From the NCBI GenBank assembly GCA_946535705.1, contig CAMNDT010000005.1, positions 6,616 to 70,615 of the forward strand: 64,000 bases of DNA, in the 5' to 3' direction. The position numbers and the translations under genes are program-made. Shown piece after piece: positions 1-64,000 of this stretch. Origin of the DNA: an uncultured Prevotella sp. GTDB lineage: Bacteria; Bacteroidota; Bacteroidia; Bacteroidales; Bacteroidaceae. How positions within the stretch are numbered: the first letter of the stretch is position 1; each line of letters starts with the position of its first letter. The notes beneath the pieces were generated by a model, which was not told where the DNA came from, did no database searches, and was given only the letters and a program-made list of their open reading frames with translations.

Positions 1-295
1 CAACAAACTCAATATCCCCTATCTCGTATGTAGCTCCCTGTTCCTGATTGCGCAGAATATCAATATCAGCCTGATGAACTTGACTCGCAGCATAACGAAG
101 CCACTTGTGAGAATCATCCGTTACATAAGGCAAAGCCTCTTTAAAATGCCAGTTGAAATAGCTGGTAGAAAAAGAATCTATTGTTACATTCAATTGATCT
201 TCACTACCTTCGTGATTGCATGATGTAGCAAACGGAAGCATAAAGAAGCAGACTATAAAGGCTATAAAACCATATTTGGCTGATTTAAAAAACAT
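1..295 (-). CDS. hypothetical lipoprotein (partial, runs off window start)
   Basis: Manually translated from ATG at 295: MFFKSAKYGFIAFIVCFFMLPFATSCNHEG..., open to position 1; hydrophobic signal peptide with ATSC lipobox. Confidence 0.7.
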   Translation of the reverse strand, partial: MFFKSAKYGFIAFIVCFFMLPFATSCNHEGSEDQLNVTIDSFSTSYFNWHFKEALPYVTDDSHKWLRYAASQVHQADIDILRNQEQGATYEIGDIEFV

Positions 296-385
296 ATTAT
301 TTTCATTAAATTACGACAAAGGTAATGAATTAATTTGGATATGTCATTAGATTTTAATAATTTTGTAGAAAAAGTAAGAACTATA

Positions 386-1213
386 ATGCTGAGATTTATC
401 TCTTTTGGAAGTGGCAGTAGTGGAAACTGTTACTATATATATACTGACACCGATAGTCTGATGATAGACGTAGGAATAGGTATTCGTACTCTTAAAAAAC
501 ATTTAAAGAACTATGGCATCAAGCTAACAGATATTCGTCATCTGCTTATTACGCATGATCATGCCGACCATGTGAAATCCATTGGAAGTTTAAGTACCGA
601 TATGACCTTGCCTGTGTATTCAACAAGCAAGGTACACGAAGGTATTAACAACAACCTTAGCGTAAGAAAGAAAGTAAATCCTTCAAATGTTAAGTTTGTT
701 GAGAAGAATACTACTACCAAGATTGGAGAATTTGTGGTTACACCTTTTGGCGTTCCTCATGACAGTTTGGACAATGTGGGATATAAAATAGAATGTGAAG
801 GTGTTGTTTTTGTATTAATGACTGATATTGGTCATGTTACAGATGAAATGAAAGAATTCATTGGCGAAGCAAACTATCTCGTAATAGAAGCCAACCACGA
901 TGACGAAATGCTTGCACATGGTCCTTATCCTCAACACCTTAAGGTACGAATATCTGGACCAAATGGTCATCTAAGCAACAAAGAATGTGCTATTGCTATT
1001 GCCGAAAACGCATCTCCTGCTTTGAAACATGTTTGGTTATGCCATTTGAGCGAGGAGAATAACCACCCAGTCCTTGCCGAAAAAACTATAGAACAAGTAT
1101 TACGCTCCTATGGTTTGGTTGTGGGAAAGGACTTTAATGTTGAAGTTTTAAGACGCAAGATTCCAAGTGGACCATATAGTTTATGCGCGGCAAAGCCGCT
1201 AAATGATAAATGA
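386..1213 (+). CDS. MBL-fold metallo-hydrolase (YycJ/WalJ-like)
   Basis: SGSSGN N-terminus, THDHADH metal motif, EANHD, GHLSN, HLSEENN; start moved to ATG 386. Confidence 0.85.
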   Translation: MLRFISFGSGSSGNCYYIYTDTDSLMIDVGIGIRTLKKHLKNYGIKLTDIRHLLITHDHADHVKSIGSLSTDMTLPVYSTSKVHEGINNNLSVRKKVNPSNVKFVEKNTTTKIGEFVVTPFGVPHDSLDNVGYKIECEGVVFVLMTDIGHVTDEMKEFIGEANYLVIEANHDDEMLAHGPYPQHLKVRISGPNGHLSNKECAIAIAENASPALKHVWLCHLSEENNHPVLAEKTIEQVLRSYGLVVGKDFNVEVLRRKIPSGPYSLCAAKPLNDK

Positions 1214-1280
1214 CAAATTATAGATGATAAAGAGAAGCGCAAAGCGCTAAACAAATAACGCCTTATTTTATTTTTGTCCC

Positions 1281-1361
1281 TTATCGGAATTTTCTGAATT
1301 ATCGGAACATTCAGAATTATCGGAATAATCGGAACATTCAGAATAATCGGAATTTTCAGAA
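1281..1361. repeat. 9-bp tandem array, 9 units with a TCNGA core
   Basis: ttatcggaa ttttctgaa ttatcggaa cattcagaa ttatcggaa taatcggaa cattcagaa taatcggaa ttttcagaa. Confidence 0.9.
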
Positions 1362-1375
1362 TTTAAGGAATAGAG

Positions 1376-1413
1376 AAAAGCCCCTTGCAGTTTTCGTCTG
1401 CAAGGGGCTTTTT
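1376..1413. terminator. bidirectional intrinsic terminator
   Basis: AAAAGCCCCTTGCAG-ttttcgt-CTGCAAGGGGCTTTT between convergent genes. Confidence 0.85.
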
Positions 1414-1439
1414 GCTTTATCATTTAGCAAAACGCTAAT

Positions 1440-3659
1440 CTAAAATGGCAATCCTACAGCAAAATGGAACGTGAAGTCACGACTCAATTTTGGATTAACT
1501 ATAGCCCAATGTTCTTCATCTGTTTCGTATGCAGGATTAATGGCTTTCATACCCATATCAAAACGCAGGATGAAGTAGTCAAAGTTAAGTCTCAATCCAA
1601 GGCCATACGAAACTGCTATCTGCTTATAGAACTCATTAAGTTTGAATTGTCCACCTGGTTGCTCTGCATAATTACGCAACGTCCAGATGTTTCCTGCATC
1701 AATAAACGCAGCTCCATCAAATTTCCAAAACAGCTTTGTTCTATATTCCATATTCATATCGAGCTTCATATCACCCGTTTGATTAATGAAATCTATACGT
1801 CCATCAGTACCTCTGAAGCTACCAGGTCCAAGCCCTCTTACACTCCATCCTCTCACACTATTAGCTCCACCTGAGAAATAGCGCTTTTCAAAAGGAAGAA
1901 TTGTACTATTTCCGTATGGCCATGCAACTCCAAAACCAACATGAGTAGCCAATGAGTTATTGGAATCAAACTGAAACAGATGTGTGTAGTCGAAATCAAA
2001 CTTCACATATTGTGCGTATGCGATATTCAGAAAAGTATATTGCCCGTTGGAATTTCTATGAAATCCCATTCCATGCGCCAAGCTATTAAGTATGTTGCCT
2101 GATGTTTCCACATTTGCCTTTAGAGCATCAGAACTGGTGTTATATGACATTCCGAAACCTATTTTCATTATGAACAGGTCCTCATAATTATACCTAAGAA
2201 TAGCGTTCCTATTGTTTTCGCTATCAAGATAATCATGCTTGAATGTTTCACTTATCCAAGGCATATAGACATAGTTCATATCAAGCAGATCGAGACGGAA
2301 ATTCAGATGATGCCCCACGTCGCTCCATCTATATCGCCAAGCAGCCGAAAACACTCTACGATGAAATTCGGGTCGGTTCTGCATATTGTATCCTGCAGAA
2401 AGCTCTGATGTGGCATTACTCCTGCGAACAAAAGCTCGTGAAAGCAATGGGGCAAGAAATCTTGGGAATTGCAGCTTTCCTTCTATATTATATTCCACAT
2501 AGTCTTGATTCTGGTAGCCTTCAAGTCCTTTAATTGCTTCAAACGCTCCACGCAATTGAATGCTAAGCAATTCTGAGCCACGAAAGAGATTACGGTTTTC
2601 GTATGTAAGAGTGGCTGCAGCGCCCAAATCTCCAGCCGTGTTAGTTCCTTCTGGCTGAAAGGAAAGCATGTTGGGCTTGTTGGTGCTCACTTGAATATTG
2701 CAATCAAGAAGATTGCTGTTTGGTACTTCGGCGAATGTAATATTTGTATATCTGATAGCCCCAAGACGTGCAAACTTGTTATAGGTTTGCTGAAGCGCTT
2801 TGTTGTTAAAATACTGTCCTTCCTCAAAAACCGTTGCATTTTCAAGAACCTTCTTTCTAAAAGGAATGCCTGAAGATTCTCCGCCAATATATTTTATGCG
2901 CCTGATAGTGTAACGCGGATGTTCTGTTGCCGGCGAAGAACTGCTTGCGCGATATTTATAAAGGTTCAGTACGATATTTATCTTATTATCATATACAGAT
3001 GAATCGGCACTAAACTGTATGTAATCCTTGTGGAAGCGATAAAACCCTCGTTCAAGCAGATAACTTGTAATTCTTTTGCGTTCTAAATCCAACGCATCAA
3101 CAGTAAATCGGCTTCCCTTTCTAAGTTGTGGGACAAAAGTATCACCTTTTCCTCCAATATTCAACAGCTTTGCTACAGCTGAATCCTCTATATTGTAACG
3201 TATGTTGTCGATATAATACGGAATACCAGGATTAAGGTGATAAATCGCCTTGATACCTTTCCCTCTCACCTTTGTTTCTAAGTTTACCGACGAATGAATG
3301 TAGCCCATGTTTTGCATGGCATTCTTTAAATCTACGCACGACAGATTTGCTTGAACGGTATCGTATATAACAGGCTTTTCACCAATACTTTTCAAAGTTT
3401 TGTTAATCCATTTTGTAGTATCCGTACCCGCCAAAGCATACGTACCAAGAGGTATCTTGAAGAGAGAAAACCATTTGGAATTTGCCTTTTGACGAATATA
3501 ATCTTTCAGGGTACTCGGATCTAATTCTTTAGAATCTGTTTTCACTTCTACACTTTTGAGGATGTAGTGTCCATCCTCAACAAACTTTGATGCGCTACAT
3601 GAAGCTAAAACGCACGAAGCAAGAAACAAATATATAATAATATTCCTATTTAATTTCAT
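1440..3659 (-). CDS. Omp85/BamA-TamA family outer-membrane lipoprotein (TamL-like)
   Basis: LASC lipobox, POTRA-like N-terminus, GGANSVRGW motif, C-terminal FHFAVGLPF beta-signal. Confidence 0.85.
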   Translation of the reverse strand: MKLNRNIIIYLFLASCVLASCSASKFVEDGHYILKSVEVKTDSKELDPSTLKDYIRQKANSKWFSLFKIPLGTYALAGTDTTKWINKTLKSIGEKPVIYDTVQANLSCVDLKNAMQNMGYIHSSVNLETKVRGKGIKAIYHLNPGIPYYIDNIRYNIEDSAVAKLLNIGGKGDTFVPQLRKGSRFTVDALDLERKRITSYLLERGFYRFHKDYIQFSADSSVYDNKINIVLNLYKYRASSSSPATEHPRYTIRRIKYIGGESSGIPFRKKVLENATVFEEGQYFNNKALQQTYNKFARLGAIRYTNITFAEVPNSNLLDCNIQVSTNKPNMLSFQPEGTNTAGDLGAAATLTYENRNLFRGSELLSIQLRGAFEAIKGLEGYQNQDYVEYNIEGKLQFPRFLAPLLSRAFVRRSNATSELSAGYNMQNRPEFHRRVFSAAWRYRWSDVGHHLNFRLDLLDMNYVYMPWISETFKHDYLDSENNRNAILRYNYEDLFIMKIGFGMSYNTSSDALKANVETSGNILNSLAHGMGFHRNSNGQYTFLNIAYAQYVKFDFDYTHLFQFDSNNSLATHVGFGVAWPYGNSTILPFEKRYFSGGANSVRGWSVRGLGPGSFRGTDGRIDFINQTGDMKLDMNMEYRTKLFWKFDGAAFIDAGNIWTLRNYAEQPGGQFKLNEFYKQIAVSYGLGLRLNFDYFILRFDMGMKAINPAYETDEEHWAIVNPKLSRDFTFHFAVGLPF

Positions 3660-3690
3660 TTTCAAACTATCAGCAATTGGGTTGCTGATG

Positions 3691-3750
3691 CAAAGATAGT
3701 TTAAATTTCTGATATCTTACTTTTATTTTCAATATTAATTATTACTTTTG
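3691..3750. promoter_or_regulatory. divergent Bacteroidetes sigma-A -7 boxes
   Basis: TATCTTTG on minus (3691-3698) and TACTTTTG on plus (3743-3750) match TAnnTTTG. Confidence 0.65.
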
Positions 3751-3770
3751 CATATATAAACTAACAAGGA

Positions 3771-4523
3771 ATGATAAGTAAGGCGAAAATAAAATTCATT
3801 CACCAATTGGAGCACAAAAAACAACGTGTGCAGCAACAACTCTTTGTTGCCGAAGGACCAAAGGTTGTGGGCGATCTTATAAAAAAGTCCACTCCCCGAC
3901 TTGTGGTCGCACTTGATTCTTGGCTTTCATCTAAGCATTTCGACAGTTCTGTTGAAGTATGTAGCGTTACTGGCGATGAGTTGCGAAAGGTTAGCTTTCT
4001 GCAGCACCCACAGGATGTAGTAGCACTCTTCCCTATTAACGACAACGAAGAAATTCTTCCAAATGCAAGCAAGGAGCTTATACTTGCACTTGACGGAGTT
4101 CAGGATCCCGGCAATCTTGGAACCATCATTCGCATAGCCGACTGGTTTGGTATTTCTCATATTGTCTGTTCACAAACAACAGCCGATGTGTACAATCCCA
4201 AAGTGGTACAAGCTACAATGGGAAGTATAGCCCGAGTAACCTTGCACTATACCGACTTGCAAACTTACATAGGTTCGCAGAAAAACGACGTGCCTGTTTA
4301 TGGCACCCTACTCGATGGCAACAATATTTATAAGGACACACTTTCACAAAACGGCATCATAGTCATGGGAAACGAGGGAAATGGCATTTCGCCAGAGATA
4401 CGTAGAATGGTGAACCATCGTATTTTGATACCTAACTATCCAGAAGGACGCGACACAGCCGAAAGTCTTAATGTGGCCATTGCAACAGCAATCACATGTG
4501 CCGAATTCCGTCGTCCAAAATAA
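3771..4523 (+). CDS. TrmH/SpoU family RNA methyltransferase
   Basis: DPGNLGTIIR, MGNEGNG, ESLNVAIA SPOUT motifs. Confidence 0.9.
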   Translation: MISKAKIKFIHQLEHKKQRVQQQLFVAEGPKVVGDLIKKSTPRLVVALDSWLSSKHFDSSVEVCSVTGDELRKVSFLQHPQDVVALFPINDNEEILPNASKELILALDGVQDPGNLGTIIRIADWFGISHIVCSQTTADVYNPKVVQATMGSIARVTLHYTDLQTYIGSQKNDVPVYGTLLDGNNIYKDTLSQNGIIVMGNEGNGISPEIRRMVNHRILIPNYPEGRDTAESLNVAIATAITCAEFRRPK

Positions 4524-4545
4524 AAGAAAAAATCACACAACAAAA

Positions 4546-5409
4546 ATGGAAAATACTGATTTATACAAAACTCGCAGCTATTCGGGATGCCTTCGGGATG
4601 CCTATAGGATGGTGAACACAAATTTCAAGACTATCTTACGCCACACATGGATGCCAATTTCCTTGTCATCTGCCATGGGTGTCATATCAATCCTTTTCAG
4701 ACTCCCTGACAAAGACATCCACGAGTTAGGAAGCAACAATCCAACAATAACAGCTATTATTGTTTTTCTTGCAACCATAATAAGTATGGCTGCAGCTTCG
4801 TGGTTGTTAGGAGAACTCTACTCTTTGCTTAACAACCACGGAAGAAAAACTAACTTTAAGCGCAGTCTTACCCTTCAGATTTTTTCCGTTGTTTTGGTGC
4901 TACTATATATATTCAATGCTTTTTCGGGAAACAACATACTCGTATTTTCAATAGTCACAATATTGTTCTTTATATGTGCTTTCCCATTGACATTTGCCCA
5001 AACAAAATTCATAGCAGACAAGAGTCGCACCCTTCACGACCTGTTCATGAAGGATTATGCACAAGGATGGCGTCATTTTGGATTTATCTTCATAACAGCC
5101 CTACTAACAGGAATCATAATCACAGCAATATGTTCTATTGTGATGATACCACTAATGATTGTGATGTTTGCACAAGCATTCAATCAGGTAGGTATGCTTG
5201 CCGGTGACCCCAACGGAGCCCCAGGCTACTTCTTCATTCTGCTTGTTGCCACATCATTTTTCACCATATTCCTTTTAAACTACCTCTTCGTGTGGAATTT
5301 CATAGTTCAATACTATATGTATGGTTCTATAGAAACAACTGATAGAGAGAAAGAAGCACGAAAGAACACCTTACTCGAGAGTGACATCGAATTTAAAGAA
5401 AACAATTAA
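4546..5409 (+). CDS. hypothetical multi-pass membrane protein
   Basis: About six hydrophobic segments; ATG 4546 follows the previous stop. Confidence 0.7.
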   Translation: MENTDLYKTRSYSGCLRDAYRMVNTNFKTILRHTWMPISLSSAMGVISILFRLPDKDIHELGSNNPTITAIIVFLATIISMAAASWLLGELYSLLNNHGRKTNFKRSLTLQIFSVVLVLLYIFNAFSGNNILVFSIVTILFFICAFPLTFAQTKFIADKSRTLHDLFMKDYAQGWRHFGFIFITALLTGIIITAICSIVMIPLMIVMFAQAFNQVGMLAGDPNGAPGYFFILLVATSFFTIFLLNYLFVWNFIVQYYMYGSIETTDREKEARKNTLLESDIEFKENN

Positions 5410-5429
5410 AACAATAGAGACACATAGAG

Positions 5430-6506
5430 ATGAAACCACAAAAAATACTCTTTATTGATCGCGACGGCACACTTATCGAAGAACCCGAAGACGAGCAGAT
5501 TGATTCATTTGACAAACTGAAATTCATCGAAGGAATGTTCCATAATTTAGCCTTCATCCGCAATAATCTCGACTTCAAATTCGTAATGGTAAGTAATCAG
5601 GATGGACTTGGCACCAGCTCTTTCCCAGAAGATACATTCTGGCCTGTACACAACTTTATCCTACAAAGCCTAAAAGGCGAAGGAATAGAATTCGACGACC
5701 AACTTATAGACCGTCATTTCCCTGAAGACAACTCCCCTATGCGCAAGCCAGGAACAGGCATGCTGAAGGAATACATTGACAACCCAGCTTATGATATAGC
5801 AGGAAGCTATGTGATTGGCGACCGAGAAACCGATGCCCAACTAGCAGAAAAACTTGGATGCAAAGCTCTCATTCTCGGCAAAGACGGAATGACATGGGAT
5901 AAGATTGCCGAAATACTCTTTGCAGGTGAGCGCATATCAGAGATTCACCGAGTAACAAAGGAAACTGATGTTTACGTGAAGCTAAACCTTGACGGCACTG
6001 GCAAATGTGATATCTCTACCGGCCTTGGCTTCTTTGACCACATGCTCGAGCAGATAGGCAAACATGGCATGATGGACCTCACCATTCACACAAAGGGCGA
6101 TCTTGAAGTGGACGAACATCACACAATCGAGGACACAGGTATAGCCCTTGGAGAATGCATTCTTGAAGCATTAGGCAACAAACGCGGTATTGAACGCTAC
6201 GGATACTGCTTGCCTATGGACGATTGTCTCTGTCAAGTAGCACTCGATTTCGGAGGTCGTCCATGGCTTGTATGGAACGCCGAATTCAATCGTGAGAAAA
6301 TAGGCGAAATGCCAACCGAGATGTTCCTTCATTTCTTTAAGAGTCTAAGCGACTCTTCAAAGATGAATCTCAACATAAAGGCAGAAGGCACCAACGAACA
6401 CCACAAGATAGAAGGCATATTCAAAGCTCTTGCTCGCTCGCTCAAAATGGCCGTTCGCAGAGACATCTATCACTTCGAACTACCTTCAACTAAAGGAAAA
6501 CTATAG
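5430..6506 (+). CDS. hisB: bifunctional histidinol-phosphatase/imidazoleglycerol-phosphate dehydratase
   Basis: HAD motif FIDRDGTL; IGPD motifs DEHHTIED and NEHHKIE. Confidence 0.95.
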
Positions 6507-6511
6507 TTAAT

Positions 6512-6600
6512 TGGGAATTAATAATTCAAAATTAATTAATTTTTAATCGCCCATTCGGGCGACTAATTCCAAATTCCACATTCGTAATTCGTAATTCCCA
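6512..6600 (+). repeat. heptamer-armed hairpin cassette (AATTCGT family)
   Basis: TGGGAATTA...TAATTCCCA termini, central TCGCCC-attc-GGGCGA hairpin, ATTCGTA repeats; related to 56216-56347. Confidence 0.75.
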
Positions 6601-6673
6601 CTCTTCTCGTTAAATCTTATTAAAGTTTCTATATTTTTCCTTTAATTCTCTTTTACACCTCATAAATATTTAG

Positions 6674-6763
6674 TAACTTTGCGCCCGATTTAGTCCGTGG
6701 AGGCTCGAATAAGTGCTGACAAAAGTCAGTCGCCTTGCGGAAAAACCCGTTTAAATAATTAAA
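6674..6763 (+). promoter_or_regulatory. -7 promoter box plus structured 5' leader of rplU-rpmA
   Basis: TAACTTTG at 6674-6681; CCGTGGAGGC/GCCTTGCGG stem enclosing CTGAC-aaaa-GTCAG. Confidence 0.55.
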
Positions 6764-7081
6764 ATGTACGCAATTGTAGAAATTAACGGTCAGCAGTTCA
6801 AGGCTGAAGAAGGCAAGAAGCTCTTCGTACATCACATTAAGGATGTAGAGGCTGGTAAAGCTGTTGAATTCGACAAGGTATTGCTCGTTGACAACAACGG
6901 TGCAATTACAGTCGGCGCACCAACAGTAGAAGGTGCAAAAGTAGTAGCAGAAGTTGTGAACCCACTCGTTAAGGGTGACAAGGTAATCGTCTTCAAGATG
7001 AAGCGCCGTAAGGACTATCGCAAGAAGAACGGTCATCGTGAGCAGTTCACAGAAATCGTAATCAAATCAGTTAACGCTTAA
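6764..7081 (+). CDS. rplU: 50S ribosomal protein L21
   Basis: [13 protein letters not shown]...[13 protein letters not shown]. Confidence 0.97.
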
Positions 7082-7100
7082 AAATCAGGAGGAATTCATT

Positions 7101-7388
7101 ATGGCACATAAAAAAGGTGTAGGTAGTTCTAAGAACGGTCGTGAATCAGCTGCTCAGCGATTAGGCGTTAAGATCTGGGGTGGCCAGAAAATTGTTGCTG
7201 GTAACATCATCGTACGTCAGCGTGGTAACAAGCACTTCGCTGGTGAGAATGTAGCTCAGGGTAAAGATGATACTCTTTACGCTCTTACAGATGGTATTGT
7301 ATACTTCCACAAGGGTAAGTTCAACAAGAGTACCGTTTCTGTACTTTCTCCAGAGGCTTACGCAGCTAAAACAAAGGCTGAAGCTTAA
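7101..7388 (+). CDS. rpmA: 50S ribosomal protein L27
   Basis: [25 protein letters not shown]. Confidence 0.97.
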
Positions 7389-7423
7389 TATTTAAGAAAC
7401 ATCTTATTCCAAACAAACAATAG

Positions 7424-7454
7424 AAGCCTGCTCAGATAGAGCAGGCTTTTTTTT
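7424..7454 (+). terminator. intrinsic terminator after rpmA
   Basis: AAGCCTGCTC-agata-GAGCAGGCTT followed by T-run. Confidence 0.9.
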
Positions 7455-7518
7455 GTCATTCAAAAATATTTTTGTATTTTTGCGTCTAAATACGTAAAAA
7501 TTAAAAACAAATAGCAAT

Positions 7519-8835
7519 ATGCTTACACTTAAACTCATCAGTGAGGAAACTGAACGTGTAATTAAAGGCCTCGAGAAAAAGCATTTCCCTAATGCAAAAG
7601 AGGCCATAGACCAGGTTTTAGATGTTGACAAAAAACGTCGTGAAGCTCAACAAGAGCTCGACAAATGTCTTAGCGAGCAGAAGAAACTTGCTTCGCAGAT
7701 TGGTCGTTTGATGAAAGAAGGTAAAAAGGATGAAGCAGAACAGATTAAGCAGCATGTAGCTCAACTAAAAGAGAACTCTAAGTCTCTTGACGAGCAGATG
7801 GCTGCTGCTCAGGAAGAAATGACTAAGTTGCTTTATCAGATTCCAAATATTCCATACGATAAAGTTCCTGAAGGTAAGACTGCTGAAGACAACATTGTTG
7901 TTAAGAGCAACCTAAAAGAATGTGACGGTACAGACACAGTTGGAAATTGGGACACTAATCCTGTTGTTGAATCTGCAAAGTTGCCACATTGGGAACTTGC
8001 AAAAAAATACAACCTTATCGACTTCGACCTTGGTGTGAAGATTACAGGTGCAGGCTTCCCCGTTTATATTGGCAAAGGTGCTCGTTTGCAGCGTGCCCTC
8101 ATCAATTTCTTCCTCGACGAGGCACGTAAGAGCGGCTACACAGAAATTATGCCTCCTACAGTTGTTAACCAGGCTTCTGGCTACGGCACAGGTCAGCTGC
8201 CCGACAAGGAAGGTCAGATGTACCACTGTGAAGTTGACGATCTCTACCTCATCCCTACTGCCGAGGTTCCTGTAACAAACATCTATCGCGATGTTATCCT
8301 CGATGAAAAAGACCTTCCTATCAAGAACTGCGCTTACACAGAATGTTTCCGTCGTGAGGCAGGTTCATACGGTAAGGATGTTCGAGGTTTGAACCGTCTG
8401 CACGAATTCTCTAAGATTGAGATTGTACGCATTGACAAGCCTGAGCATTCAGAGCAGAGTCACAAGGAGATGCTTGAACACGTTGAAGGACTGCTTAAGA
8501 AACTTGAATTACCTTACCGCATCCTTCTTCTTTGCGGTGGCGACCAGAGTTTCACTTCATCTATCTGCTACGACTTCGAGGTATATTCAGAGGCGCAGAA
8601 GCGTTGGCTTGAAGTTTCTTCAGTATCAAACTTCGATACCTATCAGGCAAACCGCTTGAAGTGTCGTTTCCGTCCTGAGGGAAGCAAGAAACCAGAGCTT
8701 TGCCACACTCTTAATGGTTCAGCTCTCGCATTGCCACGTATCGTAGCTTCTATCCTTGAAAACAACCAAACAGAAAAAGGTATCCGCATCCCTGCTGCTT
8801 TGGTTCCTTACACAGGATTCGAATATATTGATTAA
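7519..8835 (+). CDS. serS: serine--tRNA ligase
   Basis: N-terminal coiled coil, PTAEVP, FRREAG, HTLNGSALA. Confidence 0.97.
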   Translation: MLTLKLISEETERVIKGLEKKHFPNAKEAIDQVLDVDKKRREAQQELDKCLSEQKKLASQIGRLMKEGKKDEAEQIKQHVAQLKENSKSLDEQMAAAQEEMTKLLYQIPNIPYDKVPEGKTAEDNIVVKSNLKECDGTDTVGNWDTNPVVESAKLPHWELAKKYNLIDFDLGVKITGAGFPVYIGKGARLQRALINFFLDEARKSGYTEIMPPTVVNQASGYGTGQLPDKEGQMYHCEVDDLYLIPTAEVPVTNIYRDVILDEKDLPIKNCAYTECFRREAGSYGKDVRGLNRLHEFSKIEIVRIDKPEHSEQSHKEMLEHVEGLLKKLELPYRILLLCGGDQSFTSSICYDFEVYSEAQKRWLEVSSVSNFDTYQANRLKCRFRPEGSKKPELCHTLNGSALALPRIVASILENNQTEKGIRIPAALVPYTGFEYID

Positions 8836-8842
8836 TCCCTCC

Positions 8843-8987
8843 CCCCAAGGAAGATTGAAAAATTGAAAGATTGAACAATTGAACAATTGAACCGTAGGTC
8901 ACTGACCTCCGATTATTCAGAATACTCTGATTATTCCGAATTCTCCGATTTCTCCGAAAAACTTTAATTTTTCCATCTTTCTTGGGG
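8843..8987 (+). repeat. repeat cassette with ~26-bp terminal inverted repeats enclosing 8-mer repeats, a GGTCA-C-TGACC palindrome and a 9-mer array
   Basis: CCCCAAGGAAGATTGAAAAATTG vs TAATTTTTCCATCTTTCTTGGGG; 6 TCNGA 9-mers at 8907-8960. Confidence 0.8.
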
Positions 8988-9007
8988 CAATAAAAAAATT
9001 AACCGCC

Positions 9008-11350
9008 ATGAATAAAATCGTTTCAAAACACCAGTTTTCCGAGAAAGTATTCTGCATTGTTGTAGAAGCTCCATTGATTGCTCATAGTTGCCGACCAGGA
9101 CAGTTCATCATTGTTAGGGTTGACAGCAATAGCGAGCGTGTGCCCTACACCATTGCAAAAACCGACAAAAAAACAGGAACTCTCACACTTGTTATTCAAG
9201 AAGTGGGACTATCTTCAAAAAAAATATGTGAGCTCAATCCGGGTGACTACATACAAGATATCGTAGGTCCGCTAGGTAATCCCTCTCCTATTAAGAATTT
9301 TGGAACGGTTATATGTGCAGGCGGTGGTATTGGCATTGCAGCTATTCTACCCATCCTTACCGCATTAAAACTGGCTGGCAACAAGGTAATATCTGTCCTT
9401 GCTGGTCGCACAGCCAACCTTGTTATCATGACTGATGAGGTGAAAGAATACTCTGACGAAGTAGTGATAATGACCGACGATGGTTCTTTGGGCGAAAAGG
9501 GACTTATTACCGCAGGTGTAGAAAAAATTATCCAGCGCGAACACGTTGATCACGTGATAGCTATCGGACCACCAGTGATGATGAAATTCACTTCGCTTAT
9601 GGCACAGAAATACAACATTCCAAACACCGTTTCACTCAACACCATAATGGTTGACGGAACAGGAATGTGTGGAGCATGCCGACTCACTATTGGTGGAAAA
9701 ACAAAGTTTGTGTGCATAGATGGTCCAGAGTTTGATGGTGACCTTGTTGACTGGGATGAGATGCTCAAGCGCATGGGCACTTTCAAAGACCGCGAGAAAG
9801 ACGAGATGGAGCACTTTGCCGAACACAAGGCAAAAGTTATTGACTATCTCGCATCTAATGCAACAACACAGCAAGAGAACATCTACAAACAATCTTCAAA
9901 AGCTGACAACGATATCACATCACGCGATGCCGAATGGCGCAAAGCTCTGCGTACAGAGATGAAGCCTAAAGAACGTGTAGCCATCCCACGTGTAATAATG
10001 CCAGAACTTGAACCTGCCTATCGTGCAACAACGCGCACAGAGGAAGTAAACATTGGACTAACCAAGGAAATGGCTGTTCGCGAGGCTCATCGCTGCCTCG
10101 ACTGCCCCAACCCGCAATGTGTTGAAGGCTGTCCGGTAAACATCAATATTCCTTCGTTCATAAAGAATATAGAACGCGAACATTTCATTGATGCAGTACG
10201 TGTGTTGAAACAAACCTCAGCACTTCCAGCCGTGTGCGGTCGTGTGTGCCCTCAAGAAAAACAATGCGAGAGCCGTTGTGTTCATCTCAAGATGGGCGGA
10301 TCCGCCGTAGCTATAGGCTATCTTGAACGATTTGCAGCCGACTATGAACACAAAATAGGTGCCAACACTCTACCAGAGATAGCACCTCCAAATGGCATTA
10401 AGATTGCCGTTGTTGGTTCTGGCCCTGCCGGACTAAGTTTTGCTGGCGACATGGTGAAATACGGTTTCGAGGTGTATGTGTTTGAAGCTCTGCATGAGAT
10501 TGGCGGAGTGCTTAAATATGGCATACCAGAATTCCGACTCCCTAACCGCATCGTTGATGTAGAAATAAACAATCTACGTAAGTTGGGAGTGCATTTCCTA
10601 ACAGACGTTATCATCGGCAAAACAATATCCATCAGCGAACTCGAATCGCAAGGCTTCAAGGGTATTTTCGTGGCATCGGGTGCTGGACTCCCTAATTTCA
10701 TGGACATTCCGGGAGAAAACTTCATCAACGTAATGTCGTCAAACGAGTATCTAACACGTGTAAACCTCATGGATGCTGCCAATCCTAAAACCGACACACC
10801 TATAAACATAGGCAAGAAAGTGATTGTTGTTGGTGGCGGAAATACAGCTATGGACTCATGTCGCACAGCCAAACGATTGGGAGCCGATGTAACACTCGTA
10901 TATCGCCGTTCTGAGGCTGAGATGCCAGCACGCCTTGAAGAAGTGAAACACGCCAAGGAAGAAGGAATCAACTTCCTTACCCTACACAATCCAAAAGAAT
11001 ACCTTGCCGATGAAAACGGGTGTGTGAAAGGGGCTGTGCTCGACATAATGGAACTTGGAGAACCAGACGCATCTGGTCGCCGAACCCCAAAAGTCACAGG
11101 AAAAACAATCACTCTGGAGTGCGATCAGGTTATCGTGGCTATTGGAGTAAGTCCTAATCCACTTGTACCTAAATCAGTAGAAGGACTTAAACTAGGACGC
11201 AAAAACACCATTGTGGTAAACGATATGATGCAATCATCACAACCAGAGATATATGCAGGAGGCGACATTGTGCGTGGAGGTGCTACAGTTATCCTTGCTA
11301 TGGGCGATGGACGACGCGCAGCAGCAAACATGGCAAAAGCTCTCAACTAA
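9008..11350 (+). CDS. fused NfnA-NfnB-type flavo-iron-sulfur oxidoreductase (often annotated PyrK-like/GltD-like bifunctional protein)
   Basis: DGTGMCGACR and VCIDGPEF (2Fe-2S), RCLDC...CVEGCP and CGRVCPQEKQCE (4Fe-4S), GSGPAG and GGGNTAMD Rossmann motifs. Confidence 0.85.
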   Translation: MNKIVSKHQFSEKVFCIVVEAPLIAHSCRPGQFIIVRVDSNSERVPYTIAKTDKKTGTLTLVIQEVGLSSKKICELNPGDYIQDIVGPLGNPSPIKNFGTVICAGGGIGIAAILPILTALKLAGNKVISVLAGRTANLVIMTDEVKEYSDEVVIMTDDGSLGEKGLITAGVEKIIQREHVDHVIAIGPPVMMKFTSLMAQKYNIPNTVSLNTIMVDGTGMCGACRLTIGGKTKFVCIDGPEFDGDLVDWDEMLKRMGTFKDREKDEMEHFAEHKAKVIDYLASNATTQQENIYKQSSKADNDITSRDAEWRKALRTEMKPKERVAIPRVIMPELEPAYRATTRTEEVNIGLTKEMAVREAHRCLDCPNPQCVEGCPVNINIPSFIKNIEREHFIDAVRVLKQTSALPAVCGRVCPQEKQCESRCVHLKMGGSAVAIGYLERFAADYEHKIGANTLPEIAPPNGIKIAVVGSGPAGLSFAGDMVKYGFEVYVFEALHEIGGVLKYGIPEFRLPNRIVDVEINNLRKLGVHFLTDVIIGKTISISELESQGFKGIFVASGAGLPNFMDIPGENFINVMSSNEYLTRVNLMDAANPKTDTPINIGKKVIVVGGGNTAMDSCRTAKRLGADVTLVYRRSEAEMPARLEEVKHAKEEGINFLTLHNPKEYLADENGCVKGAVLDIMELGEPDASGRRTPKVTGKTITLECDQVIVAIGVSPNPLVPKSVEGLKLGRKNTIVVNDMMQSSQPEIYAGGDIVRGGATVILAMGDGRRAAANMAKALN

Positions 11351-11368
11351 AATAAGGAGTTGATATTT

Positions 11369-12568
11369 ATGAAGAAAATCAATATAATATTGGCATTGCT
11401 GTTGACATTAAGCCCCATTACAGAGGCTAACGCACAGCGAAAGACAACAAAAAAAACAACTACCAAAACAGCTGCAAAAACAGTTGTTAAAACACAGCGT
11501 GGTAGTCAAAACGAAACAAAGACAGCAACATCAGATGTGAATGTGAAGATGTTCGAGTCTATGGTTCCTTCAACAGCAAAACTGATGTTCATAGACAGCA
11601 TGGTTGTTGACAAGAGAGAGTTTCTGAGACACATACCTCTAAACAAGGAATCCGGCAGAATAGAATACTTCAACTCTTTCTTTAACATAAACAAAGAAGT
11701 AAATACTACTGTGTATGTTAACGAATTCAACAACCGTTCATATTATGCTGAGGGTGACTCCACTCAAAGCAGCATCTACACCATCGACAAACTGGGAAAC
11801 AAATGGAGCAAGCCAACAAGGATCAACGAGATTTCTGACGATTTCAAACATCCTGATTTTCCTTTCTTATGTAGCGATGGCGTGACACTTTTCTTTGGAG
11901 CTAAAGGCCCCAAAAGCATGGGAGGCTACGACATCTTTATGACACGCTACAACAGCGATGATGTCACATGGTATGAGCCAGAAAACTACGGTTTACCATA
12001 CAACTCCACAGCCAACGATTACTTGCTTGCCCTCGATGATTTCGACAAATTGGGGTGGCTTGTCACCGACCGCCGTCAGGAAGAAGGAAAAGTATGCATC
12101 TACACCTTCGAGTTCACCACCCCACGTCGCAGTTTCGAAAACGATGATCTGTCTAAGAAAGAGCTAAACAGCTATGCACGCATACTAAAAATTGCCGACA
12201 CATGGCAGTTTGGCAATAGAGAAGATGCCCTCAAACGATTGGAAGATCTAAAAAAGCGAAACGCAACAACAAGCAAGCATACAGACAACATTAATTTCGT
12301 CATCAACGACAACGTTACCTACCAAAGCGTGAGCGAATTCAAAAAACAAGCTTCACGCGAAAAATATGCTCAGCTCGTTGCTCTACAGAATACACATTCA
12401 AAAAATATATCAAAGTTAGAATCCCTACGCGAACAGTTTGCTTCAGGAAAAACAAACGAGAGCACATCGTCAAGTATCATTACCCTTGAAAAGCAAATTG
12501 AACACGAAGAAATAATGATAAAAGAACTTACAAAAAGCATTCGATATAACGAGAATGTCGAAAAATAA
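11369..12568 (+). CDS. exported protein with PD40/WD40-like repeat region
   Basis: Signal peptide (..EANAQ); PFLCSDGVTLFF, SMGGYDIF, NYGLPYNS motifs of PD40-type propellers. Confidence 0.65.
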   Translation: MKKINIILALLLTLSPITEANAQRKTTKKTTTKTAAKTVVKTQRGSQNETKTATSDVNVKMFESMVPSTAKLMFIDSMVVDKREFLRHIPLNKESGRIEYFNSFFNINKEVNTTVYVNEFNNRSYYAEGDSTQSSIYTIDKLGNKWSKPTRINEISDDFKHPDFPFLCSDGVTLFFGAKGPKSMGGYDIFMTRYNSDDVTWYEPENYGLPYNSTANDYLLALDDFDKLGWLVTDRRQEEGKVCIYTFEFTTPRRSFENDDLSKKELNSYARILKIADTWQFGNREDALKRLEDLKKRNATTSKHTDNINFVINDNVTYQSVSEFKKQASREKYAQLVALQNTHSKNISKLESLREQFASGKTNESTSSSIITLEKQIEHEEIMIKELTKSIRYNENVEK

Positions 12569-12573
12569 ATAGA

Positions 12574-12942
12574 ATGAACGCATTATATACAATACTACTG
12601 TTGCTTGCGAGCAACATTTTCATGACCCTTGCCTGGTATGGACATCTAAAACTTCAGCAAACTGGAGTAAGCAGTAACTGGCCACTAATAGGTGTCATTA
12701 CATTTTCGTGGTGCATAGCCTTCTTTGAATACTGCTGCCAGGTACCAGCCAACCGTATTGGCTTTATCGACAATGGTGGTCCATTCACACTTGTTCAGCT
12801 TAAAGTAATTCAAGAGGTCGTATCACTCATTGTCTTTGCAGGAATAGCAAATCTTCTGTTTCAAGGACAATCGCTGCATTGGAATCATTTTGCAGCTTTC
12901 GTGTGCCTTATCCTTGCAGTGTACTTTGTGTTTATGAAGTAA
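12574..12942 (+). CDS. DMT family small membrane protein (DUF486-like)
   Basis: SNIFMTLAWYGHLK, FFEYCCQVPANRIG, QLKVIQEV. Confidence 0.85.
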   Translation: MNALYTILLLLASNIFMTLAWYGHLKLQQTGVSSNWPLIGVITFSWCIAFFEYCCQVPANRIGFIDNGGPFTLVQLKVIQEVVSLIVFAGIANLLFQGQSLHWNHFAAFVCLILAVYFVFMK

Positions 12943-12950
12943 AAAAGACA

Positions 12951-13057
12951 TTCCTCTCGACTTTTCATAACTCTGCCCTCTAAGCGCAAAGTTGCTTTAT
13001 CTCGGCAAAAAAGAAATAAATTTCTTTGTTTTGCTCTCGACTTTTCGTAACTTTGTG
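12951..13057 (+). repeat. ~80-bp repeat unit ending in a -7 promoter box
   Basis: CTCTCGACTTTTCRTAACTYTG at 12954 and 13034; internal A/T hairpin; same family as 41468-41720. Confidence 0.8.
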
Positions 13058-13103
13058 CTCAATTACAAAAGGGTATAAAGAATTAATATTAAAAATAAGA
13101 AAA

Positions 13104-13991
13104 ATGAAAGCATTTGTATTCCCAGGACAGGGATCTCAGTTCGTAGGTATGGGTAAAGACCTGTACGAAAACAATTCACTCGCTAAGGAACTTTTCGATA
13201 AGGCCGATGAAATTCTTGGTTTCAAGATTACAGAAATAATGTTTAATGGTACTGCCGAGCAGCTTAAAGAAACAAAGGTTACTCAGCCTGCAGTTTTCCT
13301 TCATAGCGTTATCTCCGCTCTTTGTCTTGGCGATGATTTCAAGCCAGCAATGACAGCAGGTCACTCTCTTGGTGAGTTCTCTGCCCTCGTGGCTGCAGGT
13401 GCACTCAGCTTCGAGGATGGTCTTCGTCTTGTTGCTGCCCGCGCTAATGCTATGCAGAAGTGCTGTGAGGCAAATCCTGGAACTATGGCTGCTATTATCG
13501 GTCTTCCTGACGAGAAGGTAGAAGAGGTTTGCAAGGAAATATCAACTCCAGATTGCATTGTTATCCCAGCTAACTACAACTGCCCTGGTCAGCTTGTTAT
13601 TTCAGGTAACACAGAGGCTATCAACAAAGCTTGTGAGGCTCTCAAAGCAGCAGGTGCAAAGCGTGCTCTCCCATTGCCAGTAAGTGGTGGTTTCCACTCT
13701 CCACTTATGCAGAATGCAAAAGATGAGCTTGAGGCAGCTATCGAGAAGGTTGAGTTCTCTACTCCTAAGTGCCCTGTTTATCAGAATGTTGACGCTAAGC
13801 CATATACCGATCCTGCACAGATCAAGGCAAACCTTATAGCACAGCTCACAAGTAGCGTTCGTTGGACAGCTTCTGTTCAGAACATGATTGCTGATGGTGC
13901 CGACGATTTCACAGAGTGTGGTCCAGGTAAGGCTTTGCAGGGTATGATTGGTCGTATCGACAAGACCGTAAGTGCTCATGGTATTGCATAA
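13104..13991 (+). CDS. fabD: malonyl-CoA:ACP transacylase
   Basis: FPGQGSQ, GHSLGE, VSGGFHSPLM; the longer ORF start lies in the repeat. Confidence 0.95.
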   Translation: MKAFVFPGQGSQFVGMGKDLYENNSLAKELFDKADEILGFKITEIMFNGTAEQLKETKVTQPAVFLHSVISALCLGDDFKPAMTAGHSLGEFSALVAAGALSFEDGLRLVAARANAMQKCCEANPGTMAAIIGLPDEKVEEVCKEISTPDCIVIPANYNCPGQLVISGNTEAINKACEALKAAGAKRALPLPVSGGFHSPLMQNAKDELEAAIEKVEFSTPKCPVYQNVDAKPYTDPAQIKANLIAQLTSSVRWTASVQNMIADGADDFTECGPGKALQGMIGRIDKTVSAHGIA

Positions 13992-16150
13992 TGAATAAAA
14001 AGATAACAATATATCAGGTTCTTCCACGTCTGTTTGGCAATCGTAACACAACCCGCAAGGAAAATGGTACGATTGAAGAAAACGGATGTGGAAAGTTCCA
14101 CAACTTTGACGAGCCCACGCTGAAGAGAATTCAAGCGATGGGCTTTACTCATATATGGTACACAGGTGTTATCCGGCACGCTACAACTACAGATTACAGT
14201 CGTTACGGTATTCCACGTCAGCATCCAGAGATAGTAAAAGGTAAAGCTGGTTCTGCATACGCAATCACGGATTATTATGATGTTGATCCCGATCTTGCGA
14301 TAAACGTAAAAGATAGAATGCAAGAATGGGAACAACTCATTGAACGTACACATAGGATAGGAATGAAAGTTGTAATGGACTTTGTTCCAAACCATGTAGC
14401 ACGAGAATATCATTCCATTTGTAAGCCAATAGGAACACACGACCTTGGAGAATTCGACAATAAAGAAATGCTATTCTCTGCTGAGAATAATTTCTATTAT
14501 TGCAGAGAACATCTTGACCTTGGAAATATTCAACACGAAGGCATTATCGTTAATGACTTAGGGCCTTATGTAGAATACCCCGCTCGAGCAACAGGCAACG
14601 ACCAGTTCTCTTCAAAGCCACAAACCAACGACTGGTACGAAACTATAAAACTAAATTATGGTGTTGACTATTGTAACGCCAACGGAAGAAGCTATCACTT
14701 CACTCCTATCCCAAACACATGGAAAAAAATGACCGATATTCTGCTCTTTTGGGCAGAGAAAGGCATTGACGCTTTCCGCTGTGATATGGCCGAGATGGTA
14801 CCTTCTGCTTTCTGGAAATATGCCACAAACATAATAAAAGAACACTATCCACAGATAATATTCATAGGTGAGGTTTACGACCCTAATCAATATCGTACAT
14901 ATATTTCTGCAGGTTTTGATTATCTATATGACAAAGTTGGAATGTACGATACACTCAAAAGTATAATACGTGGCGAACAGTCGGCATCTAACATCACATA
15001 CCAATGGCAACAAACAGATGATATCAAGGAACACATGCTTTATTTCCTTGAAAATCACGATGAACAACGAATAGCAAGCGAATATTTTGCTGGAAACGCA
15101 CAGAAAGCAATACCAGCAGTAATGTTCTCCGCCCTATTCCGCAATAACCCATTCATGCTTTATAGCGGACAGGAATTTGGAGAGCGAGGTATGGACAAAG
15201 AAGGTTTTAGCGGCATAGATGGCAGAACAACTATTTTTGACTATTGGGCACCCGACACTCTTAGTCGCGCCTACTCCGACCGTCAACTGCTTACACCTGC
15301 CGAACGACAGCTTGCAATTCAATATCACAACATACTTAACATTGCCATTCGTGAAAAAGCTATAGATGGCGATTCGTTTGATTTGATGTATGTAAACAAC
15401 AATAATCCAGACTTTGACACTTATCATCAATATGCTTTCATGCGAAAGAAAGATGACGAAGTTCTATTTGTTGTTGTAAACTTCTCTGACTATCCAGTAA
15501 ATATCAAGGTGAACATCCCAGAACATGCGTTCGATTATCTTGAAATACCAGAAAAGAAAATATCCGTAACCGACCTTATTACTGGTGATTCTGCAATTGT
15601 TGAACTGGAGAAAGACAAGCAATGGCCAATAAGTATTGATGCAAATAACGGACGAATATACAAATTCAATATATCTATGGACGACAAGGCATTTTTGCTC
15701 AACGAGCATCACAAAGACGAATTTCCACCTGCACACACAGCAGAGCATCTTCTTAATCAGCTTATGGTTAGAATGTTTGGTTGTGAACGCAGTAAAAATG
15801 CACATATTGAACGGAAAAAGAGTAAGATCAGCTACATCCTCGACCATAAGCCCACCCGCCAGGAAGAAAAGACTATCGAAAGAGAGATGAATAGGCTTAT
15901 TGACGAAGATATGGAAGTAAGCTATGATTTCGTCAATAGAGATAATATTCCTGAAGGTATCAGTCTTGACCGCCTACCCGACGACGCAAGCGAAATGTTA
16001 CGCATTGTACGCATAGGAAACTACGATATTTGTCCTTGCATCGGCAAACATGTCCGCTCTACTGGTCAGATTGGTCGCTTTGAAATGCTTGGCACTAACT
16101 GGGATGAACAAGCACATAGCTTCCGTATTCGCTTCAAGGTAATTCCGTAA
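13991..16150 (+). CDS. GH13 alpha-amylase family protein fused to a C-terminal AlaX-type (tRNA_SAD) editing domain
   Basis: DFVPNH, GIDAFRCDMA, FIGEVY, ENHDE; after Met563, HTAEH and CIGKH zinc motifs. Confidence 0.8.
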   Translation: MNKKITIYQVLPRLFGNRNTTRKENGTIEENGCGKFHNFDEPTLKRIQAMGFTHIWYTGVIRHATTTDYSRYGIPRQHPEIVKGKAGSAYAITDYYDVDPDLAINVKDRMQEWEQLIERTHRIGMKVVMDFVPNHVAREYHSICKPIGTHDLGEFDNKEMLFSAENNFYYCREHLDLGNIQHEGIIVNDLGPYVEYPARATGNDQFSSKPQTNDWYETIKLNYGVDYCNANGRSYHFTPIPNTWKKMTDILLFWAEKGIDAFRCDMAEMVPSAFWKYATNIIKEHYPQIIFIGEVYDPNQYRTYISAGFDYLYDKVGMYDTLKSIIRGEQSASNITYQWQQTDDIKEHMLYFLENHDEQRIASEYFAGNAQKAIPAVMFSALFRNNPFMLYSGQEFGERGMDKEGFSGIDGRTTIFDYWAPDTLSRAYSDRQLLTPAERQLAIQYHNILNIAIREKAIDGDSFDLMYVNNNNPDFDTYHQYAFMRKKDDEVLFVVVNFSDYPVNIKVNIPEHAFDYLEIPEKKISVTDLITGDSAIVELEKDKQWPISIDANNGRIYKFNISMDDKAFLLNEHHKDEFPPAHTAEHLLNQLMVRMFGCERSKNAHIERKKSKISYILDHKPTRQEEKTIEREMNRLIDEDMEVSYDFVNRDNIPEGISLDRLPDDASEMLRIVRIGNYDICPCIGKHVRSTGQIGRFEMLGTNWDEQAHSFRIRFKVIP

Positions 16151-16178
16151 TTAATTTAAAAAATCTTATTTATCTAAT

Positions 16179-16979
16179 ATGAAAAAAATAATGATCACAC
16201 TTGCTACATCTGCTATACTTGCAACAAGTAACGCAGCCAAAATTCAAGACACAAAGTCACTTGTAGTTTACTATTCACAGACTGGAGTAACCGAAACGGT
16301 TGCCAAACTCATACAAGAGAAAACACATGCTGATATTGAGGCTATAATTGCAGAGAATCCGTATGATGGCGATTTTAATGCTACCATCCAGCGTTCCATG
16401 AAGGAACGTGAAGCAGGAATAGAGTGCAAAATAAAGCCTTTGCACAAGGATATCTCCAAATACGACACTATATATATTGGCTACCCAATATGGTATGGCA
16501 CCTATGCCCCACCAGTAGCAACATTCGTTAAAAACATCAATGCCGAAGGCAAAGTGATTATTCCTTTCTGTACTTTTGGTAGTGGAGGATTAGAAACAAG
16601 CATAGCAGATTTAAAGAAAAATCTTAAAAATACCACAATTCTTGACGGCTATGGAATAAGAACGGCACGTATAGACAAAGCATCTGCCGAAATAAACTTT
16701 TTCTTTGAAACACTGAATGGAACTGCTCCTAAACGTCCTGAGTTTAGCGAACAGAAACCAGTAAAACAAGAGGAAAAAGCTATCTTCCAGCAAGCATGTG
16801 GTAATTATCCTATGCCACTTGGCTCACCCGTCTCTGTTGGTTCTCGTACTATCAACAAAACAATAGAATACAAATTTACAGCCGAGACAATATCACCTGA
16901 TGGCACTCCTACAACCTCGACAATATATGTAGTTAAGGAACCCAACGAAACTCCTGAATTCACAAAGGTAGTTAGATAG
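16179..16979 (+). CDS. exported flavodoxin-family protein
   Basis: VYYSQTGVT, GYPIWYG, PFCTFGSGG; N-terminal signal peptide. Confidence 0.8.
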   Translation: MKKIMITLATSAILATSNAAKIQDTKSLVVYYSQTGVTETVAKLIQEKTHADIEAIIAENPYDGDFNATIQRSMKEREAGIECKIKPLHKDISKYDTIYIGYPIWYGTYAPPVATFVKNINAEGKVIIPFCTFGSGGLETSIADLKKNLKNTTILDGYGIRTARIDKASAEINFFFETLNGTAPKRPEFSEQKPVKQEEKAIFQQACGNYPMPLGSPVSVGSRTINKTIEYKFTAETISPDGTPTTSTIYVVKEPNETPEFTKVVR

Positions 16980-16990
16980 AATAAACAGAA

Positions 16991-17053
16991 TAGTCGGAGT
17001 ATTCGGAGTATTCGGATTATTCCGATTATTCAGATTATTCCGATTACTCAGAA
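16991..17053. repeat. 9-bp tandem array, 7 units with a TCNGA core
   Basis: tagtcggag tattcggag tattcggat tattccgat tattcagat tattccgat tactcagaa. Confidence 0.9.
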
Positions 17054-17062
17054 ATAAACAAT

Positions 17063-17101
17063 AAAAAAAATCCCTGTCCTCCATTTGGAGAACAGGGATT
17101 T
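17063..17101. terminator. bidirectional terminator
   Basis: A8-TCCCTGT(C)CTCCA-tt-TGGAG(A)ACAGGGA-TTT between convergent genes. Confidence 0.8.
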
Positions 17102-17145
17102 AATATTTAGATTTGCTTTACAGTGCAATAATTATGCGCTATAAA

Positions 17146-17664
17146 TTATTCTGCTGCTGGAGCTTCCTCAGCCTCCTGTGCAGGAGCCTCTACTGGAGCC
17201 TCTTCAACTGCTGGTGCAGGCTGATTCTCTGCAACAACTGTTACAGGAAGCTTAACCTCAACACCCTTGAAGAAGTGTACTGTAGCCTCGAAAGTACCAA
17301 CCTTCTTGATATCACGCATAGTGATAATCTTACGGTCGATATCCTGACCCTTCTTCTTGAGCTCCTCAGCAACGATAGCTGCGTTAACAGAACCGTAGAG
17401 CTGACCAGTTGCAGAAACCTTAGCTGAGATAACAACCTCAACATTCTCAAGAGCAGCAGCCTTCTTCTCAGCCTCTGCCTTCTTAGCAGCAATCTTAGCA
17501 GCCTGCTGCTTCAGGTTTTCAGCAAGGATCTTCTTTGCTGACTCTGATGCGATAACAGCCTTACCTGTTGGGATAAGGTAGTTACGACCATAACCATTCT
17601 TTACATTTACGATATCGTTCTTGTATCCAAGACCGATAATATCTTCTTTCAGTATAATTTCCAT
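17146..17664 (-). CDS. rplI: 50S ribosomal protein L9
   Basis: VKNGYGRNYLIP, GQLYGSV. Confidence 0.97.
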   Translation of the reverse strand: MEIILKEDIIGLGYKNDIVNVKNGYGRNYLIPTGKAVIASESAKKILAENLKQQAAKIAAKKAEAEKKAAALENVEVVISAKVSATGQLYGSVNAAIVAEELKKKGQDIDRKIITMRDIKKVGTFEATVHFFKGVEVKLPVTVVAENQPAPAVEEAPVEAPAQEAEEAPAAE

Positions 17665-17683
17665 ATCGTCTATTCCTCCTTAA

Positions 17684-17950
17684 TTACTTCATCAAATCGG
17701 TTACGAAAGGAAGCAGTGCGATCTGGCGAGCACGCTTAACAGCCTGTGCTACGCGACGCTGATACTTCAAAGATGTACCTGTGATACGACGTGGAAGGAT
17801 CTTACCCTGCTCGTTCAAGAACTTCTTGAGGAACTCAGGATCCTTGTAGTCGATGTACTTGATACCGCTCTTCTTGAAACGGCAATACTTCTTCTTACGA
17901 GTGTCGATAGAAGGAGCGTTCAAATAACGAATTTCTGATTTCTGTGCCAT
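17684..17950 (-). CDS. rpsR: 30S ribosomal protein S18
   Basis: [21 protein letters not shown]. Confidence 0.97.
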
Positions 17951-17952
17951 GA

Positions 17953-18297
17953 TTAAGCCTCCTCTTTTTTACCCATCTTAGCGCGACGCTTCTCTGCATA
18001 AGCTGCAGCATACTTGTCAAGCTTAACGGTCATGTAACGAATAACTTTCTCATCGCGACGGAATGCTGTCTCGAGAGTGTCAATAACTTTTGGCTCAGCC
18101 TTGAACTCTACCAGGCAATAAAAACCTGTAGACTTCTTCTGAATAGCATAAGCCATCTTCTTCAATCCCCAGGTTTCCTCGTTCAGGATCTCAGCACCAT
18201 TGTCGGTGAGAACCTTTGTGAACTTAGCAACCGCTTCCTTCATCTGATCTTCAGACAAAACGGGAGTTAAAATGAAAACGGTTTCGTATTGATTCAT
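17953..18297 (-). CDS. rpsF: 30S ribosomal protein S6
   Basis: [19 protein letters not shown]. Confidence 0.97.
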
Positions 18298-18464
18298 ACT
18301 ACTTAAAAAATAAATAAAAAATTAATAATTAGCGCACCCATGTTCCACGGTTTTGAAACCCTTTTCCACGAAATGCGGTGCAAAAGTACCATTTTTTTAT
18401 GACTTAACCAAATAATTTTTGAACTATTTGATTATTTCCTCTCATTGATAAGATAGTTATATAT

Positions 18465-18497
18465 AAAAAAAGTGGATACCCAAAAGGATATCCACTT
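18465..18497 (-). terminator. intrinsic terminator after OB-fold lipoprotein gene
   Basis: AAGTGGATA/TATCCACTT stem with A-run on the left. Confidence 0.75.
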
Positions 18498-18519
18498 AAT
18501 TTATTTTGATTGGAAATGA

Positions 18520-20223
18520 TTATTCCATTCCGTTGTCGGAGATAATACTAATCAAATAGCCTTCGCTTGTTTCACAAATAGTATTACCACTCTTATCTAC
18601 GAATTTTTTTAGTTTACCTTTAAATACAACGAAATCGCCTTTTTTAAGGGTCTTATTGCCATCTACCCAAGGTTCATTTCCAAAGTATTTAATCTTGTAG
18701 CCTTCGAATTCGTGAACGTAATCCTTATCTACATGAGAGCCATCGGCAGATATCCAGAAATTAGCTGTGCCATGGACAGCGTCAAATTGATTCTGTACCT
18801 TACTAATCTTACCCTCAATATAAACTTCATCTGTAGAACCTGCATTAACAGCCTTTATTGCTGCAATTGCATCGTATGGATTAGCTTCTGTTCCATCACC
18901 ATAGTTAGCAAAGCTGTAAACATAACCACCATCAGTTTGAGGAGTGCCTTTGTACACCTTTACCTTAGCCCAGACAACAACTTCCTGACCTACAGTTACC
19001 TGATGATTGCCTTCAACCCATGCCTGATTACCAAGTGTCTTAGCACTATAAACTTCGAAATCCTTAGTATAATCCTTCTCATGATATTCTCCATCAGAAG
19101 AAATCCAGAATACAGCAGTACCCTTATCAGCATTATATGCCTTTTCTACCTTGGAAACAATACCCTTGATATAAACCTCCTTTACAGAACCATCAGCGTT
19201 TGCCTTTGCAAAAGCAATTGCTTCTTTTACTGTGAATGGAAGTTCGAGAGTACCTGTTGCACCTTCCTGGGTTACCTTTGCCTTACCCTTATATTTATCG
19301 CCATCCTTAACGGTTGTGAATACGAGTTCAGCACTACGAGCAGCAGCTTCGTTCTTAGCAGCATGTACAGTAACAACAGTCTCGTCACCAACAACCTTGA
19401 TAGACTTCAGTGAAAGCCACTCCTGATATTCAGCAGGAATCTCAGCCTCTACAGAACCAGTCTTAGTTGTGATGTAGATTTCGGCATCACCACCGTCAGA
19501 TGGAATAGCAGCATCCTTAACGCCATCAACCATAACAGAGTCAACCTTGATAAGAGACTTAGTTACACTAATGATAGTACCATTCTCAATCTCAGTAGAT
19601 CCATTATAGGTCTTCTTAGGACCTTCAACAGTTACTTCATCACCAGCCTCAATAGAGAAGTCCTTGAAGTTTGTAGTACCATAAATCTGGAAGCTACCAG
19701 TTGCATCTTCGATATACCAGTTACCATATTTTGTCCATTCAGTAACCTTCTGTACAGTACCAGTAACACGGTAAGTCTTAGCATCAGGACCTTCAATAAC
19801 TTCCTTACAAGTAGCGTTAGAAATTGTAGCAACACCCTGAATTACATTGATATGTTTCTTCTCATTACCACAAGTAAGAATTAGTTCGGTAGAACGCCCC
19901 TCACCTGCACCATAATGAAGTATAATCTTTTTAGCATCACTGTTACCAACTAACGATTTTTCATTGTATCTTTCAGAGTTTCCAACAGGCTTACTCTCGT
20001 CAACAACAAAACCAAGCCATTTAGAAGCAGTATCACTCTTAGCTACGGTCCAATCACCATTAACATTGATAGACAACTCTGTTTCTCCGCCATTCTCAGA
20101 AAGAGATACGTAAGATGTTGAAACCTCAATGTTTCCAAGTGGGAAATTATAATCATTTTCTGAACAACTCACAAAAGAAGTGAGCAGAGCCAGAAGTGAA
20201 GGAATGATATATTTAAGTTTCAT
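18520..20223 (-). CDS. surface lipoprotein with BACON-like and repeated OB-fold-like domains
   Basis: FVSC lipobox; YRVTGTV..YGNWYIEDATG..GDEVTVEG; two GTxxxP[FY] + VYIxGxxS repeats. Confidence 0.7.
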   Translation of the reverse strand: MKLKYIIPSLLALLTSFVSCSENDYNFPLGNIEVSTSYVSLSENGGETELSINVNGDWTVAKSDTASKWLGFVVDESKPVGNSERYNEKSLVGNSDAKKIILHYGAGEGRSTELILTCGNEKKHINVIQGVATISNATCKEVIEGPDAKTYRVTGTVQKVTEWTKYGNWYIEDATGSFQIYGTTNFKDFSIEAGDEVTVEGPKKTYNGSTEIENGTIISVTKSLIKVDSVMVDGVKDAAIPSDGGDAEIYITTKTGSVEAEIPAEYQEWLSLKSIKVVGDETVVTVHAAKNEAAARSAELVFTTVKDGDKYKGKAKVTQEGATGTLELPFTVKEAIAFAKANADGSVKEVYIKGIVSKVEKAYNADKGTAVFWISSDGEYHEKDYTKDFEVYSAKTLGNQAWVEGNHQVTVGQEVVVWAKVKVYKGTPQTDGGYVYSFANYGDGTEANPYDAIAAIKAVNAGSTDEVYIEGKISKVQNQFDAVHGTANFWISADGSHVDKDYVHEFEGYKIKYFGNEPWVDGNKTLKKGDFVVFKGKLKKFVDKSGNTICETSEGYLISIISDNGME

Positions 20224-20241
20224 ATTCGTTATTTCCTTATA

Positions 20242-23200
20242 TTAGTTAAAATAGTACTTAACACCAATTGATGCATACCAGCACTGACCGAGGCTGTAGT
20301 TTGTTGTGAACAATGGTGTGTTGCCATTAACAGCCTTTGGTGTAGAGAATGTAGCATATCCCTGTGCATCAGCACCCTCGTACTTAAGAAGACGAGCGCC
20401 ATCAGTACCAAGAGCAGAATTCAAGCCCTTACCAATACCCCACTCGTTGTTGAAGAAGTTAAGAACATTCTTCATATCGAAGCTAAGCTGAAGCTTGTGC
20501 ATTGTCTTGCCAACATTAAGCTTGAAATCGTGCTTGTAAGCGAAGTCAAGACGTGCAAGCCATGGTGAGTAAAGGCTGTAAGCCTCGCAATACTTCCCCT
20601 GCTGCTTCTCAAGTGAAGAGTTAGCATGAACAAATGCCATGAAACGATCTCTATCATCATCGCTCTTGAAACGGAAATCACCGTTAGCAACCTGCTCATC
20701 TGTTGGAACATAGAGAGCATCGAAGTTGTAACCATCACCGTTCATATCATTAGTTGTCATGTAAGAGTAGCTGCTGTAACCACGCTGACCCTCGAGGATG
20801 AAGCTATAGTGGTTGCCACACTTATCGTGGAGGTTAGCCGAAACGATGAAACGATCAGGATAACCGTTACGAGAGTTATGCAAACGAGCATAGTTAGGAC
20901 CGTTAACGGTTGACATGTAGTTAAGTACAGATGAAGCATCTGAACCAGGAAGAGATGTAAGCTCCTTGTATGACTTGTGAGTATAAGAAGCCATGAGGTC
21001 AATCCACTCCCATGGACGAGCATTTACAGTAAGAGTTGCTGTGTAACCATAACCCTTAGAAGTGTTCTCAAGCATGTAAGCCTCTGTGTCGCAGATGCTC
21101 TTCTTGTAACCTGCTGGATAGATATAACGGCTATCAGCACCATTGAACTGAGCGAACTCACCTACGTATGGAGTATGCCACTCGCGGATAACTGAAGAGT
21201 AAACAGTCTTATCGAATACGAACTCACCAGAAACTGTCAATGGGAAGTTTACAGGAACAGCGTAGTCAACACCAAGAGAAGTCTTCCAAACCTCTGGCAT
21301 CTTGAAGTTAGGATCAACACCTACTACAGAACTTGGCGTTGTACCTGTCTCTGGAGTAATTGTTGTAGGATAGCCAAGTGATTCAAGCTTAGAAATGAGA
21401 GCTGCAGTTGTTGCATGTCCCTCTGCATCAGTAATAAGACCTCCCTTGAATTCATTCATTTCAAAGTTCATCTTCTTAGCATTTGCCTCGTTGATCTGTG
21501 CCTTATACTGAATCATACCAGAGTTAGTAGGCATGTTTGTAAAGAATACCAATGGCAGACGACCTGTGAAGAGACCTGTACCACCACGAACCTTAAGGCT
21601 CTGATCACCAAATACATCCCATGTGAAACCTACACGTGGAGAAAGGGTGATGCTGTTCTTAGGCCACTTACCTGTATCAATGTGACGACCATTGTAGTCG
21701 AGCTCATAAATCTTATTATTTGTCATGAGGTCACCATTGTCAAAGAAGAAACCATCAAGGCGAAGACCGTAAGTAAGCTTTAACTTATCGCTAACGTTCC
21801 ACTCATCCTGTGCATAAAGACCAGCCTTGTTGTACTGAACGCGAGCTGCAGGGCTTGTTTCACCATTGTAACCGTAAGTGAGACAAACAACCTCAGGAGT
21901 ACCACCTGTGAGGAAGTCTTCAAGAGTCTTATAGCGATAGTAACCAGTACCGTTACGCATGTAAGCGTTGTCAGCCATCTGATGCTCATAGTTCAAACCA
22001 AACATGAACTTGTGGTTACCCTTATACCATGTAAGGTCGTCCTTAATATTAACAACTGTATTGTGAACAGCGTTGTTCCATGTAAAGAGTTCGTAACCAA
22101 GAGCCATGTAGTTGTCGCCTTCACCATCGAGGATATCGATGAATGGGAATTCTGAAGACTTTGTTCCACGAACATCGTCAAGCTTAGAATATGTAGCGAG
22201 GAACTGGTTAGAAAGCTCGTTAGAAAGACGGCTATTGAAATCAAGAGAGAATGTCTTTACGATGTGCTCAAGAGAATACATTGAGTTAGCAAAAGACATA
22301 GAGTTAATAGATGTACGAGCAGAAGCTGCACGTGAACCACCATCCATTGATGATGCGTTAGGAGCGTTCCACTGTGTTGCCTTTGTGTAGTTGTAGCGCA
22401 AAGCCAAGTGGTGCATCTGGTTGATGTTCCAGTCTAAGCGAGCAAGGAACTTATAGTTGTCTTCATCTGCAGGGAAATCTGTATAAGAACCAGTGTCGTA
22501 ACCATACTTTTCTGCAACAAAGTCCTTAACAGTCTTTAAATCCTTAAGTTTTGTACGTGAGATATAGTTTGTTTCATCAGCAACGCCATTCTCAGAACCT
22601 CTCCAACGGTTAGCAATAGTAGGCTTCTTTGTCATTTCACCATTTACAAAGAAGAAGAGCTTGTCCTTGAGGATTGGGCCACCGAGAGTGAAACCGTAAG
22701 TTGTTTGACGATCCTTAGCACGTGCGTTTTCAATCTGTACGCCCTTTACGGCGTCACCGTGCATCTGCTCGTTCTGATGATAGATGTAAGCAGTACCCTT
22801 GAATGTGTTAGTACCAGACTTAGTAATAGCATTTACACCACCACCGATGAAGTTTGACTGACGAACATCAAAAGGAGAAACAACGATCTGCATTTCAGAG
22901 ATAGCGTCAATAGAGATTGGGCTACCACCACCAGGAAGACCTGCATTAAGACCGAAGTTGTTGTTGAAATCAGCACCATCGACGGTGAAGTTAGCTGTAC
23001 GACCATCAGAACCACCGAATGTCATTCCGTTACCACCATAAGGTGAAAGACGAGTGTAGTCTGTGATAGAACGACTAACTGTAGGCATGTTTACGATAGC
23101 TGCATTGTCAATGTTTGTAGAAGCACCAGTCTTAGCAGTTGTAAACTTAGTTGCCTTTGCTGAAATAACGACTTCACCAAGTTGCTGAGCATCCTCTGTC

Positions 23201-23520
23201 ATACTTGCATTAAGAACAGAGGTCTGTGCGAGTTGGAGAGTAATATTGTCACTTACCTTGTCTTTGTAACCAATGTAACTGATGGTAACCTTGTAAGGAC
23301 CACCTGGGCGCATACCATTAATGGTATAAACACCCTTGTCATTGGTAACTGCGACATAGCGTGTACCAGAAGGTGTGTGAACAGCCTCCACGGTAGCACC
23401 GATAACTTCTTCGTTATCAGCCGTAACCTTACCACTCAAACCTGAAGTCGTGATTTGCGCCATGAGGGATGTTGTACAGAACAACATTAGCGCAAGGAGA
23501 AAATGCAATTTTCTTTGCAT
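20242..23520 (-). CDS. TonB-dependent outer-membrane transporter (Oar-like, no SusD partner)
   Basis: Signal peptide, carboxypeptidase-regulatory-like N-domain, GGVNAITKSGTN plug motif, C-terminal GVKYYFN. Confidence 0.9.
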   Translation of the reverse strand: MQRKLHFLLALMLFCTTSLMAQITTSGLSGKVTADNEEVIGATVEAVHTPSGTRYVAVTNDKGVYTINGMRPGGPYKVTISYIGYKDKVSDNITLQLAQTSVLNASMTEDAQQLGEVVISAKATKFTTAKTGASTNIDNAAIVNMPTVSRSITDYTRLSPYGGNGMTFGGSDGRTANFTVDGADFNNNFGLNAGLPGGGSPISIDAISEMQIVVSPFDVRQSNFIGGGVNAITKSGTNTFKGTAYIYHQNEQMHGDAVKGVQIENARAKDRQTTYGFTLGGPILKDKLFFFVNGEMTKKPTIANRWRGSENGVADETNYISRTKLKDLKTVKDFVAEKYGYDTGSYTDFPADEDNYKFLARLDWNINQMHHLALRYNYTKATQWNAPNASSMDGGSRAASARTSINSMSFANSMYSLEHIVKTFSLDFNSRLSNELSNQFLATYSKLDDVRGTKSSEFPFIDILDGEGDNYMALGYELFTWNNAVHNTVVNIKDDLTWYKGNHKFMFGLNYEHQMADNAYMRNGTGYYRYKTLEDFLTGGTPEVVCLTYGYNGETSPAARVQYNKAGLYAQDEWNVSDKLKLTYGLRLDGFFFDNGDLMTNNKIYELDYNGRHIDTGKWPKNSITLSPRVGFTWDVFGDQSLKVRGGTGLFTGRLPLVFFTNMPTNSGMIQYKAQINEANAKKMNFEMNEFKGGLITDAEGHATTAALISKLESLGYPTTITPETGTTPSSVVGVDPNFKMPEVWKTSLGVDYAVPVNFPLTVSGEFVFDKTVYSSVIREWHTPYVGEFAQFNGADSRYIYPAGYKKSICDTEAYMLENTSKGYGYTATLTVNARPWEWIDLMASYTHKSYKELTSLPGSDASSVLNYMSTVNGPNYARLHNSRNGYPDRFIVSANLHDKCGNHYSFILEGQRGYSSYSYMTTNDMNGDGYNFDALYVPTDEQVANGDFRFKSDDDRDRFMAFVHANSSLEKQQGKYCEAYSLYSPWLARLDFAYKHDFKLNVGKTMHKLQLSFDMKNVLNFFNNEWGIGKGLNSALGTDGARLLKYEGADAQGYATFSTPKAVNGNTPLFTTNYSLGQCWYASIGVKYYFN

Positions 23521-23803
23521 AACTTAGTTTTTTGAAAAATTTAATTAATACCTAATGAGGAATACTCCTCTTATTATAATTACGCGTGCAAAATTAATTA
23601 AAAAAAACGAAAAATCATAGTGTTAAAGTGTTAAAATATTAAGGCTCTTTTATCAATTTACATATTGATATTCAATACGTTACAATATGTTTTATTTACT
23701 CGTACTTTTATTGCAATCTGTAACTTTTTGCAGCAATATTTGCACATAGTATTATATAATTATCTCAGCACTCATTGTTTTTTATTCTTTCACAAGTCAC
23801 TAC

Positions 23804-23858
23804 CATGCTACTACTATACTACAACTATACTACAACTATACTATAACTATACTACAAC
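23804..23858. repeat. 11-bp tandem array (CTATACTACAA), left arm of a long inverted repeat
   Basis: 23804-23836 matches the reverse complement of 25611-25643 at 31/33 positions. Confidence 0.9.
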
Positions 23859-24139
23859 AAGGTTTTGTGTTCGAGTGTGTAATTCGCTGATTTTGGTTGT
23901 CAGTTTTCTGTCTGATGACTGTTCCAGGTTGACGGGTTAATATTATACGACTAATTCTCGTTGTCAGCCGTCTGCGATACGACTGTTTTTTGTTTACTCT
24001 GAATGCCGAATCAGAACTTGCGGTTAGCCTCAGTCCAGTGGCCACCTATGCTCTAAGAGACTGAAGTTCAAGCGTCTTTGTTTGTTCCGACACTGTTGCC
24101 GTAGCTTTGGCTTGCCGCAGCAAAGATACGTATTTTCTT

Positions 24140-25063
24140 TCATATAGCCGTTGCTTTCTGTCTTTTTATTGCATCTTCGCGCCATGAGTGCCAATGACGC
24201 TTCATCTCGCCCTGCATAGCGTGTGCTTCGTCTGGCGTATGATAGTCGATGCTGCTGTGAGGACGCTCTTTGTTATAGAAAAGAACAGCCTTCTTTACGG
24301 CCTCCGTCACCTGTTTGATACCGGTAAACGTATGACCATAAAGCAGTTCGTTCTTGACGGTACTGTTGATACGCTCAGCCATTGCGTTGTCCTTCGGGTT
24401 GCCGCTCTCAGTCATGCTTGGCGTGATATGAGAGCGTGTTAACACTTTGATGTAGTCGGCACTGGCGTACTGGCAGCCACGATCTGAGTGATGGATGAGT
24501 GTCTCGTCAAAGCCTTCTGGCAGTGTACCAATGGCCATTCTCAGAGCCTTGATGCAGTAAGCCGTCTCAAGTGTGGGAGCCACATACCAGCCTACAATGC
24601 GCTTGCTGTAGGCATCCATTATAATTGTAAGGAAGCAGAAACGATAGCCCAAATGGGTTGTAGGGTCCTCGATAGGAATATAGGTGATGTCACTGACCCA
24701 TATCTGGTTGGGACGCATCGGTATCACGTTCTTCACGAGGTTCGGATAGACGGGCAGGTTGTGACGCGAGTCGGTAGTGCGGGTAGCACGCTTGCGCTGA
24801 CGAACATTCAGCCCGCGCTCGTGCAGGATGCTACGGAATGCATCACGCCCTACACGGTACTCCTCGCTGAAACGGTTCTGATACATGCGCCATAGGTTGT
24901 CGGCTCCCATCTGGGGATCCTTCTCCCTAACGCTGCGAACGAACTGAACCACAAACTGCTCCAATGTCAGACGGCGGAACAGTAGGTCGTCATCATGCTT
25001 GTAAAAGGCCTGTCGTGATACACCGGACAGTGCACAGAGATTCGTGACGGCATAATGCCTCAC
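24140..25063 (-). CDS. IS3 OrfB DDE transposase
   Basis: WVSDITY, HHSDRGCQY, DNAMAERINSTVKNE, YNKERPHSSI. Confidence 0.95.
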   Translation of the reverse strand: MRHYAVTNLCALSGVSRQAFYKHDDDLLFRRLTLEQFVVQFVRSVREKDPQMGADNLWRMYQNRFSEEYRVGRDAFRSILHERGLNVRQRKRATRTTDSRHNLPVYPNLVKNVIPMRPNQIWVSDITYIPIEDPTTHLGYRFCFLTIIMDAYSKRIVGWYVAPTLETAYCIKALRMAIGTLPEGFDETLIHHSDRGCQYASADYIKVLTRSHITPSMTESGNPKDNAMAERINSTVKNELLYGHTFTGIKQVTEAVKKAVLFYNKERPHSSIDYHTPDEAHAMQGEMKRHWHSWREDAIKRQKATAI

Positions 25064-25470
25064 TTCGTCTTCATGCAGCCTTTTGACTGCCCGGTGCCAG
25101 CTTTTTTTCGTATTTCGATGTTGAACATCTCCTCTGCAACGTCCACCATCGTGTCATAGAAGTCGGCACGCATTGTTTCCTGATGTAGTTTCTTCTTCAG
25201 CTCCAAAATCTCTGCACGCAAGGCTTTGATTTCCTCTGCTTGATTGTCTGTTGGGGTATTCTTCATAAGCAGCGCACTTTTATCATTAGACGCTGCAAAG
25301 ATACGAATAATTCTGCTTACAGACTGTTGGGATATACCATATTGTTTGGCTATTTGACATTGGTCAATTCCATTCAGCAAATAATCACGCACTACTTCTA
25401 ACTTTAATTCTTCTGACAAACGGAAGCAAGAACGCTTACGTTTGGGTTTTGAAACTTTGTTATGAATCAT
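25060..25470 (-). CDS. IS3 OrfA (HTH and coiled coil)
   Basis: IAKQYGISQQSVSRII HTH; A7 slippery run at 25102-25108 joins OrfB in the -1 frame. Confidence 0.85.
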   Translation of the reverse strand: MIHNKVSKPKRKRSCFRLSEELKLEVVRDYLLNGIDQCQIAKQYGISQQSVSRIIRIFAASNDKSALLMKNTPTDNQAEEIKALRAEILELKKKLHQETMRADFYDTMVDVAEEMFNIEIRKKAGTGQSKGCMKTK

Positions 25471-25526
25471 TTTTAGTTGACTTTGTGTCAACCTGATTCA
25501 GCGTAAGACAGTGATGTGCGATTGAA

Positions 25527-25593
25527 GTCCGTTTGTTGTCCGTTGTATGAACGGACAACAAACGAACAACAAACGGACAACAAACGGACAACA
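25527..25593. repeat. 11-bp repeat hairpin (AACGGACAACA x4 plus an inverted copy)
   Basis: GTCCGTTTGTTGTCCGTT-gtatg-AACGGACAACAAACGAAC... Confidence 0.9.
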
Positions 25594-25610
25594 ATGGGAG
25601 GAAGAATATG

Positions 25611-25643
25611 GTTGTAGTATAGTTGTAGTATAGTTATAGCATG
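25611..25643. repeat. right arm of the 11-bp-unit inverted repeat
   Basis: GTTGTAGTATAGTTGTAGTATAGTTATAGCATG. Confidence 0.9.
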
Positions 25644-25676
25644 AGAATAACATATTCACCATTGCCTTTTTAGGCA

Positions 25677-25708
25677 AAAAAAATGGCAAGCCAATAATGA
25701 CTTGCCTA
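25677..25708 (-). terminator. intrinsic terminator after endonuclease gene
   Basis: Minus strand GGCAAGTCA-ttat-TGGCTTGCC-ATTTTTTT. Confidence 0.7.
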
Positions 25709-25732
25709 TATAAAACTAAAGATAAATACCGA

Positions 25733-26629
25733 TTATTTAAAACCGAAAGATGCAGGATTACACTCTGTTTCTACGTTCTTCTCTACATCATCAGGAAGGT
25801 TGCAGAAGAAATCGAAACCTGTGCGCGCCTCGAGTTCGTCAATTGATACACAATACTTTGCAATTTTTTTATCACTATTTGTTTTGTGCTCAAAAATCAA
25901 ACCAATAGCCTCGTAACTATTTCCTTTCTTCTTAAGAAGTGCACAGAAATAGTAATTAGGAACTATAAGACCGTTTGATTTGATTTCGCGAACAGGTGAC
26001 TTTATTGTACCAACAGGTGCACCAATAGTACCGCCACGGCATACATAAAGAGTGTCAACATTATCATTCCAAGTACATTTGTCATAATCAAAGCAAAGAT
26101 CACGAACCTGTTTTTCCATTGCACCCCATACACCATCATTGAACTTATGAATCTGTGGCTGCATATTGAAATAAAAGAATGTCTGCTTATTCTGAGATTC
26201 TTTATTTAAACGATCTGCAGAAGGACAGATATGACCATGGTCGTAACCTGAATTTTTAATAAAATCAGATGTCAAAGGTCCCCAAGGCAAATAATTCAAT
26301 TTACTATCAGCTGGGCTATATTTCTTTACATCAGCATTACGCATATTGCCTTTATACATTTCCCAGCAACTCCAATATTGAGCTTTTTTATCACGATTAT
26401 ATTCAACAGAATAGTTAACCTCATTGGTTTCTTCATCCAATACTACATACAAACTGTTTCCAGAAGCATCCTGAAGACGTGGAAATTCAAGACGCTTTGC
26501 ATAGTCAACAACAGACTGGTTGGCTGTGTTTTCATCGTCACTACTACAAGCAACAAATGTGAAAGCAAATGCAAACATCATCATCAGATTCATGAATACT
26601 GATGAATAATTCATTTTTTTCTTAAACAT
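25733..26629 (-). CDS. DNA/RNA non-specific endonuclease lipoprotein (NucA/EndA-type)
   Basis: FVAC lipobox; YDHGHICPSADR (DRGH variant), NMQPQ..FNDGVW..E, SIDELEARTGFDFF. Confidence 0.9.
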   Translation of the reverse strand: MFKKKMNYSSVFMNLMMMFAFAFTFVACSSDDENTANQSVVDYAKRLEFPRLQDASGNSLYVVLDEETNEVNYSVEYNRDKKAQYWSCWEMYKGNMRNADVKKYSPADSKLNYLPWGPLTSDFIKNSGYDHGHICPSADRLNKESQNKQTFFYFNMQPQIHKFNDGVWGAMEKQVRDLCFDYDKCTWNDNVDTLYVCRGGTIGAPVGTIKSPVREIKSNGLIVPNYYFCALLKKKGNSYEAIGLIFEHKTNSDKKIAKYCVSIDELEARTGFDFFCNLPDDVEKNVETECNPASFGFK

Positions 26630-26662
26630 AATCTTACTAATTTATTGTTAATAAAGTTATTA

Positions 26663-27865
26663 CTATTCCTTACGTTTCCAAATTCGAACAATCTTATGCT
26701 TAATAGCAATTAGATTGCACACAGAAACAAGAACAAAGAGAACGATTCCCATACCGACAGCTGGCAACATATTACCATCTTCAATATTAGGAAACAGAGA
26801 TTCTATGATGTCCATATAATACTGGCGTACGAAATAAAGCACCAACCACGAGATTAGTAGCACACCCAAATTCAAACCTATGGTGAGCAACTGATAAGGT
26901 CGAGCAACCTGCCCTGGCTTGTATCCAATAAGAAGAAGGTTCTCAAGTTTTGAAGAATTCTTCTGCACGAGAAGATAGATACTAAGCATAAGTATATAGA
27001 AACTAAGAATTGAGATAACAAGTCCTACAATCATCACCATTGTTACCATAAGTTTCAAAAAATAGGTTGTTTTCTCCGCATTAAGCTGTGAATCTTCTAT
27101 TTCGTATCCTTTCTTCTCAATATACTGTGAAATATGCTCATCGGCAGGATTGCTTGCATCAACTATCAAACGAGTTGGTTCACTACCGTCTCCTGTCGAA
27201 TAATAGTTGTTACTCCAATCCATAAATGCCTGTGGCACAAGGATTGAGCTCAATCTGCTCGAGAAACCAATTACCTTACCTTTATACTGATCCTGATGCC
27301 CATTACCATGAATGAAAATCTGAAAATCAATCATTCCCATCAATCCATCAGAAATCTTTGGAAGAGAGTGGCTTTGAGCAAACCCAAAATTATACATTGT
27401 GAGATAAATTCGAGGAAGAATAATAGGAACAACCTTATCACCTTGCTTATATTTCCAATCCTTTAAAGGTATATCAATAAATTCATCAGGAATACTCTCA
27501 AAGCTAATCTCACTATTATTTACCACCGAAACACCATTCACACTCATATTGGCATCGGTTTTGTATTCGGTGCTTGTGAACTTCCCTACCCTATTAATGA
27601 ACTCCTGACTTTCAAGGTCATCAATTTCAGACATAGTAAAGGTATTACTGCTACCACTTATGGTGTTAGCAGTACCAATCTTTTTGTTCATGATAAGATA
27701 ATCGCTCTTCATGAAACTATCTTCAGCTGTAAACACAGGAAGAACATCACGATAGAACTGAAAACCTAAAAGAACAATAAGCATACCAAACAAATTGGCA
27801 AAGAAAAAGCCAATAAACTGCGGAATGCTAATATGTTGTCGAAGTAATTTCCAAACCAAACTCAT
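26663..27865 (-). CDS. ABC transporter permease (FtsX/MacB-like)
   Basis: One N-terminal TM, large periplasmic domain, three C-terminal TMs, LLLIGY motif. Confidence 0.8.
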   Translation of the reverse strand: MSLVWKLLRQHISIPQFIGFFFANLFGMLIVLLGFQFYRDVLPVFTAEDSFMKSDYLIMNKKIGTANTISGSSNTFTMSEIDDLESQEFINRVGKFTSTEYKTDANMSVNGVSVVNNSEISFESIPDEFIDIPLKDWKYKQGDKVVPIILPRIYLTMYNFGFAQSHSLPKISDGLMGMIDFQIFIHGNGHQDQYKGKVIGFSSRLSSILVPQAFMDWSNNYYSTGDGSEPTRLIVDASNPADEHISQYIEKKGYEIEDSQLNAEKTTYFLKLMVTMVMIVGLVISILSFYILMLSIYLLVQKNSSKLENLLLIGYKPGQVARPYQLLTIGLNLGVLLISWLVLYFVRQYYMDIIESLFPNIEDGNMLPAVGMGIVLFVLVSVCNLIAIKHKIVRIWKRKE

Positions 27866-27877
27866 AATGTTGAATTT

Positions 27878-28525
27878 TTACAACTTAAACACCTTTTCGT
27901 ATGGCAAATCCATGTGTTTACCAATACTTGTAACTATAACACCTGCCCCCTGACTTTTTGCTTCTTCCATCATAATATCAGCCATTATGCGGCTGTTGGT
28001 GTCGTCAAGATGCGAAATAGGTTCATCAGCAAGAATAAAATCAAATGGCTGCACAAGTGCACGCATCATGGCAACACGTTGCTGCTGTCCAAACGACATT
28101 CTGCCTATCTTGGTGTCAACCTTATCAGCAATACCAAGCATATCAAACCATCTGAGAATCTGCTCACGAGTTTTAAATCCGGTTATCTTGTTTTTTATTT
28201 CTACATTTTCATAAGCTGTGAGTTCAGGAAACAAACGAAGTTCCTGAAAGAGATGACTGATGTGGTTCTGTCGTGCATCGATCCAGTCACGAACCCTATA
28301 CTGCATAGTATCGGCACTATCAAATAAAACTTTTCCCGCATAGTCACGACGATAACCAACTACATAGCTACAAAAGGTACTCTTACCCTTACCAGAATCG
28401 GCTTCAATGAGATAAAGATGCCCTTTTTCAAAAGCAGCATCAGCATTCCATATATCCGAATGAATTTCTTCTATACGCGAAGAAAAAACTTGTGGAATAA
28501 CGGAACTAAACTTTATTGTTTCCAT
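27878..28525 (-). CDS. ABC transporter ATP-binding protein
   Basis: ADSGKGKST, SFGQQQR, ILADEPISHLD. Confidence 0.9.
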   Translation of the reverse strand: METIKFSSVIPQVFSSRIEEIHSDIWNADAAFEKGHLYLIEADSGKGKSTFCSYVVGYRRDYAGKVLFDSADTMQYRVRDWIDARQNHISHLFQELRLFPELTAYENVEIKNKITGFKTREQILRWFDMLGIADKVDTKIGRMSFGQQQRVAMMRALVQPFDFILADEPISHLDDTNSRIMADIMMEEAKSQGAGVIVTSIGKHMDLPYEKVFKL

Positions 28526-28526
28526 T

Positions 28527-29870
28527 TTACTTTAAAGTATATACAATAGTCTGAACATTTCCGAAAATAGGTTTCAGCATACTTGTAACAGCCCCCGCCT
28601 TATCACCCGAGAAAGCGTTCATATTTATAACCATAGCAAGGCGTTGCCCAGCAATCATCTGTTGTATTTCATCACTCAATGGTTTTTGCGCTTTGGCTAT
28701 TGATGCCAAAGCTTCCTCCTTGCTGCTGCCACTATAGAACTGCAAATCCGGCGTAACACCAAAGAAGAATGTTGTTTTGTTATCGGTATAGTACCACGCT
28801 TTATCCTGCCAGTCAACAATCTTTCCACCTGCCGGACAACTATGCTTCCAATAGTCAACATCTAACGTCCACCCAATATTACCCAGTTGGGCACTCATGC
28901 TCATGGTAAGGCTGTTTTCACCATACGTTGGGGTAATAATCGCCATATCACCATCAACGCTACGGATAATATTATCCATATCAACAGCAGTATTGATACC
29001 TGCAAGAAGAGCCTGAACACCCTTGTTGCTCTGCATCATTGGCAGGAACTTTGTTCCATCAACATTTACAAACATTCCCATCATGGCATCCTGAGGCATA
29101 GACGCAAGATACTTGCCCTTAATAGGGCGATAGTTTGCTGTTGCTTCCTTTATTGCCTTATCAACACGCTTATTAAAAGAGAAAGTCTGTCCTTTCATGG
29201 TCATAATTCCCTTGCTCACTTTCATCTCGGCAGATATCAGCACCTGTGAGGGGTCGCTATCTTTAGGTGCCCCCAAAGTAAAAGGAGCAACAAACTGAGC
29301 CGGCAAAGCCTGCGCCTGTGCCACCATTGTTATAGGTGCATCAAGAGAATCAAGTTTAGCGTATAATCTACTGGTTGTTATACCATTATCTTCATCTTGT
29401 TTAAGGTAACGAGCAATCTGCTGTTGCATCTCAGCCTGCTTATCTATAGTTACAGGACCCATAATAAGCAAACTGTTATCACTCCAGCCTGCCACCCATG
29501 AATCTTTCAGCATGGTAAAATGAAAACCACGACGTTCTATTGGTTTAGGACATGCACCTTTCATGGCAAGAGATTCAATTGTTTCAGTAAGACTGCTTTC
29601 ACTATTTACTTTTACGCAAACTCCAAGATTACCATCAGGAGCTTCAAAAAGCATCACCTTGTGACTGAGGTCAAGCCCTGTCTTATCCATATTACTTACC
29701 TTCAGTAATGATTTCAAGACAGCCACATTGTTTATTCCGCTCATCTTTCCCGGATCCATAGCTATGAGAGCGGTGCTCTCAGCCGGTACTGCATCAAGGT
29801 AACTGTTATCGGTACATGATGCCAAGATGGTCACCAGTCCTAATATGTATAGTGCGAAACGTTTCATCAT
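28527..29870 (-). CDS. lipoprotein (DUF4836-like)
   Basis: LASC lipobox; position upstream of the ABC pair. Confidence 0.65.
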   Translation of the reverse strand: MMKRFALYILGLVTILASCTDNSYLDAVPAESTALIAMDPGKMSGINNVAVLKSLLKVSNMDKTGLDLSHKVMLFEAPDGNLGVCVKVNSESSLTETIESLAMKGACPKPIERRGFHFTMLKDSWVAGWSDNSLLIMGPVTIDKQAEMQQQIARYLKQDEDNGITTSRLYAKLDSLDAPITMVAQAQALPAQFVAPFTLGAPKDSDPSQVLISAEMKVSKGIMTMKGQTFSFNKRVDKAIKEATANYRPIKGKYLASMPQDAMMGMFVNVDGTKFLPMMQSNKGVQALLAGINTAVDMDNIIRSVDGDMAIITPTYGENSLTMSMSAQLGNIGWTLDVDYWKHSCPAGGKIVDWQDKAWYYTDNKTTFFFGVTPDLQFYSGSSKEEALASIAKAQKPLSDEIQQMIAGQRLAMVINMNAFSGDKAGAVTSMLKPIFGNVQTIVYTLK

Positions 29871-29887
29871 ATTCAGATTATAGGAAT

Positions 29888-30616
29888 TTATTCTTTTCTT
29901 TTAGCAAGATTAGCATAGGCTACAGCCATAAGGGCAGCGGTTTCCGTGCGCAGACGGCTTTGACCAAGCGAAACCGATTCATAGCCATTCTTTAAAGCCA
30001 AAGCAACCTCATCAACCGAGAAATCGCCTTCTGGACCAATAAGAACCGTTATTTCTTCATCAGGAGAAACATTTTCTTTCAGCTCAGTGAAGAAATCCTT
30101 CTTTGGAAACTCGTTGTAACAATGGCAGATGAATTTACGTCCTGTACGAGGCTGTTCCATAAACTTCTTGAATTCCACCATAGTATTTATCCATGGCATA
30201 TAAGGCTTTCTACTTTGCTTTACAGCCGAGGTTATGATTGCCGCCAAACGAGTGGCTTTCATTATCTTTCGCTCGGTAAACTTGGTGTGCAGAAGCGACA
30301 CTTCATCAAAGCCAACCTCTGTTGCCTTTTCCACAAACCATTCCACGCGGTCGGCATTTTTTGTTGGGGCAACGGCAACATGAATCTTTCCATGCCACGT
30401 TTTTTCCTGAGGCTGCTTTTCTATAATGTTATAGAAACAACGATGATTGGTTGTCATGGACACCTGGGCACGATAAAACGTGCCCGCGCCATCCATAAGG
30501 AACATTTCGTCGCCCTCTTGAAGTCTCAACACTTTAAGTGCATGAGTGGCTTCTGCCAACGGCAGTTCCTCATTTTCCTCAGTTGAAGGAACATAGAAAA
30601 ATCTTTCTTCTTTCAT
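29888..30616 (-). CDS. rsmE: 16S rRNA m3U1498 methyltransferase
   Basis: HALKVLRL, EKATEVG, IGPEGDF, LRTETAA. Confidence 0.95.
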   Translation of the reverse strand: MKEERFFYVPSTEENEELPLAEATHALKVLRLQEGDEMFLMDGAGTFYRAQVSMTTNHRCFYNIIEKQPQEKTWHGKIHVAVAPTKNADRVEWFVEKATEVGFDEVSLLHTKFTERKIMKATRLAAIITSAVKQSRKPYMPWINTMVEFKKFMEQPRTGRKFICHCYNEFPKKDFFTELKENVSPDEEITVLIGPEGDFSVDEVALALKNGYESVSLGQSRLRTETAALMAVAYANLAKRKE

Positions 30617-31866
30617 TATTCAGTTGGTAATTCTGTTTTCTTTGGACGGAAGATGATAGCAAAGCTAATTCCCACGAAGAGTGCATAGCCTGCAAAGGTG
30701 TACCAGCACGAAGCCCAGTCGGTAACTCCGTTAGCTGTATTAGTAGAGACAACTTCCTGCGCAGCAAGTGAGCCTACAGTAGCACCAATACCATTTGTCA
30801 TAAGCATAAATAAGCCCTGAGCGCTTGAACGCATCTTTGGATCGGTTGAATTGTCAACAAAGAGCGAGCCCGAGATATTGAAGAAATCAAAGGCTACACC
30901 ATATACTATCATAGAGAGAACCCAAAGCCACACGCCCATATCACCTGGGTTACCAACTCCGAGAAGTCCAAAACGCAACACCCACGCAAACATTGCGATA
31001 AGCATAACGTTCTTTATACCATAACGTTTCATAAAGAAAGGTATCATAAGGATACACAGTGTTTCGCTAACCTGAGAAAGCGAATAGAGAATTACACTAT
31101 GCTGAACACCAAACGAGTTGGCATATTCTGGAATATCCTTGAAACTCTCAATAAAAGGAGTAGCAAAACCGTTGGTAATCTGCAAGCTCACACCAAGCAT
31201 CATAGAGAAGATGAAGAAAATAGCCATCTTCTTTTGCTTGAACAAAGCAAAGGCATCAAGGCCAAGCGCTTCGCGCATGCTCATCACCTTACCATTATTT
31301 GTTTTACATGATGGCAAAGTGAAAGTATAAAGGAACAGCACAACGCCCAAGATACCACTAACAACAAACTGCATCTCTGTGCTCTTGAAGCCAAGGAGAT
31401 CGACTATCCACATTGTGCAGATAAAACCTACAGTACCAAAAACACGAATTGGTGGAAAGTCTTTCACAGTATCCATTCCTGCCTGATTCAAAGAGAAATA
31501 AGCCACGGAATTAGATAGTGCCAAGGTTGGCATATAAAAGGCTACACTTAAAGAATACAAGGTAAACAAAATGGCAAAACTGGCATTTGAGCCTTCACTA
31601 TAACCATACCAGGCTGTAGCAAACATAAACAAACCAGCAATAAGGTGACAGAAACCCAAAAGGCGTTGAGCTGGAATCCAGCGATCGGCAACAATTCCCA
31701 TCAATGCCGGCATAAAAATTGAAACAATGCCTTGCATAGCAAAGAACGAACCAATATGGCTTGCCATTCCTATATTACCAAGGTAGATACTCATACAAGT
31801 CAGATATGCTCCCCAGACAGCGAATTCCAGGTAGTTCATTATCGACAGACGAATTTTTAGATTCAT
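30616..31866 (-). CDS. MFS nucleoside:H+ symporter (NupG/XapB family)
   Basis: FAVWGAY, GIVADRW, FPPIRVFGTVGF, YGVAFDFF, SAQGLF. Confidence 0.9.
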   Translation of the reverse strand: MNLKIRLSIMNYLEFAVWGAYLTCMSIYLGNIGMASHIGSFFAMQGIVSIFMPALMGIVADRWIPAQRLLGFCHLIAGLFMFATAWYGYSEGSNASFAILFTLYSLSVAFYMPTLALSNSVAYFSLNQAGMDTVKDFPPIRVFGTVGFICTMWIVDLLGFKSTEMQFVVSGILGVVLFLYTFTLPSCKTNNGKVMSMREALGLDAFALFKQKKMAIFFIFSMMLGVSLQITNGFATPFIESFKDIPEYANSFGVQHSVILYSLSQVSETLCILMIPFFMKRYGIKNVMLIAMFAWVLRFGLLGVGNPGDMGVWLWVLSMIVYGVAFDFFNISGSLFVDNSTDPKMRSSAQGLFMLMTNGIGATVGSLAAQEVVSTNTANGVTDWASCWYTFAGYALFVGISFAIIFRPKKTELPTE

Positions 31867-31958
31867 TTGGTTTTTACTTTTTCGTTATTTTGCTGCAAAA
31901 GTATATAATTTAATCGAGAAAATTGCATGTTATATTATTAAATATGTTCAAAACCGCA

Positions 31959-31998
31959 TAAAAAAAGGATGCGGTTACATCGCTGCACCCGCATCCTT
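31959..31998 (-). terminator. intrinsic terminator
   Basis: Minus strand AAGGATGCGG...CCGCATCCTT followed by T-run. Confidence 0.8.
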
Positions 31999-32045
31999 AA
32001 AAACTAATAAGTATCAACTGGCCAAAAATAGCCCTGTTGATAAAC

Positions 32046-32114
32046 AAAAAAATTGATTGTCTCACGACAACCAATCTTTTATTAACCTTAATAATCTAAT
32101 ACCATGAAAAACAC
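32046..32114 (-). ncRNA. candidate stand-alone small RNA (~70 nt)
   Basis: -7 box TATCTTTG (32119-32126), then GTGTTTTTCATGGTATTAGATTATTAAGGTTAA, then ATTGGTTGTC-gtga-GACAATCAAT-T-run terminator. Confidence 0.65.
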
Positions 32115-32153
32115 GATGCAAAGATATCGATTAATTTCGCTTCCTGCAAGTTT

Positions 32154-32798
32154 TCATAGCCTTTTTATCGGATTTTTAATACTTGTTAGCAAATTAAGTT
32201 CGTATTTAAGAGCCGTTAACTGATTTTCTTGTTTTAAACGCTCTTTTTCCTCCTTTGTAAGCATAGGACAATTTATACTAAGCGACAGTGTTTTTTTGCT
32301 CGGATTAAGTCTTGCCTCCATAAAAGCAGGCGCCAGTTCATTCATTTTTTGCACAAAAGCATCTGGTACGCGCAAGCTAATCGACAACGGAGTCCAATCA
32401 AGAGAATAAAAACTCACCCTACTCTCCTTTATAATATTTGTATAAACAGAAGTATCTGAACTCACCCCATCGTCAACCTTAAAAGTCTTAACCACACAAA
32501 CAACAGTATCACCCTTCACAGGCAAAACCATCATCTGCATATCAGAAGACGAAGTAAGAGCAACACTCAAGTAATCATTTGACAAACTATCTACAGCACT
32601 ATTACCTTCCAACAGATTAACAACACCTGCTCCTTTATTTATCGCAGCGTAGTCAATCATCTCCTGACGCTTGTTCTTATCAAGATAAGACACCATACTA
32701 TCAGGCATATTCACAAACAAGTCTTTCACATCAGTCTTAGCATCAGCAAAAGACCAAAAAGCACATAGCAATACTGTAGTTAATCCAAATCGCTTCAT
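32154..32798 (-). CDS. exported protein (DUF3256-like)
   Basis: Signal peptide; FVNMPDSMVSYLDKNKRQEMID; ESRVSFYSLDW. Confidence 0.7.
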   Translation of the reverse strand: MKRFGLTTVLLCAFWSFADAKTDVKDLFVNMPDSMVSYLDKNKRQEMIDYAAINKGAGVVNLLEGNSAVDSLSNDYLSVALTSSSDMQMMVLPVKGDTVVCVVKTFKVDDGVSSDTSVYTNIIKESRVSFYSLDWTPLSISLRVPDAFVQKMNELAPAFMEARLNPSKKTLSLSINCPMLTKEEKERLKQENQLTALKYELNLLTSIKNPIKRL

Positions 32799-32871
32799 AT
32801 TCTGCAAATATACAACTATTTTCTTTACCGACAAAGAATTATTAGTTTTAAGTTTTTATCCAGAATCAAAT

Positions 32872-33026
32872 GTTTTTTATCTCGAATGAGTTTTTTTTAT
32901 CTCGAATGAGTTTTTTTATCTCGAATGGGTTTTTATCTCGAATTAGAGAATTAGAGAATTTTTGCTTCGCCTTGCTGTACACTGCCTGTAACATAAACCA
33001 ATTCTCTAATTCTCTAATTCGAGATA
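32872..33026. repeat. 4x TTTTTATCTCGAAT followed by a perfect 27-bp inverted repeat of AATTAGAG octamers
   Basis: TATCTCGAATTAGAGAATTAGAGAATT (32934-32960) / AATTCTCTAATTCTCTAATTCGAGATA (33000-33026), 39-nt loop. Confidence 0.9.
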
Positions 33027-33111
33027 TAAAGAAAAGAACTACGAGACAAAAGAAAAAATCTATGAGAGACCAAAAAGTAAAGTCTTTTCTTAACTCTTAT
33101 TCTTTTACATT

Positions 33112-33155
33112 CCTTCGATATGGTTCCGAGATGCCTTCGAGACGAGTTCGAGACG
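33112..33155. repeat. 11-bp degenerate tandem array, 4 units
   Basis: ccttcgatatg gttccgagatg ccttcgagacg agttcgagacg. Confidence 0.7.
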
Positions 33156-33498
33156 TTTTTGTGGCAAAATGTAAACAAGTTTGCCGTTTATAACATTTTA
33201 GATTAACAACTTAGAGACACAAAAGATTATCGTTAGATAAAACTCTTACAAGATTGTATGCCGCCTACAACATAGCAAAGACGAAGTAATATCGAACAAA
33301 AAAGCTTACAACACAACATCAAACTAAGACTTTATAGCCAACACAGACCTTCGCCTTAGATTTAAAGCTTTATCCACTTTCACCTACCGAGCAAGGAAAG
33401 CCCACATAACTTAACCTCTCTATTTTTTGTACAAAAGAAAAAAACTTTGTATCTTTGCATTTGATTTTAAATGAAATTTAAATATAACAAACAACAAT

Positions 33499-36207
33499 AT
33501 GGAATTAGCAAGCAAGTATGACCCACAAGCAGTGGAATCAAAATGGTATCAGTACTGGCTGGACAACAAGATGTTCAGCTCTAAACCAGATGGCCGAGAG
33601 CCATATACCGTGGTGATTCCTCCACCAAACGTAACTGGTGTGCTTCACATGGGTCACATGCTGAACAATACAATTCAGGATATTCTCGTTCGCAAGGCTC
33701 GTATGGAAGGCAAGAACGCATGCTGGGTTCCTGGCACCGACCACGCCTCTATTGCTACTGAAGCGAAGGTGGTTAACAAACTCGCAAAGCAAGGTATTAA
33801 GAAGAGCGACCTCACACGTGAACAGTTTCTCGAGCATGCTTGGGATTGGACTCACGAGCACGGTGGCATCATCCTTAAGCAGTTGCGTCGCTTAGGTGCA
33901 AGTTGTGATTGGGACCGCACTTCATTCACTATGGACGAGAAACGTTCTGAAAGCGTAATGAAAGTTTTTGTTGACCTCTACGACAAGGGACTTATCTATC
34001 GTGGCCTTCGCATGGTAAACTGGGATCCAAAGGCTCAGACCGCTCTTTCTAACGAGGAGGTAATCTATCGTGACGAGAAGAGCCACCTGTTCAACCTGAA
34101 ATATTATCTGGCTGACCAGGACAATGTTGACACATCAGCCGAGGGCAATGTTGTTCACAAGGACGAGAAAGGTTACTATGCAGTTGTTGCTACAACACGT
34201 CCAGAAACTATCATGGGCGACACCGCTATGTGCATCAACCCTAAAGACCCAAAGAACCAGTGGCTGAAAGGCCATCGCGTTATCGTACCATTGGTAGGCA
34301 GAGAGATTCCTGTTATCGAAGACCGCTATGTAGATATCGAATTCGGTACCGGCTGTTTGAAGGTTACTCCTGCTCACGACACCAACGACTACATGTTGGG
34401 TAAGAAGCACAACCTTGAAACTATCGACATTTTCAATCCAGATGCCACCATCAGCGAGGCTGCAGGCATGTATGTAGGCATGGACCGCATGGATGTGCGC
34501 AAACAGATCGCTGAGGATCTCAAGGCAGCCGGCTTGATGGAGAAAATTGAAGACTACGACAACAAGGTGGGCTACTCAGAGCGTAACAGCGACACAGCTG
34601 TTGAGCCACGTCTATGTATGCAGTGGTTCCTCAAGATGCAACACTTTGCCGACATCGCTCTACCACCTGTAATGAACGATGATATCCAGTTCTATCCTGC
34701 AAAATACAAGACAACATACAAGAACTGGCTCGACAATATTCAAGACTGGTGTATCAGTCGTCAGTTATGGTGGGGTCACAGAATTCCTGCCTATTTCTTG
34801 CCAACAGAAGACGGTTCAGAGAAATATGTTGTTGCCCTTGATGAGGATGCAGCTCTCGAGAAAGCTCGCAAGATGGAAGGTTATGAAAACATCACCAAAG
34901 ATCAGTTGCGCCGTGACGACGATGCTCTCGACACATGGTTCTCATCATGGTTGTGGCCTATCTCACTATTCGACGGAATTAACAACCCCGATAACGAAGA
35001 GATAAAGTACTACTATCCAACAGCCGACCTCGTAACAGGTCCAGACATCATCTTCTTCTGGGTTGCCCGCATGATTATGGCAGGCTACGAATACCAAGGC
35101 AAAATGCCTTTCAAACACGTGTATTTCACAGGTATCGTTCGCGACAAGCTCGGTCGCAAGATGTCTAAGAGTCTTGGTAACTCACCTGACCCAATCGGCT
35201 TAATCGAAAAATATGGTGCCGACGGTGTTCGTATGGGTATGATGCTTGCAGCTCCAGCAGGTAACGACATCCTCTTCGACGAGGCACTCTGTGAGCAGGG
35301 TCGTAACTTCAACAACAAGATATGGAATGCCTTCCGCCTTGTTCAGGGCTGGCAGACAGCTGACATCGCTCAGCCAGAAGCATCTGCATTGGCTGTTAAG
35401 TGGTTTGATGCAAAACTGAAGGAAGCATACGCTACAATGGAGGAGCAGTTCAAGCAGTACCGTATCTCTGAGGCTCTGATGACTGTTTACCGCCTCTTCT
35501 GGGACGAGTTCTCATCTTGGTATCTTGAGATGATTAAGCCTGCATACGTTGACGGAAAGGCTCAGCCAATGGATAAGACAACCTTCGAGGCTACATTGAA
35601 GTTCTTTGAAACTCTCCTCGAAATGCTTCATCCATTCATGCCATTCATCACCGAGGAGCTCTGGCAGCACATCTACGACCGCAAGGACGGCGAGAGCATC
35701 ATGACAGCTGTTTTGAAGCTCGACGCTCCTACAGCTGAAGAAACAAAACTGCTTGCCGATTTCGAAAACGTTAAGCAGATTGTTGCTGGTGTACGTGCCG
35801 TTCGCAATCAGAAGAACATTGCTCCAAAGGTAGAGCTTGCCCTTCAGGCTATCAAGCAGAACAACTTCGAGGCATTCAACAGCGTTATCATCAAGATGGC
35901 TAACCTCAAGAGTTTCACTACCGAGGCTGAAAAATCAGCTGATGCTTCAGGTTTCATGGTAGGCACAGATGAGTTTGCCGTTCCTGTTGGCGACCTTATT
36001 GATGTAAAGGCTGAAATCGAAAAGGCAGAGAAAGAACTCCAGCACCTTGAGGGCTTCCTCATGGGTGTGCGCAAGAAGTTAGGCAACGAAAACTTCGTGG
36101 CTCATGCTCCAGAAGCAGTTATTGCTCGTGAGCGCAAAAAGGAAAGCGACTCTGTTGAAAAGATAGCAGCCTTGAAAGCACAACTCGAAGAATTGAAGAA
36201 CAAATAG
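33499..36207 (+). CDS. valS: valine--tRNA ligase
   Basis: [31 protein letters not shown]-terminal coiled coil. Confidence 0.98.
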
Positions 36208-36220
36208 TTTAAATCAATAC

Positions 36221-36261
36221 AAACCAGTGACTCGATGCATTGCCATCGGGCTGCTGGTTTT
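36221..36261 (+). terminator. terminator-like hairpin after valS
   Basis: AAACCAGTGACTCGATG...CATCGGGCTGCTGGTTTT. Confidence 0.55.
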
Positions 36262-36281
36262 AACACTAAAAACCACAACCT

Positions 36282-37481
36282 ATGCGTAGACTACTTACCT
36301 TATTACTTATCAGCATTACATTTTTCGGTTTCACATCGTGCGAAGACAGCTATGAAACCGAAACACTCAACCCTGAAACACGAACCATTTTGGTATATTT
36401 TCCTTGGAGCGGATATGAAAACGGTTCTTCATCAAGCCTATACAATAATGTTAAGGAAAACCTTGATAGCATAAAGAGTGCTATTGGGAAAATGACAGGA
36501 TTAGCAAATAATAGGGTAATTGTGTTTATAAACGAAAACGCAAAAGAAGCACATATGTATGAGGTTCACTATCGCAGAGGGTATGCAGAATTAACAACCC
36601 TCCACCACTATGGTGCTGATTACGAGGAACTTCCAGACATTACCTCAACAAGCGGTTTACGCACTATTCTCAATCAAGCTTACGATGTAACCCAGTCAAA
36701 CACATGGCAGATGATTATTGGTTGTCATGGTCTTGGATGGACAGAAAAAGACTATACACCAAAAAGTCGTGCTTTCGGAGGTGGTGATAATGCAACAAAA
36801 ATTGATGTTGAAGATTTTGCAAAAGCCGTGACAACATCAAGCATCGGGAAATTCGAATACATACTCTTTGACGACTGCTATATGTCTGGTGTAGAGACAG
36901 TACACTATCTTAAAGATGCCACCCACTATTTCATTGCTTCAACAAGCGAAATAATGGCTGCTGGCATGCCATACAACATCGCATGGAAGTATCTTATTGG
37001 CGAGCCAAACTATGCAGGAATTATCAATTCTTTCAGCAGCTACTACAATTCGCAAACCTATGGCACAAACTTTTCTGGTTGCCTATCAGTAATTGACTGC
37101 ACGCAAATAGACAACTTGGCAGCTGTCATGAAGAACATTAACTCTCAAGGCTACGAGCTCACCACTCAGCAGAGAAATAACCTGCAATATCTCGATGGTT
37201 TCAGAGACCATGCGTTCTATGACATAAGAGACTATGTTGAAACACTGACCAATAATAACACCACTCTCATGAGTCAGTTCAACACCGCTCTCAACAGATT
37301 AATCCCTTACACATACACCACCCCATACATCTTCAGCGCATTTATGAATGGCGACTATGGACAGTTTTTCAAGATAAAAGACATAAACAGTTTTTCAGGT
37401 ATATCTACCAGCGACCCGAGCACCGACACATATATTGTCACCACTCGCGAGCAAACAAGCTGGTGGAAAGCAACACACTAA
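36282..37481 (+). CDS. clostripain-family (C11) cysteine peptidase lipoprotein
   Basis: FTSC lipobox; IIGCHGLGW (His) and ILFDDCYM (Cys) catalytic motifs. Confidence 0.85.
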   Translation: MRRLLTLLLISITFFGFTSCEDSYETETLNPETRTILVYFPWSGYENGSSSSLYNNVKENLDSIKSAIGKMTGLANNRVIVFINENAKEAHMYEVHYRRGYAELTTLHHYGADYEELPDITSTSGLRTILNQAYDVTQSNTWQMIIGCHGLGWTEKDYTPKSRAFGGGDNATKIDVEDFAKAVTTSSIGKFEYILFDDCYMSGVETVHYLKDATHYFIASTSEIMAAGMPYNIAWKYLIGEPNYAGIINSFSSYYNSQTYGTNFSGCLSVIDCTQIDNLAAVMKNINSQGYELTTQQRNNLQYLDGFRDHAFYDIRDYVETLTNNNTTLMSQFNTALNRLIPYTYTTPYIFSAFMNGDYGQFFKIKDINSFSGISTSDPSTDTYIVTTREQTSWWKATH

Positions 37482-37493
37482 TAACACATCATT

Positions 37494-37688
37494 ATGAAAG
37501 AAGAAAAACAAGGCATCAACTGGCTCGACCTTATACTCATTGGCCTCTCGCTATTTGTAGCAAACATAATTGAGAAAGCTATCAACTTACAAAACAACGT
37601 GTTGAGTTTCCTACTCTTTGTCGTTGTTGCCATCCTACTCATTATAGTTACCTACTTCCTAAAGTATATGATCACAAGGGATGAATAG
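37494..37688 (+). CDS. small 2-TM membrane protein
   Basis: 64 aa, two hydrophobic helices, tight spacing after peptidase. Confidence 0.6.
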   Translation: MKEEKQGINWLDLILIGLSLFVANIIEKAINLQNNVLSFLLFVVVAILLIIVTYFLKYMITRDE

Positions 37689-37700
37689 AGGCTTGCACAA

Positions 37701-39617
37701 TTATTTAAATTTCAGTCTTAGGCTATTAAGTATAACAGACACAGACGATAATGCCATTAATGCGCTTGCCCACATTGGAGTAATCTGAAAGTTGATACCG
37801 AAGAGATAGAGCACACCGGCAGCCAATGGAATGCATATAATATTGTAGATAAAAGCCCAGAAGAGATTCTGCCAAATCATACTAACAGTTCGTTTGCTAA
37901 GAATGATAGATTCAGGAATAGACATAAGATCATTCCCCATCAATGTTACCTGTGCCACATCCATTGCAACATCAGTACCCTTACCAATAGCTATGCTCAC
38001 ATCAGCCAAAGCCAATGCCTGAGTATCATTAATGCCATCACCCATCATAGCAACCGTTTTGCCTTCAGACTTGAGACGTTTCACCAGATTTTCTTTATCT
38101 GTTGGCAGTACACAACTTTGGTAGCGCTTGATACCGGCTTTTTCTGCCCAATATTTAACAGATTCTTCCTTATCACCACTCATCATATAAACCTCTACAC
38201 CACTATCATGAAGCATTTTTATAGCCTCCTTAGCATTTGGTTTCAATGCCTCACGTTCTTCCAAAGCGAGACTTGAAGGCTTAGTAAAATCAACATTGAG
38301 GTTAGGAATTGTTAGTGTACCCGTCTTATCTGTTACAAGTGCATTAACCTTACGCATACTCTCTAATGCCGTAGCATCTTTGATTAGTACCTGTTTTTCT
38401 GCCGCCTTACCAATACCCACCATGAGGGCTGTTGGAGTGGCAAGCCCCATAGCACACGGACATGCAATGACCAATACAGCCAACGCCGACATAATAGCCT
38501 GTGGAAGAAATGACATACCACCAACAAGCAGCCATACCCAAAAAGTGCCAAATGAAATAGCAGCAACTACAGGAACAAATATCAATGCCGCCTTGTCAAC
38601 AATGCGCTGAACAGGTGCCTTAGAGTTCTGAGCTTCTTGCACCATACGAATAATATGCGACAAAGTTGTATCCTCACCTATATGGCGAGCACGCATACGA
38701 AATTTACCTTGACTTGGAATAGTACCAGCCAGAACAGTTGCCCCCTTTCTCTTCTCAACAGGAGTAGGCTCACCAGTTATCATGCTTTCATCAACATAGG
38801 CAGCATCCTCTGTCATAAAACTCTCGGCATAGATCACTTCACCATCAACAGGCACCTTTTCTCCAGGGCGCACCTCAATAATATCCCCCTTTCCTATAGT
38901 TGATATAGGGACTTCCTCGATAGACTCATCATTGACTACATGTGCTGTTTTGGGCGACATACCCATTAGCTCACGTATGCTTGAAGCAGTACCATCCTTA
39001 GCTTTCTCCTCAAGTAAACGACCAGTAAGCACGAACGTGATAATCATTACACAGGCATCGAAATATGTATGCCACTCAACACCACGAATGGTCCATACTA
39101 TATCCCCCCAAAAAGTGTTGAAAACACTGAAACCAAAACTGATACTTGTAGAAAGAGCGACTAAAGTATCCATATTGGCAGAACCATGTTTTAACTGTTT
39201 AAAAGCTGTTACATAAAACTGGCGACCACAATAAAACATGTTAGCTATGGCAAGAAGCATGGCAAGCTGGTTTGCCATCGACCTATTGTCAAAATCTATC
39301 CAGTGCATACTGATAGCCATAACAGCAACAGAGAAAAGCCATGATAGAATAGTCTTGTGCTTTAGTAAAACATATTCACGCTTTTCTATTTCTTCTGCAC
39401 TTCTATCCTCCTCTATCACCATATCATAGCCGATAGAATTGATTTCTCTCTTTATTTCCTCAAGTGTAATACTTGTTTCGTCAAAATCAATGAATGCCGA
39501 GCGCCCCACCAAGTTTACATTTGCTTGTTTTATGCCTTCAAGCTCATCAAGTTTACGCTGCACATTTGCAGAACATGCAGAACATGCCATGCCTATTATA
39601 GGTACAGTTTTCTTCAT
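37701..39617 (-). CDS. P1B-1 (Cu+) type ATPase lacking the nucleotide-binding domain
   Basis: GMACSAC, TGE, CPC, DKTGT, GDGIND, YN, MxxSS present; only 21 aa between DKTGTLT and LKP. Confidence 0.85.
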
Positions 39618-39818
39618 AACTTATTTTTTAAATTAATTGAAGTTCGGCAAAGATAAGCATTTATCGACAACATTGTGTGCGTAAACGACATTTTTTGATA
39701 TAAAAATTGCATTTTTTTGATAAAAAAAGAAACAACTTTAAAGGATAAATTGTATATTTGACCACATAAAGAAGTAAGTTTATCTCGCATTATAACTTTT
39801 AATTATTAATACAAACCT

Positions 39819-41294
39819 ATGACAATTACTATGATTATTGAGCTATTAGTAGTGCTTATGGCCTTATGGGTTGGTGCGCGCTACGGTTCATTAGCTCTCG
39901 GAGCAATATCCGGAATTGGACTTGCCGTACTTGTATTCTGTTTTCATTTAAAACCAGGAGAACCTCCTACTGATGTTATCTACATCATCATCGCTGCCGT
40001 GACCTGTGCTGGTATTCTTCAAGCGTCAGGTGGTATGGACTGGATGATACAAATAGCAGAGAAATTGCTACGAAAACATCCCGACCGTATCACTATCATG
40101 GCACCATTCACAACTTTTTTTCTAACAGTGCTTGTAGGTACAGGACATGTTGTATATACATTGATGCCTATTATTTGCGACATTGCATTAAAGAAAGGCA
40201 TTCGTCCTGAGCGCCCTTGCGGTATTGCATCTATTGCCTCACAGATAGGTATCACATGCTCTCCGATAGCTGCTGCTGTGGTTGCTTTCTCTGCCATATC
40301 AATAGAACATGGTTTCAACATTACTAATGTGCAGATTATCATGGTTACGATACCAGCCTGCGTCATTGGTATCCTTATGGCTGTGGCATATAGCTGGCAT
40401 CGCGGACTTGATCTAAATGCCGACCCTGCATTCCAAGCCAAGATAAAAGATCCTGTACAATATGCTTATATCTATGGCAGTACAGCAACGACTCTTGACA
40501 AACAAATATCTAAGGACAGCAAACGATCTGTATATATTTTCCTTGCTGCTCTCGTTGTGATTCTTATAATATCTCTATTAAAGATGTTTGGGGTAGAGAT
40601 TCTACCTGCCTATAGTACAGTGAAAGCCGTTGACGGTGCTCTTCCTGTAACACTTGCGAATGGTGTTACAATGACTGCAAAACAAATTGCATCTGCCGGA
40701 ATTGTTCTCGACGGAGTAACAAAAGCAGCAACAACACGCTTAACCATGAATGTGGTGATACAGATTATCATGATTATGGCTGCTGCGCTGATGATTATTT
40801 TCTGTAAAGCAAAACCAAAAGACGCAATACAAGGAGCAGTATGGCAGAATGGTATGGTGGCGGTAGTTGCTATATATGGAATCGCATGGATGAGTAACAC
40901 ATATTTCGAAAATTATAAACCCGAAATGCAGGCTATGCTCACCGACCTTGTATCAAATTATCCGTGGACAATAGCCATAGCCTTCTTCCTGGTATCAGTA
41001 TTAATAAATTCACAAGGTGCCGTTGTTGTAAGTATGCTTCCTCTTGCCTACTCTCTTGGCATCGAGGGATGGATACTCATAGGCGTTATGCCATCGGTAT
41101 ATGGCTATTTCTTCATTCCTAACTATCCATCAGATATTGCTACAGTAAACTTCGACCGATCGGGAACAACTATTATTGGCAAATATCTGCTTAACCACTC
41201 ATTCATGGCTCCAGGACTGATACATATCGTAACATCAACAATTGCCGGCATCGGCATTAGTTACGTTTTCCACTTTGTATTGGGACTGTATTAG
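39819..41294 (+). CDS. anaerobic C4-dicarboxylate transporter (DcuA/DcuB family)
   Basis: GTGHVVY, GIRPERP, SPIAAA, NFDRSGTT, NHSF. Confidence 0.9.
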   Translation: MTITMIIELLVVLMALWVGARYGSLALGAISGIGLAVLVFCFHLKPGEPPTDVIYIIIAAVTCAGILQASGGMDWMIQIAEKLLRKHPDRITIMAPFTTFFLTVLVGTGHVVYTLMPIICDIALKKGIRPERPCGIASIASQIGITCSPIAAAVVAFSAISIEHGFNITNVQIIMVTIPACVIGILMAVAYSWHRGLDLNADPAFQAKIKDPVQYAYIYGSTATTLDKQISKDSKRSVYIFLAALVVILIISLLKMFGVEILPAYSTVKAVDGALPVTLANGVTMTAKQIASAGIVLDGVTKAATTRLTMNVVIQIIMIMAAALMIIFCKAKPKDAIQGAVWQNGMVAVVAIYGIAWMSNTYFENYKPEMQAMLTDLVSNYPWTIAIAFFLVSVLINSQGAVVVSMLPLAYSLGIEGWILIGVMPSVYGYFFIPNYPSDIATVNFDRSGTTIIGKYLLNHSFMAPGLIHIVTSTIAGIGISYVFHFVLGLY

Positions 41295-41400
41295 AGAGTT
41301 GGAAGATTGGTGATTTAGTAGATTAGTGGTTTAGTAGATTAGTAGATTGGGAGATTGGAACATTGAACATTTACATATTCCAAGTTATTGTTTAGTTTAT
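41295..41400 (+). repeat. 8-bp degenerate tandem array (GATTAGTA-type) starting at the dcu stop codon
   Basis: gattggtg atttagta gattagtg gtttagta gattagta gattggga gattggaa. Confidence 0.75.
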
Positions 41401-41409
41401 TAGTTTAAC

Positions 41410-41441
41410 AAAACGGGGTGGCATAAAGCACCCCGTTTTTT
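41410..41441 (+). terminator. intrinsic terminator
   Basis: AAAACGGGGTG-gcataaag-CACCCCGTTTTTT. Confidence 0.85.
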
Positions 41442-41467
41442 ATGGCATTTAATAACTATTTTTTAGC

Positions 41468-41720
41468 TTACTTTGGCTTCGCCGAAGATACAATGCACTC
41501 GGAAAAGCGCAAATAAATTTGGCTTTCCTCTCGTTTTTTAGTATCTTTGCGCTCCAAGGGTGCGAAGTTACTTCGTTTCGGCATAAAAAAAAGAATGAAT
41601 TCTTTTTGTTCTGCACTCAACTTTTCGTAACTTTGGCACTTTGCCGAATTTACTTCGTCTCGGAAATGAAAATAAAAGCAAGCTTTAATTTTGTATTTCT
41701 CTCGACTTTTCGTAACTTTG
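41468..41720 (+). repeat. three tandem 74-86-bp units, each ending in a -7 promoter box
   Basis: TATCTTTG 41542, TAACTTTG 41628, TAACTTTG 41713; units run CGAAGTTAC..TCGG-[A/T hairpin]-CTC..TTTT.GTAACTTTG. Confidence 0.85.
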
Positions 41721-41754
41721 CCGGGAAAAAGAAAAAATCAACATATATATAAAT

Positions 41755-43320
41755 ATGAGTAAGCAAGTTGAAAAGATTAAAGAGCTGATTGCTAAGCGTG
41801 AGCAGGCTCGTCTTGGAGGTGGTGAGAAAGCTATCGAAAAGCAGCACGCACGTGGCAAATACACAGCTCGTGAGCGTATCGAAATGCTCGTTGATGAAGG
41901 TAGTTTTGAAGAATATGATATGTTCAAGCTCCACCGTTGTCACAACTTCGGAATGGAGAAGAAGCAGTATCTTGGTGATGGTGTTGTAGCTGGTTCTGCA
42001 ACTATCGCTGGTCGTTTGGTATATGTTTACGCGCAGGATTTCACTGTAAACGGTGGTTCTCTCTCAGAAACCATGAGCCAGAAGATTTGCAAAGTAATGG
42101 ATATGGCCATGAAGATGGGTGCTCCTGTTATCGGTATGAACGACTCAGGTGGTGCACGTATTCAGGAAGGTATTTCTTCTCTCGCTGGCTATGGTGAGAT
42201 TTTCGAGCGCAACATCCTTGCTTCAGGTGTTATCCCACAGATTTCAATGATTATGGGGCCTTGTGCAGGTGGTGCAGTTTATTCTCCTGCCCTCACCGAC
42301 TTCATTCTTATGACAGAAGGAATCTCGTATATGTTCCTTACAGGTCCTAAGGTTGTAAAGACTGTTACTGGTGAGGATATTGATGCTGAGCACCTTGGTG
42401 GCGCTTCTGTTCACGCAAGCAAGAGTGGTGTAACTCACTTCACTGCGAAGACTGAGGAAGAGGCTTTCGAGCTTATCAAAACTCTGCTTTCATACTTGCC
42501 ATCTAACAACACAGAAGAGGCTCCACGCGTAGAATGCAATGATCCTATTGACCGTAAGGAAGATCTCTTGAACGAGATTATCCCTGAGGATCCAAACCAG
42601 GCATATGATATGTATAAGGTTATAAGCGCTGTTACCGATAACGGTGAGTTCTTCGAGGTTCAGCCTAAGTTTGCCAAGAACATCATCACTGGTTTTGCAC
42701 GCTTTAATGGTCAGAGCGTTGGTATTGTTGCCAACCAGCCTTCAGCTTATGCTGGTGTACTTGACGTAAATGCAAGTCGCAAGGGCGCACGTTTCGTTCG
42801 TTTCTGCGATGCTTTCAATATTCCAATCGTATCTCTTGTTGACGTTCCAGGATTCCTTCCTGGTACAGGTCAGGAGTACAATGCTGTTATCCAGCACGGA
42901 GCACAGCTTCTCTATGCTTATGGCGAAGCTACAGTTCCAAAGATCACAATCACCCTCCGCAAGAGCTATGGTGGTAGCCACATCGTAATGGGTTGCAAGC
43001 AGCTTCGCTCAGACCTTAACTTTGCTTGGCCATCAGCTGAGATTGCTGTTATGGGTGCAAGTGGTGCTGTTGCCGTTCTTGCAGCTAAGGAGGCAAAAGC
43101 TATTAAGGAACAGGGTGGCGATGTTAAGGCATTCCTTGCTGAGAAAGAAGAAGAATACACAGACCTCTTCGCTAATCCATATCAGGCAGCACAGTTCGGC
43201 TACATTGATGATGTTATCGAACCTCGCAACACACGTTTCCGTATCTGCCGCGGTTTGGCTCAACTCGCAACCAAACGCGAAACTATTCCAGCCAAGAAAC
43301 ACGCATGTATGCCAATGTAA
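41755..43320 (+). CDS. acyl-CoA carboxyltransferase (MmdA/PccB family)
   Basis: GKYTARERI, NDSGGARIQEG, GPCAGGAVYSPA, DVPGFLPG, RKSYGG. Confidence 0.92.
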   Translation: MSKQVEKIKELIAKREQARLGGGEKAIEKQHARGKYTARERIEMLVDEGSFEEYDMFKLHRCHNFGMEKKQYLGDGVVAGSATIAGRLVYVYAQDFTVNGGSLSETMSQKICKVMDMAMKMGAPVIGMNDSGGARIQEGISSLAGYGEIFERNILASGVIPQISMIMGPCAGGAVYSPALTDFILMTEGISYMFLTGPKVVKTVTGEDIDAEHLGGASVHASKSGVTHFTAKTEEEAFELIKTLLSYLPSNNTEEAPRVECNDPIDRKEDLLNEIIPEDPNQAYDMYKVISAVTDNGEFFEVQPKFAKNIITGFARFNGQSVGIVANQPSAYAGVLDVNASRKGARFVRFCDAFNIPIVSLVDVPGFLPGTGQEYNAVIQHGAQLLYAYGEATVPKITITLRKSYGGSHIVMGCKQLRSDLNFAWPSAEIAVMGASGAVAVLAAKEAKAIKEQGGDVKAFLAEKEEEYTDLFANPYQAAQFGYIDDVIEPRNTRFRICRGLAQLATKRETIPAKKHACMPM

Positions 43321-43334
43321 AAAAATAAAATGCT

Positions 43335-43484
43335 ATGGATAAAAACGTGTATGCAGCAATAGCTATGGCTCTTTTTGAGTTCGAAGGCAATAATGTCCAC
43401 GACAAAGAGCCTGGCTTTATCACTATCAAAGAGCGTCACACTCTTTGGAACGCAAAGGTTCTCGGTTTTACACAGAAACCTTAA
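43335..43484 (+). CDS. 49-aa protein resembling the soluble C-terminal tail of OadG/MmdD (delta) subunits
   Basis: Not in ORF track; MDKNVYAAIAMALFEFEGNNVHDKEPGFITIKERHTLWNAKVLGFTQKP, between carboxyltransferase and biotin carrier. Confidence 0.75.
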   Translation: MDKNVYAAIAMALFEFEGNNVHDKEPGFITIKERHTLWNAKVLGFTQKP

Positions 43485-43538
43485 GTGATACTAAGAATTT
43501 ATTGATTAGCGTTTGAACGCTATAAAAGTATTAAGAAA

Positions 43539-43967
43539 ATGAAAGAATTCAAATACACCATCGATGGTAAAGAATACAAAGTTACCATCGGCGACATTGA
43601 TGAGAACAATGTAGCTGCCGTAAATGTAAACGGCGACGACTACAAGGTTCAGCTCGAAAAGAAGGAAGAGCCAAAGAAAGAAAAGCCAGTATTGGGCAAG
43701 CCTGTAGCAGCTGAAAGCGAATCTGAAGCTGCACCTACAGCAAACGTAAACACCAATAACGCCATCAAGGCTCCACTGCCTGGAACAATTACAGGTATCG
43801 AGGTAGAAGTTGGTCAGGAAGTTAAGGCTGGCGATACACTTGTTGTTCTCGAGGCTATGAAGATGGCTAATAATATCGAAGCAGAGAAAGACGGTAAGGT
43901 GACCGCTATCTGCGTTAAGGTAGGTCAGGCCGTACTCGAGGAAGATGCGCTGGTGGTAGTGGAATAA
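43539..43967 (+). CDS. biotin carboxyl carrier protein (MmdC-like)
   Basis: LEAMKMANNI biotinylation motif, APLPG. Confidence 0.92.
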   Translation: MKEFKYTIDGKEYKVTIGDIDENNVAAVNVNGDDYKVQLEKKEEPKKEKPVLGKPVAAESESEAAPTANVNTNNAIKAPLPGTITGIEVEVGQEVKAGDTLVVLEAMKMANNIEAEKDGKVTAICVKVGQAVLEEDALVVVE

Positions 43968-43992
43968 TAGATCTCACTTCGTTCGCTCAATT

Positions 43993-44640
43993 AATAATGA
44001 GTAGCTAATAATGAGTAATGAGTAATGAGTAATGAATTATGAATGAAAATGAAAGTTAGTAATGAATAATGAAAATTATTATTGACGAATAGAGCTTATA
44101 TTTAGAAAGCAACAATTACCCAATAATGAAAAATGAGTAATGTTTCCATTACTCATTTTTCATTTAAAACGAATAATAAAATGAAAAACATAATACTTGA
44201 AAAAACAGAAGAATTTGGAAAGAAAATATCTCGTCTTAATATTTATCTGATAAAAAAGAAACACGAATATACACGATCAGACCAAATATTAAGAAGTGGA
44301 ACAAGTATAGGTGCAAATGTAACGGAAGGTACTTACGCTCAATCACATGCGGATTTTATCAGCAAAATGAGCATTGCATTCAAAGAGGCTCAAGAAACAA
44401 AATATTGGCTTAATATATTGTATGATTCACAGTTTATTACAACAGACGAATATACCTCATTATTGAATGACAATATGGACATAATAAGAATATTAGCCAG
44501 TATTCTCAAATCAGCCAAAAATAAAAGCGAAAAAAAATAATGAGTAACGGTCTCTCCCCCATTACCCATTATTCAATATAAATTAACTAAAAGCGCTGCG
44601 CACTTCATTACTCATTACTCATTATTCTTTACTCATTATT
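43993..44640 (+). mobile_element. putative cassette: four-helix-bundle gene between inverted AATGAGT heptamer arrays
   Basis: Left arm 43993-44036 vs right arm 44604-44640 (~37-bp IR, 3 mismatches plus one extra unit); inner hairpins 44125-44164 and ~44536-44573. Confidence 0.65.
44181..44540 (+). CDS. four helix bundle protein (TIGR02436 / 23S rRNA-IVP family)
   Basis: QILRSGTSIGANVTEG..AQS.ADFISKMSIAFKEAQETKYWL signature; visibly AT-richer than neighbours. Confidence 0.92.
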   Translation: MKNIILEKTEEFGKKISRLNIYLIKKKHEYTRSDQILRSGTSIGANVTEGTYAQSHADFISKMSIAFKEAQETKYWLNILYDSQFITTDEYTSLLNDNMDIIRILASILKSAKNKSEKK

Positions 44641-44658
44641 ATAATATCGGATTCGATA

Positions 44659-45003
44659 TTATAATCTGTTGTTTTCTTTTGGAAAAACAATACTTGGCTT
44701 AAAGCTCTTTGCATCTTCGAAATCCATAATGGCATAAGAGATGATTATCACAGTGTCTCCAACAAGCACTTGACGTGCAGCTGCACCATTAAGGCAAATG
44801 CAACCTGAGCCTCTCTCTCCTGCTATAATATAAGTTTCAAAACGATTGCCATTATTATTATCCACAATCTGCACTTTCTCGCCAGCAATCATGTTGGCTG
44901 CATCAAGAAGGTCTGCATCAATAGTGATGCTACCCATATAATTAATGTTTGCCTCTGTTACAGTGGCACAATGAATCTTACTTTTTAATACCTCTATCTG
45001 CAT
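44659..45003 (-). CDS. panD: aspartate 1-decarboxylase
   Basis: [13 protein letters not shown] (G-S self-cleavage), RFETY, LNGAAAR. Confidence 0.96.
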
Positions 45004-45860
45004 TATCCCTTATACTTTATATGATCTATCAAACGGATAGGAGTCTTACCACAATATACCGTGATACATCCCACCACATAATCACTATCGTTCCAATCAG
45101 AAACTGCCTGAAGAGTGTTTCCATCGACTATCTCGAAATATTCCACTTCAAGACCTTCAACAGCATTAATGTCAGAAACGACCTTATCATGGGTTTCTTT
45201 CACACCATTCTCCTTTGCAAAAGCAACGCTTTCTTTCAAAGCCTTATATATATTAGGAGCAATCTTGCGCTCATCATCAGCAAGAAGAGTGTTGCGACTG
45301 CTCTTTGCCAGACCATCCTCATCACGAATAATCTCGCATTCAACAATCTGCAGCTTATCCTGCATTCCGATAAACTTAACAAGTTGTTTAACAACAGCAA
45401 TCTGCTGCCAATCCTTTTCACCAAAATAGGCGCGATCTGGACGAACTATATAGAACAAACGACTAACAACCTGACACACACCATTAAAGTGTCCAGGGCG
45501 CTTAGCACCCTCCATAACAGTAGATACCGGTGGAAATTCAAAATGACGATTGTCAGCAACTGGATACATTTCCTCTACTGATGGAGCAAAACAATAGTCG
45601 GCACCACAAGCATCCAAAAGTTTGCAATCAGCTTCCAATGTACGAGGGTAACGATCCAAATCACCCTGATCGTTAAACTGGGTAGGATTCAGAAAAACAG
45701 AAACAACAGTAACATCATTCTCTTTGACACTACGCTTTACCAACGACGCATGGCCTTCATGAAGGGCGCCCATAGTAGGAACAAGTCCTACACTCTTCCC
45801 CTCTTTTCTAATATCAAATAATTCATTCTGAAGGTCAACAATCTTTTTGATTATCTTCAT
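45003..45860 (-). CDS. panC: pantoate--beta-alanine ligase
   Basis: [36 protein letters not shown]. Confidence 0.96.
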
Positions 45861-46080
45861 CTCGATCTAAATTAAAAACAACAAAGTAGAAAACAATAAA
45901 TCTATTGCTATTTCGCTTCGTTCATAAGTTTGAGGTTGCAAAATAACAACTTTTTTCTTAAATAAAAAAGATTTATTTTAAAAATATGCGAATTAGTGTC
46001 TTATTTTTAATGCTTTTCTAAAGAAATGACTCTCTTTTCATAGTTTTTTTGTACCTTTGCATTGTTATAATTTCAGAAAT

Positions 46081-46887
46081 ATGGCAAAGAAAGTATTGTT
46101 CATCAACCAGGAGATTACTCCTTACGTACCAGAAACCGAAATGTCAGTGATGGGAAGAGAACTCCCACAAAAGGCACAGGAAGCAGGATACGAGATCCGC
46201 ACATTCATGCCTAAATGGGGAACTATCAACGAAATCAGAGGTCAGCTCCATGAAGTGATTCGCCTTTCAGGTTTGAATCTCATCATCGACGAAACAGACC
46301 ATCCTTTGATCATCAAAGTGGCTTCTATTCCACAATCAAGAATACAGGTATATTTCATCGACAATGAAGACTATTTCTGCAAGCACAAAGCTGGTGAAGA
46401 ACCAGAAGACGACTATGCCGACAACGGCGAGCGCGCCATCTTCTTTGCCCGTGGCGTACTTGAAACAGTGAAGAAACTACGCTGGACACCAGACATCATA
46501 GTATGCCAAGGCTGGATGGGAGCAGTAATACCACTCTACGTAAAAACTGCATATCACGATGAGCCTTCGTTTGCCAACGCAAAGGTAATCACCTCACTCT
46601 TCTCTGATCAGCTAAAAGGCGAACTTGGTACTAACTTCAAGAATTGTCTTGAGTTCCGTGAAGCAAAAGCATCAATCCTCAAAGACTATAATGATAAGTT
46701 TGATTTCTTAGAGCTTGGCAAGCTTGCGCTCGATTATAGCGATGGTGTTATCGAAGCAACCGAAAACATAAACAAAGAACTCGTTGACTATGCTAACAAC
46801 AAAAAGATTCCATATCTCAAATATCAGGGAGCTGACTATATGGACGCATACAGCAAGTTCTTCGAAGAAATAAGCCCTGAAGAATAA
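46081..46887 (+). CDS. glycogen/starch synthase-like protein (short Bacteroidetes type)
   Basis: IRTFMPKWG, QLHEVIRLSG, VYFIDNEDYF, RAIFFARGVLETVKKLRW; adjacent to panC. Confidence 0.8.
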   Translation: MAKKVLFINQEITPYVPETEMSVMGRELPQKAQEAGYEIRTFMPKWGTINEIRGQLHEVIRLSGLNLIIDETDHPLIIKVASIPQSRIQVYFIDNEDYFCKHKAGEEPEDDYADNGERAIFFARGVLETVKKLRWTPDIIVCQGWMGAVIPLYVKTAYHDEPSFANAKVITSLFSDQLKGELGTNFKNCLEFREAKASILKDYNDKFDFLELGKLALDYSDGVIEATENINKELVDYANNKKIPYLKYQGADYMDAYSKFFEEISPEE

Positions 46888-46897
46888 TCATAAATCT

Positions 46898-48328
46898 ATG
46901 AAATTAAAATCCCTTGCAAGTATAGCACTTGTAGCATGCACATTTGTAGCCTGTGACGATACCACAGAAGGCATCGGCACATCACTCACAGACAACGCTG
47001 ACAAACTGAGCGTGTCAACAGCCACCTTCACGGCGTCAACAAAATCTGTTATGGCTAACTCTGTTCTCTCGCGTAATCTTTATGGCTACCTTGGCAAAAT
47101 CAAGGACCCAGAAACAAATAGTTACCTCATTGGTAACTATATGACCCAGTTTCACTCACGCAGTAACTTCTCTATGCCAGATCAAAGCAAAGTAGGCAAA
47201 GAAGACGGAAAAGTTGTTGCTGACTCTGTGAAACTCGTTCTCTTTTACAATGTTGAATATGGAGATTCTCTTGCCCCTATGCAACTAACAGTAAAAGAGT
47301 TGTCTAAGCCTGTTGCCGACAATAAAGACTACTATGCAGACTTTGATCCTGAAAAAGAAGGATATATCCGTGAGAACGGCATCAAACTATCACAAAGCTA
47401 TACCCTTAAGGATATGACTGCCGCAAAGCCATCAGCTTCAGACAGCATTATTATCCGTCTTGACAAGCCATATACTGATAAAAACGGAAATACATACAAC
47501 AACTTTGGTAGTTATGTAATTCAACAGTATTTTGCTGACCCTTCAAACTTCACAAATGCATATAAGTTTACCAAGAACATTGTGCCAGGATTCTATTTCA
47601 AGCACCAAGAGGGATTGGGTAGCATGGCTAAGATATTCAACACACAGCTCAACATTTATTATCATTATACAGAAAAACTGAGCAATAATAAAGACACAAC
47701 ATACGTTGGCTTAGCTGACTTTATGTCAACAGATGAGGTAGTGCTTACAAATAACTTCATCAACGACAAGGAAGCTCTTCAAACACTTGTAAAAGACAAC
47801 AGCTGTACTTATTTGAAAACCCCTGCAGGTATCTTCACTGAGGTTGAACTTCCTGTTGACGAAATTATGAAGGGACACGAAAACGATACCCTCAACTCTG
47901 TAAAGATAGAGTTTAATCGCATCAATGACACATATCAGGGAAAATATCCTATTAGTGCTCCAAAAACACTGTTGATAATTCCAGCTGATAGTATTCAGTC
48001 TTTCTTTGCATCGCATAGTCTTCCTGACTATAAGAAATCATACATTGCCTATGCAAATAATAACCTCTATACATTCAATAACATAGAGGGACTCGTTAAA
48101 GCAATGTATAATGCAAAAGAGAAGGCTGTAAAGACAGGGAACCTAAGTGAAAACTGGAACAAAGCTGTATTAGTGCCTGTAGAATACTCTACTGTAACTG
48201 TACAGTACACAACATACCCCACTAATCTCTGTCATTACATGGGCATTTCAAGCGCTCGTCTCAAAGGTGGTAAGGATGCAGTAAAAGTATCTGTCATATA
48301 TAGTAAGTTTGCCAATAAAGAAAACTAA
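46898..48328 (+). CDS. lipoprotein (DUF4270-like)
   Basis: FVAC lipobox; YLGKIKDP, YLKTPAGIFTE; follows the glgA-like gene. Confidence 0.7.
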   Translation: MKLKSLASIALVACTFVACDDTTEGIGTSLTDNADKLSVSTATFTASTKSVMANSVLSRNLYGYLGKIKDPETNSYLIGNYMTQFHSRSNFSMPDQSKVGKEDGKVVADSVKLVLFYNVEYGDSLAPMQLTVKELSKPVADNKDYYADFDPEKEGYIRENGIKLSQSYTLKDMTAAKPSASDSIIIRLDKPYTDKNGNTYNNFGSYVIQQYFADPSNFTNAYKFTKNIVPGFYFKHQEGLGSMAKIFNTQLNIYYHYTEKLSNNKDTTYVGLADFMSTDEVVLTNNFINDKEALQTLVKDNSCTYLKTPAGIFTEVELPVDEIMKGHENDTLNSVKIEFNRINDTYQGKYPISAPKTLLIIPADSIQSFFASHSLPDYKKSYIAYANNNLYTFNNIEGLVKAMYNAKEKAVKTGNLSENWNKAVLVPVEYSTVTVQYTTYPTNLCHYMGISSARLKGGKDAVKVSVIYSKFANKEN

Positions 48329-48333
48329 TTTCT

Positions 48334-48462
48334 ATGGCTGATAATTTTCTGGAACGTCAACGTCGCGACTACGAAGCACGTAAACAAGAGTGGTTACGTA
48401 AGAAAAAACGATTTCCAATAATAAAGCCACATCTTGAAAAACCCGAAGACGAAGCGCTGTAG
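48334..48462 (+). CDS. 42-aa small charged protein
   Basis: Not in ORF track; MADNFLERQRRDYEARKQEWLRKKKRFPIIKPHLEKPEDEAL, 5 nt after previous stop, followed by a terminator-like hairpin. Confidence 0.65.
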   Translation: MADNFLERQRRDYEARKQEWLRKKKRFPIIKPHLEKPEDEAL

Positions 48463-48567
48463 TTGCAAGATTCTCTTTAAATAAGAAATCAACATAAAAA
48501 ATATCTCCCTCATCAGTATCTTTATTCTATAACAATGCGATAAGTTGCTGATTGAGGGTTTTTCATT

Positions 48568-48756
48568 ATGAAATATCCAAGAAACATACGTAAGTATCTT
48601 GATCTCCCTGCAGTATATGCGGGAGTGTTAATACTCATTATCAGTTATGTAACCGGGTGGTCTAACCACAACTGGATACTACTCCTCGGGCTTATATGTA
48701 TTATAGTTGGTATATGTTTTTATATATATAATAGCAAAAAACAAAGCAAATATTAA
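48568..48756 (+). CDS. small 2-TM membrane protein
   Basis: 62 aa, two hydrophobic helices, 5 nt before NUDIX start. Confidence 0.6.
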   Translation: MKYPRNIRKYLDLPAVYAGVLILIISYVTGWSNHNWILLLGLICIIVGICFYIYNSKKQSKY

Positions 48757-48761
48757 ATCAT

Positions 48762-49328
48762 ATGCGTACAGACAAAGAACTAGAATGGAATACTATCGAA
48801 GAAAAGTACCTGATTAAAAGACGCTGGCTAACAGCAAAAGTGGAAAAGGTGCAACTCCCCGACGGACGAATATATGATGAATACTACACTTTAGAATATC
48901 CTGACTGGATAAACGTGATAGCCATTACCAAAGATGGAAAGATGATCCTTGAGAAACAATGGCGACATGCCCAACGAGTTGTTTCTACAGAAATTCCTGC
49001 TGGAGTAATAGAAAAAGGAGAAGAACCATTAGCAGCAGCAAAGCGTGAGCTACAAGAGGAAACTGGTTTCGGTGGAGGAACATGGAGCGAGTTTATGGTT
49101 CTATCGCCTAATCCTGGCTCTATGAATAACCATAGTCACACATTTTTGGCAGAAGGGGTAGAAAAGATTTCAGACACACACCTTGACGAAACAGAAGACA
49201 TTGAAGTGTTTTTCCGCTCACAGGAAGAGGTTTACGAAATGTTAAAGAACGGAGAATTCTGTCAGGCTCTCATGGCAGCACCTCTATGGAAATACTTTGC
49301 GACAAAAAAAATTGTTGATCAGCATTGA
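48762..49328 (+). CDS. NUDIX hydrolase (ADP-ribose pyrophosphatase-like)
   Basis: Nudix box GVIEKGEEPLAAAKRELQEETG. Confidence 0.92.
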   Translation: MRTDKELEWNTIEEKYLIKRRWLTAKVEKVQLPDGRIYDEYYTLEYPDWINVIAITKDGKMILEKQWRHAQRVVSTEIPAGVIEKGEEPLAAAKRELQEETGFGGGTWSEFMVLSPNPGSMNNHSHTFLAEGVEKISDTHLDETEDIEVFFRSQEEVYEMLKNGEFCQALMAAPLWKYFATKKIVDQH

Positions 49329-49455
49329 TGCAGTAAACAGCCTAAAAACCTATTTCGTTGGAAAGCTAAGAGTTATCCTCACCAACTATCCCGACACGCA
49401 GGTTATGTGCAGTCGCAAACGAACACCACTGCTCAAAGAATGGCTCAACAGATAA
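49312..49455 (+). pseudogene. C-terminal remnant of a LytTR-family response regulator
   Basis: LLISIDAVNSLKTYFVGKLRVILTNYPDTQVMCSRKRTPLLKEWLNR*; receiver domain absent. Confidence 0.7.
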
Positions 49456-49474
49456 ATTACAAAACAGGAATAAA

Positions 49475-50218
49475 ATGACGCAAATATGGATATGTGCCGC
49501 AGGACTATGCGGAGCAACATTAATTGGAGCACTATTGGGATTCCTCATCAAGGAATTGCCACACAAATGGAATGACACCGTACTTGGCTACTGTGCAGGA
49601 ATAATGCTGGCAGCAGCCACGCTCGGACTTATAGTACCAGCCTTCAACATGACCACTATATCTTCGTGCTGGATAGTTGTTGCTGGAGTAATGGCAGGAG
49701 CACTCTTCCTCAACGTGCTGGACTTGATAACCCCACATCTGCATCACATCACAGGACTTGATCAGGAGGAACATCGTAACAACAAAACACTCAACCACAT
49801 CCTACTCTTTGTTATGGCAATTGCCATACACAAAATGCCAGAAGGAATGGCAGCAGGTGTGAGTATGAGCACAATAGAAACAAACTGGTCAGTAAGCCTC
49901 GGAATAGCCCTGCAGAACGTTCCAGAAGGAATGGTTATTATAGCGCCACTACTCATGGCAGGAGTCACTCCACTACGCACCCTCATAATATCACTTGTCA
50001 TTGGAATGTTAGAAGTTGTCGGCGTGTGGGTTGGTTTTGCAATGGGAACAGCCTCCGAAACTATGTTGCCAGTTATGTTAGGCTTCGCAGGTGGAGCAAT
50101 GCTATATGTAACAAGCGACGAGATGATTCCAGAAACCCACGCTCATGGCTATCAGAAACAAGCAACCTATGCCTTACTACTCGGATTTATTACCTTGATA
50201 CTCATGGAAAAAATATAA
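49475..50218 (+). CDS. ZIP family divalent metal transporter
   Basis: His-rich loop, AIHKMPEGMA, LQNVPEG, EMIPETH. Confidence 0.9.
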   Translation: MTQIWICAAGLCGATLIGALLGFLIKELPHKWNDTVLGYCAGIMLAAATLGLIVPAFNMTTISSCWIVVAGVMAGALFLNVLDLITPHLHHITGLDQEEHRNNKTLNHILLFVMAIAIHKMPEGMAAGVSMSTIETNWSVSLGIALQNVPEGMVIIAPLLMAGVTPLRTLIISLVIGMLEVVGVWVGFAMGTASETMLPVMLGFAGGAMLYVTSDEMIPETHAHGYQKQATYALLLGFITLILMEKI

Positions 50219-50370
50219 GAAAATAAAAACTATAGCGTTTAGCTGACACAAGTATTATACTTATCTATTAAATACATAATAGTTATAACACATAAATATG
50301 CTATAAACTTCATTTGCTCACAACAATATCAATATATACGGATTATAGAGACAATATAGGGGAATAATAC

Positions 50371-50412
50371 AAAAAAAAAGACTTCAACGAAAAAATCGCT
50401 GAAGTCTTTTTT
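50371..50412. terminator. bidirectional terminator after atpG
   Basis: A9-GACTTCA(A)CGA-aaaaa-TCG(C)TGAAGTC-T6. Confidence 0.85.
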
Positions 50413-50427
50413 ATATGATAATGATTG

Positions 50428-51399
50428 CTATTCCTGAGCACCTCCTGCAAGATCGAGGAGTTCGTTTGTGATTGCAGCCTGGCGGCTCTTGTTGTATTCA
50501 AGATTGAGTGTTCGCAAGAGTTCGTCGGCATTATCGGTAGCTGTTTGCATAGCAACCATCCGGGCTGCATGCTCAGAAGCGATACTGTCGAGAAGTGCAG
50601 TATAAACCATCAGTCTTAACAATTTTGGAACAAGAGAATTCAAAACAGTGTTAAGATCTGGCTCAACAATAAAATCGTCGTTGAGCATAACTCCTTTAAC
50701 ACCATTCTTTTTCTCAGCCTCTTCCTGTTTGCGACGCAGGTATTCTTGTGCTTTGGCTGTAGCAACATTACTTGTGAGGTCACGGTCGTTGTCCTGTCCA
50801 ATAGTTTCTGTAGAAAGATCTATTGGGAGCAGAGTCTTACGAGTAAGAATCTGCGAACCAGCACTCTTGAAGTGATGATAGATAAGCTCTACCTTTGAGA
50901 GTTTGCCTGCAAGAAATTGTTCACCAAGTTCATGAGCAATCTGGCGACAGCCTTCAGCATTTGGTTTATCAGCAAGTTCTGCAAAAGAACCAGCTACAGT
51001 AAATCCTTCCTTGCGAGCCTTCTCTTCAACTTTTCTTCCAACAGGATAAATAACAATATCGTCGATACCCTGAGCCTTGTATTCAGCAACTATCTCGAGC
51101 ATCATCTTAATAGTGTTGTTATTAAATCCGCCACAAAGCGAACTATTGGAAGTATATACAACCAAGGCTACACGCTGAGACTTTCCATGCACACTCTCGT
51201 AAGGACTATTGGTTTCTGGAGTAGAAATCAAAAAGCTCTTGAGGATATGTTCCAACAGATTTTCGTATGGCAACATATTCTGTATGGCAGTCTGGGCATG
51301 ATGAAGTTTCGATGACGCCACCATTTTCATAGCACTCGTAATTTTACGTGTGCTATTAACAGAAGCTATTCGAGTCTTTATCTCTTTTAATGAAGCCAT
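50428..51399 (-). CDS. atpG: ATP synthase F1 gamma
   Basis: KITSAMKMVA, SEHAARMVAM, RQAAITNEL. Confidence 0.96.
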   Translation of the reverse strand: MASLKEIKTRIASVNSTRKITSAMKMVASSKLHHAQTAIQNMLPYENLLEHILKSFLISTPETNSPYESVHGKSQRVALVVYTSNSSLCGGFNNNTIKMMLEIVAEYKAQGIDDIVIYPVGRKVEEKARKEGFTVAGSFAELADKPNAEGCRQIAHELGEQFLAGKLSKVELIYHHFKSAGSQILTRKTLLPIDLSTETIGQDNDRDLTSNVATAKAQEYLRRKQEEAEKKNGVKGVMLNDDFIVEPDLNTVLNSLVPKLLRLMVYTALLDSIASEHAARMVAMQTATDNADELLRTLNLEYNKSRQAAITNELLDLAGGAQE

Positions 51400-51412
51400 A
51401 ATAATTAATTTA

Positions 51413-51455
51413 GAATGTAGAACCAACGGTCACTGACCTAAGTGGTTCAACATTC
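51413..51455 (-). repeat. hairpin cassette with GGTCA-N-TGACC core between atpA and atpG
   Basis: Sense strand GAATGTTGAACCA-CTTA-GGTCAGTGACC-GT-TGGTTCTACATTC; core shared with 8887-8907. Confidence 0.7.
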
Positions 51456-51467
51456 ATCGTTCAAAAT

Positions 51468-53042
51468 TTACGCGAAGCACTGCTTTGCACATTCCTTAAT
51501 GCATTGTTCGGTCTCCTCGGTGAGCTTGCCGCTGGCAAGGGTATCAAGGATGTCTTGATGCTGTGTGCGCATAACTTCAAGGAACTGATCCTGACGCTTA
51601 CGCACCTCGGTAACAGGAACTGCATGCATGAGTCCGTTGACACCACAATACAAAATGGCAATCTGCTCGCCCACTGGCATTGGAGAATACTGTGGCTGAA
51701 TGAGCAACTGATTATTCTTTCTACCACGGTCGAGTGTCATTGCAGTCACAGCATCCATATCGCTGGCAAATTTAGAGAAACTCTCAAGCTCACGATACTG
51801 TGCCATATCTATCTTAAGTGTACCTGCTACTTTCTTCATACTCTTTACCTGAGCAGAACCACCTACACGAGATACAGAGATACCCACATTGATAGCAGGA
51901 CGGAATCCCTGATTGAAGAGATTACTCTCAAGATATATCTGACCGTCGGTGATTGAAATCACATTAGTAGGAATATAAGCTGACACATCGCCTGCCTGAG
52001 TTTCGATGATTGGAAGGGCAGTTAGAGAACCTCCACCCTTTACAAAAGGTTTCATGCTCTCAGGAAGGTCATTCATCTGCTCAGCTATTTCCTGCTGATC
52101 ATTTATACGTGCTGCACGCTCCAACAAACGAGAGTGGAGATAGAACACATCACCAGGATAGGCTTCACGACCTGAAGGACGACGCAAGATAAGCGACACT
52201 TCACGATATGCAACAGCCTGCTTTGAAAGGTCATCGTAAACAACAAGGGCATGATAACCACGATCGCGGAAATATTCGCCTATGGCAGCACCTGCAAATG
52301 GTGCATAATACTGCATAGCAGCAGGATCGGCAGCCGTAGCACTTACCACAATGGTATATGGCATTGCACCATGATCTTCAAGAGTCTGTACCAAAGAAGC
52401 TACAGTAGAAGCTTTCTGACCTATAGCAACATATATACAATAAACAGGCTTGCCTGCCTCGTAGTTTCCTTTCTGATTGATGATTGTATCAACTGCAACA
52501 GCAGTCTTACCTGTCTGACGGTCACCAATGATAAGCTCACGCTGTCCACGACCAATAGGAATCATTGAGTCAACAGCCTTAAGACCTGTCTGCAGTGGTT
52601 CCTTTACTGGCTGACGGTAGATAACTCCAGGAGCCTTACGGTCAAGTGGCATCTCTATAGCATCGGTAAGATTGATTTCGCCTTTACCATCAATAGCCTG
52701 CCCAATAGGATTGACAACACGACCAAGGAAATTGTCATTCACACGGATAGACGCTATTCGATGGGTGCGTTTCACTTTCTGGCCTTCCTTGATGCCCGCT
52801 GTAGAACCCATGATGACACAACCCACGTTATCTTCCTCAAGGTTCATGACAATAGCCATAGTGCCATTTTCAAACTCAAGGAGCTCGGAAGCTTCAACAT
52901 TGCGCAAGCCATACACGTGTGCCACACCATCGGCAACAGTAAGCACGGTACCTACCTCGTCGAACTGAGTCGCATCGTTGATGCCCTGAAGTTCTCGCTG
53001 AAGAACCTCAGACACTTCGCTTGGTTTTATTTTTTCTGACAT
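51468..53042 (-). CDS. atpA: ATP synthase F1 alpha
   Basis: [28 protein letters not shown]. Confidence 0.97.
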
Positions 53043-53049
53043 ATTATTT

Positions 53050-53583
53050 TCATTTAAGTTCACTAAGGATGTTGTTCAAGCGTGTCTTAACGCTTGCATC
53101 CATCCTGTAAGTATCATACTCAAGGATAAAGCCTCCAATGATAGATGGATCGACCTCTGTGTTGAATTCAACAGTTCCCTGAGTTCTACTTTCCACCATC
53201 TGCTTCATCTTCTGCTCAGTGGCTTCAGACACAGCAGCGGCAGTAGTTAGTTTACCACGGATGATATTCTTCTGCTCCCTGTAGAAAGTGATATATGAAT
53301 TAGCCATGAATTGCAAAACTTTTTCCCTACCCTCTTTCAACACAAGCTCTATGAAACGCTTGCTCAACTCGTTGGCATCGGGGCCAAGTGCAGTAGTGAG
53401 CAAACGCACTTTCTCTGAGCGCAGGAGCATAGGGTTTTCTATCGTAGCACGCAAATCGGCAACCTCAACATAACAAGCAGCAAGCATTATCATGTCGGCA
53501 TATACCTTTTCTTCTACTTTAAGCTCAGTAGCACTCTTCAGGAGAGCACGGGCATATCGTACCGATATTACACCATAATCCAT
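53050..53583 (-). CDS. atpH: ATP synthase F1 delta
   Basis: [18 protein letters not shown]. Confidence 0.93.
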
Positions 53584-53589
53584 AAGCTT

Positions 53590-54096
53590 TTATTCTTTCT
53601 TGTCGTCAGAAGAAACTTCATCCAGCAGTCGATTTACCAAATCCATCTGCTTAGCATCAGTAGAGAGGTTCTCGCGCAGAATTTTCTCTGCAATCTGAAC
53701 ACTCAGTTCAACAACCTGAGAACGAATGTCACGAATGGCATTCTGTTTCTCGGTTTCAATCTGAGCCTTAGCCTCGTTGACGATGCGTGCACCTTCTTCA
53801 CGAGCTTTGTTCTGAGCCTTCTCTACTATTGCATCACGAGTTTCGGCAGCCTCTTTCAAGATGGTTGCCTGTTTCTCGCGAGCTTCCTGCAGCATGGATT
53901 CACTCTCTTTCTGAATATTAGCAAGTCGCTCGTTGGCTTCATGCGCCTTCTTGATACTCTCATCGATAAAAGCCTTACGCTCGTTCACCATCTTGACAAT
54001 AGAAGGGAAACCCCATTTCCACAAGATGAGGAACACGATGAGGAAGACGATGGTCATCCAAAAAAGCAGACCGCTTTCAGGCATTAATAAATCCAT
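53590..54096 (-). CDS. atpF: ATP synthase F0 b
   Basis: N-terminal TM then charged coiled coil. Confidence 0.93.
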   Translation of the reverse strand: MDLLMPESGLLFWMTIVFLIVFLILWKWGFPSIVKMVNERKAFIDESIKKAHEANERLANIQKESESMLQEAREKQATILKEAAETRDAIVEKAQNKAREEGARIVNEAKAQIETEKQNAIRDIRSQVVELSVQIAEKILRENLSTDAKQMDLVNRLLDEVSSDDKKE

Positions 54097-54141
54097 TCGC
54101 GCTGGTTTAAGTTAAATTCTATGTGAAATCTCACTCTATAA

Positions 54142-54396
<255 letters not shown>

Positions 54397-54426
54397 TTAA
54401 ATTATTATTGTTTTGTTCTTTTACAT

Positions 54427-55512
54427 TTATTCGTGTTCTTTTACATGTGCCTGAGAGATGAACACAGCACTCAACATGGTAAATACCAAAGCTTGAATAT
54501 AGCTTACAAGAATCTCGAGAAGCATCATGAAGATGCTAAGGGAAACTGATATTACCGACATACCAGAACCAGCAACATTGTTCACGACATCGCTGGTGGT
54601 GAGATGGAACATGATGAATATCATACCAGCAAAAGCAAGTGCTATGGCATGACCAGCCATCATATTGGCAAAAAGTCGGATGATAAGAGCAAGTGGCTTG
54701 GTAAAAATACCAAACAACTCTATAACAGGCATCAAAGGTACAGGAACCTTCAGCCATGTTGGAACATCACCCCAGAAAATCTCCTTCCAGTAGTCACGTG
54801 TTCCGGTAAGATTGGTAACAAGGAATGTAGCCACACCAAAGAAACATGTGCAAGCAATATTACCAGTGAGATTACCACCACCAGGAGGGAATGGCACTAT
54901 ACCCATGATATTGGCTGTGAAGATGAAAAAGAAGCATGTGAGAAGATAAGGCGCATATTTATCTGCCTCATCACCCATAACTGGCTTAATAACATCATCA
55001 TACACCGACATGATAAACATGTGCATCAACCCTACGAAACCAGAAGGAGCAGCATCATCAACCTTGTGTTTGCGACACCAACGAGCTGGTATGAGAACGC
55101 AAAGCAATAGAATGAATGCATCTATAAAGAGCACACATACTGTCTTGGTGATAGAAAGGTCTAAGGGACGGATTTCATCATTACCAACTTTCTCAACAAT
55201 CTTGGAAGGATACTTCTCGTCTTTTGCACTCTTAATATAGAGTCCATAAGGTCCTGGGCGATTGCCTAGTGCATCTGGTTCTTCGGAGAACTCGCTACTG
55301 CAGAACACATGCCATCCTGTGGAACTTTTCACAATTATCGGCAAATGAAACACGATAGGTGTCTTACCAATATTTGTGACATGCCACTCATAAGAATCCT
55401 TGATATGTCCCCACAATATCTCCTTCATATCAATACTCTTCTTCTCTGCAAAGCCTGGTATGGCAGAGAGAATAAGGAGAAGCATGAGAAGATATTTCTT
55501 TATATGTTTCAT
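54427..55512 (-). CDS. atpB: ATP synthase F0 a
   Basis: IRLFANMMAGH, YIQALVF; Bacteroidetes-type N-terminal extension. Confidence 0.95.
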   Translation of the reverse strand: MKHIKKYLLMLLLILSAIPGFAEKKSIDMKEILWGHIKDSYEWHVTNIGKTPIVFHLPIIVKSSTGWHVFCSSEFSEEPDALGNRPGPYGLYIKSAKDEKYPSKIVEKVGNDEIRPLDLSITKTVCVLFIDAFILLLCVLIPARWCRKHKVDDAAPSGFVGLMHMFIMSVYDDVIKPVMGDEADKYAPYLLTCFFFIFTANIMGIVPFPPGGGNLTGNIACTCFFGVATFLVTNLTGTRDYWKEIFWGDVPTWLKVPVPLMPVIELFGIFTKPLALIIRLFANMMAGHAIALAFAGMIFIMFHLTTSDVVNNVAGSGMSVISVSLSIFMMLLEILVSYIQALVFTMLSAVFISQAHVKEHE

Positions 55513-55515
55513 ACC

Positions 55516-55941
55516 TTAATTATTACGTTTTTGTTTCTGTTTCTCTACAAAGGAGAAGAACATTGTTTCAAACATAAGCGAACTAATATAGAACAATGCG
55601 AAAGTGATGACAAAGCCAAGCATCACATTTTTTCTATCATAAAGAACAAACATGCCGGCAATAACTACAATAAGAGCAAGCAACATTCGGATAGTGCCAC
55701 ATGCCATATAATAGCGCCCCATGATGTTTGGCGAATGAAGAGCTATTGCCCGCCATGCCATGATAGAGAAACGGTTCACAACCAGTTGATATACGCTGCA
55801 GAAACCTACACTATAGATGTGGTCGGTGAGATCTCCTAAATGCACCAGAAGGAAACCAATAAGTGACATTCCACATACTATCCATAACGAAATCAATTGA
55901 TAACGCTTTACAATACGCTTGATTCGTTGTTCTCTATCCAT
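55516..55941 (-). CDS. 4-TM membrane protein in atp operon (AtpI-like position)
   Basis: Four hydrophobic helices, immediately before atpB. Confidence 0.7.
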   Translation of the reverse strand: MDREQRIKRIVKRYQLISLWIVCGMSLIGFLLVHLGDLTDHIYSVGFCSVYQLVVNRFSIMAWRAIALHSPNIMGRYYMACGTIRMLLALIVVIAGMFVLYDRKNVMLGFVITFALFYISSLMFETMFFSFVEKQKQKRNN

Positions 55942-55965
55942 TTACGCCTTATTCTATTTATTAGA

Positions 55966-56205
55966 TTATACTTCTACACACACAGAAACCTCATTGCGCT
56001 TTACTTGTACAAAGCCTCCGAGAATATCTATGCGCTGTTCACCTTCTTTTGTTTTATATTTCACACACCCCTTCTCAAGACTTGAAATTATTGGCGCATG
56101 ATCAACGAGAATCTCAAACTCTCCTAATGTACCAGGAACAGTTACGCTTTCGACCTCGCCATGGTAAACCACCTTTTCTGTTGAAACTATCTTTAGTACT
56201 AACAT
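55966..56205 (-). CDS. atpC: ATP synthase F1 epsilon (N-terminal domain only)
   Basis: GEFEILVDHAPIIS, GGFVQV; 79 aa. Confidence 0.93.
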   Translation of the reverse strand: MLVLKIVSTEKVVYHGEVESVTVPGTLGEFEILVDHAPIISSLEKGCVKYKTKEGEQRIDILGGFVQVKRNEVSVCVEV

Positions 56206-56215
56206 AATTGTTAAT

Positions 56216-56347
56216 GTGGAATTACGAATTACAAATTACGAATTGGTCGCCCTTTGGCGATGAAAATTTATATAATTACAAATTCCTAATTCCAAACTCG
56301 TAACTCGCAATCAAATTAATTTCTAATTACAAACTCGTAACTCGTAA
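56216..56347 (-). repeat. heptamer-armed hairpin cassette between atpD and atpC
   Basis: Sense strand: TTACGAG repeats from the atpD stop, TCGCC-aaag-GGCGA hairpin, then AATTCGT repeats. Confidence 0.85.
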
Positions 56348-57880
<1,533 letters not shown>

Positions 57881-57926
57881 CTATAGTTTTTAAATTATTA
57901 TGATTCAGTAATATTTGATTACCTAA

Positions 57927-57934
57927 CAAAAGTA
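57927..57934 (-). promoter_or_regulatory. -7 promoter box of atp operon
   Basis: TACTTTTG on minus, 50 nt upstream of atpD. Confidence 0.55.
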
Positions 57935-58044
57935 GGCATTTAATTTCTAAACGCCAAAATTTCTTTCATAATGACGTTCTTTTAAGGTGTATTTTTTACT
58001 AAATTTAATAGTATAATCAATTTATACGCAAGGCTTTTTAACGA

Positions 58045-59022
58045 TTATATGCTCAATTCATCGAGCACTTTTATAAGCTTGCGATCAAATGGTTTGTCGG
58101 AACGAATAGCCTCTGACATTGGTACATATACTACCTCATTGTTTCTCACACCAACCATAACGTTGCGCTGCCCCTGCATGATAGCCTCTATTGCGCCACA
58201 ACCTGTTCGGCTGGCAAGTATGCGGTCGCGTGCTGTTGGACGACCTCCTCGCTGTAGATGTCCAAGGATAGACACACGCACATCAAACTCGGGGAACTCT
58301 TTCTTTACTCGGTCAGCATAATAAAGAGCACCACACTTAGGACTTTCAGAAACAATAACTATACAACTCTTCTTTGATTTACGAATACCACGTTCCATGA
58401 ACTGAGCCAACTGGTCAACATCTGTGCTGTCTTCAGGGATGATAGCTGCCTCTGCTCCACTTGCGATAGCCGAATTCTGAGCAAGGAAACCTGCATCACG
58501 TCCCATCACTTCAACAAAGAATATGCGCTCATGGCTTTGGGCTGTATCACGAATACGGTCTACACAATCCATGATTGTATTCATTGTGGTGTCGTAACCT
58601 ATAGTGTTGTCTGTTCCATAGAGGTCATTATCAATTGTTCCAGGAAGACCTATACAGCACACGTCATAGTCTCTACCAAACTGCATAGCACCTGTTAGCG
58701 AACCATTACCACCGATAACAATAAGAGCATCAATACCATTAGCCTGCATATTTGCATAAGCCTTGTCACGTCCCTCCTGAGTCATAAACTCTTTAGAACG
58801 GGCAGTTTTCAATATGGTACCGCCTGTACCAATGATTCCACTTACGTTCTCTGTGGTAAAATCTTTTATCTCATTATTGATCAATCCGTCATATCCACGA
58901 TAAATAGCCTTGATATTAAAGCCATTGTAGATTCCTGAACGAGTAACTGCACGAATAGCAGCATTCATACCAGGAGCATCACCTCCTGAAGTGAGAATAC
59001 CTATTGTCTTAATTCTACCCAT
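58045..59022 (-). CDS. pfkA: ATP-dependent 6-phosphofructokinase
   Basis: [30 protein letters not shown]. Confidence 0.95.
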
Positions 59023-59069
59023 AATATTTGTTCTTTTACCTAATATTTGTAGTTATATTGAAAGTGTTT

Positions 59070-60422
59070 TTATATCATCGCAAAAGCTACAAGTGTCACA
59101 AAGCCAAGCATACCACCACAAAGGGCACGCCAACCGATATTGCGGAAATACCATCCTACGTGCATACGCTCCATCTTTAGAAGAGCAATACCCGACATGC
59201 TACCGATAGCCAGTACATTACTGCCAACCATAACACAATATGCTATAACCTTATAGTATATATCACCTGTAGCACAGGTTTGTTTCAAGTTGAAGAAACT
59301 TATAGCTGTAGCAAAACTATCCAGAATAGTAGAAAGCAATCCTGCCAAAATTCCCCATAACCACGAATCGTGAATATATATCGAGGCATTTTCCCACAGC
59401 CATTCCAAAGCACCTGTTTCCTGAACCACTCCAACAGCAAACATCATGCCCATAACATAAAGCATCATCTGGATAACGCCATACTGCATCACGCGCAACT
59501 CACGTCTTTGAAGCATCTGATCATTGTTGAAGAGTTTACGGTTTATTATCTCGTTTACTATCCACAAAACTGCCAACACACAGAAAGCGCCAAGGAATGG
59601 ACTCAACTTTGTAATATCATGCAATGTTGGTATTAGCCACAAACCTCCTAAACCAACAAAGAGCATCAGCAAGCGCTGCCACACATTTAGATTGGTGTCG
59701 TCGCCTCTATATGGCATCACTATCCACTCTGTATCAAGTCTGTCGGGAAGCATTCTTTGCAGCAGCAATACCGACACAACACAGGTTGTCACGCATGGAA
59801 CAAGGAGAGTTGCAGAAAGATTACTTGCTGTGACAGCACCCATATTCCACAGTACAAGATTCTCGGGATTACCGATAACCGTTAGTGTACCGCCTGCAGT
59901 TGCAGCAATGAGAATAGCCGAGCCAAGAATCATCCTTTGTCGTCGACTTGGAATGATGCCGTGCATGATGGTTAACATCATCACTGTTGTGGTAAGGTTG
60001 TCGAGATTAATAGAAACAAGGAAAGTAATGATAACAAGTGTCCAAAGCATACGCTTTGAGTTTCGTGTTTTCAGTATTTGGGTTATGAAATCAAAACAGC
60101 CATTATTATACAGCACTTCAACAATAGTCATTGTGGCTAAAAGAAAAAGCACAACCTCAGAGGCTTTACCCACATAGGGCAGAAAAATGCTCTTAGCAAT
60201 ATATTGCTTTACAGCGGTTGATGTTGCCACTGCTCCCTGCAGGAAGTTAAAATAGCCAGAAGGGTGTTGACTCATCACAAAATCAGTTCCCCAACAAATG
60301 TAGAGAACCCATCCCACGGTACCAGCGAATACGGCAACAGCTGCCTTGTTTATATTCGTTAGCCGCTCTGTTGCGATAAGTAGAAAACTTAATAATAAAA
60401 TAGCGACTATAATAAGTGTCAT
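59070..60422 (-). CDS. NhaD/IT-superfamily Na+/H+ antiporter-like membrane protein
   Basis: NINKAAVA, LFLLATMTIVE, LDNLTTT, IGSMSGIALL. Confidence 0.8.
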   Translation of the reverse strand: MTLIIVAILLLSFLLIATERLTNINKAAVAVFAGTVGWVLYICWGTDFVMSQHPSGYFNFLQGAVATSTAVKQYIAKSIFLPYVGKASEVVLFLLATMTIVEVLYNNGCFDFITQILKTRNSKRMLWTLVIITFLVSINLDNLTTTVMMLTIMHGIIPSRRQRMILGSAILIAATAGGTLTVIGNPENLVLWNMGAVTASNLSATLLVPCVTTCVVSVLLLQRMLPDRLDTEWIVMPYRGDDTNLNVWQRLLMLFVGLGGLWLIPTLHDITKLSPFLGAFCVLAVLWIVNEIINRKLFNNDQMLQRRELRVMQYGVIQMMLYVMGMMFAVGVVQETGALEWLWENASIYIHDSWLWGILAGLLSTILDSFATAISFFNLKQTCATGDIYYKVIAYCVMVGSNVLAIGSMSGIALLKMERMHVGWYFRNIGWRALCGGMLGFVTLVAFAMI

Positions 60423-60551
60423 AAAGCGGAATTTCTTTTTCTTCCACCGCAAAGTTAACAATTATTTTTTAACAAACAAATTTCATTGATGAATTTTATA
60501 CGACCTTGCATTCTTTTTATTACCTTTGCAGCTGAAATAAGTATTAGCAGT

Positions 60552-62027
60552 ATGAAACAAACAAAAATAGTTGCATCTATCAGCGACCGTCGTTGTGATC
60601 AGGATTTTATTCGTAAACTATTCTTTGCGGGTATGAATGTTGTGCGTATCAACACAGCACATGCCACTCCAGATGGTATTCGAGAGATAGTAAATAACGT
60701 AAGAGCAGTATCTCCACACATTGGTATTATGATTGATACCAAGGGACCAGAAATCAGAACAACAAACACTCCTGAGCCAATAGAGTATAAAATAGGCGAA
60801 AAGGTAAAAATATATGGTTGTCCTGACAAGGAAACATCTCACGACACTATCAATGTTAGCTATCCATACATCTGCAAGGACGTTCACGTAAACGATCACA
60901 TGCTCTTTGATGATGGTGAGCTCGACATGCTTGTTACCGAGAATACAGGCTCTGAACTTGTTGCTGAGGTTCAGAACATAGGTAAATTAGGTGCAAGAAA
61001 AAGTGTTAACATCCCAGGAGAGCACATCGATCTTCCTGCACTCACCGAGAAGGACAAAAAGAATATCCTTCTTGCCATCGAACTTGATATCGACTTCATC
61101 GCCCATAGTTTCGTACGTAATGCTGAAGATATCAAGGCTGTTCAGGATATTCTCGATGCTCACAACAGCGACATTAAGATTATCTCAAAGATAGAGAATC
61201 AGGAAGGTGTTGACAATATCGATGAGATTATCGACGCATGCTATGGTATCATGATTGCACGTGGTGACCTCGGTATTGAAGTTCCTATTGAGCGCATCCC
61301 TGGTATTCAGAGAAAGATTATCCGCAAGTGTGTTGTAAAAAAGAAACCTGTTATCGTTGCTACACAGATGCTACACACAATGATCAACAATCCTCGCCCT
61401 ACCCGTGCTGAGGTTACTGATATTGCTAATGCTATCTATTACCGCACAGATGCTCTTATGCTTAGTGGCGAAACCGCAAGTGGTAAATATCCTCTCGAAG
61501 CTGTTCAGACCATGGCTCGTATTGCCGAGCAGGCAGAAAAAGACAAACTTCGCGAAAACGATATTGAAGTACCAATGAGCGACTGCCCAGAGCAGCGTGA
61601 GTTTTTGGCACACGCAGCGTTCGACTCAACAGTTCGCTTGGGTGTAAAGGGTATCATCACCGATAGCGAAACAGGTATGACTGCACGCAATGTGGCTGCT
61701 TTCCGTGGTCCTGTTCCTGTGCTTGCAATCTGTTATAAAGAAAAAACCCAACGCTGGCTCAACCTCAGCTATGGTGTTATTCCAATCTATCAGAAAGAGC
61801 ACGTTTCATCACAGTATATGTTCTTTGCAGCTTTGCGTATGCTCCGCCAAAAAGGATATATTAAGGACGAGGATAAGATTGCATACCTCAGCGGTAGCTT
61901 TGGTGAAGGTGGTGGCACCACATTCCTTGAAATCAACAAGGTTGGTGAGGCTTTTGAACGTCACTATCAGTTCCACCTTCCAGGTGACTTTGAGCGCAGC
62001 GAGGCAAAACTTCGTGACAAGAAATAA
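60552..62027 (+). CDS. pyk: pyruvate kinase
   Basis: DTKGPEIR, KIEN, ARGDLG, ATQML, MLSGETA. Confidence 0.96.
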   Translation: MKQTKIVASISDRRCDQDFIRKLFFAGMNVVRINTAHATPDGIREIVNNVRAVSPHIGIMIDTKGPEIRTTNTPEPIEYKIGEKVKIYGCPDKETSHDTINVSYPYICKDVHVNDHMLFDDGELDMLVTENTGSELVAEVQNIGKLGARKSVNIPGEHIDLPALTEKDKKNILLAIELDIDFIAHSFVRNAEDIKAVQDILDAHNSDIKIISKIENQEGVDNIDEIIDACYGIMIARGDLGIEVPIERIPGIQRKIIRKCVVKKKPVIVATQMLHTMINNPRPTRAEVTDIANAIYYRTDALMLSGETASGKYPLEAVQTMARIAEQAEKDKLRENDIEVPMSDCPEQREFLAHAAFDSTVRLGVKGIITDSETGMTARNVAAFRGPVPVLAICYKEKTQRWLNLSYGVIPIYQKEHVSSQYMFFAALRMLRQKGYIKDEDKIAYLSGSFGEGGGTTFLEINKVGEAFERHYQFHLPGDFERSEAKLRDKK

Positions 62028-62062
62028 ATTGAAATAATAGTCTTTATAGACATATAATTATC

Positions 62063-62107
62063 AAATAGCCTTCAATCAAGTATTTATTGATTGAAGGCTA
62101 TTTTTTT
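62063..62107 (+). terminator. intrinsic terminator after pyk
   Basis: AAATAGCCTTCAATCAA...TTGATTGAAGGCTATTT plus T-run. Confidence 0.85.
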
Positions 62108-62236
62108 CATATTCAACACACGTAACTATTTGTAATTAAAAAGTCAGCAAACAACATGCTTGCTGACTCTATATTTCATCTATAATGCCTCTATATTTCG
62201 TCTATATTGACTTCACATCTACATTTGTAAGAAATA

Positions 62237-63364
62237 TTAAAAACGGAAATCAACCTCTACATCAAACACATTGTAGTTATGATCAGTAGCAAGACTGCGA
62301 TCATTAACACGAGCATACTCAACATTAATCTGGAAATTCTTGTGGAAAAGATAGTCAGCACCTATCTCATACTGAGTTTTGCTTGTTCCCCACTCTGCAC
62401 GTGGACGATACAAGTCGTAACGAGCCTTAACATGAACCTTGTTCTTAACAACTGGCGCAATGGCAAGAGCATAGAAACCATCAGCCTTGTTGCCTGCAGC
62501 ATCATTTACAGTACAATCAGTACTTGCTGCATCGTTGGTGTTGTTCATTGTCTTTGTAAAGGCATAACCTGTTGAGTGTATATACTCTGTGCGGAATGTC
62601 CAGTCGTTGGCCTTATACTCTCCTGAGAAAGCATAGCGATGCTGTGGAAGAGAACGCACACCTGTCTTCTCAACACCATTTTCATCCCAACTGCCTTTGC
62701 GAGCATAAGTACCTTCCCAACCGAAAGCGCCAATGCGCATACCAGCGATAGGCATTACCCATACACCACCGATAACGTCTTTTCTCTGATCAACATCAGC
62801 AACATTAATGCCCTGACCATTGAAAACACCTACCTGATAGTGGATAAGGTTGCGGCCATTACCATTTTTAAGGAAATCACCCTGAAGCTGAACACCTATA
62901 TCACGACCATTGCTTGAATGACCACCAGCACGATCGCTGAAACCTGCCAACTTAGTAACGTTCTGTGAATAGCCCATAAAGCCCTGGTCAATAGGGTGCA
63001 TAGGGTTCTCAAAGGTGAATGGACGCTTGAATTGACCAATCTTCACACGAAAAGCGTCATATTTCTGCCACTCAGCGAAGAGGTCAACAACACGTGGTGA
63101 AGAACCTAATGTTGAGGTGTTACCATTAAACTGAATCTGAGCCTTCCAATAGAAATCATCAAGAATGCGACCATCCAAAGAAAGACGAAGCATACGGAGG
63201 TTGAAATCATTCTTTTCTTTTCCCTCCTGATTACTTGCCTGATACTGAACCATACCGTATCCAGAAAGCTTTACATTATTAACCCAGGATTTTTTCTCCT
63301 GCGCATTGACACCCATGACTGTCATGGTCATCAACGCTGCCAAAAATATATTCTTCATAATCAA
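62237..63364 (-). CDS. porin (OprO/OprP-like family)
   Basis: Signal peptide, KIGQFKRPFTFEN, GVFNGQG, C-terminal Phe. Confidence 0.8.
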   Translation of the reverse strand: MIMKNIFLAALMTMTVMGVNAQEKKSWVNNVKLSGYGMVQYQASNQEGKEKNDFNLRMLRLSLDGRILDDFYWKAQIQFNGNTSTLGSSPRVVDLFAEWQKYDAFRVKIGQFKRPFTFENPMHPIDQGFMGYSQNVTKLAGFSDRAGGHSSNGRDIGVQLQGDFLKNGNGRNLIHYQVGVFNGQGINVADVDQRKDVIGGVWVMPIAGMRIGAFGWEGTYARKGSWDENGVEKTGVRSLPQHRYAFSGEYKANDWTFRTEYIHSTGYAFTKTMNNTNDAASTDCTVNDAAGNKADGFYALAIAPVVKNKVHVKARYDLYRPRAEWGTSKTQYEIGADYLFHKNFQINVEYARVNDRSLATDHNYNVFDVEVDFRF

Positions 63365-63452
63365 TTAAATGTTACAAAATAAAAAACTGCGGCAAATATA
63401 ATAAAAAATTATAAATGCCGCAGCATATTGTGTAAAAAAAAGTGCTTTTAAA

Positions 63453-64000
63453 TTAAAGTTGGTCACATTCTGCCAACCACAAATCACTGACAGCATCAGA
63501 AGGCATACGCCAGTCGCCTCGTGGTGACAGGCTCACACTACCCACCTTTGGACCGTCAGGCAAACAGCTACGTTTAAACTGCTGCATGAAGAAACGCCTA
63601 CAGAAAGTGCGAAGCCACTTCTTTATAGTTTCATCATCAAACTCTTCAAGAGTGAAAGCCTTTCGTGCCAACAGGAAAATCTTGCGTGGACGGAAACCAA
63701 ATCGCAAGAAATAATACAAGAAGAAGTCATGAAGGTCATAAGGGCCTACAAGGTCTTCTGTCTTCTGCTTTATACTTCCATCCTCCTCAGCCGGAATAAG
63801 CTCTGGCGAGATAGGAGTATCTATCACATCGTTCAATATTCTGCTTGTTTCCTCATCGCTTGCCGAAGCAACATAGCGCACAAGATATTTTATAAGCGTT
63901 TTTGGAATAGAACAGTTCACACCATACATCGACATGTGGTCACCATTATATGTAGCCCATCCCAGTGCAAGTTCACTAAGGTCGCCTGTTCCAATAACCA
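63453..64000 (-). CDS. nadE: glutamine-dependent NAD+ synthetase, C-terminal part (partial)
   Basis: [12 protein letters not shown] upstream of listed [44 protein letters not shown]. Confidence 0.93.

Follow-up and report, generated by a model that had tools for sequence, protein, structure and literature searches.

Why do spacers without an open reading frame (ORF) in a Prevotella genome resemble the arms of a gene cassette encoded nearby? In the window analyzed here (the whole stretch of DNA, 64,000 nucleotides), this cassette consists of a four-helix-bundle protein gene flanked by inverted arrays of short tandem units. A sequence-only reading of the window listed eight ORF-less spacers with similar arms and interpreted them as scars or landing sites of a cargo-carrying system that targets gene 3' ends and is constrained at the RNA level. 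The observation was partly confirmed by our analysis, and the interpretation is partly supported. The listed spacers, together with at least one more, form one class of elements, namely, long imperfect hairpins made of inverted arrays of 7-11 nt units (Table 1). We favor, with a probability of about 0.5, the explanation that the ORF-less hairpins are gene-less relatives of an IVS-like selfish cassette, and that they evolve via slippage and copying between the arms and spread through recombination. That cassette, little studied so far, is found in several bacterial phyla, and its apparent gene-less relatives lie shortly behind many genes of this Prevotella genome.

Table 1. Repeat-armed elements of the window. 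Fold z, score against shuffled sequences, with the folded range in parentheses; paired values are for the two strands.
Element	Coordinates	Strand	Position	Units and hairpins	Fold z
Composite ORF-less element	1196..1430	.	between MBL-fold gene (+, stop 1211-1213) and tamL (-)	outer inverted arms GCTAAATGATAA (from ~1198) and TTATCATTTAGC (to ~1430), paired in the predicted fold (-73.7 kcal/mol); TAAATGA array 1200-1231; interior GC hairpin 1236-1248 and 9-mer array TCGGAATWW 1281-1364; terminator-like hairpin 1375-1413	-6.3 (1190-1440, terminator counted in)
ORF-less hairpin	6512..6600	+	6 nt past hisB stop	A/T-rich arms; GTAATTC and AATTCCA units on 3' side; tip hairpin TCGCCCATTCGGGCGA 6547-6562; more stable on antisense strand	-4.1 / -4.4 (6507-6610)
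ORF-less element	8843..8987	+	after serS stop	outer arms 8845-8866 pairing with 8963-8985; ATTGAACA array 8854-8892; small hairpin GGTCACTGACC 8897-8907; TCCGATTAT-type 9-mers 8907-8958	-4.3 sense / -3.2 antisense (8840-8985)
ORF-less hairpin	16991..17053	+	12 nt past stop of flavodoxin-like gene	5' arm of TCGGAGTAT units; 3' arm of TCCGATTAT/TCAGATTAT units; fold -30.4 on + strand vs -20.5 on - strand; terminator-like hairpin downstream, 17068-17101	-6.9, + strand (16980-17060)
Inverted 11-mer array pair	23804..25653	.		CTACAACTATA 23804-23858, its complement 25607-25653; inner hairpin of AACGGACAACA units 25509-25596; IS3-family transposase inside (orfA/B, 24140-25491, - strand; NF033516, E 5.7e-69)	
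Arrays and stem	32873..33067	.	divergent spacer between - strand gene (start 32834) and valS	20-mer containing AATGAGT, then GAATTAGA; near-perfect stem 32930-32960 / 33000-33030 (27-31 bp, 97% complementary)	-7.7 / -9.3 (32925-33030, perfect stem of 27 bp)
G-rich tandem units	41295..41407	+	immediately 3' of dcu stop	GATTAGTA-like 8- and 16-mers	-1.4 / -2.0 (41295-41410, not significant)
ORF-bearing cassette	43989..44641	+		PF05635/TIGR02436 gene (probable start 44181, stop 44538-44540) between inverted arrays; left, TAATGAG/AATGAAT array 43989-44076 and 18-bp perfect hairpin of those units 44125-44164; right, second TAATGAG/AATGAAT hairpin 44535-44574 and TCATTAC array 44604-44641; inverted repeats 37-38 nt, 89-92% complementary	-8.1 (hairpin)
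Plain 42-nt hairpin	51415..51456	-	atpA-atpG spacer	no tandem units; tip GGTCACTGACC	-3.4 / -4.7 (51400-51470)
ORF-less element	56206..56347	-	fills atpD-atpC spacer	TTACGAG and GAATTAC units; tip hairpin TCGCCCTTTGGCGA 56247-56260	-6.2, mRNA strand (56206-56347)

Most of the anatomy described in the sequence-only reading was borne out. TRF detected tandem arrays at every listed locus but 51413-51455 (7 of 8). Across the whole window (score of at least 40, period 6-30), 17 arrays were found in 6,681 bp of spacers compared to 8 in 57,319 bp of coding DNA. Spacers of 40 nt or longer, 31 in all, contained 16 arrays, 825 bp in total, whereas 100 dinucleotide-preserving shuffles of these spacers yielded a mean of 0.68 arrays and a maximum of 3. 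Likewise, 7 of the 8 loci fold better than shuffled sequences (z of -3.2 or below, with at most one of 200 shuffles matching the native fold), and only 41295..41407, the weakest member of the class, has no significant hairpin. The same number start within 15 nt of a stop codon, the exception here being 32872-33026, which adjoins a start codon in a divergent spacer; a 107-amino acid ORF spanning that element matched no family in Pfam or NCBIfam. Small GC hairpins at the tip are present at five loci (1236-1248, 6547-6562, 8897-8907, 51428-51438 and 56247-56260), and units indeed recur at distant sites: a 9-mer family is common to 1291-1351, 8908-8939 and 17015-17054 (85-87% identity over 32-40 nt), GGAATTACGAATTAC is found at 6584 and 56218, and GGTCACTGACCT at 8897 and 51428. 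The 11-mer pair that encloses the IS3-family transposase is the additional element.

The cassette gene belongs to the family labeled “23S rRNA intervening-sequence protein” (TIGR02436, 95 bits with a cutoff of 24; PF05635, 88.1 bits with a cutoff of 33.8) and matches PDB 2RLD (E 3.3e-30). As had been claimed, the ORF-less elements resemble the arms of this cassette in that they consist of inverted short-unit arrays, with the G-rich arm 5', located just past a stop. A tblastn search of the PLSDB plasmids produced 33 records, of which 12 were chosen for taxonomic spread while their flanks were still unseen. All 12 loci, which span five phyla (Spirochaetota, Bacteroidota, Cyanobacteriota, Bacillota and Chloroflexota), show the gene framed by inverted short-unit tandem arrays, with a different unit at each locus. 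In N. punctiforme, a neighboring copy that is also annotated is flanked by GGGTGTG/ACACCCT arms, bringing the armed chromosomal or plasmid homologues to 13 of 13; the arms are absent in both of two phage-contig homologues. Across three contexts of 40 kb, heptamer arrays with three or more copies were found beside four-helix-bundle genes only, with the exception of ATACTTA x3.4. Inverted short-unit arrays are a cross-phylum hallmark of PF05635/TIGR02436 genes, observed at the plasmid loci, the further copy, the window and the locus of a sister species (L034).

Comparison with L034, a metagenome-assembled genome in which assembly effects are possible, links the ORF-less elements to the cassette in their behavior. 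The two species are ~87% identical at the DNA level, with ~81% identical alignment columns overall and 79-93% identity in genes. Windows of 142 nt with at least 99% identity occur at three places only (44147-44682, 51344-51566 and 56198-56374), and these coincide with the cassette and with the two ORF-less elements common to both species. When the two large elements are excluded, 0.42% of 19,546 windows reach this level, all at the third element. The cassette is 97.8-99% identical between the two species, compared to 84-90% in its flanks, and structural constraint alone is inadequate to account for this near-identity because the four-helix-bundle gene itself is identical at 403 of 408 positions. 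The atpA-atpG hairpin is 100% identical, in a 223-nt stretch at or above 99% identity, and the atpD-atpC element is identical at 141 of 142 nt, compared to 85-88% for atpC and atpD. Thus, the cassette and the ORF-less elements behave alike, unlike ordinary spacers. Tracts with at least 97% identity are also found within genes (49038-49319 and 60260-60700), and the genomes are mosaic in any case. The array at 62168-62208 is just 82% identical to L034.

Elements also differ between the sister species. L034 alone carries elements in the atpE-atpF (+94 nt) and atpH-atpA (+132 nt) spacers. Hairpins of other units occupy the same atp spacers in four relatives (L020, L037, L008 and L013), and the atpA-atpG spacer, 68 nt in the window, measures 5-6 nt in most relatives. 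The window and L034 further differ by two hairpin events at the DNA level, one 7-nt unit indel and the inversion of a 4-nt loop (TTTC/GAAA) at 44143-44146. The hisB element of the window aligns over 88 nt with the atpD-atpC element of L034 (71.6% identity, E 1.3e-6), both elements facing the same way with respect to their upstream gene. None of the elements of the window recurs in the 79 Prevotellaceae loci other than L034.

Several stronger claims of the sequence-only reading fared worse. The predicted cargo was found in 0 of 72 usable atpD-atpC spacers and 0 of 80 atpA-atpG spacers, the longest of these being 149 nt, and a search with a profile of 13 four-helix-bundle proteins revealed neither another copy nor a remnant, whether in the window or in 1.45 Mb from 80 Prevotellaceae loci. 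These results contradict landing sites awaiting cargo and yield no direct evidence of scars; because the atp spacers hold no cargo and the ORF-less elements no four-helix-bundle remnant, we only infer that the ORF-bearing cassette is the source of the ORF-less forms or that they rely on it. The bias towards gene 3' ends is real: in co-directional spacers, 64 of 88 arrays are nearer the upstream stop, and divergent spacers contain 6% of the arrays on 14% of the spacer bp. Targeting of 3' ends is superfluous, however, because, with ancestral spacers of 5-35 nt, any insertion that survives is necessarily near a stop, and short spacers together with selection suffice. The G-rich arm comes first in 12 of 13 cassettes, in 8 of 10 other window elements, among which the 11-mer pair is the only clearly C-first one, and in 17 of 19 cases in an automatic scan of the window and the 80 loci. 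This polarity is the same on both strands and is therefore uninformative on the direction of transcription, to which it had been tied. G-U pairing on the mRNA strand held for the 56216 element (-41.5 vs -24.0 kcal/mol on the other strand) but not for the 8843 element, which is more stable on the antisense strand by 5.4 kcal/mol (-42.0 vs -36.6). Two ORF-less elements clearly favor the mRNA strand and two the opposite one, whereas 9 of the 13 cassettes favor the sense and 4 the antisense strand, with no consistent sign of the postulated RNA-level selection.

Under the favored scenario, an element would sit in a transcribed spacer, usually right after a stop codon, because this is the only harmless place for extra DNA in a compact operon. 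The transcript would fold at once into a long stem, with the G-rich arm leading, and the flanking genes would therefore remain undisturbed. Such a stem could protect the 3' end of the upstream mRNA or, alternatively, could be cut by a double-strand-specific RNase, like the stems of rRNA IVSs. At the DNA level, the arms would evolve by gain and loss of units, their match being maintained by one arm copying the other via template switching or intra-hairpin recombination. Whole elements might move between related Prevotella genomes when the conserved genes on either side recombine, being gained and lost at individual spacers.

The main rival explanation, which we consider possible but rather unlikely, is local growth. 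The hairpins would be long simple-sequence repeats, produced on the spot when the polymerase slips right after a stop codon, where duplications are harmless, and kept because a stable stem protects or ends the upstream mRNA. They would be unrelated to the four-helix-bundle gene; near that gene, arrays would arise as in any spacer, or the gene would insert preferentially into existing hairpins, much as the IS3 element did with one armed element. In L008, L013 and L037, the final codons and stop of atpA form the first repeat unit (GAGTTAG), and these arrays look seeded from local sequence; the TAAATGA array of the window also overlaps a stop, at 1211-1213. The unit varies from locus to locus, and orthologous elements in species ~82% identical have the same type of unit but differ in array and copy number, which fits vertical descent with slippage. 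Arrays also far outnumber four-helix-bundle genes in the sampled Prevotellaceae DNA (115 spacer arrays vs 2). Insertion of the IS3 element within one armed element has a precedent, in that Tobes and Pareja reportedly described REP sequences as targets of IS elements in 2006. Heptamer repeats are described as over-represented in some bacteria, with lengths that vary between relatives (PMC4692102). Local growth, however, leaves unexplained the arms at 13 of 13 homologues outside the window, the near confinement of heptamer arrays to the surroundings of PF05635 genes in three contexts from other phyla, the G-first polarity, and the units and tip hairpins common to distant loci. Moreover, DNA prone to slippage would be expected to diverge more quickly than the sequence around it, whereas the islands of 99-100% identity are found at exactly the three shared elements.

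An improbable alternative is that the elements are non-autonomous, MITE- or REP-like, and moved in trans by a transposase whose gene lies elsewhere in the genome, for example, a hairpin-recognizing enzyme of the RAYT/IS200 or IS type, with the four-helix-bundle gene as a passenger. Their extragenic, 3'-end-biased position, hairpin structure, occurrence of family members at several loci, presence or absence between sister species and high-identity islands would all be compatible with such mobility, for which REPINs, described as hairpin-forming extragenic repeats moved by RAYTs (PMC3116915), offer a precedent. The window elements are likewise extragenic hairpins, but their arms differ between loci, whereas a transposase requires a constant recognition site. 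Neither a conserved terminal sequence nor a target-site duplication was detected at the junctions seen, no RAYT or IS200-like gene is present among the 57 window proteins scanned, and the only transposase of the window, IS3, is itself an insertion. The absence of the window elements from the loci other than L034 also speaks against this possibility.

We assign a slim chance to the possibility that the units are iterated binding sites for an RNA- or DNA-binding protein, possibly the pentameric four-helix-bundle protein, which would tune neighboring genes, the hairpin being secondary. Gene-adjacent heptamer arrays have been proposed to be sites for post-transcriptional regulators (PMC4679880), the spacing of the units is regular, and some arrays lie where subunit stoichiometry changes within an operon, as in atpD-atpC and atpA-atpG. 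Nevertheless, the unit differs at nearly every locus, so that one binding specificity could not serve them all, the arms are complementary and not identical, an arrangement that indicates pairing, and most relatives run the atp operon on spacers of 5-35 nt. Finally, that structure was read into chance low-complexity sequence is highly implausible: the spacers are A+T-rich, 41295 lacks a better fold and 51413 lacks tandem units, but the shuffle controls for both arrays and folds reject this explanation.

The favored relationship, that of gene-less hairpins to an IVS-like cassette, has a parallel among the rRNA IVSs themselves. To our knowledge, short IVSs of genera other than those with an S23p ORF contain no ORF. 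This ORF is reported in the IVSs of Coxiella, Leptospira and Brucella in PMC4990558, which describes IVS elements as selfish, sporadic and located at conserved sites, with horizontal transfer between Leptospira species. In that account, the complementary termini of the IVS form a stem that is cut by RNase III; the elements of the window, too, have complementary arms, although in their case, cleavage is a conjecture.

The four-helix-bundle gene of the cassette matches TIGR02436 (95 bits, cut-off 24, E 2.9e-27) and PF05635, the "23S rRNA intervening-sequence protein" family (88.1 bits, cut-off 33.8), and the nearest solved structure to its product is 2RLD (E 3.3e-30). The cassette arms, an array of TAATGAG units on one side and of the complementary unit on the other, measure 37-38 nt and are 89-92% complementary, and two more hairpins made of the cassette's own units are present, one before and one after the ORF. 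On the minus strand, a 16-pair hairpin of these units, which overlaps the stop of the ORF and is followed by a T run, could act as a terminator of panCD transcripts running into the cassette from its right side.

A tblastn search of the PLSDB plasmids with the cassette protein yielded 33 records, from which 12 loci (L081-L092) were taken for taxonomic spread, with their flanks unseen beforehand; these come from Treponema, Bernardetia, Chondrinema, Monoglobus, Chlorohelix, Dolichospermum, Anabaena, Euhalothece, Planktothrix and, three times, Nostoc. In all 12, the homologue is located in the spacer between two other genes, often within an operon, and stands between inverted arrays built from short tandem units, in most cases heptamers, with a unit unique to each locus. 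The 5' array starts no more than 10 nt from the end of the neighboring gene, or overlaps it, at 8 of the 12 loci. The gene pairs around the plasmid homologues include hsdS/hsdR, cas1/cas2, RND adaptor/permease, DrmD/MmeI and helicase/methylase; the four-helix-bundle genes are wedged into defense and other operons, and are also found beside XisH/XisI and Tn7-like genes. As a control, we inspected 40 kb around three of these loci. In the Bernardetia and Treponema contexts, heptamer arrays are present only beside the four-helix-bundle gene, and the N. punctiforme context contains a second annotated four-helix-bundle gene with GGGTGTG/ACACCCT arms, with one small lone array besides. Neither of two homologues on unverified phage contigs has arms. 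In the cellular replicons, which span five phyla, the arms are therefore part of the element to which the four-helix-bundle gene belongs. This cross-phylum association of PF05635 genes with arms is the main finding beyond the sequence-only reading of the window. The units TTACGAA/TTCGTAA and TTTGGAA, which occur in the Dolichospermum arms as well as at 6565-6600 and 56216, were considered as a sign of kinship and judged non-significant, these being low-complexity units.

The window is a Prevotella-type chromosome segment (~41% G+C) that carries hisB, rplU-rpmA, serS, fabD, rplI-rpsR-rpsF, valS, a dcu transporter gene, mmdA/mmdC, panCD, the atp operon, pfkA and pyk. With TRF (score of at least 40, period 6-30), we detected 17 arrays in 6,681 bp of spacers, whereas the coding DNA (57,319 bp) contains 8. 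Among spacers of 40 nt or more, 31 in number, the count is 16 arrays (825 bp); 100 dinucleotide-preserving shuffles of these spacers average 0.68 arrays and never exceed 3. No protein family was matched by ORFs crossing the arrays in a Pfam scan of the window ORFs. Eight ORF-less loci had been described, most of them with tandem units and inverted arms and most starting close to a stop codon. Tandem units were confirmed by TRF at seven of them; seven, again, fold far better than shuffled sequences, whereas one does not; and seven begin within 15 nt of a stop codon, whereas the eighth adjoins a start codon (the three exceptions are included in the table). The complementary termini of the ORF-less elements can form a long stem (folding z-scores of -3.2 to -9.3), as can the arms of the cassette. 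The unit sequence differs between most loci, and a few units are shared by two or three loci within the 64 kb, bearing out the earlier observation of recurrence. The hisB element also aligns over 88 nt with the atpD-atpC element of L034, a locus of an uncultured sister Prevotella species, in equal orientation relative to the upstream gene.

Coordinates of the features discussed in the text (window positions unless a locus is named; L-numbers denote Prevotellaceae loci)
Feature	Position or spacer	Description
Four-helix-bundle cassette	43989-44641 (+)	
Four-helix-bundle gene	44181-44540	
Hairpin of cassette units	44535-44574 (-)	16 pairs, then T run
Inverted loop	44143-44146	TTTC in the window, GAAA in L034
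Arrays of 7-nt units	1200, 6565, 43989, 44605, 56219	other arrays with units of 8, 9 and 11 nt (TRF)
9-mer family TCSGAWTWW	1291-1351, 8908-8939, 17015-17054	85-87% identity over 32-40 nt
Unit GGAATTACGAATTAC	6584, 56218	present at both
Unit GGTCACTGACCT	8897, 51428	present at both
ORF-less locus	51413-51455	plain hairpin, no tandem units by TRF
ORF-less locus	41295-41410	fold not far better than shuffles
ORF-less locus	32872-33026	divergent spacer, adjoins start codon
11-mer arm pair	23804-23858 / 25607-25653	missed in the sequence-only reading; inner 11-mer hairpin at 25509-25596
IS3-family orfA/B	24140-25491 (-)	IS ends ~23867 and ~25527, placed by eye only
Terminator-like hairpins	1375-1413, 17068-17101	separate, downstream of arrays
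11-mer array TCTATATTTCA x3.7	62168-62208	convergent spacer after pyk
FopS match	32043-32114 (-)	78.2 bits (gathering 56), E 8.7e-10
Motif CTCTCGACTTTTCRTAACTYTGCC	12954-12977, 41699-41722, also ~41617-41640	upstream of fabD and mmdA
Identity to L034 of at least 99%	44147-44682, 51344-51566, 56198-56374	142-nt windows
Identity to L034 of at least 97%	49038-49319, 51029-51572, 60260-60700	in or across genes
Hypothetical ORF	55516-55941	59% identical to L034
Split four-helix-bundle gene	L034, ~19165-19450	1-nt insertion, frameshift
Split AtpD match	L041, ~6113-6754	frameshift or sequencing error
Armed hairpin	L020, atpD-atpC	139 nt, GAGTTTTT
Armed hairpin	L037, atpD-atpC	88 nt, units other than those of the window
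Tandem units	L006 and L078, atpD-atpC	at 5' end
Armed hairpin	L034, atpD-atpC	element of the window
Hairpins	L008, L013 and L037, atpA-atpG	78-149 nt, GAGTTAGGA units (3/80)
GC hairpin	L052 and L054, atpA-atpG	plain
Hairpin	window and L034, atpA-atpG	68-nt spacer including 42-nt hairpin

All elements of the window are located between protein-coding genes; an Rfam search of the window detected no rRNA, and none of the elements is inserted in the tetraloop of helix 9, 25 or 45 of 23S rRNA or in 16S rRNA. On the perfect hairpins, the same search (E up to 1) gave only sub-threshold microRNA-like matches and no family. It also identified a member of FopS, a Bacteroidetes sRNA family, in the spacer downstream of a nucleoside permease gene. 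The armed hairpins differ from intrinsic terminators, which have a G+C-rich stem with a T run directly behind it: they are A+T-rich and lack a T tail, and two of them are inside the atp operon. The array after pyk does not fold significantly (z 0.6 and -0.9), shares only 82% identity with L034 and, although built of tandem units, differs in behavior from the armed elements. An IS3-family transposase (orfA/B) is enclosed by the inverted 11-mer arrays of the arm pair and adjoins the inner hairpin, and the arrangement looks like an insertion of the IS into a pre-existing armed hairpin. Some IS3-family elements insert into REP sequences. The motif shared by the regions before fabD and mmdA probably represents a promoter of the Bacteroidetes type (TAnnTTTG) rather than a part of the repeat elements.

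Among the 80 Prevotellaceae loci, L034 is the nearest relative of the window by AtpA (99% protein identity), followed by Segatella albensis (93%) and S. bryantii (91%). We aligned L034, which comes from a metagenome-assembled genome, to window positions 42000-62900. The genes are 79-93% identical, with only 59% in the case of one hypothetical ORF, and most spacers 53-92%. Identity is 99% for the cassette including its arms (403/408 for the gene alone), 141 of 142 positions for the atpD-atpC element and 41 of 41 for the atpA-atpG spacer. In 142-nt windows, identity of at least 99% is confined to three tracts, which are exactly the three shared elements. L034 also contains elements in the atpE-atpF and atpH-atpA spacers that are absent from the window. 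The two cassettes differ by one 7-nt unit and by the inversion of a 4-nt loop, which tops the perfect hairpin of 18 bp located before the four-helix-bundle ORF, in a tract that is otherwise 99% identical; this inversion is a single DNA-level flip or template-switch event. The L034 gene itself is split by a frameshift and is either a pseudogene or the product of an assembly error. Synonymous sites of the four-helix-bundle gene are likewise conserved, and the identity islands therefore read as recent shared ancestry. We interpret them as probable transfer of whole elements from one lineage to another, with the genes on either side serving for recombination. This reading is qualified by the array after pyk, with its lower identity, by the metagenomic origin of the L034 assembly, and by further tracts of at least 97% identity, against a background of ~87%, in and across genes; the latter suggest mosaic recombination between the window and the L034 species beyond the repeat elements. 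The pattern resembles that of the Leptospira intervening sequences (IVSs), for which horizontal transfer is reported in work cited in PMC4990558.

The G-rich arm comes first in 12 of the 13 four-helix-bundle cassettes, in 8 of the 10 other window elements (one is C-first and one neutral) and in 17 of the 19 elements found by an automatic scan of the window and the 80 loci. This polarity is striking in itself. The sequence-only reading had tied it to the direction of transcription, on which it has no bearing because an inverted repeat with a G-rich left arm is G-first on both strands. The same reading took mismatches at 8843 and 56216 as G-U pairs on the mRNA strand. At 56216, the mRNA strand indeed folds more stably (-41.5 vs -24.0 kcal/mol, fold of 56206), but at 8843 it is the opposite strand (-36.6 vs -42.0, fold of 8840). 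The mRNA strand is the more stable one at 16980 (-30.4 vs -20.5) and, weakly, at 41295, and the opposite strand at 6507 (-20.8 vs -29.5). For the arm duplexes of the 13 cassettes, the sense strand is favored in 9 and the antisense strand in 4, a non-significant difference, with messy duplexes where flanks are long. A G-U strand bias or constraint is thus unsupported, given that the strands disagree between loci and between cassettes.

The 80 Prevotellaceae loci, obtained by scanning genome contigs with AtpA, provided 72 usable atpD-atpC spacers; L041 (Prevotella falsenii) was left out of the count because its 629-nt "spacer" is atpD coding sequence, and the AtpD match there is split. The prediction that some orthologous spacers carry cargo genes between the arms failed: no gene is present in any of the 72 atpD-atpC or the 80 atpA-atpG spacers, and the notion of landing sites is left unsupported. 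The atpD-atpC spacers are mostly 5-60 nt long and free of repeats; three contain clear and two possible armed hairpins, with unlike units, none of them large enough for a gene. The ancestral atpA-atpG spacer is 5-6 nt long. Overall, the same atp spacers have been occupied repeatedly by unlike elements. About 8% of the atpD-atpC spacers carry an element, which is roughly the rate for spacers in general as estimated from 0.12 arrays per kb, rather than from a direct count of spacers with arrays; thus, nothing points to these spacers as a special target. Searches with phmmer, and with a 13-protein profile run on six-frame fragments of the window and the 80 loci, detected no remnants of the four-helix-bundle gene in the ORF-less elements, the matches being limited to the gene of the window and its L034 orthologue. 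No other cargo was identified between inverted arrays in a TRF-based scan of the 80 loci, and in a blastn comparison of 12 element sequences with these loci, only L034 matched. Across the window and the 80 loci, 115 of the 191 arrays are located in spacers as delimited by crude ORF calls (at least 110 aa). By gene orientation, 88 of these are co-directional, 20 convergent and 7 divergent, compared with 74%, 12% and 14% of the spacer bp, respectively; of the co-directional arrays, 64 lie closer to the stop codon of the preceding gene than to the start of the following one and 24 show the reverse, with 28 starting no more than 23 nt after the stop. The proposed preference for gene 3' ends is thus real, but targeting is needless as an explanation, and unsupported, because promoters and translation starts must stay undisturbed and the spacers are short.

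Our preferred reading, to which we assign a probability of roughly 0.5, is that the hairpins without an ORF represent relatives, devoid of the gene, of a selfish cassette similar to the IVSs. The core intuition of the sequence-only reading is thus partly right, in that these elements and the cassette arms belong to one kind and the cassette concept generalizes; its landing sites, its targeting and its G-U constraint find no support. A transcript that folds at once into a long stem would make the elements tolerable in transcribed spacers, and, by the precedent of the IVSs (PMC4990558), the stems might be cleaved by RNase III. The arms would change by unit slippage and arm-to-arm copying, of which the unit indel and the loop inversion appear to be direct traces, and the elements would pass as units between related genomes. 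The G-first polarity is perhaps selected, in that a C-rich arm coming first would form a G-poor unpaired stretch open to Rho until its partner arm is transcribed. Furthermore, an inbound arm rich in G, A and T with a 7-nt period, such as TAATGAG, would close all three frames within three units.

The main rival explanation, growth of the arrays in place by slippage, accounts well for the atpA-atpG spacers of three species (L008, L013 and L037), and this is the best evidence in its favor: the last codons of atpA together with the TAG stop (AAGAGTTAG) constitute the first unit of the following GAGTTAGGA array. The atpA end differs in species without this array, so that either the array was seeded from the atpA end or an arm replaced that end. 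Local growth also fits the observation that species ~82% identical keep the unit type and not the array. We consider it less probable than the cassette reading; it leaves unexplained the cross-phylum link to PF05635 genes, the identity islands and the polarity. Mobilization in trans, on the MITE/REP model, is considered improbable: no target-site duplication or shared termini were found at the junctions relative to L034 or to species with the 5-6 nt ancestral spacer, no RAYT (IS200-like) transposase among the 57 window proteins, and no conserved palindrome common to all copies, the similarities between loci being short or partial (12-40 nt).

The reading of the hairpins as gene-less relatives of the cassette can be widened. 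PF05635 genes with inverted arrays would then be an autonomous cross-phylum mobile cassette, and intergenic heptamer arrays at large (STRR, the Xanthomonas GGGAATC pairs, TAACTGA and the Prevotella hairpins) its non-autonomous, gene-less form, a generalization that we regard as rather improbable. On either strand, the G-rich repeats point inwards in the 5' to 3' sense, away from the DNA that flanks the element, and this constant polarity is what the addition of repeats to the two 3' ends of a break would leave. Therefore, in the boldest version, the arms would stem not from slippage but from templated addition of repeats by a reverse transcriptase aided by a four-helix-bundle protein of the Avd type.

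Two decades-old puzzles are tied together here: the abundance, in some genomes, of intergenic tandem repeats of the heptamer type, on which, according to PMC4692102, there was no detailed focused literature as of 2015, and the nature of the widespread "S23p"/four-helix-bundle genes. In five phyla, the gene is bracketed by inverted heptamer-type arrays, and the gene-less versions behind Prevotella housekeeping genes behave like the gene-bearing one between sister species. We found no paper on this link in the open-access literature and bioRxiv, although family annotations or subscription journals may record it; within the same scope, searches for the protein-family names led only to DGR-related texts, to a paper on rRNA-gene insertion sequences of CPR bacteria and to annotation tables. 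If the link holds genome-wide, it offers a testable origin for the heptamer-type repeats and carries the concept of the IVS beyond rRNA into ordinary operons; hairpins within operons, as in atp, would then be candidate sites of RNA processing or stabilization.

Several known systems share features with these elements. Elhai et al. are said to have described, in 2008, Nostoc SDRs, hairpin elements of 21-27 nt nested in tandem heptamer repeats; small GC tip hairpins likewise occur here (TCGCCC...GGGCGA at two loci and GGTCACTGACC at two loci), but these are only 11-16 nt long and each is present just twice in the window. The REP/BIME and REPIN elements of enterobacteria and Pseudomonas are extragenic hairpin repeats found after genes and inside operons and tolerated in transcripts (PMC3116915); that paper's reference list includes REPs as known IS insertion targets, in line with the IS3 within an armed element here. 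REPs constitute a family of conserved palindromes that a RAYT transposase mobilizes, whereas the elements here have arms of tandem arrays not conserved in sequence between loci, and the window has no RAYT. The BrickBuilt MITE of Porphyromonas gingivalis (PMC4596501) is also an intergenic Bacteroidales tandem-repeat element with long stem-loops and a position stable between strains, but it is composed of one 23-nt direct repeat with a conserved leader and tail and IS5-like terminal inverted repeats, none of which is present here.

The IVSs are similar in that the cassette gene belongs to the S23p family (PF05635), and in that the Prevotella elements, too, are sporadic at conserved sites and show signs of transfer between related species. 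To our knowledge, short IVSs of other genera lack the S23p ORF. IVSs with an S23p ORF are reported from the 23S rRNA genes of Coxiella, Leptospira and Brucella and are regarded as selfish (PMC4990558). Whereas IVSs are located in helix 9, 25 or 45 of 23S rRNA and their arms are unique inverted repeats, the elements described here lie in protein-gene spacers, their arms are short-tandem-unit arrays, and the ORF-less forms far outnumber the ORF-bearing one.

With the heptamer-type repeats, the elements share intergenic arrays of ~7-nt units, with a copy number that varies between relatives at a retained position, and inverted pairs able to form stem-loops; origin and function are unexplained in those repeats. 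They reportedly include the STRR, the heptameric tandem repeats of heterocystous cyanobacteria (Mazel, 1990). Further cases are the Xanthomonas GGGAATC arrays, including 70-75 convergent pairs per genome (PMC4692102), and the TAACTGA arrays of Beggiatoaceae, cyanobacteria and Bacteroidetes (PMC4679880), for which these papers offer no mechanism; the terms "helix bundle", "S23" and "intervening sequence" do not occur in the two texts. One unit dominates each genome there, whereas here the unit varies by locus, its length is commonly 8-11 nt, and paired inverted arms are the form in which the arrays occur. The arms of the cyanobacterial cassettes that we examined are themselves arrays of the heptamer-repeat kind.

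Follow-up and report, generated by a model that had tools for sequence, protein, structure and literature searches.

The window analysed here is a stretch of 64,000 nucleotides from an uncultured Prevotella sp., and coordinates given without a contig or locus name refer to it. On its minus strand lies an intact gene for a CopA-type (P1B-1) ATPase of 638 aa, which we refer to as short copA. The following features were located in the gene and directly upstream of it.

37701..39617, stop codon included, minus strand: short copA, intact open reading frame for the 638-aa CopA-type (P1B-1) ATPase
39423..39608, minus strand: N-terminal HMA metal-binding domain, residues 4-65 (Pfam PF00403, E = 5e-14)
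39573-39584, minus strand: CxxC of the HMA domain (C12xxC15), both cysteines invariant or nearly so
38802..38822, minus strand: A-domain insertion of about 7 residues, SFMTEDA, residues ~266-272, clade-specific in the alignment
38769..38777, minus strand: A-domain TGE dephosphorylation motif, T281-G282-E283 (G282 and E283 invariant in 60 sequences)
38454..38462, minus strand: CPC Cu(I) site in M4, C386-P387-C388 (invariant in 60 sequences)
38310..38330, minus strand: DKTGTLT phosphorylation motif, residues 430-436, with D430 as catalytic aspartate (invariant)
38247..38309, minus strand: 21-residue linker, residues 437-457, in place of the ~100-residue N-domain (from the alignment)
38172..38180, minus strand: P-domain SGD motif, equivalent to TGD, S480-G481-D482 (G481 and D482 invariant)
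38094..38096, minus strand: conserved P-domain lysine K508 (invariant in 60 sequences)
38025..38042, minus strand: GDGIND Mg2+/phosphate motif, residues 526-531 (G526, D527, G528, N530 and D531 invariant in all 60)
37842..37847, minus strand: YN of M5, Y591-N592, Cu(I)-type signature (from the alignments)
37743..37757, minus strand: MxxSS of M6, M621..S624-S625, Cu(I)-type signature (from the alignments)
39648..39655, minus strand: candidate -7 promoter TATCTTTG, 31 nt before the ATG

The candidate promoter fits TAnnTTTG, the Bacteroidota -7 promoter consensus; a sigma-70 promoter scan is not informative for Bacteroidota. Short copA stands alone in the window. The divergent gene upstream (39819-41294, plus strand) encodes a DcuA/DcuB-family C4-dicarboxylate transporter of 491 aa, and the 368-position profile matched it in two stretches, which points to a sizeable insertion in the transporter. 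Downstream, a convergent 64-aa ORF for a two-helix membrane protein with a weak DUF350 match (37494-37688, plus strand) separates the 3′ end of copA from the gene of a clostripain-family lipoprotein, likewise convergent; two contigs of the same species also have this ORF called as a gene.

The conservation of the motifs was assessed on 60 short and canonical sequences. Strictly invariant are C15, G282, E283, C386, P387, C388, D430-T434, G481, D482, K508, G526-G528, N530, D531, N592, M621, S624 and S625, and nearly so (at least 90 %) are C12 and Y591. Position 480 is S or T in short and canonical forms alike, and I529, invariant in a set of 16 sequences, is V in a few of the 60. Such joint conservation of the Cu site and the aspartyl-phosphate motifs is the pattern predicted by continued use of both. 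As a reading from the sequence alone (hereafter the sequence-only reading) had reported, CxxC, TGE, CPC, DKTGT, GDGIND, YN and MxxSS are all present in an intact frame; its description of the gene proved correct throughout. As far as these alignments go, every residue known to be needed for binding of Cu(I) in the membrane, for aspartyl phosphorylation and for dephosphorylation is kept.

Regarding membership in the P1B-1 group, the protein has the HMA CxxC, the CPC/YN/MxxSS signatures and the DKTGT, TGE, [T/S]GD and GDGxND motifs, as well as the eight-helix P1B membrane architecture with A- and P-domains (AF2 model and Foldseek). Its descent from CopA is supported by its nesting among Bacteroidales CopA representatives in the tree and by the NCBIfam Cu-ATPase model TIGR01511, which scored 501.5 bits against a cut-off of 397, but with the match split into two stretches. 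Pfam recognised HMA at residues 4-65, E1-E2_ATPase at 220-408 and, at residues 451-539, only profile positions 92-191 of Hydrolase. What the protein does not have is an N-domain with an HP motif after DKTGT; a 21-residue linker stands there instead.

That only 21 residues follow DKTGTLT had been noticed in the sequence-only reading, and the coordinates of this linker (38247-38309) are exact in the 638-aa frame. The HP motif had been described as missing, and no HP dipeptide was found anywhere in the 638-aa protein when the translation was read directly. The distance from the D of DKTGT to xGD is 50 residues in the short copA product and 143-155 in canonical P1B relatives, so that about 93-105 residues are absent. 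After the linker the P-domain resumes with LKPNAKEAI...MMSGD. PDB chains of CopA and ATP7B align to residues ~1-437/459 and 455-636 of the query, leaving their N-domains unmatched. An alignment of 13 short and 3 canonical forms places the junctions precisely: the short forms retain the first hinge strand, IPNxN[VI], after DKTGTLT, continue with a conserved DFTKxxxLxxEERE loop and rejoin the P-domain at the (D/E)xLKP hinge, giving IPNxN[VI]DFTKxxxLxxEERE as the linker consensus of the clade. We conclude that the whole N-domain was removed at its two hinge strands by an in-frame deletion in a descendant of a Bacteroidales CopA. In canonical P1B-ATPases, which are built of A-, P- and N-domains, the HP nucleotide motif and its pocket lie in the N-domain, and this domain joins in closure of the headpiece (PMC9433437). 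Given these roles of the N-domain in the solved P1B-ATPases, a cycle without it would be unprecedented.

One member of the same clade, a 706-aa protein from another genome (G020, L017:404-2521), has a low-complexity insertion of ~45 residues in the linker, which therefore tolerates changes in length; its MA-MB loop carries a further insertion. The 7-residue A-domain insertion occurs in most short forms of the Prevotella clade and in one further protein without an N-domain (P0136, see below), and it is absent from two basal members (L014 and L015), from the other N-less lineages and from canonical CopAs. This insertion (SFMTEDA) may compensate for the lost interface of the A-domain with the N-domain.

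A structure prediction, proposed in the sequence-only reading, gave a confident AF2 model (60-sequence alignment; mean pLDDT 83.5, pTM 0.76), in which the linker is mostly coil with pLDDT ~66. The top Foldseek matches of the model were Cu P1B-ATPases, namely ATP7B (7xuk, TMq 0.80) and CopA of A. fulgidus (7r0g, TMq 0.77). Compared with the CopA P1B-1 structures (A. fulgidus 7R0G/3J09, L. pneumophila 3RFU/4BBJ and human ATP7B 7XUK), the short form shares the HMA CxxC, the core of MA/MB and M1-M6, the CPC/YN/MxxSS signatures, TGE and the DKTGT/[ST]GD/GDGIND series, with phmmer E-values down to 1e-131. Two differences were found: the ~100-aa N-domain of these structures, with its SEHPL/HP and GxG pocket, corresponds to the 21-residue loop, and the A-domain insertion is found only on the short-form side, in most members of the clade.

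The homologue search with the same short linker, likewise proposed beforehand, showed that such relatives are abundant, with proteins of 637-639 aa at 76-99 % identity. Short forms were found at 61-99 % identity in many species of the Prevotella group. When 5.8 billion proteins were searched, the best 120 of thousands of matches were nearly all 637-650 aa long, with identity falling from 99 % to 76 %, and the 76 % end of these 120 includes proteins named from Prevotella melaninogenica. Within the same genus, half of the sampled species (12 of 24) gave a contiguous match over residues 1-637 at 62-75 % identity in ORFs of 644-674 aa. Matches from other families of the order were split (1-437 and 456-636) and lay in ORFs of 726-878 aa; these are canonical forms. 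Of 151 sampled family genomes, 20 (this one included) have the short form, distributed over 8 genus codes at 62-76 % identity, and 69 have canonical CopA, at no more than 54 % identity and with an ORF of at least 715 aa; no genome has both. The closest full-length relatives are canonical Bacteroidales CopAs (P0125-P0187 and L018-L020) at 42-54 % identity, and the short clade nests among them. These proteins are 715-960 aa long, their N-domain is complete, and no genome was found to contain one of them together with the short form; some of them likewise have HMA-AraC regulators nearby.

Selection on the gene was estimated from pN and pS, which served for the dN/dS comparison that had been suggested. 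Against the relative with 86 % identity, pN was 0.081 and pS 0.74; dS is saturated between species, so dN/dS can be given only as an upper bound of roughly 0.03-0.1. In the same comparison the two P-domain remnants, with pN of 0.014 and 0.073, are constrained no less than the protein is on average, while the linker, with pN of 0.118, is under slightly weaker constraint. In more distant members of the clade pS is fully saturated. Between species, pN lies far below pS. Within the species (98.9 % nucleotide identity) dN/dS was 0.34, a value that carries little weight as it comes from just 22 differences (10 synonymous and 12 non-synonymous, none in the motifs). Taken with the distribution of the two forms, these comparisons show that the short form is maintained by selection across Prevotella and several allied genera, where canonical CopA would otherwise stand. 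The sequence-only reading had offered a clean in-frame deletion and a conserved minimal form as alternatives, and both halves hold. The deletion is not a peculiarity of one strain with full-length relatives; many species carry the same short form in place of canonical CopA.

The genomic neighbourhood was inspected at 21 short-form loci with about 6 kb of flank. Upstream copZ was found at 8 of them, and the gene of a 187-aa HMA-AraC regulator, placed upstream of copZ and short copA, also at 8. In the relative with 86 % identity and in P. melaninogenica, a gene for a 70-94-aa HMA protein (CopZ-like) lies 12-17 bp upstream of short copA, and in P. melaninogenica the 187-aa AraC-type gene follows further upstream. 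This regulator combines an AraC HTH with an N-terminal HMA-like domain, which scored 23.8 bits, just below the Pfam cut-off of 24.8. At two loci of relatives (L027:6653-7216, the P. melaninogenica locus of CP072359.1, and L040:8873-9436) the HMA-like CxxC fused to the AraC HTH is encoded upstream of copZ and short copA. The regulator is likely a one-component copper sensor. No orthologue of copZ or of the HMA-AraC regulator was found in the window's own assembly, which is 84 % complete. Beyond these two, no other gene directly adjoins short copA at more than a minority of the 21 loci.

Loss of the N-domain is not confined to the Prevotella clade. Among the best 150 representatives from 1.84 billion proteins, eight lack it: P0122, which is the clade's own representative, the fragment P0123 and six further proteins (P0136, P0161, P0130, P0188, P0229 and P0260), all six with the full set of motifs. 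The distance from D to xGD in these six is 33-49 residues, against 50 in the window protein. P0136 has the DFTQ loop in common with the Prevotella clade, and likewise the A-domain insertion. The other five have different, shorter junctions (33-45 residues). Some of the further proteins possess an additional HMA domain at the C-terminus. The clusters of P0188 and P0260 comprise 40 and 21 members, one of the P0188 members being named from a Bacteroidaceae MAG, and these lineages are present on many contigs. Compared with the short form of Prevotella, the other CopA-like lineages have lost the same domain and kept the catalytic and Cu motifs, but they differ in junctions, linker lengths and contexts.

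In a tree built with the junction columns removed, the Prevotella clade and P0136 group together with support of 98 and the other N-less proteins fall among canonical forms. The free tree implies at least three changes of state, while the AU test does not reject a single N-less clade (delta lnL 30, p = 0.27); one origin of the loss or several are both compatible with the tree and the test. The FPNTN of P0229 resembles the IPNxN of Prevotella. A search for substitutions common to all N-less lineages and rare in canonical forms returned nothing convincing, only the hinge residues G438, P440 and D456 and, in some lineages, P286. The second P of TGEPxP (P286) is P in 34 of 39 canonical sequences in the A2 alignment and is replaced in five of seven N-less lineages; the Prevotella clade keeps it.

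The reading that we favour, with somewhat better than even confidence, is that short CopA is a working Cu(I) transporter that cycles through an aspartyl-phosphate, with a small acyl phosphate or weakly bound ATP as the presumed donor. Cu(I) would be exported through an E1/E1P/E2P cycle on Asp430, and the phosphoryl donor would reach the uncapped site of the P-domain directly. One candidate donor is acetyl phosphate, which this fermenter can produce via Pta-AckA, or a similar small acyl phosphate; equally possible would be ATP bound weakly through its phosphates alone. Both ackA and pta were found in the genome. As the pathway is equally present in relatives with canonical CopA, it is permissive and does not discriminate. 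An open active site of this kind has a parallel in the capless (C0) HAD phosphatases, which have a Rossmann-like core, the DxT, S/T, K and DD motifs and a cap site without insertion. The likeness concerns the way of working, for these phosphatases are soluble, whereas in short CopA the core is part of a full transporter that includes an A-domain. SERCA is able to fill vesicles with Ca2+ when acetyl phosphate takes the place of ATP (PMC3366780), so a P-type cycle needs no nucleotide in principle. Here, too, the likeness is one of working and is limited to the possible non-nucleotide donor, as SERCA has an N-domain and prefers ATP. We know of no P1B pump for which acetyl phosphate has been shown to serve as the drive. 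A more far-reaching proposal, that these proteins would be natural examples of P-type transporters drawing their energy in vivo from a donor other than a nucleotide (acetyl phosphate, a different small acyl phosphate or else a phosphotransfer protein), is put forward here as a tentative possibility.

It is alternatively conceivable, but in our view unlikely, that the protein does not act as a primary pump but as a Cu(I) facilitator, a device for metallation or delivery, or a copper sensor, with Asp430 phosphorylated only by Pi or serving as a conformational switch, and no net input of energy. The loss of the ATP-binding domain fits this explanation, as does the finding that the window's own genome has short copA without copZ or a copper regulator. 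The phosphorylation chemistry could be kept for backdoor phosphorylation of E2 by Pi, a known property of P-type ATPases. However, TGE, DKTGT, K508, GDGIND, CPC, YN and MxxSS are strictly kept in clades whose identity to the window protein is just 42-49 %, which is what a full catalytic cycle predicts; the alternative readings leave the conservation of TGE, DKTGT, K508 and GDGIND jointly with the Cu site in the membrane unexplained. Moreover, the short form replaces canonical CopA instead of accompanying it, and relatives keep copZ and the regulator as neighbours, as in an efflux operon.

The nucleotide-binding function might also be supplied in trans, either by a protein that is unrelated or too diverged to be recognised, or by the N-domain of the Zn/Cd-type paralogue described below, with the supplier docking on the open P-domain. 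We searched the window's own genome for a stand-alone N-domain with tblastn, using eight N-domains as queries, and with a profile HMM against all six-frame ORFs, and found none. The only match of both searches lies inside a 629-aa P1B paralogue on another contig (G000 C128:34607-36500, L002/L003), which has no HMA domain, CPC in M4, GDVG in M6 and a complete N-domain with STHP; CPC, GDVG and this N-domain mark it as a Zn/Cd-type (P1B-2-like) pump. A 23-sequence N-domain profile (A3) likewise found no stand-alone N-domain in five short-form genomes that are at least 99 % complete: its significant matches lay only inside P1B ORFs of 626-755 aa, and the one leftover was negligible (E = 0.13, internal stop). 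The suggestion of the sequence-only reading that the N-domain comes from a separate protein thus found no support as far as a homologous stand-alone domain in these six genomes is concerned. The own genome and each of the five complete relatives encode a Zn/Cd-type paralogue with a complete N-domain, which could in theory lend it, and capless HAD enzymes, which often borrow a cap from a partner or second subunit, offer a precedent. Against this, besides copZ and the HMA-AraC regulator no flanking gene recurs beyond a minority of the 21 loci, and three other N-less lineages, whose contexts are Bacteroidales-like, have no partner gene in common. We therefore regard supply in trans as quite improbable.

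The other P-type ATPases found in the window's own genome are the Zn/Cd-type paralogue and a P2-type pump only. One short-form genome (G173) also encodes a 755-aa CopB-type P1B-3 ATPase (L054, G173:C1:1673800-1677800) with CPH, a long His-rich N-terminus and a full N-domain, so that as a rule, though not in every case, the short form is the sole copper-type P1B pump. A near-identical copy of this CopB-type gene, with an almost identical upstream frame, occurs in a species of the same genus without the short form (L021, G018), which suggests a recent horizontal spread.

That the gene is decaying, was shortened recently in one strain only or results from faulty assembly is effectively excluded: dN/dS within the species, at 0.34, is not particularly low and the own assembly is incomplete and split into 133 contigs, but the same junction recurs in hundreds of independent contigs from many species with frames intact everywhere, pN lies far below pS between species, and a same-species contig from an independent sample has identical gene length and neighbours.

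Full-text literature searches, which left most subscription journals outside their coverage, returned no description of a P1B-ATPase without an N-domain, and a 2026 survey that counts CopA in Prevotella makes no mention of a missing domain. In databases the short forms are named "heavy metal translocating P-type ATPase" or "HAD-IC family P-type ATPase". To our knowledge, all characterised P-type ATPases bind ATP via the N-domain, and the superfamily is defined in part by this domain. The short form lacks it and is widespread, under selection and in the place of the normal copper pump, which means either that a P-type cycle can run with no pocket for a nucleotide or that the P-type scaffold has been put to another use. 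Specialists would find the short pump surprising, and how it is powered is a question open to standard phosphoenzyme and transport assays. If the donor is not a nucleotide, the N-domain would be dispensable for the Post-Albers transport cycle and copper efflux would be coupled directly to fermentative metabolism. The hosts of the short form are abundant oral, gut and rumen bacteria. In microbiomes rich in Prevotella the genes now carry the label of ordinary copper ATPases, and the finding is relevant to annotating and predicting copper tolerance there.

Follow-up and report, generated by a model that had tools for sequence, protein, structure and literature searches.

An S23p-family gene between inverted heptamer arrays in a Prevotella genome: a probable hairpin cassette of the intervening-sequence type outside rRNA

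In the genome of an uncultured Prevotella sp. we found a gene of the PF05635 family, first found in 23S rRNA intervening sequences (IVSs), packaged between a tandem heptamer array and its inverse. With a probability of roughly 70%, we consider this locus to be a hairpin cassette of the IVS type lying outside rRNA, whose arms would pair in the transcript and be cut by RNase III, as happens to the stem of the Coxiella IVS. The comparison of sequences across loci shows the succession of array, open reading frame (ORF) and inverse array to be, at that level, a conserved unit of the PF05635 family, whether within 23S rRNA or elsewhere. The arms stay complementary even though loci differ in the sequence of the repeat unit, and between strains they grow or shrink by whole 7-nt units. 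The window, that is, the whole stretch of DNA that was analysed, comprises 64,000 nucleotides of a metagenome-assembled genome (2.53 Mb in 133 contigs, 41% GC) whose nearest named relatives are Prevotella MAGs; one contig of assembly GCA_002391185.1 is 100% identical to it over 2.2 kb, and locus L117, 100% identical to the window, shows no variation.

The cassette occupies the convergent spacer between the biotin-carrier gene and panD, and its features are collected in Table 1. The gene, the inverted AATGAGT and ACTCATT arrays, the 18-bp hairpin and the hairpin over the stop codon are all present where a first-pass annotation of this DNA had placed them. The outer arms are 92% complementary over their 37 nt, and the 18-bp hairpin ends 16 nt before the ATG. 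Like it, the hairpin over the stop codon is built from the heptamer of the arrays. The same annotation had envisaged that the ORF would be looped out of a long stem, and the predicted fold of the 692-nt RNA agrees with it: the outer arms are closed and the ORF lies in the loop, with a minimum free energy (MFE) of -158.7 kcal/mol (z = -8.0) that none of 20 shuffles reached. The last helix of this fold is the AT-rich hairpin at the end of panD. In its predicted fold the cassette therefore has the terminal inverted repeats that form a long stem with a looped ORF, as an IVS does, and it is flanked by protein genes instead of being inserted in a helix of 23S rRNA. The stop-codon hairpin with its minus-strand T run looks like an intrinsic terminator for panD-panC, and GCGC mini-palindromes similar to the GC-rich one next to the downstream array adjoin other arrays of the host genome. 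A search of positions 43000-45500 against Rfam matched no RNA family. As the annotation had said, the cassette holds no recombinase of its own; RNase III is encoded by the host genome.

Table 1. Features of the cassette and its neighbours (positions in the window)
Feature	Position	Strand	Remarks
Biotin-carrier (BCCP) gene	43539-43967		Upstream of the PF05635 gene; a carboxyltransferase gene is also upstream
Upstream heptamer array, AATGAGT / AATGAAT type	43989-44073	+	Tandem Repeats Finder, period 7
Left outer arm of the stem	43992-44028	+	Inverted pair, 37 nt
Perfect core of the upstream array, TAATGAG x3.9	44009-44035	+	Tandem Repeats Finder
Perfect 18-bp hairpin of the AATGAGT heptamer	44125-44164 (44125-44142 / 44147-44164)	+	4-nt loop; 100% complementary
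PF05635/TIGR02436 (S23p family) four-helix-bundle gene	44181-44540	+	119 aa
Stop-codon hairpin	44535-44574	-	Terminator-like site, 16 pairs, TTTTTT tail
Short GC-rich palindrome AGCGCTGCGCA	44590-44606	.	Abuts the downstream array; terminator-like on the minus strand
TCATTAC x4.9 in the downstream array	44605-44638		Tandem Repeats Finder
Downstream heptamer array, ACTCATT type = right outer arm	44605-44641	+	Inverted pair, 37 nt
10-bp AT-rich hairpin TATAATATCG / CGATATTATA	44640-44663	.	Overlaps the panD stop codon, just beyond the cassette
panD	44659-45003		Downstream of the PF05635 gene, convergent; panC is also downstream

The assignment of the protein to its family is clear, with matches to Pfam PF05635 over residues 2-106 (88.1 bits against a cut-off of 33.8) and to NCBIfam TIGR02436 (95.5 bits against a cut-off of 24). 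The host genome carries five paralogs that are 40-45% identical to each other and in which R38, S42, N46 and E49 are invariant, giving the motif R-x3-S-x3-N-x2-E; in the published motif GxxRxxxSxxxNxxE (PMC3936711) a G precedes these residues, whereas our protein has Q35 at that place. A profile built from the five paralogs found, among PDB entries, 2RLD from Bacteroides thetaiotaomicron (3.5e-49) and 2GSC, which is XCC0516 from Xanthomonas (6e-4), each with five chains in the entry, and XCC0516 is reported as a pentameric ring in the work that PMC4990558 cites for it. Both structures are clear sequence homologs of this family, and the 119-aa protein would by homology form a pentamer as well. 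An exact-protein look-up with the 119-aa product returned no match, because gene callers start at an upstream ATG and call a product of 135 aa. The nearest homolog outside the species is 72% identical and sits in a different gene neighbourhood.

Inverted arms around PF05635 genes, for which the first-pass annotation had proposed searching this genome and its relatives, turned out to be widespread. As an own-genome control, each of 1814 crude gene calls was scored for how well its two 220-nt flanks complement each other (median 8.75, 99th percentile 14). On this scale the genome's five clear PF05635 genes score 38, 29.5, 28, 22.5 and 17.5, ranking 2nd, 4th, 5th, 6th and 11th of the 1814, so that all five fall within the top 11, and the gene of this cassette is the one that scores 29.5 and ranks 4th. 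The repeat unit differs at each of the five loci, with an arm period of 7 in four of them and of 8 in one. Since the paralogs have diverged and each has its own unit, complementarity has been kept while the sequence has changed.

We then turned to 80 loci fetched with the five-paralog profile, drawn from Bacteroidota, Clostridia, Acidobacteriota, Desulfobulbia, Verrucomicrobia, Alphaproteobacteria, Ignavibacteria, Treponema and others, of which 71 were testable. Their median score is 20.5, against shifted controls that reach 8.5 at the median and 13.7 at the 99th percentile, and period-7 inverted arms occur in about 70% of these relatives across many phyla, a fraction obtained with a rather loose criterion from a non-random sampling of the family. 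The arm period is 7 in all 51 foreign loci scoring at least 14. Period-7 arrays lie within 300 nt of the gene in 46 of 67 cases, compared with 2 of 57 pairs of control windows some 800-1100 nt from it, and across phyla they lie at the edges of the ORF: the first downstream unit often contains the stop codon, and the array often ends at the ATG. Because the 80-locus sample leans to relatives of armed copies, 40 further PF05635 genes were taken from 35 other Bacteroidota genomes, and 28 of them score at least 14, with period 7 in 25 of those 28. The armed fraction depends on the criterion and on the clade.

The units themselves have a recognisable composition near the clade of our protein, where 47 of 56 cassettes have AAT[T/G] followed by three free bases (shuffled units: mean 15, maximum 25). 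This core is clade-specific; as a universal core it was rejected, the units in broader Bacteroidota differing by eye and mostly containing AGT or TAG. The first-pass annotation had asked whether the repeat unit co-varies with the protein clade, and a co-variation was detected, pairs with the same unit being 55.3% identical compared with 52.5% otherwise (0 of 500 permutations, on rows that are not independent), which suggests a coupling that is real but weak. Mismatches in the arms are 24 of sense type and 28 of antisense type, with no strand-specific G-U signal, so that these counts do not separate selection at the level of RNA from pairing at the level of DNA.

The same build is present in true rRNA intervening sequences. 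Among 20 Clostridia-type loci, two (L139 and L143) have the PF05635 ORF inside 23S rRNA, with Rfam LSU matches of 771 and 716 bits. Inverted heptamer arrays stand on either side of both ORFs, the units being GAGAGGT and AGAGGTT and the scores 19.5 and 25. A published relative is the helix 45 IVS of Coxiella burnetii, in which an S23p ORF is enclosed by a 28-bp terminal stem that is cut by RNase III, and in which 2-3 tandem GACAGAT units of strain-variable copy number precede the ATG (PMC4990558). The likeness of our cassette to the ORF-bearing 23S rRNA IVSs of Coxiella, Leptospira and others thus extends to the family of the looped gene, a long stem built by terminal inverted repeats, heptamers in tandem by the ATG with a copy number that varies between strains, and the lack of a recombinase. 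It differs from the Coxiella type in lying between protein genes, in having longer arrays as arms and in two extra inner hairpins. With the build recurring in five of five paralogs, in about 70% of the sampled relatives and in the two rRNA IVSs, and fitting the Coxiella element, the earlier proposal of an IVS-like element outside rRNA is supported as far as the build is concerned.

We propose, by analogy with Coxiella, that the arms, once transcribed, would form a duplex RNA stem some 37 bp long, which RNase III would cut as it does in the Coxiella IVS, and the cutting could release the ORF-bearing RNA and part it from the neighbouring transcript. The 18-bp hairpin before the ATG may tune translation, and the stop-codon hairpin could double as a panD terminator on the other strand. 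The PF05635 protein itself would have a nucleic acid target, for which the periodic arrays are the most plausible candidate. If this cassette reading is true, IVSs would be one of the places where a general hairpin cassette lives, operons and intergenic spacers being others, the function of the family would become directly testable, and the repeats would gain a candidate protein partner.

The history of this copy was followed by aligning the spacer between the biotin-carrier gene and panD, as the first-pass annotation had suggested, and both states of the spacer were found: filled in the conspecific strains examined and lacking the gene in congeners. The synteny is conserved in six congeners, which show about 70% nucleotide identity, and none of the six has the gene in the spacer; one has a terminator only, one a one-sided array, two (G013 and G026) gene-less array hairpins and one other repeats. 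In G013 (contig C18) the spacer is about 760 nt long and is filled by a very large gene-less CATTGAA/GTTCAAT heptamer hairpin, nested in a second inverted pair made of 9-mer arrays of the CTGCGTTAC type. Every conspecific strain examined has the cassette at this site, with proteins 94-99% identical and about 99% identity across the aligned cassette. Between these strains, the upstream array has 2, 3 or 4 units, and the downstream array differs by -7, +7 or +56 nt relative to the window, a gain and loss of units that resembles slippage. The loop of the 18-bp hairpin reads TTTC in the window and its reverse complement GAAA in strains L118 and L121. An A7/A8/A9 tract varies between strains and moves the stop, so that the ORF of one strain crosses the whole downstream arm.

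That the cassette is mobile, as had been supposed, fits these data in part: the gene is missing from the spacer of the six syntenic congeners, but every conspecific examined carries it, and neither a target duplication nor a recent copy was seen. The arm ends, inspected by eye, show no direct repeat that would mark a target-site duplication, and neither a near-identical second copy nor an enzyme for movement was found. The cassette also does not resemble a transposable element or MITE, its paralogs being as diverged as given above, with different arm units, and its nearest foreign homolog being 72% identical. The sequence history is compatible with an old gain, or with frequent loss, together with ongoing slippage, and movement is not demonstrated by it. 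As a separate observation, in another metagenome a 111-aa PF05635 gene lies downstream of an aldolase gene (L123:1400-1836); judged by eye, about 130 nt of its 3' part equal the window gene, its 5' half has diverged and its end is truncated, and a complete gene-less AATTAAA hairpin stands directly upstream of it. This gene may have arisen by recombination, or it may be a chimera of the assembly.

Heptamer arrays are not private to the cassette, a fact that the first-pass annotation had missed. The host genome holds 348 period-7 arrays (at least 2.8 copies) with 82 different units, 88% of them intergenic, compared with intergenic DNA making up about 14% of the genome, and about 66 of the 348 have no called gene before the contig end. 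Of 660 arrays of period 6-9, 82 are followed downstream by an inverted partner within 2.5 kb, in most cases at a distance below 200 nt, and the inverted pairs inspected as examples enclose no gene. Like simple repeats, the cassette arrays are tandem, 7 nt in period, intergenic and subject to whole-unit changes between strains. It could be considered that the arms are ordinary slippage-prone intergenic heptamers, perhaps terminators or spacers, and that the gene landed, or survives, in a pre-existing array hairpin that served it as target or habitat. The abundance of arrays and the gene-less hairpins in the same spacer of G013 and G026 mean that the arms could predate the gene, and the gene-less hairpin next to the related gene at L123 points the same way. 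We nonetheless find this account unlikely, as the arms closely abut the ORF in many phyla, as all five paralogs and some 70% of the sampled relatives are bracketed while arrays are rare 800-1100 nt away, and as the same arms occur in true rRNA IVSs, where an intergenic array could not pre-exist.

Against the IVS-type reading it also counts that the pairing of the arms and their cutting by RNase III are proposed by analogy, and that the flipped hairpin loop is a DNA-level event. The arrays might instead extrude as hairpins or as a cruciform and mediate template switching, gene conversion or insertion, with the protein ring as a DNA-binding accessory and RNA processing as incidental. Besides the loop flip and the unit-step array lengths between strains, this would account for arms without a sense-strand G-U bias, for gene-less arrays without consistent strand polarity relative to genes (for AATG arrays the two orientations count 55/30 downstream and 29/23 upstream), and for a nearest non-conspecific homolog in a different gene neighbourhood. 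Given the missing G-U signal and the DNA-level flip of the loop, a role at the level of DNA is therefore possible, and yet as the explanation of the locus we judge it quite improbable: recent copies are lacking (paralogs 40-45% and nearest foreign homolog 72% identical), a target duplication was not seen, and the only event shown experimentally for the module is the cutting of RNA by RNase III (PMC4990558). More speculatively, the first-pass annotation had suggested that the arms were built by a repeat-adding reverse transcriptase (RT) supplied in trans, an idea that we find scarcely credible. What speaks for it is the fold of the PF05635 family, which is related to that of Avd, the DGR accessory, a four-helix-bundle pentamer that binds nucleic acid and reverse transcriptase. 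The PDB matches of the five-paralog profile included no Avd structure by sequence, and the cassette differs from a DGR Avd module in having no adjacent RT. The differences between strains are simple steps of +/-7 nt, and the single RT of the genome lies on another contig, unlinked to any PF05635 gene. This sole RT gene (contig C128:2705-4237, L144:1057-2589) encodes a 510-aa RVT_1 protein directly upstream of a Hypoth_Ymh-domain gene (L144:2607-3398), a context that looks defence-like.

The IVS-type cassette reading may have a wider form, which we put forward tentatively and regard as rather doubtful: PF05635 rings would be the trans-acting partner of bacterial heptamer repeats, each subunit reading one core of AAT[T/G] plus three bases, with the gene cassette as the autonomous form and the hundreds of gene-less arrays and array hairpins as its non-autonomous derivatives or as binding sites. 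If true, it would account for the over-representation of 7-nt repeats and for their co-occurrence with PF05635. In 200 Bacteroidota genomes, matches to (AATKNNN)x3+AATK correlate with PF05635 matches at a Spearman coefficient of 0.62, a statistic that ignores kinship and base composition, the median number of array matches being 0 in genomes without PF05635 and 32 in those with 6-9 copies. In 150 genomes of the Clostridia-type phylum, at least 10 array matches were found in 12 of 30 genomes with PF05635 and in 2 of 120 without (Fisher p = 3.5e-8, with kinship and base composition again left aside). Array abundance thus seems to track PF05635 copy number in two phyla, which we take as a lead, not as proof. 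In the genomes whose matches were listed, most arrays do not share a contig with a PF05635 gene. In the Clostridia-type genomes G292, G260, G284 and G411 the listed arrays share one or two units per genome (AATGAGT; AATTAGG/AATGAGG; AATGCAC/AATTCAC; AATTGAC/AATGGAC), in contrast to the 82 units of the host genome, and G284 has many arrays and no PF05635 match.

Earlier papers treat the IVSs of rRNA, the heptamer repeats and the presence of PF05635 genes inside cas operons (PMC3936711), each on its own. Heptamer repeats have been published as GGGAATC in Xanthomonas and GGGGA(C/T)T in Nostoc (PMC4692102) and as TAACTGA in Beggiatoaceae, cyanobacteria and Bacteroidetes (PMC4679880); they are mostly intergenic, near start or stop codons, often paired convergently and variable in length between relatives, and their origin and function are left unexplained in print (PMC4692102, PMC4679880). 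No gene family is named for those repeats, whereas the arrays described here bracket a PF05635 gene and vary in abundance with PF05635 copies. The literature that we searched on PF05635, TIGR02436 and heptamer repeats contained no paper linking the arms to the family in general. Three puzzles are thereby joined, namely the origin of rRNA IVSs, the role of PF05635, a very widespread family whose structures are solved, and the excess of 7-base tandem repeats. There is also a practical side, as heptamer arrays break assemblies and slippage shifts gene ends.

Some further repeat-rich sites were noted in the host genome. A 227-aa ORF (contig C101:503-724) has a weak PF05635-like match at its N-terminus (29 bits, below the cut-off), and two different arrays lie just upstream of it, at positions 130-200 of the same contig, near the contig start. 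On contig C23 (1300-2950), a 345-aa lipoprotein-like gene has on both sides the same composite block, made up of a TAAATGA array together with a GCGC palindrome and a GAATTAGA/AATTCTCT hairpin, as if repeat modules had been directly duplicated on either side of the gene. Another dispersed repeat of intergenic DNA, rich in palindromes of the GGGAGGG/CCCTCCC type (for example cctctcccatccctcccc...ggga), was seen at C62:300-900, C123:54130-55560 and C8:1750-2420, and it often adjoins heptamer arrays.
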